A stretch of 53,680 nucleotides of DNA from Perkinsus chesapeaki ATCC PRA-425 (taxonomy: Eukaryota > Protista > Perkinsozoa). The position numbers and the translations under genes are program-made. This document shows, piece by piece, positions 1 through 53,680 of the stretch. The stretch lies in NCBI GenBank assembly GCA_013115145.1, contig JAAPAO010000199.1, positions 1 through 53,680 of the forward strand. The letters are read 5' to 3'. Under the pieces are notes generated by a model. It was not told the origin of the DNA. It worked only from the letters and a program-made list of their open reading frames with translations, and searched no databases. Position 1 is the first letter of the stretch; every line of letters begins with the position of its first letter.

Positions 1-433
1 GAGGTCGAGTGCGAGTGCGTTTTACCCCATGAACCCCTCTACCTGTCGCGTTCACGAGTGATAGCGGATAAGTCACATCAAGCAACTACTGATACGTGTG
101 AAAGCAGAGTTGTGTCATGATGAGACTTGGGCAAATCACTCTCCAGTCTGGCGCCCATCGGGAGAAAGGTGGCTCCACGAGACTGACCCAACATGATCGA
201 TTGGAAGTGTTCTTTCCAATGCTCCCTTCCCATCCTACACTACTTTCACTATATTATGAGGCTCATAGTTTGCGCCACCAGAAGAGAACCGATTCATTTC
301 TGAAGTTTGGCATGATCGGAGTGGCTGGCAAAGACTCACTGCACACCTCGGAGGAGCGTCCCCCGTGACACCGTAAAAGCTTGCAGCCGTTCATCAAGTG
401 ACGCCAATCTATCCGCATTCGCAGCGTTCCTGC

Positions 434-721
434 ATGTTCCTGCGTTTCTGGTTGCAGAGCATCTCGCTCCTGTTCATCACTGCCGAAGGCAGCTCCCCAA
501 CTCACAGGCTGGTAGCATGTGAGAAGGCAGTCTGTGCTCCTGGAAATATGGATGCGAACAACTGCGGTAGAGATGATAAATGGTGCGATTGGGCGAGCAA
601 GAAGTTGGTTGGGGAGGCTGGATGGTGTGATACTAAGGCGAGCGCCTGCGCATATGGCAACCGAGGGTATCATTTACAACAGAGCTGCAGCTGTCACAAA
701 GGGCATACCGAACAAGCGTAA
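434..721 (+). CDS. Small secreted 8-cysteine protein (paralog 1), intronless
   Basis: ATG at 434 gives MFLRFWLQSISLLFITAEG (signal-like), then a mature region with 8 Cys ending CSCH. 41/69 aa identical, ungapped, to the 1938 ORF. Confidence 0.85.
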   Translation: MFLRFWLQSISLLFITAEGSSPTHRLVACEKAVCAPGNMDANNCGRDDKWCDWASKKLVGEAGWCDTKASACAYGNRGYHLQQSCSCHKGHTEQA

Positions 722-1199
722 GAGTGCCAAAGCTCCCCTGTTGCCTTCAACCCATTCAGCAGTTTACGGCCATCTTCTGATCACATTGCCTTCGAGACAG
801 CAGCATTTTCATCGATACTTTTATACTTTTTCTGGATACCGATTATATCAGTTTTGCGTTGGGCGACTACATAGTCCTAGTACGGTAAGATATGTGGGAA
901 CCTTTGACGACGTCAAATTGACGTGGTCAGTACATCTAGTGGATCTCTACTTTCGATCGGTGTTATGCACAAGTACTCCATTTTTGGGGCATCATATCCG
1001 ATTTATGGCCATTACCAATGAGTGGAATATTATTATTGCAATGGGAGGTCAAAATGATTATCAACTTGTGAGGTTCAATTTGATGTGACTCTTATAAAAT
1101 ATTTCTTGATGCATGACTCTGACCAGTTCTGATAGCTTTCGAGTTGAGTGTGGATTATGGGGATATATACGACCCTGGCAAGATTCAAGCACCATGAAG

Positions 1200-1830
1200 C
1201 AGCTTCAGTCCTTAACAGGGAGATTGCCCGTGTTGCATCGACAATCAGAGCCGCTCGATGGTTCTCCGGGCGCCCCGACCAAGACGTGTCGATGATGTGC
1301 TCGGACATCAGTTTATAAGGGTGCATTATTATACTGCATGGGTTAGTTATGGCGGCAGCGTCGATTTGAACAAGTTCTCGGACTTACAGTGAGCAAGCGA
1401 TGACACCAATTGGGGTGACCTTTGACAGTCTGAGTGTTAACGACAATCTGCACATTTTGGGCGTGACGTGGAGTTCAGTTGCTCCACAAGATTGATGATA
1501 CCTTGCCACCGGACATGTATGATGATCAAAGTTATTATCTTCACTTCAATAGAGGAAAATTATACGCTATTCCAGAGTGATACTATCAAATAGAGTCGTG
1601 CTACTCTTAACGGCCTTGGCTGGCACTAACAGTGTTGGAAGATACGAACTTGGTTGACAACATGTATCGGAGAATGGAAGAAAATATTCAGACGAATTCA
1701 TTAGGTTCTTTCATCTACTCTAATCTGGCCATTCGATCAGGCTCATTGACTCGGTTAGTAACCGACGGTTACCACAGTCTGACGGTGAAACTGAGGATGA
1801 TCGTCGGATATTCCGACATGGAAGACTTGC
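1200..1830 (+). mobile_element. Possible decayed BEL/Pao-like LTR retrotransposon pol relic (RT to RNase H)
   Basis: RVDDVLG (1285-), HILGVTW (1451-1471) and MIVGYSD (1797-1817) lie in three different frames. Order and spacing (~58 aa, ~117 aa) resemble Pao YVDD, LGxxW and HGFxD motifs. Many stops; no LTR seen. Confidence 0.3.
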
Positions 1831-1937
1831 TCGTCTACTAAAAGGGACTGTCTCTGTGCCGCAATAGCTCCATCCGAACGCAGTGGAGCAGTTGACCATA
1901 TTGCCCCTTAAGTATTCGTCCGTATCCTCCAATCCCA

Positions 1938-2216
1938 ATGATTATGCATTCTTGCTCACCGATTCTACTCTTCCTTGTCGTTGTGGAAGGTAACAACCCA
2001 ACTAAGCCACTGGTACCTTGCACGGAAGCTGTGTGTGCCCCAGGCAGTATGGATGATAGCAACTGTGGAAAAGACGACAAATGGTGCGATTGGTTCGCGC
2101 ATTATATGATTGGAGAGAATGGCTGGTGTGATACTACTAATCACCACTGTGAGGACGGTAACCAAGGATACCATTTCCAGGAGCGCTGTAGCTGTCACTC
2201 AGCGAATGAAGGATAG
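1938..2216 (+). CDS. Small secreted 8-cysteine protein (paralog 2), intronless
   Basis: Signal-like N-terminus MIMHSCSPILLFLVVVEG; all 8 Cys and the DDKWCDW and GWCDT motifs are conserved with 434-721. Confidence 0.85.
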   Translation: MIMHSCSPILLFLVVVEGNNPTKPLVPCTEAVCAPGSMDDSNCGKDDKWCDWFAHYMIGENGWCDTTNHHCEDGNQGYHFQERCSCHSANEG

Positions 2217-2256
2217 GTTTATATGAATTGAGTACGTTGTATTTAATAACGACAAA

Positions 2257-2392
2257 GGTAAATGATGTCAGCGTCATACCAGCCCCTTCTTGAATCGTCA
2301 CTGGTAAATGATGTCAGCGTCATACCAGCCCCTTCTTGAATCGTCACTGGTAAATGATGTCAGTGTCTTACACGTCCCGTATTGAATCGTCC
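2257..2392. repeat. 46-bp tandem repeat, two exact copies plus one diverged
   Basis: GGTAAATGATGTCAGCGTCATACCAGCCCCTTCTTGAATCGTCACT at 2257 and 2303; degenerate copy at 2349. Confidence 0.95.
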
Positions 2393-2777
2393 TTTCGTAC
2401 TATTACTTATTATCAATCATTTTAGTCGGTATTATGCACCGGTATTTGGTGACTTTCGTTTCATTCTAACCGGGAGGAGCCTGGTCCATGACTCATAGTT
2501 GGCTGGGCCAACTTAGCTCTACTGTAGGATTGTAGTGAGGACAAATCACTATTAGTGACTCACTAGTTGGGCTCGGCTTGCGGGAAATCCAGTTTTTCCA
2601 AGCACGATGGTCATTCTTATCGCGCGGTTAACAATAAATGCTACGATTAGTAAAGTTCGCTGGCTTCTTCATGAGCAGCTTTCGGCTCCCATTCCCCAAT
2701 CTCCCGAATAGATATCAAATTCATTTGGACCTATTTTTCTGAGCCATCTCGGGGCCAGCTTTCATGAGGGACGTTCT

Positions 2778-4582
2778 TCACTTTTGTTCCAGTTGTGATT
2801 CTAATGCGTCTTTCTTGGACTTCATATAACTCAAAAACGATTGAATGAAACTCAGACGTTTGTTAATGCAACAGCTTCATTATTCAGCTTGATGAGGAAG
2901 TGATTAATCGTGCAATGATGCTCAATTGTCAACACCTGATCCTGTCAGCGCCGACTTGAGATATTCTCGACAACGACTTAGTATTATCTTCATATCATCT
3001 TCAGTTATAACCTCAACAGTCCTCGATGCCTAACAACACAATAAGTGTTCACAGTGTGTCGCCGATGGAATCCGGAACCGACTCTAAATTTGTTCAATTC
3101 GGCCTTGAATGTTTCAATAAATGTTCTAAAGCCAGTCGCGAGGATCTGTTGCTGAAAGACCGGCAGCTCACCAAACTCTTCATTAGCTGCCGACTGGACA
3201 GCTTCGGGGGCTGCCATAATACAACAATAAACCAAAGTGAGGGGATGACATACTCATTTCATTGCCGACAATCTCCATTAGATCGCTTATCGCCATCGGT
3301 GTGTCATAAGCTTCCTGCTCCTGAAACAACATCGACTCACCTCTCAGCTATCAGGTCCCTCCCTACCTTGACATCATCATCAAACGGCCATTCCCCAGTT
3401 CGTCGCCACGCTGCTATGCAATACCTATGGTCTACTAACAAAGGCAAACATGTCCCTTACCGGCAAGCTTCCCAATCTCCACAGTCTGTACAATGAGTTA
3501 ACACTTCATCAGGATTGCTACTTATAGTAAGACAGACATCACAAATTAATGGAATGTCATCTGATACACATAACCATATAACTTGACAACAACCATTCCT
3601 GCCTCACCTTGCTCACTTTTGTTCGAGGCTTTACGCTGAGCCTCTCGTCTGGCTCCCCAAGTCAGCAGCCTTGAGGAGTGCCCTTTCGGGCAGGTTACAT
3701 CACCCTGGGGCATCATTATCAACATAGTAGCCCCCGCTCCGCTCACCCCCATTTCCTCGCCAGGCTTATAGTCTGGGATAGCCTTCCAGTCTTGCGGTAC
3801 ACCATTGCTGTCCCTTAAAGTGTGATCGGGCTCCACCTTAACATTCGCCATCTCAGCAGGATACTCCCCACCGTGGCCACTGTAGCTTAATACTGCATCT
3901 AAGCAGCTTATATATTATCATAATTAATAGAGCCAGGCTGACCTCCATTCTTCTTTATACTGTCAACAGTAGCAGGCCACCAGACTATCGCCACTGCATT
4001 CGGGTCATCAGGGCCAGCCTGAGAGACAGCAAGGTGAGGCTGTTATAACAGTCAGTGTTAGCAGCCGACAGATTACAAACGAGATTGTTAGTAGTTTCCT
4101 ATAGCGTCTACTATATATTTGATAACAAATTCAACGGGAAGCCCGAAGGATAGTGATGTTAGTGAATAAAAGCAAGTACAGAGATGAGGAAGGCTGCCAT
4201 CGACGTGTTACCGAGAGTAGGAACATTTCACGAAAATCCTGTCGGCTATTTTGCTTCTTCCACTAGGGGACAATTCATTATAGCAACTCGGTGAGAGATT
4301 TCTGAGGCCTAATCGACACAAGCATGCCCACCTCATCATCAACTAGTTCCCATTTGACGAGTATCTTCATGCCCTTCTTCAGACCATGAACCATCACAGG
4401 CTCGGCGGCCGCGGCAGTGATGACCTCCTCCTCTTCGCTATCATCAAGCTTCACCTTCCTGAACAACAGCTCAAATCACCCAACACTAACGACCCTCACT
4501 TTGCTTGTTGTTGGTCGTCGACCGAATCGGTAACGTCCACTTCTTTATCTGGATTTATGTCAGATGCTGGCCTCTTAGACAT
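2778..4582 (-). CDS. Multi-exon protein with a Tudor-like N-terminal region and a CPxGH/ZZ-like zinc finger
   Basis: Spliced by eye: MSKRPASD...GLKKGMKILVKWELVDDE...AIVWWPATVDSI...VTCPKGH...LICDVC...HCTDCGDWEACRYC, then a helical C-terminus. The 3' end is approximate. Confidence 0.6.
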
Positions 4583-5257
4583 GCTGATAAGTGCAGCTCT
4601 AGCAATCAACAAATTTCACCATAACCACCCATTGCTCGTAACGCTCCTCGTGGGGGTACTTTTTGACAAAATTTGCCTACTGCGAGCTCTGAATCACAAT
4701 GTTGGATGTCGCGTGGGCTGCTAAACGATACAAGCCTGCCAAAGAAGCACTTATGCCCTCTCAGAGAGTTGGCATCTAAGGAAATTCCTTCATGGCTCCA
4801 CGGGCATCAGGCTCAACCGAGCTAACTGCAGCAGATACTCCCGAACTGATATGCTGTATCTCCCATCAAATTCGACAACCTTGGTTCATCGCTCACCTCC
4901 TAACACCTAGGTAAATACCCTCTCTCCCCTCGGCGACGCGCAACCAAAAAGTGACACATTAGCCCATACGATGAAATCTAGGAACATTCTCCTCCCATTT
5001 CCCATTACGATCTTCGCAGACATTGATATTATTTCATATACAATTTTCACAGCCATTTGGTAATAATGAAACACTCACGGTCATTCCGAGCACCCCGACT
5101 AACTCATTAAAGGCTCGTCAACTACCATTAACAAATAACAATAGTATTAATCAATTGGTCCGAGATCACCATTTCATTTTCCCCAATAACAACTCCAACA
5201 CTTCAGCAACTACTAGAGACAGGCTTCAATTGTACACCAAATTTGCGCTTCAAAAAT

Positions 5258-8200
5258 TTACACGCTCGACTGTGGCCCCATCGTCAAAGCTCGACCAGGC
5301 CTGGCTGCACTCGGCGATGATGATGAGGACGACGAAGCCGATGGCGTAGTAGCCGCGATTGCCGGTACTTGGACTTGCCACAGTGGCCTTGCCGACTCCA
5401 AGCGATGTGTCGGTACATCGATAACGAGCACGTAACTGGGCATCATCCGGTAAAGAGTTGACGGAAGTGTGGTACTACTTATTGCCGGTTATAATGAGTC
5501 TTCTTCCCTGTTCGTCAAACTGGTGTGCTACATAAGGAAAGTCTGTCGGGACACCATCAACCGTGGATAGGAATGACCTCAATACTGCGTGCTCGGGGTT
5601 GTAACTAACAATAGTATAATATTATATTTTCGGGAGTGTCGGGAGGTCTCAAGAGGATTCCCAGTGGTGGCAGCACTGCGTAGATTTTGAATAGCAAACC
5701 TCAACAACACTAACTCGGACTCAGCTGTCAGGTTTACAAAATTCATTCCCGACTATTTCCAGCTTCAGCCGTTTATTAGCTTCTTCACGATGGCGGCCGA
5801 CTCCGGGCCCTCAGACCAGGGATGCCAGAGCAGCAGCAGGTCCAACTAGCCTCACCTCCGAACGACCATATCATCGCCATAAAGCATCCTTGGTAATCTC
5901 ATCCTCTTTGCCGTTGTTGCTGTACTCTTGGCTGTAGCCGCGCCGGTAGTAGCGGTCACTCCCTCCGCCGTACTTCTTGTGAAGTCCAGAAAGCCCACCA
6001 TAGGCTTGGTGACCAGACCACCGACTCCTCGAAGGATACCCTTCCCAAGGCCATTGATACCCTAAATAAGGATCGTCTCAGATTTCCCGAGCATCGTAGG
6101 AAAATATTCCTGGCGCGAAAATGCGATATAAATTAACTCCAACAGAAACATCCTCCTTAGCATTCCCTCATTTGTCACTCCCAGCAAATGTAATCCAATT
6201 TACCCCACACATACTGAAACCTCATACCGTAACTTCCGCGTGGTTATCAGATATACCCCCCCCCCTCGGCAACGTCGACTTACTTCTTGTTCCACGGCTT
6301 CAACAGGCTTCAACACAAGACCGGATATCCCGGACAGTATGCCTCTGCCAAGTGAGGCAGCACCAACAGCTACACCGTCACCGACATGGACCGGCCTATT
6401 GCGCTGGGCGAAACGCTGACGATCTTGTTGGAACCTTAGGAGCTTGATGAAGGGAGGATGCGACACAAATCATACACGTGACAGGTTGATAATGCATAAT
6501 GATGATGATGATGGATATAAAATGATAAAGTTGATAAAAAATGTATTCCCGGTGAAAAAAAGTCACAATAAATATTGAAATTGAGTCTACGTAATTGCTA
6601 GTAATACTTCCTCTGAAAAATACCAGCCAATCATTTCGCCTCATAAAATACTTCCAACTAATGCTTACTCGTCATCCTGAGTCAACACGCTCATCGTTTG
6701 TGCCGCTGTCCCAGCGATCTTCCCTAAAGAATTGAACACACCAAACGCGGTGTTACGGACGAATGAGCGCGCGCCCTTGGCCGTTCCACCCGCAACACTC
6801 AGCACGTCTCCAGCACTCTGAACCTGTCATTGCGGTCTGGGCAGGAGCGTAGTGGGGAAGCTTACGTTCATTATGGCAGAGTAAGGCTCATAGAAGAGGT
6901 CTGAGATACCCTGACTCACATGGTTGAACAAACCAATAGGATTGCCGATAGCGTCAGCCGAACCCATGATGGTTCGAAGTTCGCGGAACCTAGACAAGAT
7001 TAGCGGGAAAATCGGTATGAAATTGGCTTACAATTGATGCTTGTAATGTTCGGCCACTATAGTGTTTAATGAGCTCCTACTCACACTGAGACTGTATAAT
7101 ATCAAAGCATTCAGCTGCACAGGAGAATGGTCAACTGCCGACATAGACGCCAAGACGCGGTACACCAAGCTGTAACTGCCAAAACCACCTTCAGGTCACC
7201 GTAGCAGCCACACTTACTCTTTAAGAAACTTCTGTTCAGTGTTGCCTGGGCTGAAGGATACGAAGAGCCGCGTTGGATGCAACGTGAAAACCTACGAGTC
7301 ATATCAACGGGAAGGAAGGTGGACACGTACGTCAAAGTGAAGATCATTGCTGCTGTCCTCTGGCAGGAGCTCGATCTCTGGCTTCACTTCAACCGCCCAA
7401 TGCTTGCTCTTACCACCGACAAATTGGATACCTTCGACCAAAGATACCTGCAGGAACTTCTTGTCGCCGGGGAGAGGCGAGGAGCTGCTGCTTACCATGT
7501 CGAATATGAAACCAAAGTCAAACGCCAGTTCAGACTCCTGGACAAGCACACTGAAGTTCTCAAAGTACCTGATAATGGTGAATCGCATTCATGTCCCAAA
7601 GCACGGCTCGGATAAGCGGGTATTCAACCCAGCTCTCGCCGATCTTGATATGCATCTAGACATTTCAAAAAGCGCAGGTGTATCACCTGGAAGGCGGATC
7701 AAGCACACTGCTGTAACATTTAGAGTGAGTTAAGATAGTCATTGAAATGGACTATCGGATTTCCAAAATTCCGTATCATCTCCCCAGAGAAGGCCATCTA
7801 CGTGATCCTCAGTACCCGCGTAGGACTGTCTAAAGTAGCAAAAGATGAGACATCGTATGGACTTACGCCGGTGGAAACAGTTACGACTACACATCGGTAG
7901 GAAAATAATATCAACAGTAAATTATTAAATCATTTTCCGATGAGAGTGAAGCCAAAAATGAAGTAATCGCCGAACACGAGCAACTGACGTGAGATCAGCA
8001 TCGATGTCCCTCAAGGTCGCAGCCAGCTCCAGCATAGGATGAATTGGCTTTGGTAAGCCGGTCGCCGAACCCTGTGTTGTTCCATCGGTCAACGCTGCTC
8101 TGGGGTTACCTGGGGAGATGATGACAAGTATTCAAGATACCAACTTACCACAAGTAGATCGAGCAAACATAACAGGATACGCAGCGTTGAGATTTTGATT

Positions 8201-11200
8201 GTCCACACGGATATCTTGAACCGCGAGGTGGAAGTCCCTGAAAGTATCTTAGCTTGAAGCACGCCTTTGACAGCTGAGAAAGATACCTATGATTATGTCG
8301 TATACTAGCAACTCCTTCAATGCCGATGATTCCTGCAAATAGCAGTTCACTTCGAGGTCGCCCACGAACCGCTGCCACCAAAGATACGCCGACCCCCTTG
8401 AATTCAGCACGGTATCTAACGACCACCACAATTTGGCTAATTTCCCCCGAGTTCGAAAGAAAAGCGTGCGCCCTACACTGAGTCCACCGCCCTATCTCGA
8501 CGGCTGTCATCACTCAACGGTCCCTGGGCTGCTGTGCGTGAGCTCGGTCTGATTGGCCCAGACGGCAAAGCCAACCGAGCTGCCCCAGTGCCGACAGAAC
8601 TGCAAGAGAGAAGTAACCAACACGCCAAATGGTGCTTCTTACTCATTATAGAATATGAATACCTTTGTCGGGCCACTGCTGGTAACTTTATAACGTAGCT
8701 TCTGTTGTCTGCCTCTCAGTGGTGCCATCATAGTCCCAGAATGTTCGAAAGCTGGTACAGTAAGACCACCACCACTCTGGGCCGAGGCTCTGGTGGCCGA
8801 CTGGGCTTGACTTGTCGTTTGATCCGGGATAAAGTCGACTATTGTACCTTACCAGAGGGAAGTGCTAGGAAAGTCCACCGAGAGCGAGATGCAGCTATCT
8901 GAGGCGATCGCCAAGCCCTGAATGTCGAACGGTAAATGCAATAATTTTTTGAACTCAGAAAGTAGACCACTATAATCGAACAGCCCACATCCACTCGACT
9001 CTAAGACATCCGAATAACATCGTACGACGACTTTTAACTACACACAGCAAATACCATCACCGAGGAGTTCAACTGGCACCAGAGTTGCGTGAAGCTCACA
9101 CGGCGATATCCAGACACTATCGGGCACTGGCATCAACCACTTGGCAAGAAAAATAAAAATAGTTACTAGGTAGTCTGTGGAAATCCCGTTTGACGCATAG
9201 GGGCCGCATTCTCGTATTTGGTGGCTACACTGTACGCTGCTAAGACAATGATATCTTACTTCTCTTTGATGCCGGATCAAGCAGTATCTCCAACTTCTTT
9301 GGTTTCGTCGGTTCGTACCAAGCAAACGGTGTGGTGGAGTGCCTCAGTAATGGTATAAAGTAGGCCTAAGAGAACCAACTTCCTTGCAGATACGCTCCAC
9401 ATCAGCGAAAATCTTTATAGTGCGGAGTCCATTAACTCGCTCTTCCTTCAATTCAGCTTACCCTAGTGTGAGCTTGTCTTATCCACATCGACACATCTGA
9501 ATTGTTCCTCACCGAATAGCTCGCTATGTTGTATTCTTCCGCGCAAAACACCACGAACACGCAGCTCCTATACGGTCGAACATCCACCCGAATGTTCATG
9601 AACATTCCTGAAAAATGACACGTCCCGACAGCAACCTTCGAAGCGTACCCTCAGTCTCTTGGAAGACCTGGCAGACAGAATCGCCAACGACACGGTCAAC
9701 AGCCAGTTGTCCAGACCTGCCAGGAAAAAGGTCGCAGGTTCGACCCGCAGCGAGGGCATCTCACCATCCCCATCCAGTATCCTTGAGTCTAACTTGTAGC
9801 ATTTTTGGTAAGTCAACTTGCCACCACTTGAAGCTCATCTGCTGCTCTGGTTCAAGCTCAAGAGCCGAGCTCGAGGGAGAGTCCTGATCCCGATAAATTT
9901 GCCAAATTAGTTTGATAACATTTCCTACAGCTTGCTTAATCATGATCCACCGATCCTTCATTGAGTTCACAACTACATACCTCGGTGTGACATGGACGCA
10001 GCGGACGGATAGATCCCTGAGGAGATAAGCTGTGATGATGATGAGAGCCAACAAGGATGTGGACAGTTTGGAAATACTCATGTGAACTTCTGATAGACTT
10101 CCTCCTCATGAAGAGTAGATACTTTAATTTTATCAAAATGAACGATGTAAAATCGAAAAGTTCAAAAACGAAACTGAATTTTAGCATTCAATAGCTGGAG
10201 AACTGACGAAGACTGGCCTTCTAAAGCCGCCGACTACTCACCGGACATCGCCAGATGTGACAACCCTAACCCCAAGCTCCTGTCGCTTGCGTGCTTCATT
10301 GCGCTCATCGCCGCTCTGGACTATCTCACCACCATAGTCGGATATAGGCAGCCGGCTGCTGGCAGTTGGCTGATGACCGACCCCATAGCTTCCGTTTTCC
10401 ACGGCAATAGCGCTGGTGAAGCCAACAGTGTCGATGGAGAAGGGCCTGAGAGAGGAAGATAACATAACCATGTGATAATGAGACCGACGAGGAGAGCACG
10501 CTTAACTGGATTCAAGTTGTTGAAGAATATACAAATCTTGCCGATGCGCAAAAATACTAAATGAGCTCCAGTAATGCCTCCCAACGAGTTTTCAAAAGCT
10601 GATTGAAGTGGCTAAATCACTAGACACTATTAAATCTCTATTATGTTAACGAATAGAGCATAGTCCTACAAACAGTAAAACTGTGCGTTCGTAATGACCA
10701 GTATTCTTTTAAGAACCTACAGAGCTACTGACGGCAAATACGTTTACGACATCGCTGTCATTTCAAGAGGAAGTGCGGTACACTCCCGCTCACCTGCTGC
10801 AGGTATTATTAAGATAGGCTGCCAACTTAGTGCCATAACAGTCCAATGGCAATACCACTCCCGCCTTGACCGCTTCAGGATCGCTGGATGAGGGTCTGGC
10901 TCCCCAGTGAGCGATCCATCTAGGAGCTTGGAAGGCTTCGTCTGGTTGCTCACCATCATCAGTTTTCTCTTCGTAGGCATATCTCAAATATGGCTGAGGG
11001 ACCGTCGACATCAACCAGTACCTGAGTCAGTCTAGACTTAATGAAAAGTTTCAATATCATAATTACAATGACTAGTAAATTATCAATCATAAAAACAAGG
11101 ATACAGTACAGTTCAGAACGGAGCCGTCCTCTTGTCCAAGATAAAGCAGCAGACAATATTCTTAAAAAACGAACATGCAAATAATAATAACTAAGCCCTA

Positions 11201-14200
11201 ATCTGTTATAAAAAGATTTGTATGATCGACAGTTTATCATCATTGTCGATCTTTCATACAAATATTTTATACATTTAATTATCGTACGCATCACCATGAT
11301 ACCACATATGTCAAAAATAATAAACAGGCAAATGCCACTCGATGAATCTACTATTGATTTCTATTTCTTAACGCGCCAGTGAGAGCAGCTTGATCCTGCT
11401 AAAGGCTCAAGACTTCCTCCATCACATGCCCCCCTACGGTGTGTGCAATATCAAATCTAACGGTTGTGTCGGCCGTGACACAATCAACAATAGCAGTCGT
11501 AATGGATTCCGATGCTCATCATGGAGGGTTAGAGTGATGGAAGCGTAGTAGCATTCGTTCATAGGCTCGCTTGGAGGCTTATCCTCAGTGCTCGCCTAAA
11601 AGACAATCAAAATCGCAAAACAAAAATCGCTTCGCTCCGCTAACCTCAACGTTCTCTGCCATTTTCCTTGCGTTTTTTCCTGCTTTAACCACAGCCAGAT
11701 CCGCCGGCCAAATGACTTGAGGATCAGACCAAACATTCCCAAAGGCACACAGTCTCAATTCGAGGCGCGCGCCAAGATGAACAGAATGTAACTGACACAA
11801 GAAGCACGCAGCAACCTAAGATTCCAACTCTTTTTCCAGATTTCTCAACTTACATGTTCCTGACAATTAAGCGTTAGTGTTCCCGTAGATGAGTATGATG
11901 GTGGTGCTATCGGCAAAGGATGGCCTGGCCTCACCGGCACCACCTCAGAGGTGCAGGTGAGGTGGTAATCGACCGGAATAGGAAGAGTTGATCTAACAAA
12001 AGTAGTGCAGAATGAGGAGGACCTCTGTAGGGAAGTACCTTATTTTAACGGGACAGTTGAGAGTTATTATTATTTGTTTTGCTCCTTGGTCTCTATAATG
12101 GTAATGTCGCACTCCACAGGAAATGTACATGAATACTTCTTTATGAAGTCGGCCAAGGGAGCATCTCAAAGGGTAAAGCCGACTATTAGTTGGGCCCAAC
12201 GCTGGCGATGATGCTAGGCAACTGAAAGTGACATCCGTACGGCACCAGCTTCAAGAGTTTCGTAACAAATTTTTGAAAAACAGGATTATAGAGGATAATT
12301 AGCTCTTCAGCATTGTTATGATCATATGCTTATATCCAATAATATATTATTAAAGACTAAGCTCTTCGGTTACACACTGGAAGGAAGGGAGAGTGCCGAG
12401 TGGCGAGGCATTATCGATATAAGTGCAGAGACAGACTTAACTTGAAGAGGGTAACATACGTATTGAATTTAAGAATCCCGACAGTCCCGGAAGACCAACG
12501 ATACTGGAAGGATAACAGAAACTGAGGCATTTTTGCGGTAGTGAAGTCTGCGTTGAAGCTGCGCTCATTAATCGCCTCCTGCAATCAGCCTTTTACAACT
12601 AATACAAGCTTCACCGTTCCCTCCCTTTTCATATGCCTAACGACGCTCCTCCTCTTACCGATTGAAGAGCTCGATCAAAGACACTTCATTGCTGAATGGA
12701 TTATCCAACGCTTCGGACTCCTCTTCCGTGGTATCATCCAGCGGTCTGAAGCTAAGCTTCGGAGGAGCTGCAAGGTGAGTACTGCAATCAACTGGGAAGT
12801 GACTTCACCTTGGTGATCTCCCCGCTGCTGCGGCCATTCGCCCGGCTTGTCGGTCAACATCCTCTGTGCACACAAAGCCAGCGGGACAGCGGCAACACCC
12901 TCCACCGGAACAGTAGCCACACTGTGAAAGGAATGAACACTGGTATGAGCCAGTGATGATGATACCTTTCCATCTCCTCTCCGGGGCGCGTGACTCTTAA
13001 CTGAACTGGGGTGCCATAGCTATTCTTGACCAAGACCGCCGACATCACTACCAACATCTGAAACAAGCGGACGCAAACCCATCGTTCTTTTAGATCACAG
13101 CCCTACAAGCAATGGCGAGGGGAGCTAAAATCAACAAGTAGGACTGAAGAGTGTACGACTTTGATCATGGAACGTAATAGAAGAGTGGCCCGAATTCCAA
13201 GCTCGAAGAAGAATAGAGATAATCTCAACCGAGTTTGGATTCCATCCATCCGCAACAGGTGTGAGATGGAGGAATACATTCCTTCGCAAGGAGATAAAAT
13301 AGAGAGGAAATCTCACAAGTAGATTGAAGCGGATATCATTCTCAAAGTAGGATTGAACCGTGGGGGACTTTAATCAGAAAGCTCTCGTCGATCTCGTCGA
13401 ACATAACCCTCCTCCACCTTACCTTCCGACCATCCTCAGTAGCTGTGACTTCGCAGATTATAGCAGTCCCACCACTCCTAACCCCGCCGGAGATCGGCAC
13501 CGATCCTTGAGGACGCAATACGGAACGTGTAGTGCCGTAGGAGTAGGACCTGTCTCACAAAGCTTCAACAACTTCACTCTTCCTCCCCCTCCCACTCACC
13601 TCGAACTCGCTCGCCCACCAACAGGCTCGATAATGGCATATGGCTCAAAGCCCACCACATCATTAACCGTGCCATCATCGACGTAATAAAGGTACTTACC
13701 TGATACGATCTGACGGAAATACGGTATTAACTATTATACCTTTCCTATCCAACGGTATCTTATCCTGCTCCCATCCATCACCCTGTATGCTCACAAATGC
13801 CCTATCCTTCGCCATTCTAGCATTATTAGTGGCCACATGTATGCTGATCTCCGTCAACCTTCGCTCCTCACCAACCCCAATCTTCACAGGCACCGATGAT
13901 TCCCTCGATCGACCGCCATGGTCATGAGCCTCCCACGTCACCAGCAACGGCGACCCGCTCAAATTCCTTATACTATACGGGGCGTACTGCAACTTATCCG
14001 CTGCCTCCCCTCGTCCACTTAGCGGTTTTTTATCATTCCAAACCCGAGTGAATTCATTCATATTCTGCTTCAGTGCCCTCAGGAACGCCTGGCTGATGTT
14101 AACCATCAACAGCTGGTGAGTAGCTTCGACTGACAAATCATTCTTCTCACTCGCCCGTCCACCTTGGACCACCCCTATCCTCTTCTGCTTCACCAATACT

Positions 14201-17200
14201 TTATACATGCTTAAGCTTTCGTCGATTGTCCCGTTCTTTCCAGGATCAGCGGATTCGCTCTCCAAAAGAGGCTCCCAAGCCACCGCCACCGGATTGAAGA
14301 ACTGCGATGCGATTTCAGCATTAATAGCATTTGTGGCTCGCTGGGTGACCAGCACGCCATGACCTGGGCCCACCCTCCGGCCACGGCGTCGAGATGACAC
14401 ACTACCGCTCCTCGGTGAATCATTGTCGAGGACGACACTATCGATTTCATCGAGGCTAAAGGGACTTCCTGTACTGCCGCCGTTATGCGTCATTTGGCAG
14501 TTTGCTATGAGAATATTCACAAACGGTGTGTTCGTCGTCCGACCAGAATCATTTACCAGTGTCAAATTGATCCGATGGAAGACCAAATCAAAGTCTGCCC
14601 GATGGACCGTACACACTTCATCAACTGGCTTTGGAGTTGCTGTGCTCGACGATGGTGACACATCACTGACCATGTCACCAGACTGGTCCTCATCTTTCCC
14701 TCCGCTGCCATCAGTCAAGGCCTCCTCCTCTTCCTCCCCACCTGACGCATACTTCATCAGCAACTCGTAGCTTGCCATTATTTGCATTATGTCAGAGTAG
14801 CTAACGTTGATATGAAGTGGCTCGAAATTCAAATGGATCGATTTGTTCTCGGTGATGAGTTTGTCAGATTCATAATCAGTCTCAATCAAGACGCTCACGA
14901 AAGCATCACAATCGTTCACAATTGCCCTCGCCTGCCCGCCAACCCCATCCGACCCCACCGTGATTGCGCTTGACTCAGATATCGGAGAAGTGGCCGCCAC
15001 CTCACGCCTCTTCCACTCTTTCTCCAATCGATTGAGAGTATCGAAATCGTTGGTAGTAAAAAGCGTTCCGTTATGCAGAGTCACCTTGGTGTTCATCGAC
15101 CCTGCTGTCGGCCCCCGGCTCGGAGAGGAGGTCCGTTCAACTTGGCAAACAACTGTTCCCCTCGTCACGAGCAGTCTCGAATCTGGTTCCTCCGTCGCCG
15201 GTAAGATGATGCTCGAGTCTATCAGGTTTGCTGTCACCACCATACTAGAATCATTTGCCTCCTGATTCGCACCATCGCTCTTTTGAAGGGTACTAGTATC
15301 ATCTTCGATAGCATCGCCGCCCACGGCGACGGAGGCGGCGCTCCTCGGTGGTGGAGGAGGGAGGGGTGTTAAAGGTATCCTGAAATATACAAACCTCTGC
15401 GGTGGTGGTGGTGGGACAACAAAACGAAAGTCTGGGCATTCTCCCTAGTGTGACTGCTGCTATGCCAGGACAACGATCATCAATACCATACTATACCGTA
15501 CGAAACCGATTGAATTGCCAACACCTATTATGTTATCGTTCGGATAATATTATCCAAGTTAAGGCTGTTATGAGCAAGATACCCTGTGGAGCTTCTATGG
15601 CTCATGACTCTCTCAGGAGGATGGGTCCTGCTGCATTATCACCGGCATGAGGATGAGGACGAGTAGTTGGTGAACGATTATTTCACATTATAACGTTTAA
15701 ATATATTTCTATAATAATCATTTACATACAATAAATTATATAATTGTCAATGTAAACGAACCCATACAAGCTCTATAATCCTAACCTCTATACCTCCCCC
15801 CTCCTCCACATTCACCTACTCTTCATCTTGGCTCATAACGCCACCATAATCTTCATCATCATCCAAGGAGTAATAGCCCGACGAATCCACACTTTCACCG
15901 TCCCCAATCTCCGAGCTATTAGCTGTAAACATCCTCTCCAGCGGCCGATCAGTCTCCGTAGGGATGTCAGCCACCAAAGGGATGTCATCACGACTCGTAT
16001 CACCGGAAACAGATGGTATAAACTGCGCCCAAATATATTGCCAGACTCTCTGGACCGCGCGCCGCAAAATCCATACTCGCACCCCAGACAAGTCCACCTT
16101 AACGCCCATGTTGTGACCAGGGAACTCCTGGCTCGGATCGTCCGGAGAATAGGTTTTCAGTTCAAGCACGAAGATGTACTCGTCACCCGGCCTTAGACTC
16201 AGCAAGGGCAACGACGCTCCTCGACCACTTGGTGGCAGATATGTAAAAGTTAGGTTGCCGATCTTAACGTGGAGTCTCATACCATAACTCCGCATGCTCA
16301 GGTTTACACTACTATGTGTCATCTCGCTGCAGGCGAACGGCCCGTCCTTCTCAGAGTTCTCCTCAAACCATTCGACCGACATAGCAGACCACACAAAAAC
16401 CAATCGCCAGTCGGCATAGGTATCTCCATCGGGGGTGTAGACAAGGGAGGGTGGGGCTGTTGCCTTCCCAGTAGGTACCAATGTAGAGTAATCACTAGCC
16501 GAACTTTTGGTATCATCCAACAGGTCCCCAGCAGCAGCAGCGGTTGGCAGGTCATTAACGGGCATGTTCCGGATGAAGCCAACCAACGCACGCCAAAGCT
16601 TCGGGCGGAAGAACGCCTTGACAGCGCCGAGCTTGAAGTTAAAAAGCATCTTAGATTTCTGTCCCTTTTCATCCATAGCGATTTTTCTATCAGAAATGAA
16701 CACTGTTATATCCACCAGCTCCTCCGCCGTGTCGCTCATCAACATCTCATCAGGGCCGTTCATTATGCTCAGAGCCTTCAGTCCAAATGACAGCTTCGTG
16801 TACATATGATGGACCTTCACCATCGCCGATATAGCACTCGCTGTCAAATCAATCGTCGACCCTTCAATGCAGCTGATACTCACCATCGTATTCGAAATAG
16901 ACAGCTCAACCGACACAAAACTGGCCCAGTTGAGTTGCTCCTCCTCACCAATCGAAGATGACTTATCCTTCTTATGTGAACTATCTTGAATGCCCTCCTC
17001 AGCCGGTAACACGAAATTAAGACCCGTGGACTGCCCCGGTTGGTGCCCCGTCACGCGCCCCAGATTTGGTATTTTCTTTCCCCCGGGAGATTGCCCAGCA
17101 CCCGGTTGCCCCCCGGCAGCAGCTGAGGGACTCGATAACAGCAACCGCATCGCACGAACCAAGGCGTGATACTTATTAACATCCAAAGATATTTTTAGAG

Positions 17201-20200
17201 GTTGATTGATGTCACCCCTGAGCCGCACTCTTGTCGGTGCCGGGACCAGCATACCACTTTCCGCGTTGTCATCGATACTAAGTGGCTTTGATATGATAAA
17301 CACCCTCATTGCCAAATCCATATTATCTAGAATGGACCCCTGCCGGCCACCCGACCTCAGCAGCTCCGCTCGCACGCCTGTCATACCGATTCTCCAGACA
17401 TCAACTGTTGGATTGGTAAGTCCTTTCTCCCGCCCGCAAACCTCCGCAACCTCCCCTTTAAGATTTACTTCTTGCATATCCTTCCGAGTGAGTGAACAGA
17501 GAGCGAATGTGCCGAGATTGAGGCTGATGTAAATGCCCGAGTTATACGTGTGGACAGGGAGCAATACCGTAGGGGCCGCGATCCTTACCTGATCACAGAA
17601 AGACAACATGCTTCTACTATTAATAACTACAACAAGGAGTTTGACAGATCGTTACGAAGAATTAGGTGTTTTGTGGAGGGGTTTGAAATATATCCTCGCT
17701 TTATATACACAAGATGATAATAGAAACGATTGGTGATCGGAATTCCCGATCGGAATGATCGGAATCGCTATTGTCAAGAATTGTGTATACGAAACTGGAT
17801 GACACCGACATTATACCTTAACATATTTCTTTCCACACACTTCTATTCGACCTTAAGATACCCGAACCAATCCAAACACTCACTTTAACTTTTAATTTCC
17901 TATCATCCGGTTTAACCAAGGACCTCAGCCCTGCCGCCGTTCCTCCAACCAACTGTTGCTGCATTGCTATCAGCTTATCCCACTGTCTCACACCTTCCCA
18001 CCAAGACGCCTTATTCGCCGCGACCGCCGGGACGGTCGCCTTGTCCGTAGTCGAGCCCATCACCAGTAGCTCAGCAAGGAGAGTCCTATCGTATAGGATA
18101 GCTAACTTCGCCGCTGTCAGAACTGCTTCTTTTGGGTTTAATACGAGGCTCAATAGATCTCCCTCCTCGTCGACACCATCCGTATCTTCTCCCGAACTTT
18201 CCCGTTTTAGTATGTCGTACTAAGGAAATGAAAAATACAGATTTTCAAACCGACAATGAAGCCTGTCAATGTGACTACGGAATGAGACTGAGTCTACTGG
18301 AGCAACAGTGATATACGAAAGAGACAGAAAGCGACACAATGCTATGGAGCAAAACATCTGCTTGTGAACTACACGGAAATTTTTAAGCATATATTTTTTC
18401 CTCCTAACCTTCAGTGAAGACCACGTGTATAGGAGACTAAGTGGATGTGTAAATATATTATTGATAAAAGCCATACAACACCAGGCCACTCTATAGCTCG
18501 AATCTCGGAGCCTGGACCAGAGAGCGATCAAATAACTTTTTTCACAAAAGTGTAATAATTCCACTCTCCATGATAGCTCTTCATCCTTCAGTTGGGATAA
18601 AACGCTACATTTCCGACTCGATGAGATTTCACGAACCACATAAGATACACCCGGCATCAACGGCCACAACAACAGTCTTACCAATCTTCCATTCTTCTTC
18701 GCAATAACATCTGCATTCCCCAAACTCGCCTTAAGCCTGTAATCTGTACCGGATACCGTACATGTGATAGAAACATCGTGGAGGCTGCCGAGGCTATAAA
18801 CACTTCGACTTGGCTCCAGACGAACACTTGCGAGCCGCATGTAGAGGGAGATGGTTATCGACTCTGATTCCGGTACCAACAAGCTTGATACCAACGCAGA
18901 GTAGGACTCTGAAAAATATATCAATAACCAAATATATACGACAACATATCATACCGAATATTAACACATGGAAGGGAATGGCGAGGCATGCTGACTCTGT
19001 CCGACTGCGAGAATAGTTTTCCCATTTTTCTATCAAATTTGACAATTTTTATTTCCTCTGTTAAAATTCCCGTTAAGGCTCTCTCTACCCCCGAGGGACA
19101 CTTAAACAGATTAATCTAAACTTGAGCTACGCAGACTGTGACCAGCAGTAATGCTAGTTTTATCGGGAATCCTCAGATACCACTACCCAAAGGAACCAGT
19201 GAAGTTCCTATCAATATTTCATATCGATTCGATGCCGAAGAAGCTTAGGTATATACTGTCACCACCACCATGGAGACACCCATCACCACCCTCAGCTCAC
19301 CTTGTGTTCGTTTACCATCATCATCACCAATACTCTTCTTCGATGCATCATCAACTTCTTGTGGTTTAACTCCCCAAAACCAGGCCACCCATCCTTGACC
19401 TGATCACATCTGATTTCGTGGCGCGTGAAATATAAACAACACATCAATGCTCATGACGCGGAGTAAATCCCTATCGGGCCAATTACTCACCTTGAGCCGC
19501 CTTAGTTTGCCTCGCTTCTCGAGCCAGCCGAGCTCCGACAACCTGAATAAAAACTGTCCAGAAAAATACGTAAAAGATACGCCGAATTTTGATAATAATG
19601 AAAAAATTAAAAAATAGTAAATAAGATAATAAAACTATTATCATAAAATCGATAAACAGGGCAAATTAAAACACGGTCAATCATCACTATCAAAAGTAAA
19701 CAATAGCACTATAAAATGCCTTACACACCAACTGCCATTTTTTCGTCATACTTTTCCAGATATTTAGTTTTAAACAGTTAACCGCTAGTTCCCGTAGCTG
19801 TTGCCATCACTGACCTAGACTACTTCTCTCACAAAAGCGCACTACACAATTTATGTAACATAAAATCCCTCCGCATCCACCTCCTCACCTGCATTCTCCA
19901 TCTCACCAAGTCCTCTGACTTCATTGCCACTTCTAGGTCATCTTCCCTATCCTCCACAGGGTTAATGCATGTCGACAATGGTCCAATAGGGCTGATTGCT
20001 CCTACATGTGGCTCGGACGGGGCCGGCAGAAGACAACCAAAGACTTCATTTTCTAAGAGATAAGACAACGTGCGGTTAAAGGTTAAATGAGATCTACAAG
20101 CGCCCAAACAACGCCGACGCTTCGAGTGTGGAAGGAGGAATGAGGTTCATTGATAACCGCGTCGTGAATATGGCAACTAAATGAATATAAACTTGCTATA

Positions 20201-23200
20201 ATAAATCATATTATTTTTCGTCAACAGCTCAGCGCAATAGACCTCGCGAGCACCAGTATAAACTAGATAGACCAGCCCGGTATAGTCCCAGAAACGCGTT
20301 CGGGTGCTCCCCTCGATTAGAGGGTTCACAGTAGTGGTGCGGAACTGCCGCCGCGGCGGTAGCATACATTTTAAGCATAATCTCCATCATCTATATAATG
20401 GTATGATATTAAAGCTTGAAAGCCGATAACTATTCATTATTATTCAAAGTCCCTACCAACATGTTACAACTACGTACGGTCATCTCCACCTCAAATCCAA
20501 TGCTTCTCATTACCATTATATTCTTCAACTGACTTTTCCTCTTCACTATCATCATCATCCTCCTCAATACTATCCTCCTCAGATGAGCTGCTGTTGCTTC
20601 GCTCCGCCGTACCACCGATACTTCTTTTTTTATTTTTCCTTTCAATCCTATGAAGCGTCGCCTTATATTTTCTCTGCTGCACCAACCGCATCAAATTCTC
20701 ATCAGTAAATACCTCCCCCAGCAACCTTACAAAGATGCATCCAATCCGACCTTAAAAATATCTTTACTTTGGCATGCCACTCTCCTGTCCAAGCTCCCTT
20801 CTAGTTTGCCGTATATCCCTCACCACACAGCCCACTGCATATCTCCACATCATCCTCGCGGTCCCTAACCCGCGCAGGTTCGATCCCCGGGCCCGGCATT
20901 ATTACTCTCAGGATGTCCCTCTTCCCTTAAAGGTCGCCATGGCCACACATATCTCACTCTCCTCTCAATAGCGCTCCGATAGGCATTGTAATCCGAAAAC
21001 AAAGAAGCAGTCCGCAGAATACCGGCATATCTAAAACCGTAAAACATGAATCGCTTCGCTCCGCCCTCCTCTTACTGTGATTTCGTCATCCTCATAGACA
21101 CAGCGTCCAGTGCTCCAGTGAGCTGGATTTTCGGTACGAAGTTCGGATCGTCTGGAGGCAGCTTCTTCGCCACCGGAGTTCGTATCATCCTCAGCGAACC
21201 GGACACGGGCTCTATCTGACACGCTAACCATCGAACGACCCGGGTTCGAACCCCGCATGTGGTACTATATAATTTTTATCCTCCCCGCTTTCCCCATCTT
21301 CATATTCCTCATCGTCATCAAAGCTAGTAAAGCTGCTGGTATCAAATGATACTCGTGAGGAGGTGCCCCGCGATCGGGCCGGTGTCTCTCCTTGAGGGGT
21401 ATCTTTGGTCTTCAATAACATAAATGGATTCCAGTAAGCCCCAAGCCGCTCTAGACGAACCAACTTATACCTACTCAGGAACAATAATATGCTGACTAAT
21501 TCAACATCGCCGTGGGAGCTTCTTCCTATTAATACCGTCACTCTACAGGAACCTTTTAAACTTCATTTCCCTTTTATTCGATGTGGAGCTATCAACCCGA
21601 CTACACCTATCCATCCACAGTGGGGGTTCCCCGCCGCTAATGTTGCACTCAAATATACATTCAAAACTTGTCGACCTTCTTCTCGCAAGGTTCCCCTCAA
21701 TTTCTCTCCTCCTCAGTTTTCCCCCATCTCTACTACATCCTTGTATCATCCTTCCTACTATCCCCTACAACCTGATGACCATTTGATGATGATGCCTTCC
21801 TATCAACAAAGACTGGTGTCCAAGATGAGTCTGTTGTTGTCATAGTAAAGCCTTGTAATGTTATACCACAAGCACCACCTAAATAATAGCAACAACATCC
21901 ATACCGCTCCCTCCGCTAACATTTAATATTCCTTGCACGTAGGTATGTATAAGTATCTTTTATTCGGGATTAATATTACTACCGTTTCACCGGACGAGGG
22001 TTGTATAGTATTAATGAGACATCCCCACATAAACTGGGGAATCTCAGCGAGGATTAGAACCCGCGACCTTCCGAACGACAGCCCACCATCCTATCCAACT
22101 GACCTGTTGTATGCTCCGCATTACTGTAGGCGTATCTTATATGTATATTAGACACTCTCAGTTCGACATTATCTGCCATTTTACGACATATCGAAGCGAT
22201 GTACCTTGAAAAAGGCCAACATTTGTATACATTCCACGGCCGGCAAATTTTGAATTTGAATCTCCTATTCATACGAGCGCTCATCGCCTCATGACTGCGT
22301 CCGTAGACGCTCCTTCACAGAACCAGCGCCAACCAGTCGGCCGCTGATAGATATAGCGGACTTCCTCGCACGTTAAGTAAAATGAAGTTTAGGGAAGTCC
22401 CGGACTACCTGGACTCACGGGCGATGTTATGTGAGACGCATATTAGAGAATATACCAGAAAAAAATAGGAAAAATTTCCGAACAATCATCCACCCAAATC
22501 CAGAAGTCCTATGTGTCTCCAGACTTAGAGTATTCGATCCGACTTGATGACGACTGAAGGCTCATCACAGACCGGTACGATGTTATTGATCCATCGCCCC
22601 CCTTGCCACCGCCGCCCAATTAACTAATACCCTTCTCTCTCTGGTTTATCCTTTTTATCATCTTTCCTTTTATTATTGTTTTGTTGTTCTTCCTCTTCTT
22701 CAAACACTTCTTGTTGAGCCATAACCTCACATTGCATATCCACCGCTGTGGCAAGCTTCTTACGAGAAGCTTTTAATCGAGAAACTTCGTACCTGGACAG
22801 GATCAGCTGGAATGATGGAAGTCTGATGGAAAAGGTAATATATCATCTCTACAGTGCTATAGATGATAATGTAGAACGTAATATTGATAAATACAATACG
22901 CCGACCGTGAGTTGATTCTACACACTTGTATATGGGAATCACTGCGCATCAAACCGCACTGTGAAATTTCAATAGCATCATCCGCGGCAGAGCACTCGGT
23001 GGTGGTGGTGAACAATAACTACCAAGGATATTGGTTATTGTATATTAGACACTGCTGTAGATATAACTACACTTTCCGATGATAAATGAACATCATAGTA
23101 ACTATTGTAAATATTAACGATGTATAACAATCTGGTGATATATCCCCCACTCACTCCTGACTCCATTCCTCTCTCTTTTTAGGTTCGACAACTAAATAAA

Positions 23201-23790
23201 GATTATCTAGCTCAATAACAATCGGTGATGACCCGAGCCTATTCCATGGTACCTGTAGAAGAGGATTTAAATATTATTAGGAATTACTATTTAATATATA
23301 ATGGAAGGCCGAGGGCTCAGTATGAGTTTGAGCAAATGGCGTCAAAGGGTTATACTATAAAGTTCGATGGGAAATATTATATCTTTTTCAAAGATAAACC
23401 TTAAATCTCCAGAGAGCCCTCGGTCGAGTTAAGGCCTATTTTACTGCGTGTAACTACATTATCATATCAACCAAATTACTATATAAATAATTTATATTGA
23501 CTTTTACACTTATTTGTTATTTGATTCACCTTCATGAAAGTGTAGATCAATATCAAGACAATATTAATTCTTATAATAGTACAACCTACATAGACATGGA
23601 GGCTGCCTAATTTCCCATGGATCAGTTTGACCGGCAAATGTAGCATATCGACCGCTTCCTTTTTGAAGTCGACATTTTGCAGATGGACATGTCCGCTGTA
23701 GACACCGATGCTGAGGTTCTTCTCGTCAAGCCCATCAAAGTAGTCTCCTAGGTATTTGGATAGATACCTACTCACTATACCCTCAAACAT
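5258..23790 (-). CDS. VPS13: VPS13/chorein-family bridge-like lipid transfer protein, many exons
   Basis: Chorein_N: MFEGIVSRYLSKYLGDYFDGLDEKNLSIGVYSGHVHLQNV, VPWNRLGSSPIVIELD, DNVELRVSNIHIRY, YKLVRLERLGAYWN. VAB-type: YAPYSIRN, RPFSIDTVG, WSGQLAVD. C-terminal: MGSADAIGNPIGLF..ISDLFYEP and GLGKGILRGVGGLVTKP. All collinear on minus. The 3' end is approximate. Confidence 0.93.
9717..9764 (+). pseudogene. tRNA-derived 3' fragment filling a 48-nt VPS13 intron, antisense to host
   Basis: AAGGTCGCAGGTTCGACCCGCAGCGAGGGCA; position-73 A at 9758 and host donor GT at 9764. Removing the intron restores WGW-SGQLAVD. Confidence 0.6.
11596..11644 (-). repeat. 49-nt VPS13 intron beginning with the GCGGAGCGAAGCG dispersed element
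   Basis: GTTAGCGGAGCGAAGCGATTTTTG...TTTTAG; same core at 21045-21064, 43891-43924 and 52337-52358. Confidence 0.7.
20865..20905 (+). pseudogene. tRNA-derived T-arm/acceptor fragment filling a 41-nt VPS13 intron, antisense
   Basis: CCCGCGCAGGTTCGATCCCCGGGCCCGGCA; B-box 20877-20888, A73 at 20898, donor at 20905. Splicing restores frame into TARMMWRYA. Confidence 0.6.
21031..21075 (-). repeat. 45-nt VPS13 intron carrying the GCGGAGCGAAGCG element
   Basis: Splicing gives MTKSQ-YAGIL in frame; last 34 nt are 31/34 identical to 43891-43924. Confidence 0.75.
21216..21265 (+). pseudogene. tRNA-derived 3' fragment filling a 50-nt VPS13 intron, antisense
   Basis: GACCCGGGTTCGAACCCCGCATGTGGTAC; the tRNA A73-C74 positions are the complement of the donor GT. 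Splicing gives NYI-IEPVSGSLRM. Confidence 0.6.
22040..22104 (-). pseudogene. tRNA-like element (A-box and B-box) at the start of VPS13 intron 4, sense to host
   Basis: GGTCAGTTGGATAGGATG...GAAGGTCGCGGGTTCTAATCCTCGC; D-loop-like sequence begins at the donor GT; no acceptor stem. Confidence 0.5.
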
Positions 23791-24502
23791 TAGGTGTTGG
23801 AGGAGAGAGCGGTATGAATATAATGGTGATAAAAATGAACTATTATATATGTTGATACTGTTAACGCAATCAACCTTTTTTATTAGGATACCGAATATAA
23901 CTAATTACGAATTGAGGTGATGTTGTTAAAGCCTTCAGGCTTATGTGAGCTCTATTGACTGATATAAGCTTCATATATCTATTACAATTGCTTATTGTAT
24001 ATGTTGCTTATAGTTATTACTTATTGCACTTGTCGATTACATATAAAATCAATATTATTGAACTTTGATGTTTATTATTAAACATGCGGTTAGTGGTGCA
24101 TATATATTTATATATATTTCATAACGATTGTACCTGTTAAACACTTTTCCTTCTTCAAAGTGACACGAAGGGGAGGGAGAGAAATAGCGCTGAATTTTTC
24201 GCGCGCCACGAAATTAAATAACGCAGAGCAAAATTTAAGTCATTTTTCGGAGAAAATGGAGGAGAAATGGATTTCTAATTTTGTGAGGACTTGGGAGAGA
24301 ATCTTATGTTGAAGTAGGTAAGATACGAACGAGGTCAGACTGGTAACGTGTACAGCGTTGAAGGAGCTATACCCATAGTATTGGCCATGTACTTTCGAGC
24401 GAAATATTTACTGGGCGAACGAAATGAAATGCTCGATAAAATGACTTCCATTATTTCCCCCGCTTTGAAGGCCTTCATCATATATCAATTTTTCTATCAG
24501 AA
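23791..24502. promoter_or_regulatory. Divergent VPS13/ADA2 intergenic region, probable bidirectional promoter
   Basis: 712 bp between opposed ATGs, AT-rich, with TTTCGCGCGCCACGAAAT at 24197-24214 and a pyrimidine-AG acceptor 2 nt before the ADA2 ATG. Confidence 0.5.
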
Positions 24503-27500
24503 ATGCCATCAAACGAAACTGTTAAGGACGAAAAAACAATAAGTAGATACCTGTGGACCGCATCTAGTAAAGGCTGTTATTAGGAACCAATTGCATCAAC
24601 TGTGGAGTATCTTTGTTAAAAACCGAAGGGCATATTCGTTGTAAAGGAAAAGACTACTGTGGGACTTGCTACGTTGCAGCCGGTAAGAAAGTGGAGGTAC
24701 CGGGGATCGAACCAGGGTCCTCAGAAACACTACGAGAGCAGCCTTACTCCATCATACCACCTCTGACGTTCACACTTGAAAAAGGTGAGTTTCACGAGAC
24801 GTATCGATTACATATCTCTCGCAGATGAAGAGAACAATATATGGAGTGTGGCAGATACATTGGCACTACTTGACGCGGTGGCAAAGGTAAGGAGGGGTCC
24901 AGGGATACAGGAAATACAGCTGTTATAGTTAACATGTTATATGTACAGCTATTATTATAATATATATAATAACAATATGCAATATACTAATATGTAGTTT
25001 TATTAGTCTGCTTGGAAATGCAATCAGTCTGCTGCTGAAAAATACAAGTCATTTTGGTAAGTATAGATGTGAAAATTCGTCCAGCGAGAGATTGAGTCTT
25101 CAACTCCAGTGTAAAATAGTTCCCTTAAAGATTCTTTTTAAGGTCGGTGTTGGTTCTTGGGATGAAGTATTAAGAAGGATGCATCAAGCCGGAGCAGCGT
25201 TGCCGCCGAGTTCAATTGACCCTCCACAATGTCGATCGAGATTCATGTCACTGTGAGTCAGGCCTCGTTGGTGGCAGCATGGAATGACTTATAGGTGTTT
25301 TCGCCCAGGGAAAGTTTACTCGGAAAATCTTTGGCCCACCCGAAATATCTCTCGGCCTTCCTCGCTTGGAGCTGTAAAATACCTTCACCGAATTGTCGTA
25401 GCTTATCGGGAGTTTCAGGGAACTATCGTTTAGCCTTCGTATAGATCGGTGATTATCTTTGAAGAGTAAGTGATGCTGGTGGTAGGTATTCGACGTGGAT
25501 AGCAACTTGTTCGGCGGAGAAGTCTGACGTGGATGACACTATATCGAGCCAGGTTATGGATGGCGAGCATTGTGCTGTTATGAACCCTATGGCTGACCAT
25601 GATGGACCAGTAAGTATTCATACCGCTCTCTCCGCTAAGTTGTGATGTTTGTATGGGGTGCCTGTATATGGGAGAGATTGTTGTATATAGTAAAAATAGG
25701 ATCTTTTTGAGGGTGGTCCCCACGAGGGTTGATTAAGGAGACACGAGGAAAACCTATGGTGCTCCCAGAAGAAGCGTATCTCTGGCGTGAAGCAGCAGCA
25801 GCAAATACTGAATGATAAAATGGTGGATGATAAAAAGTGATGGCTTAATAGTAGCTTAATATGGCGGTTGCTGCCCCTTGATGGTCGCGTAAATACCACC
25901 GCTTATCTTATAAATAACATATCTTAGGCCTATGAAATCGAAACAACTTGAGGAATTGCCAATTTTCAAGAAGTCACTTTTTAATGCCGTGAAAGCTATA
26001 TTTCCCCAGAGGTTCATTTACTCATGAGCTTTTGATACAGTAATGCATCCATCACTATCAACATTTGTATTAATTTTAGCGGCGTGAGGTGCTGCTATGA
26101 GTGATGCTTCGAAGCTCGAAGCTAGGATATTATGACATGAATCATTTGTATGACTCCTACTATCATTAGTCACCACCATCATCACTATCATCATCGCCAT
26201 TGGTTCATGAAAATCTGAATTATCGATGATGTTGATAGTGCATGATAATATTTTGTGGAACCCGGACCTCTTGAATAGAATGCTGTTATCATTCCTTGTT
26301 TGGTCTATTTACCACTTAATATGACAAGATTGAATCTATTAAGGTGATGAGGAGGAGATAACAACAGCTGAAAAGATAATCTACCTTTAACCGAAGCCAA
26401 TACTTGAGTCACTCACAAGACTTTGGGATCTACGCTGTGGTCAGGTTGTCGATACGGTGTTGGGGAAACGCAAGCGGAGCGATGCTTCGACGGGAAATGA
26501 TTCTGATAAGTAGTATTGTTAAGTTGCTGTCTATTTGTAAGTTATAACTTAAGATTTATACTTGGTTACACTCCCCGTAGAGGGGACTTCGAGGTTGATT
26601 ATGACGATTGTGCGGAACTGTTGCTTGCGGACATGGAGTTCCAACCGGAGGAGCGGAAAGAGGATGAAAAAGTTAAAGTTGGTAGGCAAGGTTGAGTCAT
26701 GGTTTGGAGCTCACTTTTTGCCGAGAGAGCAATTTTCTCCGGTCTAAAACCGCGCGTGTTAATTCGGTGATCGATTTGAGGAATGAAGCAACTGCAATTG
26801 GAACTGGAAGCCCCCCAGTTCATCAAGAAAGCCACCGGAATCTCTTGGAAAAAAACGAAATTTTCCCTATGTTTTAACGTTTCTACCTCAGATGTGCTCC
26901 TTGCCTATAATGCACGGCTGTCGCTACGAGAACAGATGAAGCGTTACGTGGTTCGACGTGAAATGGTGATGCAGAAGCCTCCACCGGTGGCCATGAATCC
27001 GAGGTCGGGAGGAGTACCCCCCATGCCCCCTGTTAACGCTAACACTCGAGCAGGTGAGATGATTGATGTTCGGTGAAGATGGAAGTTGGTCAAGTTGTAG
27101 GTCAAATATTAAATCGATTATTCCGACCAGTGGAAAGATTCTTCAACTCTAATGAAGACTGTGATGAGTTCAAACAGGTAAGATATTTTATATAGTGCGC
27201 AATATGATATCTTCTACTCGGTTACTCTGGGCAAGTTAATGAACTCGGTGGTCTTTCCGACGGATTTCAAATCCCTCGGCAAATCCCGTTCCCCAAAAAT
27301 TTAGTGCATTGAATCCCATTCCAGCCCCGTCTCCGGCCACCTGTGAAAGATAACGTGTGACTGCCGTCACAGTTTAACTTGTCAACTGGTCTTCACCGTG
27401 GTAGTTTTCGAATGGAATTATTCATCACCTACTACCTGTCAGTGTTAAGGTGGCGTATTGTGTTTAACGTAGTCGTGCTTTCTGTATTGTTTCGTTTTTC

Positions 27501-28558
27501 TTATAACCGTTCATGATGAATCCAATAAAAGGCTGAAAATTCATCTCATTATGAAAGGGGATCGTATTTAGAAGTAAGTAATAGAAGCTGTGGTACCAAT
27601 AGAAGGAGACAAATCACACAAACGCTGAAATCACTCGGCACCACGGTTGCTGCCTGCTTTCAGTTGCTACTAGAAGAGCAAAGGATAATTAATCGCTTAC
27701 ATGAGCTGGATGGATCAGCAACAGCAGCAGCACCGTCATCATCATCATCATTGCAAGGATCAGTTGGCCCTATAGATGGTGATGGTAAAGCTAACGCTCC
27801 CACTATACCAGACGGCTGGATGAGAAAACATAACTTGAGAAAACGTAGAGTGAATAAGGAAGTGGTAAGATTGTTGTTAGGATTACCGCTGAAGTGATCG
27901 GAATATGTCTTTATTGATATCGTCTCATCCACCCTAGTGATTTAAAGGGAACATCCGAACATCGTCAATACTATTAGGCGTGTGTTGTTTCGTAGGTGGC
28001 CGGGAAAATTGGGGACATTTCAGAAACTTTTGGTAGATTCAACAAGCGAGGAATCTGGCGAGTAGGTTTCGGTTGTTGTTATTGTTGCAAGAACACCTGT
28101 GGTTCGTTCCTCAAGATTGGTGGGAGTTGGGAGGCGGTGTCGCCTGTCATCTCTCCGCTCATAGGAATGATATTTATATCTCACGCATTTGAGGGCAACG
28201 CCGTATGAGAGGTCCGTTGTCACAAGTTGTCCCTCCCTATTACATAATCTATTCGATTATCCGACTAATCACATTTTTCTAGGTTAAAACCGAATGCACG
28301 AAGACACTCAGTGAGCAGGAGATACAATGGTGTCGAGAAGTCGACGTTTCACCGCACCACTTTGCACTCATCCGAGACGCGTTGATTCACGAAGCGTTCA
28401 ATGGGCAAAATGGTGCGAAGTCCTCTGTGGTAGGCTCTACCGCTCTTTCTTCAAATCATCGGTGGGTATAGGTACTCCGAGTGTCTCGAGCTGAACCACT
28501 GAGTCGCACTTTCAAGTTGGAAGTTTCAAGTGAAGATGGGTCCGAGCAACATAAATAG
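24503..28558 (+). CDS. ADA2: Transcriptional adapter ADA2 (SAGA), ZZ-like plus SANT plus ADA boxes
   Basis: CINC...YCGTCY, then WSVADTLALLDAVAKVGVGSWDEV...QCRSRF (SANT), then RGDFEVDYDDCAELLLADMEF and VLLAYNARLSLREQMKRYVV. 3' end uncertain. Confidence 0.85.
24692..24764 (-). pseudogene. 73-nt decayed tRNA (3' half resembles tRNA-Ala) in an ADA2 intron, antisense
   Basis: TTCGA falls at standard positions 54-58; acceptor 6/7 and T-stem 4/5 paired; D and anticodon stems unpaired; ends GAGGACCCTGGTTCGATCCCCGGTACCTCCA. Confidence 0.75.
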
Positions 28559-28699
28559 GACCACCACCTGCTGCTGCTGCTTTCTTGCACCATTCGTAAA
28601 CGTCTTTTCTGCGATAAATTAACAAGAGTCTCGAAATTGTTGTTGTGTTGGTTAATTAATATCGACGAAAGTAGCTCAGTTATCGTCGGTTATTGAATA

Positions 28700-30728
28700 A
28701 TGCAAATCAATCTTATCGAGCATCTTGTCGTATTACTATGGTCATTGGTAAGATAACTGTTGAAACCTCTTTGTTGGATCTTTTGATAGGCAATTAACCT
28801 GTCCTTCGGTAGTGAGCCAGTAAGCTACAGCGCCTTGCTGGCTGCTGATGATAATGATGCTATTGATATTGACAAGGTTTTGCAGTTCAATGGAGCAAGT
28901 GACGACGAAACCGCCCATATGAGACCTACTTCATCGATTGTAAGTGCGTCCATAATAAAAGGTTTATCCTGTAGTACAAGCTTTCTATGAGCCTGCGTTA
29001 GGCAAGTAGGACTTTCTTCCAATTAATGATGTGCCCGTGATTCCAATAGCATCGGTGTAAGTATGTTCACCGCCTTCAGGAAGTTATCGGCGGCAGCAGC
29101 AGCAGTGGGAGTCTATCTTCACTGTTGACCGATCAAGTAGGCTGCCTTTGCTGGTGTTTAGTCTGACAGGCAGAGTTGTGCTCAGGGCGGCGGAGCTACT
29201 GGCGGTGTTCATCCCTTCACGCCTGAAACATCTGATTGGCACAATCACTTCATTGAGAAGAGAATCTCAATTGACACGAGACAGGGCACGAAGATGCCGA
29301 TATCCAGAAGAAGCCCGCCAGCCCATCTCAGCTTCACGTTCAACGATATTTATCGGCTAAGGGGGAAAGGGTTGAGATACGCGGTAGGGAGCTGGCAAGT
29401 AGCTGAGGACCGTCTATTATTGAGGTTGTGCCATTCAGCTCGCTGTGCCGAACATGACCTATACAACTGAAGGCGATGGAGCAGTGGAGGTGAGTGAATA
29501 AGTTATAGACAAAACTGATTCATGTGTGCGAGTTTGACTGGCATCGCTGATGATCCGTCTGGATTCATTCATGGAATAAATGTCGACCATTTGCCAGGTT
29601 CGACAAGCCCAAAGAATGTGTGGTAGGAGTACAAAGCAACGCGGCAGCGGCTCCTCTGTAAGACGGCCCGCACCCGATTGCCACCAGAGTGCCATTTTAG
29701 ATTGTCATGTGTGATATTGAAGTGTTGAGCCCACCGACTGCTTCTATCAAGGATGGTTTACCGACTATAACACTGAAGGCCAAATCGGTGCCGAAGAAAT
29801 ACAATATTCCATTGAAGGGGAGCCATTCTATTACGTTGACAGTTGATCTGATTTATGATCAAAGTCCCGCCGCTTATGGCACATTCATATCTGATGCACT
29901 TCGACTGGAAGAGGAATATAAGGTAGTTTTACAGCTATCTTTGCAATAGTGGTGATCCGTTATTAAGGCCACTTATGTGCTTAAAAAGCCCGTTGGCCGT
30001 ATTTTACAAGGTATCAAAGATCTTAAGGCACCATGGTGGTTTAGGCCTGATACTGAGGTACGGAGTATGCCCGGGTGATGCATTGCTCATTCTTTCATTC
30101 AGGGCGATACTCCCATAATTGATCAACTGTACAAGTCGCCTGCCCGCAGTCTCAAGCTTCATGGATTTGTGAGAAATAGAGGAAAGGAGAATTGAATAAT
30201 TTGAATTTAGGACGTGCTCAGTCAGCGAGGGGTCGAAGTTGACACTATCAAAAATGTCGAGATTCATTCGATGGCTTGCGTACCGTTCACATCACAGTCA
30301 GATGAAAGAATGTACTTCACCGCAGTCAGTGAGTTCGAGATCGTCGGCGGCGTCCATAGAGTTTTGCTTTCCAGCTGCGGATATCGGCGGCAGTACTTTG
30401 GACTTGCCGATGGAGTTGTATATGGTCCAGTATAACGTCCCAGAAGAGACATGTCGAGCCGTAGTGGGAATGATGCGGTTGTTCCCCACTTATCATACGG
30501 TGAGCCCTCATCACTTTGGATTCCTCTGAGATGATTCTTTAGGACTTTGCCAACACCGAAGCTGCTGTGCTGAATGATGGAAACAAGAAGATAATGCTCG
30601 AGTTGACCAAGTTTGTTGGGTCAAAGTCGTTCGATCGTCAAGATGATAAAGTTATATTGATACCGAGAATAGTACCGTTCCATCCCTTGGCCGCTCCACA
30701 GATGCGACGAAAATCCACTGCCGTATAA
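28700..30728 (+). CDS. Secreted hypothetical protein, tandem paralog A (multi-exon)
   Basis: Signal exon MQINLIEHLVVLLWSL; exons HPFTPETSDWH...TFNDIY..GLRYA, YGTFISDALRLEEEYK, APWWF, ACVPFTS, VQYNVPEETCRAVVGMMRLFPTYH all match paralog B. Confidence 0.75.
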
Positions 30729-30780
30729 GTATACATCTCACATCGCGGGCTTTGCTGGAGATGATATCAATTTTATTAAT

Positions 30781-30990
30781 GTTACCTTTATTATGTCTAT
30801 GTGTATGGATGTTACCTTTATTATGTCTATGTGTATGCATGTTATCTTTATTATGTCTATGTGTATGGATGTTACCTTTATTATGTCTATGTGTATGGAT
30901 GCTATCTTTATTATGTTTATGTGTATGGATGCTATCTTTATTATGTCTATGTGTATGGATGCTATCTTCATTATGTCTATGTGTATGGAT
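30781..30990. repeat. 30-bp minisatellite, 7 copies, 3' flank of paralog A
   Basis: G(T/C)TA(C/T)CTTTATTATGTCTATGTGTATGGAT units at 30-nt period. Confidence 0.95.
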
Positions 30991-31348
30991 GTTATCTTTT
31001 GTTGTTGTTGATGTCTTTTATATTATTATTGTGTTTGTTAATATTTTACTTATTCGGGAAGTGTGATGTTTACAACTCAAACGAGCCAACCATGCGGCGC
31101 CGCCGACACAAAACCTGTCCCCAGAGGGTGTCAGTTAAAGCATCTTGCTGTCGCAGTAAAATCGGACGAAAATGAACTTGGCCTCGACGCCGGCGCCCTC
31201 AATCGACCAATTGTTGGGCAGTTGAGTGAGCGAAATGAAGTTACGGCAGTTACGGAATCAGGGTCAGCGAACCGATTAGGAATTTGACATTGTTGTTGTG
31301 TTGGTTAACTCAACTCGATGGTAGCTCAGTGTTATCGGGTATTGAATA

Positions 31349-33375
31349 ATGCGAATCAATCTTATTGAGCATCTTGTCGTATTAATATGGTCATTGGTAA
31401 GATAATTGTTGAAACCTCTTTGTTGGATCTTTTGATAGGCCATTAACCTCTCACTCGGTAGTCAGCCACTCACAAATTATGCACCTGATGAGATAGGGCT
31501 TGATATTGGACCTGAACAGAGACTACCGAGTAACAGTAACACCATTAGGATCAGAAGTCACATATCAGGAGTAAGCACACTCCTCGAAATGAGCAGGGTT
31601 AACATGTTGGAGGAATGGTTCAATTCCCACTGAGTTCAATTGCTGAAGCAACACTGACTTATATCGCCTGCTTTTACTCTATACTGATGATGATAAACAT
31701 TTCACTAGTTCGACGGAACTAATGTCATCACACATGCGGTGGAACAAACTTCTTGTGAGTGTGTATCATTTCAGATGGGTGTTCGTGGCAAGCACGGTGG
31801 AAGTCGCACCTCATTGTCTAGTCTAGGATCTGTAAGTCCCGATGACTCACTAGTCCGATTGATGGTGATTGACAGGATGACAGCTCTACTAGTAGCTCTA
31901 TCCATCCATTCACACCTGGAACGTCTGGCTGGCACGGCCATCTCGCCGAGAGAAGACTAACTATCGGTAGCAAGGATAGCTACACCTTCAATGATCTTGT
32001 ACGCACCTATGACAATGGGGGCCTGAGATTCGCGGTAGGCTATCAGCAGCAGCAGCAGACCGTATAGAATTTACGCTCTCAATTCTAGATTAGCGTCCCG
32101 GAAGTAGAATATACCACTAAGGGAGCCGGAGCCGAGGAAGTAAGGCGCATGAATAGTCTTAGGGGAGTGTTGAACATCTGGAGCTGCACAGGTCAGAGCT
32201 GCACGACATAGCTGTGGTTTGGGAGGAGATCGACGGGCTAGTGGATCTTTAGTGAGGCGGCCTTACCAGACTGAGGTTTCGTAGTGATCGTGTTTTCAAG
32301 ATCAACATGTGCACGTTTGGTGTGAAGAGTCCACCAAAAGCTACCATGAAGAATGGTAGCTCACCGACTATAACATTAGAAGGAGTATCGATCCCATTAA
32401 AGGATTCCCCAACTCGTCCGATTGCACTGAAAGTTGAGCTCATCTATGATAGCAGCGATATTGCTTACGGTGCCTTTGTCTCCGATGCACTCAAACTCGA
32501 GGAAATATATAAGGTTTTTTAACAAATACTAGCCCACTGCTTATGGGTGTATCATTTACAAGGCCAAGGTCGCGCAAGGTGGTCCTTCCGAAACAAATGA
32601 CCGTATCCTGGAGAGCATAGGGGCAACTGGAGCTCTTAGAGCTCCTTGGTGGCTCACTCCTCGAAGTGGCAAAGTGCGAGCTATACGTTGGTTTCTATTA
32701 CACTCTGATTTGTCAGGAGAGCAGCGCTCTTTCTATGATTGATCAACTCTATTTGCCGACGCTTCTCGACATAGAGATTTTTGCATTGGTAGAAATAATG
32801 TTACGATTCTAATCTTAATTTCGAAATTCAGGATATTGTTAATAAAGGAATTGTCCCCCTTGAGTTTCTCGACAACGAGATTGTCAACCATTTCGCTTGC
32901 ATCCCGTTCACGTCCGACGAAGGTCGAGAGATGTTTTTCACCCCAATGAGTAGGGCTCACCAGCAATACTGATATTAAATAACCCTTCTATTGTAGCTGC
33001 CAAAATTGAAGGTGACATCATCGACATAGACAGAAGCCTCTTCGCGGTCCAGTATGGTGTCTCAGAGGCTCAATGTCGAGCCTTCATGGGGCTTATAATA
33101 TTGTTCCCAACTTTCCACTCGGTAAGACCGCGCACTTGTAGGTATTGTGTGGAGGCGTTGGTGTTGTCATCATCCAGGACTATGTTGGTACATCAGCTGC
33201 GGAAGCAAATGATAAATACAAGAAGATGATGAAGATATGGACTAGACTCACTGTTCCGATGGTTCGTAGTGGCCCAGATGACAGGGTTATATTACTTCCG
33301 CAAGTGCCACCGTTTATCGGAAAGAAGAGTGCGGAAAAAGATTTTGGCATCAAGCGATCAGAAGTAGCGAAATGA
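31349..33375 (+). CDS. Secreted hypothetical protein, tandem paralog B (multi-exon)
   Basis: Signal exon MRINLIEHLVVLIWSL; HPFTPGTSGWH (with synonymous changes relative to A), YGAFVSDALKLEEIYK, APWWL, ACIPFTS, VQYGVSEAQCRAFMGLIILFPTFH. Confidence 0.75.
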
Positions 33376-33435
33376 TGATGCACGGGCTTTACTGATTAGC
33401 CGTGATTAATATATATTAACATCAGTCTTATTAAT

Positions 33436-33495
33436 GTTACCTTTATTATGTCTATATGTATGGATGCTATCTTTATTATGTCTATGTGTATGGAT
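33436..33495. repeat. Same 30-bp minisatellite, 2 copies, 3' flank of paralog B
   Basis: Two units followed by 59 nt identical to 30991-31049. Confidence 0.95.
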
Positions 33496-33656
33496 GTTAT
33501 CTTTTGTTGTTGTTGATGTCTTTTATATTATTATTGTGTTTGTTAATATTTTACCCATTCAAGTGAGCACCCGGTGACCTCTCGTTAAGTGTACTGTCTA
33601 TAACTCAAATGAGGCCACCAGGCGCCCCCGACACAAAACCTGTCCCCAAAAGCAAA

Positions 33657-34223
33657 ATGAAGTTACCTCACTACTTCATTTTCGCATTTATCATTGTTAT
33701 ATCAAACGAGGTAAAAGTAGCCTATAATTACGCTTACGGTGGCATCGATTCGTTCAGCTGGCTGACGGAAATAAAGTTTCGGTGTTGAACCGATTCACTG
33801 AGATAGAGAAGCATGGTATACATGTGTCATTTCAAGAATGGGAGACCGAGAAGTCATATCCTCATCAAGTTAAAGTAGCAGCAGGCGGCTGCACTACACT
33901 TGGCGAGGGATGATGTCTGCTGCTCTTTTCAGTTGAAGTATATTGAAGTATATGAGTAACATCATCACCTTAATACTTTTGCACTTTGTTGATGAGATTA
34001 TGACGTAACTCAGCCGCCGCCATTAGCCGTCATAAATAATGGAGACAACAAGGATAAGTTTACACCTACTCATCGATTCCATCTCAGATTTATTGGCACA
34101 CCTGAGAAGAGCGATTGAAAATGTGCCCATCAGGTTCGTAAGCTTCAAGAGCTGTGTGGTAAGGACGTTGCTCGACCACAAGATGAGGCTGCTAGGTCGG
34201 AGGTGAGCAAGGGAAGGCCATAA
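33657..34223 (+). CDS. Hypothetical secreted protein, multi-exon
   Basis: MKLPHYFIFAFIIVISNE then a donor GT; next exon LADGNKVSVLNRFTEIEKH. End is a guess. Confidence 0.4.
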
Positions 34224-34540
34224 AGAAAAGATACCTATTGTCCGTCCGATCGGCGATCATTGATCGATTTCGTTAGTAGTGACAATCAAACATGTAACTC
34301 ATACTTACGTGAGATATTTTGATTTTGTCCGATAGAAGCGTATCTTTCTATTCGTTAAACTGGAGGAGTATGCTACTATACGATATATAGTCAAATAGCC
34401 TAGAGTGGTGATTTTGATAATAGGGGGTTTAGATTAATTGATTATTTAGAATTAGATATAACTTTATATCATACCTAGTTCATTTAGGGCCTTTTCCGGG
34501 TCTGCTGGATAAATTTGGACGTACAATATAAAATTGCCAG

Positions 34541-34883
34541 GTGGAACTTTGCGAGGTCGGGATTAAAACACCACCAGTATGCGAACAAGACAACGAGGGC
34601 AACTGGGTTATTACCATGGCGGCTGCAGTGACCGGGATGAAGAAAAAAGGAGGCAGTCCGAGCGTGCGATTAAGCTACAAGTATCAGAAGAATGGAGGAG
34701 AGCAGGAGTTCGTCTCACATTTCGTTGCCTTATGGACCGCTTACCATGTGAGAGATGGATTTGCGAAGTTATGTTGGAATGATTCTTTTTCAGGCGAAAA
34801 AAGGGAAAAATAAGAATATGCCCATCCCGGAGAACTACGGAAAAATCCTGAGGAGTGCTGGATACGACCAAGAAACGAAACAC
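34541..34883 (+). CDS. Coding exons of a hypothetical protein, possibly a distant member of the beta-rich module family
   Basis: AG-preceded open frame VELCEVGIKT...GNWVITM...WTAYH, then AKKGKNKNMPIPENYGKILRSAG ending at GTAGG. Confidence 0.4.
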
Positions 34884-36539
34884 GTAGGGAATACGGATTA
34901 CGAATTCGGTGGAGCTTGTCTCTTCTTTATCAGATCGACTTGAGTGATAAGGGACTTACAGTGGAGGTTGGTGTTAAGGGGGGTGTGAGGGGAAACAATG
35001 TGTTGTTTAGTTCCATGAAAGAGGAGGAGTGGCAAGCATGAGAGGCAAGAAAATGCAGGTAAGGCGAACTGGCACTTAAAAGAATATCTAGACGACACTT
35101 AAAAACACTACAGCATCAATTTTGGAATTTACTTTAATGAATATCGGTATTTAATTTTTAGCTTTATTATATTGTTTTAAAATGACGTCGTCTATTTCCA
35201 TAAGACTTTTTACTTATCCGTTTGCCGACTATCATCTCTTTTAGGTGATGTGGTACGAGCCTGAAACGAAGACTATCGGGTGCAAAGACAACAAAGTAAG
35301 CTGTATAAAGCTCCGAGCAATTGAGCTCAAGTGGATCGAATGGGCGGCGCGCTACTGCTCTAGTTCGCTGGTATTGACTAAAGTTTCGTCCATATTCTCA
35401 GCAAGGGCAATGTTGAATAGAATAATTCCGTTAAATTGAGTTGTATCATAACCATAATCTTCATGTAGGGCGTTGGTATTCCTATAGCCTTTCATATGTA
35501 GTTTTAAACGCAACAATGTTTACTATATGAATTTTCTGGTACAATAATTCTATTTCCTTTATTATACCCATGCTCCTTGCCTAGGATGGCGGTAGTGGTA
35601 CGGTAGAGATAACCGGTGTTACGATACAGAGAGGAGCGTGCAAGAGGGAGGAGTCACCTGGGAAGTTCTCATCAGAATCACGTTGACGAATAGCACAAGA
35701 TAAGCAGTTGATCATCAGGCGGCTTCGTCGACAAGAGACAAGTCAAGTTCAACTTCGTTTTTAAGAAGAAAAACAGCGCAAGCGGTGGCACTTGCCGGGA
35801 TGCGATCGAGACCATAAGCTCGTTTGTCCACTTTGACGTACGTGCGCTCTGGTAGATATTTTCCAATTTATTCTGGTAGGAGGATATCATTGAAGGAGTT
35901 GCGGACCTGTTCAATCCGGAATCGAATTTGGTCAGAACTTCAAAATGACAGTTCCGCTTTGCTTCGATTTTTATTGTTCAGAATAAAGGCGTTCGAGATG
36001 GTGATGGTCAAGAGAAGGGCGAATTCAAAGTGAGAAAGAAATCATAGAGAAGCTCTGAGAAGCTCATCAATCTAGGCATATATTTCGATCGGCGCCAAGG
36101 CTCCGATCGACAAAGGCTTCGCGGCCAGAAAGTCGACACCTAAAAGGAACACAGAACGTGTTGCCGATATTGACTTGTCGAAGGGCACCATCAAAACCGA
36201 TCTCTTTCCTCATCAACCAGCGAGTGTTGAAATTGTGCCTGGCACTTGGAAGGATAACAAGGAGTGAGCATTGTCGGGTGTGGTGGGGATGATAACTTTG
36301 GATATGACCGAGTAGAGGATATATAGAGGCACATCCAACGTTAACTGTGCAAGATATGCTGGAAGCCAAGATTGCTGCTTCTGATGTTCTTGTGCTTTGT
36401 TTTCCAGCTTTATATACCCGACTTTGTGTGGATGAATAATTCTTCTATCATGTCTTGTGTATCATAGCCTCGTGACATCGAAATTAGGAATACGATGTGA
36501 AGTAGTCGAAGTCACATTAGTATTTGGTTTGGAGAATGC

Positions 36540-37010
36540 AGAAAAGTATAAAGTCTTCTATGTTACTGCATCGTTTCAGCGCGGTGCGCTGAGGAGTTCG
36601 CGCGCAAAGATATCTATAGGCAGTCATGAAACGGTCGATCGATTTAGTGCAGTATTCTTTGTGTTTGTCACGGTGCATTACTGAGTTATAGATCGGACCT
36701 ATACGGTGTATTCAATTTTATTGCGTCGGACTGTCTATTTGAGAATAGCATAGATGAGTGAGTAGCTGTTGAACGTCGATATTTGTTGTAAGGTCCTTGG
36801 TTGGTAAAGTGAAGGTAACATACGGCAAGAAGAAGGGTGGCGCACTGGAACAAGAAGTTATCTTGAAGTTGAAGAACGCTGATTCGAAGACACGAGGAAA
36901 AATGCTGGAAGCCATGGGGCTGGAGAATGCTCATGTCGGAGAAGTGGACACAACAGACGACAGTTCCTTCGCGACAGCCTCCCATGCTGGGCATACAAGT
37001 GCTGAGGTGA
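36540..37010 (+). CDS. Beta-rich module family member (C-terminal half clear)
   Basis: SLVGKVKVTYGKKKGGALEQEVILKL matches FNGVIVTYGEHVVEQEVRIDL at 43680; both follow a phase-2 intron. Confidence 0.5.
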
Positions 37011-37472
37011 GGAGACACTGAAGAAGTGTGTTGGTACGTTGAAGTAGGTCATATCCTCCGTAAAAGAGGAGCCTATTAAAAGGGAGGACGTTCCAGTCAC
37101 TGGTCTTCCGTCTGCAAAGCTATGATGTAAGCCCTCGTGATCTCTGCCGTCTGCTTCTCGAAACCGTTTGATAAGCTTACTGCAGCGCCGTCGGCTGAAA
37201 TAGTTCTGAGAGAAGAGTAAATTATCTTATCGAAGTCTTCGTTTGCATCACTGAAAGCAGCTGAAGTGGCCATTCACCTTCGTTGCAGCTACTGGGAAAA
37301 TGAGACAAAGGAATAATTATTGAGGGCAATTTCGAATTAGTTGCGCGGAACACATATGGGGTACATTCTACCACTTTAAGTGAATGCGTGAAATGCCTAC
37401 CCGGAAACATTTTTCGAACAAGACTTCTCGAATGTCTACTGTTTTCTACGATCCGGTCGCTTTGTTGCACAG

Positions 37473-37793
37473 GTTAATTTCAAAGTAACTAAGAAGGATG
37501 CGGCGAAAGTCCTCGGGGACGAGAAAAAGATAAAGAAATATTTTTTCAAGACGGACCTTCCGACCCCGTCGAAGATTCGTTCTGACGGCACAATTGATAC
37601 CGATGTTATCATTAAGGAAGGAAAGATGCGCCCGAGGGTTGTTGTGGTGCCTGGAAAGGCAAACTGGCAACTCAACGACCACAGCGCTGTCGGACCGGTG
37701 AGGATTTGGAAAGATGAGAAACAGTACAAGGAATTTACGGCGACACTGCAGTTCCCTCATACACCAAAAAGCACCTTTGAACGTATCTTTGAG
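37473..37793 (+). CDS. Beta-rich module exon (107 codons, phase 0-0)
   Basis: VNFKVTKKD...IRSDGTIDTDVI...GKANWQL..SAVGPVRI...TLQFP...RIFE between AG and GT. Confidence 0.7.
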
Positions 37794-38410
37794 GTAGAAA
37801 AATCTCTACAGTGCGCAAGCTCAAGAATCTATTTTTCAGGGTGTCAATCAGGAAAAGGAAACCGTGCAGAATTTGGTAGCTTTGTATGCGAACCCCGCGC
37901 AAGTATCTTTGATTTAGGGGAGTCGTCCGGCACCTTTGCCAACAGCTCCGAAGCCACCGCCTCAGACGATTATTTCAAGAGAAGTAAGATATAATAATAT
38001 TATATTGAATGAACCATTGATAGACTACTTTAAATCAAATTTACTATAATCGATGTGTTTCATCTCTTAATACTTTTACAATATTATAGTCTTTGAATTA
38101 TTAAGTGTATCTGGTTCGCCATGAATTTCTCGCACTTTCTAGCATTAACTAGATCATAGCTAATAGTTTATTCTCGCTGTCAAGTGTTGCCGCTATACAC
38201 CATTTATACAGCCTTGAAGGTGGACAATAGAGATATCTTGGGATTTTCTCTCTTGTGCGGAATTGCGCGAGCTATTGAGACATATTCTTCATTTCAAATA
38301 GTGACTTCGAGTATCCTCTCATACTCCTTTCTTTTCAGGGAGATGTCACTAACCATCAGGTGAAGTCACGAAGCCCTTTTGCCGATGGTAATCGTGAAGA
38401 TATCTTTCAG

Positions 38411-38692
38411 GTTGAATTACAAATACCAGCGAAGGCGCAGGTCCCCGAAGGTTTGGTCATCAATCCGAAAAAAGGAAAGAAATTCAAAGCCACACTCACT
38501 TCTACTGGAGACCTAATCTGTGACGAGTTGTTCCCTGAGGGTCAAAAAGTTCAAGTTAAACCATTCAAGTGGCAAATCCGTGGGATTATGGCCAGTGGTA
38601 AAGCTACTGTTGATGACGATAAGGATGTCGATGTCAATATTTACTTTGGGAAGATGAAGAGCTTACCTAAGGAGATTCAGACCATTTTAAAT
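38411..38692 (+). CDS. Beta-rich module exon (94 codons, phase 0-0)
   Basis: VELQIPAKAQVPEGL...LTSTGDLICDELFP...KWQIRGIMASGKATV..DVDVNIYF..SLPKEIQTILN then GTAAGA. Confidence 0.75.
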
Positions 38693-38807
38693 GTAAGAGG
38701 AAGACATCCTCCGATTTTAGTGACTTGGTGGCGTTCTGTAAACGTTTCTTCACCGGCTGAGTATGAGCAGCAACACGATCGAAAAGCAGCTCCTTTTAGC
38801 ACATAAC

Positions 38808-38891
38808 CGCTCAGTCTGGTTTGGTCCAAACCAGACTGAGCGTTACCAAACCAAAGTTAGTAATCCAAACCGTTTGGATTACTAACTTTGG
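38808..38891. other. Two adjacent perfect inverted repeats (17-bp and 20-bp arms, 1-nt centres)
   Basis: CGCTCAGTCTGGTTTGG-T-CCAAACCAGACTGAGCG (38808-38842) and CCAAAGTTAGTAATCCAAAC-C-GTTTGGATTACTAACTTTGG (38851-38891). Confidence 0.95.
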
Positions 38892-39040
38892 AATAACTAA
38901 GTTTCGATCGCTATGGAAGTGAAGAGATAGTCCTTTGCGTATGTTTACGGCTCATGAGTATTGGACAATCTACGAGGTCTCCTCGGCTATAGTGCGGTTT
39001 GCGTAGTGCATGCATTATACAGTGTAGATGACACTTCCAA

Positions 39041-40733
39041 ATGGTGTGGGCAAAACCGGGGAGGACTTCTCCTTCAAAGTTGCAGAAAAATGATTATTCT
39101 CAAACACAATCGGGGAACATTCTTCTTCACTTGTCAGTGCCTTCTTGTGATAGTCGATTATGTTTAGTTTTTTATTTTTATTACCTTGTTTCAGAAGGGG
39201 ACGCTGATGGACGAACTCAAGGCACATGGTAAGAATATTAAAGACCACATCTTAAGGCCGACACCTGAGCAAGTGAAGGGGGCAGCTACTTATAGTGGTG
39301 GTGACACGGGTGGTGACACGAATGATGATGTGGCTGCCGATGAAGTTGACAAGACTGGAGGCCATGAAGTCGAAGAATCTGGCGGGAGCGAGAAGAGTCA
39401 AGTTGGAGATGATGCTAATGAAGATAAGGAAAATAAAAACAATGGAAATAAGAAAGCAAAAAAGAATAAGAAAAACAAAGGACCTAAACAACAACAACAA
39501 CAACCGAAACAGCCGAAACAACCGAAACAACCGAAACAACCGAAGCCCCCCAAAAAAGAGGTAGGAAGTCCTTCAGCTTCCACTTGTAATCGTTTTTCTT
39601 ATTTGCGAGAGCGAAAGGGGTTAATCGGCGTATCACTGTCATGTCCTCCTTGCAATTGTCTTTATAACAGGAATCACTCAACAGGCTTATCTTGTCATAA
39701 CTTTTGCTACCGGCACTATAACAGTTTCAGCATTGAAAAGTGTGATGACACTGCGAGGAAAATAAGATTAGTGTTAGGAACAGCGCCGGTTGGTTGTGTA
39801 ATTGGCGGAGTAGTGCAGTAAGGTAGCCGCAGTTGCTTTCTCGGAATGATATATAATGATTTGGGAGTGTTGATGGCATTGATCATCACTCTTGAGCATT
39901 TGACTGCGTGAACTTGTCAGGTCGGTGAGAGTGGTGGAGGGAAAGATGAGGCGAAGGTGAGTGGGAAAAAGCTGGTTGATGATTGATTTCTTTTCTAGGT
40001 TAAGGAAAAGCCTCATGATAGGCAGCCAGGGAAAGTACCGTTTTTGGAGGTATCTTAGGTTCATGCTCGGTTCTCAGGGCGATGTTAATGATGACGATGA
40101 TGAGGACGTCGGTGCGGAATATGAACGTGGGGAAGAGGTAAGTTTACTCTAACGTTATTACCCACTTTATGCTACTCTAACGTTATTACCCACTTTATGC
40201 TACTCTAACGTTATTACCCACTTTATGCTACTCTAACGTTATTAACCACTTTATGCTACTCTAACGTTATTAACCACTTTATGCTACTCTTNNNNNNNNN
40301 NNNNNNNNNNNNNNNNNNNNNNNNNNNNNNNNNNNNNNNNNNNNNNNNNNNNNNNNNNNNNNNNNNNNNNNNNNNNNNNNNNNNNNNNNNCCACTTTATG
40401 CTACTCTAACGTTATTAACCACTTTATGCTACTCTAACGTTATTAACCACTTTATGCTACTCTTACGTTATTAACCACTTTATGCTACTCTAACGTTATT
40501 AACCACTTTATGCTACTCTACCGTTATTAACCACTTTATGCTACTCTACCGTTATTAACCACTTTATGCTACTCTAACGTTATTAACCACTTTATGCTAC
40601 TCTACCGTTATTAACCACTTTATGCTACTCTTACGTTATTAACCACTTTATTCAGGGCCTGCCAAGCATGTTCGGTGACGCTAAGGTCAAGACGGACTCA
40701 GATGGAGATCTTGTTTTTACTTTTGATGATTAA
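39041..40733 (+). CDS. Low-complexity hypothetical protein with QPK repeats and acidic tail, multi-exon
   Basis: Exons KGTLMDELKAH...(QPK)n..PPKKE, GDVNDDDDEDVGAEYERGEE and GLPSMFGDAKVKTDSDGDLVFTFDD-stop. Start uncertain. Confidence 0.55.
40146..40650. repeat. 28-bp intronic minisatellite spanning a 99-N assembly gap (40292-40390)
   Basis: CTACTCTAACGTTATTA(A/C)CCACTTTATG units fill intron 40138-40655 from donor to acceptor. Confidence 0.95.
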
Positions 40734-40865
40734 TCCCTCTTTATTTCACTTTAACACTTTAACAAACTTTATCTAATCGCATCTTTACGTGTTCGCTGTT
40801 ATTTCCGCTGTGTCGAGTTTGTCACCATCATCATCGCTCCTCTGAAGTCTGTTGTTAACATTGTC

Positions 40866-42900
40866 ATGTCTGTCCCGTCTGGAGCATCTCGGATGCTACT
40901 TCATTTCACTTTACTATTTAATGTAGCATATTGCTTTTAATACTTATTTGAGTGGAGCTCTCATAGGCCCTGGGTGGCAACGGGCAAGATGAGCCGACTG
41001 GTCGTGATAGTTTCCAAAGGCACCTCAGAATCAAAGATGTCGGGGTAGATATAGTCGTCCAAGACTGGGATGATGCCCAAACGTATCCGGAGAAAGTCCT
41101 TGTAAGATACGAATTAGGTTGCATTAACCGTCGCTTCGGACGCGATGAGCTTCAACTCCTATGACTCAATAAATTTGATGATAGAGCAACAAGAGTCCTT
41201 TGTGGTGTCATTCCTCTTCAGGTTAAAATGCCATCATCCTTCGCAGTTGAACATAAGTCCGAACAAGTAAGATGGTGGTGATGTGATAGATAGTTCGGAG
41301 CATTTCCCATCAGATCCAGGCGGCCCAGAAAGTGTGTGAGCTTCCTATCACACCTGACCCGAAGAGCGTGGAAGATAGAGGGGAGGTGAGCAATAGTCGA
41401 TTGTGTTGTCACTAACGCAAGTCTTAGATAAGCCTTTGTCACATAGAAGTAACCAAACCGCCACGAGCCGGTTACGACAAAAAAGATGGCAAATATGTTA
41501 TTTATATCGAAGGAGTGGTCCATAATAAGCCGATGACGATAGAGCTGGATACCTTCTATGACAAAACTGATTTGGGGAAACGCCTGTTCGTATCCCATTT
41601 CACGACCTTGTTCAACCTCTACCATGTAGGGTGGATGGGGTCAGAGAATCTTTTGCGAAGCTCCGGGGAAATTATTAACTTTTGAAAGGATTGCGACGTC
41701 GGGAAGTTTCTCTTTTTTTGAAGTGGTTTTGCACGAACGCCTTTCGAACAGTGGGAGATTGAAGGGGTCGGAGAGGAACACCAATTTGTTAATGCAACCA
41801 AAACGCACTGGGTGATTTCGTCACGAGAAGCTTGTTTTCTGATGAATACATTTGCGTGAAGCTAGACGAGTCATTGTTAGGAGAAAAGAGGTAACAAGGA
41901 CGTAGCGATACCACCAGTGTCTTTGAGATGGCTTATGGAGGCCGGCAAACCATGGTGGAACCAGAAGCTTGAAAAGGTGAATAAATACATAACAATTATG
42001 CTCCTACTCGTTGTCGCAGATCGACCTGAGCAGAGCTGGACTATCAATCGAGGTAAGCCACGAACGGCTCTTTCGGTTCGATTTTACTTCAGCTCGAGGA
42101 AGGCGTGTCTGGTTTGGGAAAGAAGAAAGAGAGGCTTGAGGTGCTTATGGAGCCTTTGATTTCATACCACACTTCCGTCAGGTCGATTGGTACAGTGCCC
42201 ACGAGGAGACCCTCGGTGTTCGTAGCTCGGCCAAGGTAGGGTTATTCCGCCGAATTGTAGAGAGGTTCTCCGCAGGAAGGCGGCCAAGTGCATGAAATCA
42301 CCAAGCTTCATGTTCTGGCGAATGCCTGTTACGACAGTGCTGGTGACGGCAAGGAGAGCGTCTCTCGATCATGTAAGTGTGGTGGTGGAAAGATCAGATC
42401 ATCTTCATTATTGTTTTAGTTGGTACATTTGCCACGACTCGCAATATCACCTTCGCTATTGTTCATAGAAAGGAAGGAAGCTCTATGACGTGCCGAGAGA
42501 GCATGGAAATCTTATCTCCGTTTGCTATGCTTCACGTAAGGGGTTTTGCTAATTCGACATTGTTATAATTATACTAACATAATCGAGGAACTCATAGATA
42601 ATTATAATAATTATATATAGGAATTAACAAGAAGGAATATTTTATAATAGTAAGATTCCTCCGTCGCTGAGTTGCTGAGGGAGGTACCCCGTTGATGCCT
42701 GAAGGTGCGAAAACCTCGTGTTGAATTTGCCAGAAATTATCTTTGCTCACTTGTATGCGTAAGCGATGGTAAATATACAGTAAGATTGATTCTGACGGTG
42801 AATGCTTCACTATCTATTTGGTGAGTGTTAGAGAAGAGATAAAGGCTTGGTAGTGTTGGAATTACGAAACCTCTTTCAGGAGGATATTATCTCTTCTGTG
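40866..42900 (+). CDS. Hypothetical, probably secreted, multi-exon protein
   Basis: MSVPSGASRMLLHFTLLFN-intron-ALGGNGQDEPTGRDSFQRHLRIKDVGVDIVVQDWDD; further AG/GT-bounded segments follow; end not resolved. Confidence 0.4.
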
Positions 42901-43425
42901 GGCACGAAGGTGATGAGTTTCGTGAAGAAGGCTGAAGAAGTGAGTAGGGATGTGATTGTGCGAGATGAAAGATTCTTTTTAGGTCGGAATGCTGGCTTCT
43001 GCTTTCAGAAGGGCCGGTGATAGGAAGCCAGATGACACCTTCAAGGTGAGCTCTTCGGTTTGTAGAGAGAATTCGTTATCATAAAGCTATTGTCATGCTA
43101 CGTTTGAGTTCAAGGAGACACCTCAGCATCATTGTTCGCCAATTGTATAATGGTCGATGAGGTGATCTGAGAATACTATAACTCTGACCTGGGCAACATA
43201 GCTCCTAATCCCTGAGCGCGCCTGCTCGACTTTATTGACCTGTGAACTTCAATGCATTATTTAAAGTAATAAGAAGCATTGTGAATTAAGAGACTCAATT
43301 CCCAGTATTAGTGTTGCACTAAGAATCGCTATAATATAGTTAATACACTTGATGCCTCTAATACATAAGTGCAAACGTTATTCACAAGATTTTACGATGA
43401 GGCGATTGTGGGTTACTTCACGCAG

Positions 43426-43794
43426 ACCTATATGACGGTTCCCGCGAAAGCTCCGATGGCCAAGGAATTGATAGAGTTGAAGAGCACCCCAAAACGGGAA
43501 AAGGGACATGAATGCCACATATTGCCAGATGGCATCATTGATACCAAACTTTTCCCACGCAATCCGAATAGGATACAGGCCAAACCGGGAACGTGGAAGG
43601 AGGTCGATCATAAAGATGGGAAGACTACTCGCAGGTGACGCAACGTGAGTTAACTTGATCAGAAAGGGCTGGTTGTCAGGTTTAATGGTGTTGTTATTGT
43701 CACCTATGGCGAACATGTAGTGGAACAAGAAGTCCGCATTGATCTTGAGGGAAATGACCAGGAGCAGTTGGACCAATTAAGAAGGGTCCTGCTG
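43426..43794 (+). CDS. Beta-rich module split by one phase-2 intron
   Basis: TYMTVPAKAPMAKEL...ILPDGIIDTKLFP..AKPGTW, then FNGVIVTYG..EQEVRIDL..LRRVLL-GTGAGC. Confidence 0.7.
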
Positions 43795-43876
43795 GTGAGC
43801 TCTCGGAAGTGTAGAGATGCTTGAACATTTTTTATGCCAGACAAATGCGTATGCCACAAAGGATGACAATGACAAT

Positions 43877-43924
43877 GTAGGATGATACTAGCGGAGCGAA
43901 GCGTTTCATGTTTTACGTTTTCAG
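43877..43924 (+). repeat. Putative 48-nt intron carrying the GCGGAGCGAAGCG element
   Basis: GTAGGATGATACTAGCGGAGCGAAGCGTTTCATGTTTTACGTTTTCAG; 31/34 identity with the 3' end of VPS13 intron 21031-21075. Confidence 0.7.
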
Positions 43925-44401
43925 GTTGACTCGGAGGACACTGATAGAATGGTGGGCAGATAGACGTTAATGTGAATTTTATAGTGTGGATCAGAACACC
44001 TTGAGGGAACTACCAGGAGGGGTGCTGGATGAAGAGGAAGGGGGAGAGTCCGCAGTTGTTAAAGGGCATAATAGCGATATTATTAATGATGGGCATGAAG
44101 AGATAAGGGATCATTCAACAACAATAGTAAGCGCCACTGTGAGGTATCTTCCACATGCTTTGCGATGTCCTATAGGACCCAGCCTACTGTACAAATCTAA
44201 TAGGTTTATTAGGAGTCGTTCTTCTACAGTAGGGGCATACTACTATGGGCCCGCAGTTATGATTAACTATACCGTAAATGCTTTTTCATGGACTAGTGTA
44301 ACACAAGCCGTGTCATAGTTCAGCCGTTCAGGAGGACTCTATCTTTGTAATGTTCGGGCTGAAGTCTGTCTCAAAAATGATATTGGTTAGTTTTCGGGTT
44401 T

Positions 44402-44845
44402 GTGTTCTGTGTAGACTGCGCACTATTTAGTCATCGTTCATTAGAATCGGAGGAAAGCGGCGCCCATTCACTTGTGGCGACAATTCAGGCAAGAGAGGAG
44501 TTGGCTGAGGATGAAGATGGAAATGAAGATGATGATGATACGACAATCACAGTGCTGCAGGGTGACACGGAGGAGCTCACCGATGAAGAGAAGGAGGTTG
44601 TGCTAGATCCAGAAGAAGAAGAAGAAAAAGTAAGAATGAGAAATTTGGAGAGACGACGAATCCCCATCAGCCGCAGTGTGAAGTTAAAGCTGACGGGGCA
44701 TCATGCCAAATGACGAGTCAGAGGGACGAAGAGATGGTTGAAGAGAAGGATGATGAAGGCCTCGGACCAGATCTGGATATCGACGAGACGTTTCAAGACG
44801 ACGAACAAGAACCAGTGAAGGCAAGCTGGCTGACAAGCTGAGTAG
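44402..44845 (+). CDS. Acidic low-complexity coding exons, probably the C-terminus of the 43.4 kb gene
   Basis: EELAEDEDGNEDDDD...DPEEEEEK then GTAAGA; further acidic exon to about 44820. Confidence 0.45.
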
Positions 44846-44878
44846 ATTATTGATTCAACACACTTTCAGCTACCCATA

Positions 44879-46221
44879 ATGAAGACAGGAAATAAAGGAG
44901 AACATAAAGTAACAGATGCTCTTGCTGGGGATCGAACCGGGCTTCCCGTTACGACCGTGCTTCATGACTTGGCAGCTTTGAATTGAACACTCATGAGACT
45001 ATCACGCTCGTGTATAGGAGAAAAATGCGAAAACGGAGGAAATGCGGATCGGTCGCTCTTCCAGTCGCGGAATCCTCGAAGGCTACCAGAAAGTATTACT
45101 AATTCGAAAACTTTCATAGCGAACTGGTTCCTAAAATACCATTCCCTCTGGGAACGGTCGGTGTCCCTTCATGTGGATTTGATCATGGTTTAGATTACTA
45201 TTATCATACCAAAGGACGCATACATCCCCACTGAGCTCCGGTACCACGGTGACGTCCCTCTCATCAATGATAATGTGGGAGCTAAACTGATGAAAAACGG
45301 TGACTTGAAGTGCAAAAAATTGTGGAAGAAAAGCAAGAGCAAGCCGACGAGAGTGAACGTGAAAGGCGGAAATTGGATGGTTGTCGGAAATGTGGCGAGC
45401 GGATCTATCATGGTCGATTTCGCGCATATCGAGAAGACTTACGCAATTGAAGCCCAGATCAAGTTCAAAAAGGAGGACAGATATGACAGTCTTCCGCAAG
45501 ACGTTCTTGCTATACTAGGGGTGAGACGATGAGAGGAAAGTGCGGTATGAGATACTCGTCCAGGTTACCGAATTGGATTCATTCCCCGACCTTGACGACA
45601 GGTATTCGGGGAAGCTGTATAATGTACCTTGCCAGCCATGCGCGGATTGCAATTGTAGAGTTTTGGTAGGTTATGATGGAGCTCGACCTTCACCAGAGAA
45701 TCCCTAAGATTCTCACCGACAAGAGAATGGACCCCCACGCTCACCGAGGGGCAATTCTGAGGGAAGATGGTTTGATTGAAACCCACCTGTTTCCGAAGAC
45801 GGACGGCAAAAACAGTCAACTGGTGTATCCGGAAGTAAAGAGTATTGAGGGAACTTGGACCTACCAAGGAAGCCGAGCAAAAGGCAAAGTTCAAGTCCAC
45901 TATGGCGACGCACAACCTTTGGTCGATGTGGAGCTGCAGTTCGCTAATGATGAAGTACCAGATGATGCTATTGCCTTTTTGGGGGTAAGATGAAATTCTC
46001 ACGCGCCAGGAAACTGCCATGCTGTTCAGATGGAGAAGAAAACGTTCCTGCAGCGAGCAGCTCGGAAGACAGATGAGGTAGGATACTTCAAAGGTCGATT
46101 CGGGCGCCAATTTTCCTTCTCAGGTATTAGGGATTCGCAAAGTAATGACGCCGTGGATAAAGGCCGCCGTCGCCGTAGTTGGTTCTCTTTAGCCTCCACC
46201 GCCTCGAGTGCTTGGTATTGA
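44879..46221 (+). CDS. Protein with two tandem beta-rich modules (45194-45520 and 45670-45984)
   Basis: First exon MKTGNKGEHK; both modules are phase 0-0 and join in frame through the linker exon VTELDSFPDLDDRYSGKLYN. Confidence 0.6.
44917..44945 (-). pseudogene. tRNA T-arm/acceptor fragment 8 nt inside a putative first intron, antisense
   Basis: GCCCGGTTCGATCCCCAGCAAGAGCA; A73 at 44917, donor GT at 44909. Only the B-box is well kept. Confidence 0.45.
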
Positions 46222-46237
46222 CCAGAATAAGAAGTTC

Positions 46238-46973
46238 ATGGGCAAAAAAAACAAGGTGAGCATGCACGCATCCACGGTGTTCTGGAGCTCTGTACTCATT
46301 AAAGGAAGTCTCGGCAACTCAGCATGATAGTCGGACCGCAAAGGTTCGTGGCTGAGAAATTATGGAAATGTTCGAGCGGGAGCGGGGAGAGCGCTACCGA
46401 CCCGTATCGATACTCAGGTTCTGGTAACGATCGCCAAGACGACTCCTAAAATACCCAAGGCACTTTTACTGAAGTTGAAGAATGAACTGGGCATCGATGA
46501 GCCTAAGAGGGGCCTGGAGATGGAAGGCTGGCTGCGTGAGGATGGCACTATCTTATCAAACGTTTTCGCGCCATTAAAGAAGGACAAGGTATTTTACGCC
46601 AAGGTGAGTGTTGAGGGATCAATGGTGTATGAGAATCTATCCCATCTGATGACCAATTTCTGTGAAAATGTATTTCGCTCCGAGCAATGGACGATGAAAA
46701 TGAAGCTGCGGAAGGATTTTGAAGGTGCTGCATCTTGTTCAGATTGTAAAGGGAACTTGGACAGTTAAAGGCAAACGGCAAGCTTGGGGGAAGGTTCATG
46801 TTTTATATAAAGAAGGGATTGCACCACTGCGGATGGACGTCCAATTGAAGTTCTTTGAAAACATTCCCAACAGCGCCTTTAGGGCCCTCGAGGTAGCAGT
46901 ACTGTCCAGCGAGCCTTCCATCATTTTGCCCCTCTTCAGTTACAGGATAAACAATCGTTGTGGGGAAGGGTAA
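46238..46973 (+). CDS. Beta-rich module family member (module 46418-46892, one internal intron)
   Basis: MGKKNK first exon; VLVTIAKTTPKIPKAL...LREDGTILSNVF, then IVKGTWTVKG..AWGKVHV..MDVQLKF..IPNSAFRALE-GT. Confidence 0.65.
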
Positions 46974-47395
46974 GTGTAATTCGACACAGAATATGATAGA
47001 TCTGTTTGTGGTAGATAAAGTCGAGGAATGGTGCCTTGGAAACTAGCAGGAAAAAATAATTGTATATATAATGATGTTGTTGTTGTCGTTGTTGCTATCC
47101 GTGCATGAGATGTTGTTGCTGATGTTTATGAGCAGTTGTGATGATGCAGTTGTCTGTCCCTTGTTGTGCTGCCATTGTTCGTCGTGTTGGTCAATATTAG
47201 GCAACGCTCTGCTCGCTCTGCTCTGTGTCAAGTGCGCGGCGGGATTAATGCTGTTTAGCGTCGCTCGCCCTCGAGCTTCGTTACACGGTTACTCGACTCA
47301 CATTCCAATCGATATTACTCGCTCGCCTTGGAAAAATAAAGCAAGTGTCTCTCGAGCGTTGTTGTTATTGTAGAATCATAAGTAATATCATTATA

Positions 47396-48346
47396 ATGAT
47401 CTTTAATCGTATCGCTGCTGCCGCAATCCTATCGGCTATCGCCTTCCAAGAGACTGCTGCTGTTCGTGTGAGGAGCACGTCGAAGTCACACGTCGAAGCC
47501 ATTTATCCGTTTAGATTGCAAGCAGTAGAGCTCCCAGTCCAGAACCAGATTACGATGATAATCATGACGATGATCCTGAGTGGTTAAGAAACGAGATCAG
47601 GAAGGCAGAGAATGAAGCTAAAGATAAAGCATATGTAGGAATCGCCGAATACATGTATGAAATAGTATTGATAATCTCTGTTCAGCTCTCGTATGGTGAA
47701 ACTGGAACTATTGTAAGTAGTCGTTGTTGTTATTATCATCATGATCATCGCGTCATAGTCATTGCTCCTTTCAGGCAGCTAGGAGCAACATGTATGACCA
47801 ACTCAAGAAACAATTGGCTGCCAGAAAAGGAGTAAGTGGTCTCATCTCCTCAACTGCTGCTGCTGCTGCTCCCAAGCAGGGATATATTTCAACCATGTCT
47901 CCTTCTATGATCGTTATGAGTCAGCCTTCCAAAACCCACTACCGTAAAGGCTCGATGCCTCTCATTCTATTTACAACCTTCAGTTCATGAAATCCGCTTG
48001 CCATGCTGCATCACATGCAGGAGTGATTCCTTCGAAGGGATTCTCTCCTCCTAGATAGCAGCAGCGACGGAATAGTTCAGTAACATTGTATAGTTGTCCG
48101 CCAATTCAGGCACCCGTTCAGCAGAGCTCCATGAGTGAAGATGCAAAAGTACGATTGGCTAAGCTGTACCGTCTTGGAGGTGCGAGGGGCCAACAAAATT
48201 ACAAGGACGGTGCACTTGCCGTCCGAGTAGCTAATGACAGACTGGCTGCTCCTAGCAGTAGGCCGTCTCCCCACGGTAGGAGGAAGGCTCCGGTCCCTCC
48301 TAAGAAGCAAGGTATTGCTGAACATGACGAAGTCACTCATTTCTAA
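47396..48346 (+). CDS. Secreted hypothetical protein, multi-exon
   Basis: Signal MIFNRIAAAAILSAIAFQETAA; exons PEPDYDD..WLRNEIRKAE, MYDQLKKQLAARKG, RRKAPVPPKKQG. Confidence 0.55.
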
Positions 48347-48517
48347 TATTTGTCGAACAATCATGACAAAGTATGTGATGTTATGTGGATGTTAATGTAC
48401 CAAGATAACCAAGCATTATTGTGTTAATTGTCCCTCTGGAGTTGGGGATTGTCCGCCTACCGATTCTCCCTCAACTTTCATGCTGATATACCTAGTTGTT
48501 CACATTTGTTCATAACA

Positions 48518-49450
48518 ATGCTTCTGTCTCATTGCATCACCGCTATCCTGTTTCTCTCAGCAGCTCTGACTGAGGGATTGAAGGTGACATCACTTCACAG
48601 CCAGTTCGTAATTATTTGCTATTTTAGGGGTTATCCGAGGATGAGCTCGATGCCGGCAGACAAGTCATGCTGCTGCTGCTGCTGCTGAGCCAACCATTTC
48701 TGTCATTGTCACGTATCTTTGTCAGAGTCTTCGATCCCATTTGTTACGTCCAAATAGTCGAGATAGATCAAGCATTTCGAGGAGACGTTCGACTGGGAAT
48801 GTAACGTAGATTATTGTTGCTCTTCTTACTATTGGTAGTAATTCAGGAGCCAGTTGAGATTGGCAAGGATATCGGTCAACTCATTAAAGAAGCCAAAGGA
48901 GTTGATATGGTAAGACAGCAGCAGTTCCACAGCGACGCAAGAAGGAGTTATACAAAACAACACAATCGCTGGAACCGGATTACGCATTCGATCACTGGAG
49001 TCCACCAGTCTTAATCACTTTGCCACTATTCACTCTTTAACCGTCAAACGCTTATGATCATCATCGGTTGATAGGAATTGCAACAACAAGCAATGATGAT
49101 AGTACATGATTTAATGCTTGAACTTTGGGCATGTAGGATCTGGCAGAGTACTGGTTGACACATAAGGGCAAGCCAAGTGAGGAAGATATCAAAAGGGCTA
49201 AACTAGAGAAGGAAAGGCAAAAGAAAGCTGAGAGAGATTCAATAAAAGTAGGTTGGCGATGCTGTTATAAAGGGAACATTCTGCAATTGATCAGCGACGA
49301 GCTGTTGGTGTAAACCAAGCTGTGAGGGAGTTGAATGAGCAAGCCGAGGAACAGGGGAAGGTACACAGAGGACAACAACAACAGGAAATTCAGCAGCATT
49401 CTGTTCTTCAGGATTTCTCATCTTATTACTTCGACAAGACCGCCGCTTAA
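48518..49450 (+). CDS. Secreted hypothetical protein, multi-exon
   Basis: Signal MLLSHCITAILFLSAALTEG; exons EPVEIGKDIGQLIKEAKG and KPSEEDIKRAKLEKERQKK. Confidence 0.55.
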
Positions 49451-49577
49451 TATGCTGTTAATAGATGTATGAACCTAAATGGTTAATGGATGTAAATAAT
49501 CAACAACCCTCACATTGATTGTGTTATATCAAACATATCGAAAGATATGCAGTAGTTCATTTCAAGTTTGTTCATCG

Positions 49578-50322
49578 ATGCGCGGTCCTTCTATTCATCA
49601 CATTATCTTCTTCCTTGTCGCTTTATTATTCGATTACGCCAAATGTAGACAACCAGGTGACATGGAAAATGATCATATCAAGGCCACACTTGCTACAGGT
49701 GCTGCTATAAAGCGCCGACAAACTCGCACTGAGAATGATCCCCTTGCCCAGCTCAGCAAGGTAAGTGTCGCTGCGCAAGTGGAGTTGCATTCTGTCGTAG
49801 TAGAGGAGAAAATGGACCATGCCACCCAAACGAGAGCCATCGCCCTTAACTCCCGAAGAGGTAATACGCACGAAGATTAGCTAACACTATTTGGCATTTT
49901 GTACAGAGGAGCAGATTTGCATTGATCTTCGGGGACAAGGTAGACACGCTCGATGCCGACGTCTTGGTAAGTCAACATAGGAGGTCGAAGAAATAATAGT
50001 TTATGTCTGCAGAGAAATCACGAAGCTGTTATGGACGAATTGACCTTCCACAGCCGAGGGGGGAAATCCCATGGAGTAAGTTATGTCATTATCCCTTTAA
50101 TCCCTTAGGGGCATTTATCAGGCAATATTGAGCTCCATCAGAGATTACAATAGACTGCAGAAAAGGCTGCAGCAAGACGATGTTACCCCGGAGGAGATTG
50201 AAAGAGCCAAAGCGATGGAAGAGCGCCTTAGTCAATGGAAGGAAGCAAGGAGAGAAAATACTAACAAAATGGTTAAGCAAAAGGGCCCTGGATTCAGAGG
50301 GTTTGCCAATAAAAACAATTGA
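49578..50322 (+). CDS. Secreted hypothetical protein, multi-exon
   Basis: Signal MRGPSIHHIIFFLVALLFDYAKC; last exon AILSSIRDYNRLQKRLQQDDVTPEEIERAKAMEERL... Confidence 0.6.
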
Positions 50323-50481
50323 AAACAAATTTATCAACTTTGTGTGTGTTCATGTTAATATTGTTACTTGTTGAGTTAATACAACAATTAATATAATTAA
50401 GAAACGATAATAGCGGAAACATGATAGCAATCACGCAGCAGGCTGTTGATACCTAAAAGAGGAGATTAAGCTCTTAACAAC

Positions 50482-52278
50482 TTAACATACCGTAACATAC
50501 TTATCAAAACATCTACCATCAACATCTGCCTTTTTACCACTCATCCACAATGACGTTACATTCTCACTTGTACTGTTAATTGCTTTAAGCTTACCAAGTG
50601 CTAGTCGAAGATCGAGAGGCAAAGGAACGTAGACATCAACCACGGAATCTAAGGGCATCAAGGGATGACATAATTAATATACATCAGACAACATTGGAAC
50701 GGTTCAACATAACGACCGAAACCACCACACAGGATAGCATTTCACGTCCAAAAGGCAACACTGTTAATTTTGCATGCAGGAGAGGATTACCATTATCATC
50801 AACAACATCCATCGGTTGAGTATAACAAAGTCTGTAGCTATGCAGGAACGTTCGAGGGCACCAAAGCCTATCCGTGGCACATATCGCTTTAGCAGCTTCC
50901 GGGTCTGTTGGGTTGCCATACTTTGGATCACAAACTAGAGGATGACCGATGTGGGCGAGATGTACCCTAAAATGGTGAGATATAGCAGCCTGCCGATGGC
51001 ATACCTTATCTGATGAGTCCTTCCAGTATGCAACTTGACCACAACTAGGGAGTACTCCCCACCGGAACTGATGATATAAATAGAACAAACGAATAGGCCA
51101 ATGCTGCAACTACTCATCGGTATAATGGGCAACAGGCACAGCCTCGGTTAGGGAGGGTTTGCCATCTGGAGCGACAACACATGTGGTGCTGTAAGACTGA
51201 CCGTTGTCAAGCGTCGACTTGAGGATCTGTAATGCCATTCACGAACAAGTTCACGAATAACACCATTGCCTTGATTCTGTCACTGATGATTTGTTTCTCA
51301 CCAATGGTGCCCATATGGCCTTTAACCAAGGTAACATACTCCTTATCAATCTGATCACCAACTCTTGACAAGAGCCTTTTCCCTCCTTACCTGATGCGAG
51401 CAAAAGACCAGTCTTCCCATATAGAATCCTTTATAGGAATGTGCCAGCAGTAACGGCCCACTAGTGCCGACATCCAAGCGATGAAGTATGCCATAAGCAT
51501 GGTGTCTATCCCTTGCTATAGGATAACCAGGGTATGCCTCCTCAACCCATTCCTACAACCATATAGCCAACTTTATTTTATATTCTTACCTGCAGGCCTG
51601 ATGCGTTACCATTACTAGTTACCGTCCTAGTAGCCTCCTCCCCCTCGGTGTCATCGGATACCTCTTCCTCAGCCGACCCTGCTATTGCCGAGGTCACCGA
51701 GACATGCCTGAGCATGATCCATCCGACCAATATGAGTTGGAGTCTATCACCAATGGGCTGGTTTCCAGATAACACTGAGATGCCTAGTTTCATGCAGCAC
51801 CTTCAATTGAAACAGTATCAAATGTCAAAACGATAACTGCCCCTACAGCCGGGACAGTAGTGTCCATTTCATCCATATTAACAGGCTGTGGCCGTTCCCC
51901 TGTACCACGACCTTTGGCTTCATCCTTTTTATTGCCAAGTTGTCTTACTCTATCCAAGCAGGCTTCGTAGAGCTCCTTATCGAGTCTGTATGGTAATGGC
52001 TACACCCTTCTCGTGGACCTACCTCTTTGCAGTCGAATATGCCCACACAAGACTAAAGAGATGATTCGCCTCGAAGTCCTTCATCCTGTTTAAGGATTCA
52101 TCCCTAAGTACCTGAACGAATGCTACCTGATCGATTAACATAATGGTCATCAATGGAGTACGTCAAATAGTTCAATGACGGCTTGAGGAGGCTCCTTCTT
52201 CTCAAGTGTGGCAAATGTACGGTAAAGGGGTAATAGGCGGGAGATGGAGAGAGGTCGAATGGATTGGAGGGTGAGCAT
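50482..52278 (-). CDS. RluA-family pseudouridine synthase with probable mitochondrial transit peptide
   Basis: VLHETRHLSVIWKPAHW, GILHRLDVGTSG (catalytic Asp), [42 protein letters not shown]; N-terminus MLTLQSIRPLSISRLLPLYRTFAT. Confidence 0.9.
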
Positions 52279-52909
52279 TATGGTGAATTACTGGGTGAAT
52301 TTAAGCCAAGTGATGCAAAGGAAAAATGCGTCATTCTTAGCGGAGCGAAGCGATTCATATTGTGCAGTTTTGTTATCACACTTTGAGCTAACCCTGACGC
52401 GCGCGCTTGTGCTGTTGCTGATGTTGCTGGCACACTAATGAGGTATCTCGTAAAGGCAAATGAAATCTTATAAACAGAAGACTGCGTTACTAGTGGAGGA
52501 CGAGACAGTACACTTTCGATCCGAGCTCAAGCCATGACTATGAAGGTTTTGAGAGCTGCCGGCGGCGTGACAAGGCGACGAGGCTCGGAGCACGAAGACA
52601 GAGTTCACAACGATAGTGACACCAAGCTCGGAAGTATTTATAGTGACCAGCATGACTTCAACCGATGTTCCTTGCTGGCTGTGGATTTTTCATGGGTACA
52701 TGCATGCAAGGTTGATCTCTCTTGCTCACTTTTGCCTCGCGTTCGACCATATGAGCGAATCACAACCCACGTGATACCGCCAGACCACATCATAGCTATG
52801 ATGGAAGCAAGTTGCCCGGTCGGGGACAACACTGAACACAATATTGAGGCTACTACGGGTAGAAGTGGCCACTTGTGACCATGAGATAGAAAACATCATA
52901 TTAAACAAA

Positions 52910-53616
52910 TTATTCGGGTACGTGAGCTCGACGACACGCTGAGGAAGAAGGAGTTGAGCGAAGTGTTAATGAGGTGTCTTACCGATAGATGCATCCAAGG
53001 CAGCTTGTTCGCTACCATACTCGAGAATAGAGAAGTACTTTTCGATTTTTCTACCATTCTCAGACCACCCCGCAACCCAGGAGTGGGGAGGGTTCCACTT
53101 CACCCCCACCACTCCACTTTGCTTTACCGCTGTACCATGTTTACTCGGCACAGCTTCACCACGTATCTCGGCATCTCTGCGACATTCTGAGGAAGTGTGG
53201 TGAAATCAATATGGTCCGATTCTGGTACACCTACTGATTGCTCGTTGCAAAGCCTCCTCGTAGCCATAACGAGAAACGTAGAATGACTTGGTAACTTTCT
53301 TGCCATCCTTCCTGCGCCATTGAGCGCGCCACACAGTATGTCGGCTACTCCAGCTGACCCCGACAACTCCACTCCGACTCGGGCTCTTCTGCGTTCTAGT
53401 TCCAGTTTCAACAGGACTTAATGTCGCACCAGTTGAAGCAGTTTTATGCCCTATTGTGAACGAACGTGCAACAATCACTCTAAGTGTCTTTGTCCATCCG
53501 GCGGTACCTTTAGAAAGTTCTTCATCAACTGTAGAACGGATGTCAGTTCCACTGAGCATCATCCTGGCCAACTCTATATGAGTGCTGTCTACTGCACCAG
53601 GCATGATATTAGCCAT
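52910..53616 (-). CDS. ApiAP2-type transcription factor with two AP2 domains (3 exons)
   Basis: SGVVGVSWSSRHTVWRAQW..GKKVTKSFYVSRYGYEEALQRAIKCRRDAE and SGVVGVKWNPPHSWVAGWSENGRKIEKYFSILEYGSEQAALDASIACRRAH. Confidence 0.88.
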
Positions 53617-53680
53617 TGCCTCCTAAAGATTAATAGTAGGAGGAATAAGTTGATGGAATAGCTACTGGCAGTTTTGCTTG

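What the first reader, a model, noticed from the sequence alone, without database searches (positions are those of the whole stretch)
9717..44945. Antisense tRNA 3' halves anchored at 5' splice sites: possible tRNA-derived intron formation
Seen: five introns in three unrelated genes (VPS13 9717-9764, 20865-20905, 21216-21265; ADA2 24683-24824; putative intron from 44909) contain, antisense, a T-arm B-box GGTTCGA(T/A/C)CC. Counting from T54, position 73 is A in all five and lies 0-9 nt from the donor GT. Three of these introns (41, 48, 50 nt) are little more than the tRNA fragment, and splicing them restores VPS13 motifs. A weaker sixth case is 19455-19490. The flanks differ, suggesting several source tRNAs rather than one SINE. 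Known: the reverse complement of A73-CCA is TGGT, which supplies a G|GT donor. Inference: tRNA cDNA or tRNA-SINE insertions were tolerated by becoming, or docking at, introns; alternatively tRNA fragments could pair with these pre-mRNAs.
Basis: partly seen in the sequence, partly recalled or inferred. Interest (0 to 1): 0.8.

Follow-up and report, generated by a model that had tools for sequence, protein, structure and literature searches.

The report
tRNA promoter relics inside tiny introns
Five short introns in this stretch of a Perkinsus (shellfish parasite) genome each carry, on the opposite strand, a worn-down tail of a tRNA gene; only its 10-14-letter promoter core (the B box) is still perfect, so that core is probably still used, and this matters as a possible new link between tRNA genes and introns.

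Summary
The B-box core GGTTCGA(H)CC occurs at 5 places in 53.7 kb (0.27 expected). Each lies inside a GT-AG intron, or a putative one at 44909. Four are clearly antisense to the host gene and one is palindromic. The base at tRNA position 73 is A in all five and lies next to the donor site.

Splicing is supported by homologue alignment at two VPS13 introns, and by reading frame at the others. The sixth case (19455-19490) fails. "ADA2" was not confirmed.

The relics come from tRNA genes, not from mature tRNA copies: no CCA follows A73. They are not one SINE or introner family: they share only 11-14 nt, have no A box and no target-site duplications.

The flanks have decayed (6 of 15 outer T-stem pairs, which is chance level). 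The core is all-or-none: one-mismatch variants occur at background frequency. This argues for selection on the core, most likely as a TFIIIC docking site.

That tRNA insertion created these introns is neither shown nor excluded. I could not retrieve orthologues from other Perkinsus species.

The scan has already reported this phenomenon several times on other DNA of this genome. I found no paper describing it.

The parts
9717..9764 (-). 48-nt GT-AG intron of VPS13 (site 1). On the + strand it holds a tRNA-sense relic: variable loop AGGTC, B box 9737-9746, A73 at 9758.
   Evidence: (junction GW|SG aligns to KWSG of P0003).
20865..20905 (-). 41-nt GT-AG intron of VPS13 (site 2). B box 20877-20886 on the + strand, A73 at 20898, trailer TTATT up to the donor.
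   Evidence: one intron with acceptable splice scores versus a two-intron alternative with a poor acceptor. No homologue support.
21216..21265 (-). 50-nt GT-AG intron of VPS13 (site 3). Palindromic core GGTTCGAACC at 21243-21252. The donor GT is the complement of A73-C74.
   Evidence: (YI|IEPVSGS aligns to YVLEPVSGS of P0004).
24683..24824 (+). Intron of the neighbouring zinc-finger gene (site 4).
24692..24764 (-). Degenerate, nearly full-length tRNA-like relic. Acceptor stem 6 of 7 Watson-Crick pairs, T arm 4 of 5, B box 24704-24713, A73 at 24692, trailer CTTTCTTAC running into the donor.
   Evidence: tRNA-like domain of the tmRNA model, 13.8 bits, E=0.15 over the whole window; ARAGORN at the 80% threshold only; acceptor pairing p about 0.06.
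44909..45017 (+). Putative 109-nt intron of the repeat-module gene (site 5). B box 44929-44938 on the minus strand, A73 at 44917.
   Evidence: The unspliced frame stops at 44984-44986; the acceptor at 45017 gives 33 open codons; the upstream exon is only 39 nt.

Best explanation
These are ordinary spliceosomal GT-AG introns of a Perkinsus species. Their interior is the decayed 3' part of a tRNA gene lying antisense to the host gene. It is a gene copy with its 3' trailer, not a copy of a mature CCA-tailed tRNA.

The cloverleaf, the A box and the stems are gone. A 10-14-nt block around the B box (tRNA positions 50-63) is letter-perfect. I infer that this block is kept by selection at the DNA level. 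The most likely reader is TFIIIC, the B-box-binding factor of RNA polymerase III. The relics would then act like 'extra TFIIIC' sites placed inside gene bodies, where introns are almost the only non-coding space.

Shown here: the motif excess, the intron location, the gene-type (non-CCA) 3' end, the decayed flanks, and the absence of near-miss variants.

Inferred: Not decided: whether the tRNA piece founded the intron or entered an existing one.
For: - Core excess: 6 matches vs 0.26-0.27 expected.
- All five lie in introns or a putative intron, while my rough model puts about 39% of the window in introns.
- tRNA hallmarks predicted in advance by tRNA biology: A at position 73 in 5 of 5; AGGTC or AGGAC at positions 44-48 in two elements; an acceptor stem at site 4.
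- No CCA after A73.
- Decay outside the core: 6 of 15 outer T-stem pairs (chance 0.375), which implies at least about 0.26 substitutions per site if the stems were once paired.
- At that divergence, 5 intact cores predict 16 or more one-mismatch relics. Observed: 9, against a background of 8.5 +/- 3.2.
- A box not enriched.
- The copies share only 11-14 nt.
- The intron RNAs show no excess structure, z from -1.0 to +0.45, which favours a DNA-level reader.
- Earlier scan notes on other DNA of this genome report the same relics and cross-species retention of the B box. These are leads I did not test.
Against: - Only five sites.
- The Rfam tRNA model finds nothing at four of them, even in tiny search spaces, so their tRNA ancestry rests on a few positions.
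- The acceptor pairing at site 4 is only p about 0.06.
- The selection argument assumes the source T stems were fully paired.
- No orthologous sequence, no TFIIIC data and no expression data were available.
- A DNA-level reader does not explain an antisense bias, if that bias is real (4 clear cases of 4, two-sided p=0.125).
Confidence: 0.5

Rival explanations
1. Neutral debris. Perkinsus carries very many tRNA genes and pseudogenes. Copies that land in introns survive because introns are the main non-coding space. The intact B boxes are simply the youngest fragments and have no function.
For: P. marinus is reported to have more than 500 copies of just five tRNA types, and transposons that target tRNA genes (PMC3706591). 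All five sites are in non-coding DNA. Five sites is a small sample.
Against: There is no halo of near-miss B boxes, although the T stems next to the core are at chance pairing. The copies share nothing outside the core, so they are not young copies of one source.
Confidence: 0.2
2. Intron birth from RNA polymerase III gene ends. A tRNA gene fragment, or a 5'-truncated copy of a primary pre-tRNA transcript with its U-rich trailer, inserted antisense into an exon. It was tolerated because its T-rich trailer reads GTAA/GTGA plus an A-rich run on the mRNA strand and so supplies the donor. The element end therefore sits at the 5' splice site. This is compatible with later selection on the B box.
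For: A73 lies within 7 nt of the donor GT at all five. That includes the two long introns, where chance placement is roughly 1 in 10 each. The trailers TTATTAC, CTTTCTTAC, TCTGTTAC and TCTCAC are the reverse complements of the donors. Three introns are barely longer than the relic.
Against: No target-site duplications and no protosplice consensus at the junctions (read). In 41-50-nt introns the position carries almost no information. Intron age is unknown. No second copy of any element exists in the window.
Confidence: 0.17
3. RNA-level element. The mRNA-strand motif GG(N)TCGAACC, 17-25 nt from the 5' splice site, is a splicing signal of mini-introns, or it pairs with tRNAs or tRNA fragments. 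On this reading its likeness to the B box is secondary.
For: The motif shows a consistent strand (4 clear antisense, 0 clear sense). TCGAAC starts at intron positions 17-25 in all five. A second, unrelated motif family also recurs in mini-introns of this window.
Against: About 130 predicted introns of similar size lack the motif, so it is not needed for splicing. The intron RNAs show no excess structure. A73 and the AGGTC variable loop are tRNA features with no meaning under this reading.
Confidence: 0.08
4. Chance or an artefact of composition.
For: None beyond the small sample.
Against: 0 of 100 and 0 of 200 dinucleotide-preserving shuffles reach the observed count.
Confidence: 0.01

Closest known systems
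Extra-TFIIIC (ETC) sites of yeasts and mammals, and tDNA or B-box insulators
   Same: An isolated, well-conserved B box with no A box and no functional polymerase III gene. The proposed role is docking of TFIIIC on DNA.
   Different: Known ETC sites are mostly intergenic or at promoters. They are not described as relics that fill 41-50-nt spliceosomal introns. TFIIIC binding is untested here.
tRNA-derived SINEs in introns (for example MIR and B2; compare antisense Alu supplying splice sites)
   Same: tRNA-related sequence with a B box inside introns, and an antisense element end lying at a splice site.
   Different: No A box, no shared SINE body or tail, no target-site duplication, and the copies are unrelated outside 11-14 nt.
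Introners (transposon-derived intron families of Micromonas, fungi, dinoflagellates and Amoebophrya)
   Same: Short introns in unrelated genes that share sequence, in a lineage next to dinoflagellates, where introners abound (PMC7789003; Roy et al. 2023 as cited in PMC13685798).
   Different: Introner copies are near-identical over their whole length and carry terminal repeats and target-site duplications. Here only the B-box core is shared.
Primer-binding sites of LTR retrotransposons (antisense tRNA 3' ends)
   Same: Sequence complementary to the 3' part of a tRNA.
   Different: A primer-binding site starts with TGG, the complement of CCA. None of the five has it.

Membership tests
Functional tRNA gene | Cloverleaf found by a tRNA finder or covariance model | tested here: not met
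   ARAGORN at default settings finds none. Rfam gives no tRNA hit at four sites. Site 4 is found only at a relaxed threshold.
Functional tRNA gene | A box TRGCNNAGTGG upstream of the B box | tested here: not met
   No exact match. With up to 1 mismatch, 23 matches vs 16.7 +/- 4.3, and none lies next to the sites.
Functional tRNA gene | B box GGTTCGANNCC | tested here: met
   Five loci, about 20-fold excess.
tRNA-derived SINE | Copies share a body or tail beyond the tRNA head and have target-site duplications | tested here: not met
   Longest shared stretch is 14 nt. No flanking direct repeats seen.
Introner | Many near-identical full-length copies with terminal repeats and target-site duplications that carry the splice sites | tested here: not met
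   Only the window could be searched, not the genome.
Extra-TFIIIC (ETC) site | Conserved B box without a polymerase III gene | tested here: met
   (intact core, no A box, no tRNA).
Extra-TFIIIC (ETC) site | TFIIIC occupancy without polymerase III | not testable with these tools
   Needs ChIP or CUT&Tag in Perkinsus.
Retro-copy of a mature tRNA, or an LTR primer-binding site | CCA after position 73 (TGG on the other strand) | tested here: not met
   TCT, TTA, CTA, CTT and TCT follow A73.
Spliceosomal GT-AG intron | GT..AG borders, and removal restores the frame and the homology | tested here: met
   for sites 1 and 3. Frame only for sites 2 and 4. Site 5 is putative. No transcript data.

The most novel reading that the evidence does not exclude
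The terminator-proximal ends of RNA polymerase III genes or primary transcripts (tRNA tails here; possibly a second small-RNA tail in the other intron motif family of this window) seeded many Perkinsus mini-introns. Antisense, the T-rich trailer becomes the GTAA/GTGA donor. Sense, it would become the pyrimidine tract before the AG. The B box was then kept as a TFIIIC site inside gene bodies. This would be a new route of intron gain, coupled to co-option of a polymerase III promoter element.
Probability: 0.15. Interest if true: 0.85.

Novelty: new variant of a known kind. Interest (0 to 1): 0.6.

Why it matters
If the B box is truly held by selection inside mini-introns, Perkinsus would use relics of tRNA genes as a dispersed set of TFIIIC sites within gene bodies. 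That arrangement is not described for any eukaryote in the papers I could search.

If the relics also founded the introns, it would add a source of new introns distinct from transposon-type introners. It would do so in the sister lineage of dinoflagellates, where intron gain is already known to be very active.

Both ideas can be tested directly with existing Perkinsus genomes, RNA-seq and cultures.

Tried and rejected
Orthologues from other Perkinsus (all attempts failed):
- Homologue searches with the 597-aa VPS13 exon, with an N-terminal alignment, and with the exon next to site 1 gave no Perkinsus protein.
- The all-protein search returned only an 81-aa P. marinus fragment on a 1-kb contig, which has about 70% nucleotide identity to the window's exon.
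- A metagenome scan found nothing.
- An exact look-up of an intronless window gene is not on record.
- P0003 and P0004 turned out to be intronless VPS13 genes of unknown metagenome protists, so they say nothing about intron age.

Other checks that led nowhere:
- Rfam tRNA model on small windows: no hit at sites 1, 2, 3 and 5.
- Pfam and PDB searches could not confirm the exons flanking site 2, nor the ADA2 name.
- My own gene finder is rough. It over-calls long introns and reads site 2 as an exon, so I use it only for approximate intron counts and splice-score comparison.
- I tried to date the site 5 intron using the repeated modules of the site 5 gene. The modules are too diverged.

Rejected readings: one SINE family, introners, a primer-binding site or mature-tRNA cDNA, an RNA structure, and the sixth case at 19455-19490.
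Full report
ORGANISM AND GENES

The window is intron-rich eukaryotic DNA. A 597-aa open reading frame (15819-17609, minus strand) has as its only close relative an 81-aa protein, at 75% identity. That protein is encoded on a 1-kb contig of Perkinsus marinus GCA_000006405.1. The contig matches the window at about 70% nucleotide identity inside the exon. The window therefore comes from a Perkinsus species well diverged from P. marinus. Earlier notes of this scan name it P. chesapeaki; I could not verify the species.

A VPS13 gene runs on the minus strand from 23790 to about 5800 or lower. Evidence: a Pfam VPS13_N hit on the first exon, and tblastn of the VPS13 homologues P0003 and P0004 along 23784-5822. 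An AP2-domain gene lies at 53209-53616.

The assembly gap at 40292-40390 lies inside a 28-nt minisatellite with the same unit on both sides. It is outside every feature discussed here, and nothing is read across it.

THE OBSERVATION

- GGTTCGAHCC occurs at 5 loci (6 matches, one of them palindromic), against 0.27 expected. No shuffle reaches 6 (one search gives 6 vs 0.26).
- Removing 9717-9764, 20865-20905 and 21216-21265 reopens the VPS13 frame.
- The spliced peptides align across the junction to homologues at two sites. GW|SG aligns to KWSG of P0003. YI|IEPVSGS aligns to YVLEPVSGS of P0004.
- At 20865-20905 my gene finder preferred to read the B-box region as exon. That alternative needs two introns, one with a very poor acceptor (-4.8 bits), against one acceptable 41-nt intron.
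- At 24683 the donor is shared by both models. The 142-nt intron joins a Cys-rich exon to an exon in the right phase. Pfam did not confirm a ZZ/ADA2 identity.
- At 44909 the intron is putative. The unspliced frame stops after 25 codons, and the acceptor at 45017 gives 33 open codons.
- Position 73, counted from T54, is A at all five. It lies between -1 and 7 nt inside the donor GT.
- The proposed sixth case at 19455-19490 has no B box within 3 mismatches and does not end in AG.

ARE THEY tRNA-DERIVED?

ARAGORN finds no tRNA. The Rfam models find nothing at sites 1, 2, 3 and 5, even when only 81-431 bases are searched.

Site 4 is different:
- 24689-24761 (minus strand) matches the tRNA-like domain of the tmRNA model, in the same Rfam clan as tRNA, at 13.8 bits and E=0.15 for the whole-window search.
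- ARAGORN calls a cloverleaf there at an 80% threshold.
- A 7-mer at about the canonical distance pairs with positions 66-72 at 6 of 7 Watson-Crick pairs (empirical p about 0.06).

Across the five elements, an alignment shows invariant C50, G52-A58, C60, C61, C63 and A73, and nothing else. Two elements carry AGGTC or AGGAC at positions 44-48, which is the commonest variable loop of class I tRNAs (my own knowledge). A at the discriminator position and this loop are features predicted in advance by tRNA ancestry. They have no meaning for an unrelated motif. I therefore accept tRNA-gene ancestry as likely for all five and well supported for site 4.

WHAT KIND OF COPY?

- After A73 come TCT, TTA, CTA, CTT and TCT, never CCA. 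The source was gene-type DNA, or a primary transcript with its trailer. It was not a mature tRNA. These are also not primer-binding sites.
- The A box is not enriched.
- The five introns share only 11-14 nt with each other and with the rest of the window.
- I see no flanking direct repeats.

This rules out one SINE or introner family within the limits of a single window.

DECAY VERSUS CONSTRAINT

- The three outer T-stem pairs are formed in 6 of 15 cases, the chance level. If the sources had paired stems, this implies at least about 0.26 changes per site.
- At that level only about 4-7% of 9-letter cores would stay intact. Five intact cores should then be accompanied by 16 or more one-mismatch relics.
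- Observed: 9 one-mismatch matches against 8.5 +/- 3.2 in shuffles, and 78 two-mismatch matches against 105 +/- 12.
- The near-misses I inspected lie in coding-looking sequence.

The core is thus all-or-none. That is the pattern of purifying selection on the core, and it is not the pattern of neutral debris.

The intron RNAs fold no better than shuffles (z from -1.0 to +0.45). This speaks against a structured-RNA role and for a DNA-level or primary-sequence reader. The known high-affinity reader of this sequence is TFIIIC (established knowledge of polymerase III promoters and ETC sites). That step is inference.

POSITION AND STRAND

- Four elements are clearly antisense. The fifth is palindromic in its core. 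With so few sites the bias is not significant.
- In the 41-50-nt introns the relic fills the middle and its position carries no information.
- In the two longer introns the tRNA 3' end sits 6-7 nt from the donor GT, which I estimate at roughly 1 in 10 by chance for each.
- The trailers TTATTAC, CTTTCTTAC, TCTGTTAC and TCTCAC are the reverse complements of the donors GTAATAA, GTAAGAAAG, GTAACAGA and GTGAGA.

A T-rich polymerase III trailer read antisense could therefore supply a donor. It is not demonstrated.

FREQUENCY

My rough gene finder predicts about 250 introns in the window, with a mode of 40-49 nt, covering about 39% of it. Published P. marinus introns are 39-1622 bp, mostly under 100 bp (PMC3101222). 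B-box introns are thus a few percent of introns here, which is lower than the fractions quoted in earlier scan notes for other pieces of the genome.

PRIOR KNOWLEDGE

Searches of the paper library gave no description of tRNA-derived or B-box-bearing introns. The terms covered Perkinsus introns and tRNA, tRNA-derived intron gain and the B box, introners in Perkinsus, extra-TFIIIC sites in introns, and introners with SINE and tRNA.

Relevant background: P. marinus has unusually many tRNA genes, and Dada transposons that target them (PMC3706591). Introners are prominent in the related Amoebophrya and in dinoflagellates (PMC7789003; reference in PMC13685798).

The scan itself has already reported this phenomenon repeatedly on other DNA of the same genome, including claims of B-box conservation in P. 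olseni and P. marinus. I could not test those claims at these loci, because no orthologous DNA was retrievable.

VERDICT

The best reading is antisense relics of tRNA genes inside ordinary mini-introns, with the B-box core under selection, probably as TFIIIC sites (confidence 0.5). Intron creation by the relics remains an open and attractive minority reading.

Noticed in passing
window 21031-21075 (-), 43877-43924 (+), about 11590-11650 (-), about 52330-52390 (+): A second mini-intron motif family, on the mRNA strand at the 3' end of the intron: (T)AGCGGAGCGAAGCG(A/T)TTCATGTTTTACG..TTTTAG. A 27-nt stretch is 96% identical between introns of two unrelated genes. From memory it resembles the 3' end of U6 snRNA, but that is untested, and Rfam gave no U6 hit.
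   Followed up: partly
window 40145-40651: A 28-nt minisatellite (5 + 9 copies) interrupted by the assembly gap at 40292-40390. The same unit lies on both sides, and the copy number across the gap is unknown.
   Followed up: yes
window 21216-21265: The core at site 3 is a perfect 10-nt palindrome (GGTTCGAACC), so its strand is ambiguous. The mRNA strand also carries GATGGTTAGCG, which looks like a D-loop or A-box remnant.
   Followed up: partly
window 30786-30990 and 33441-33495: Tandem repeats with a 30-nt period. They recur at two places 2.5 kb apart and give Cys/Leu-rich repetitive reading frames.
   Followed up: no
window 2258-2362: Three tandem copies with a 46-nt spacing (shared 12-mers at 2259, 2305 and 2351), just downstream of a small Cys-rich open reading frame at 1938-2216.
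   Followed up: no
window 53209-53616 (-): An open reading frame with an AP2 domain (Pfam E=2e-10), the transcription-factor type typical of alveolates.
   Followed up: partly
L003:10001-17014 and L002:38-4756: The nearest full-length VPS13 relatives in the protein libraries sit on gene-dense metagenome contigs as single uninterrupted reading frames (2337 aa and 1572 aa). They belong to unknown protists that have no introns in this gene.
   Followed up: partly
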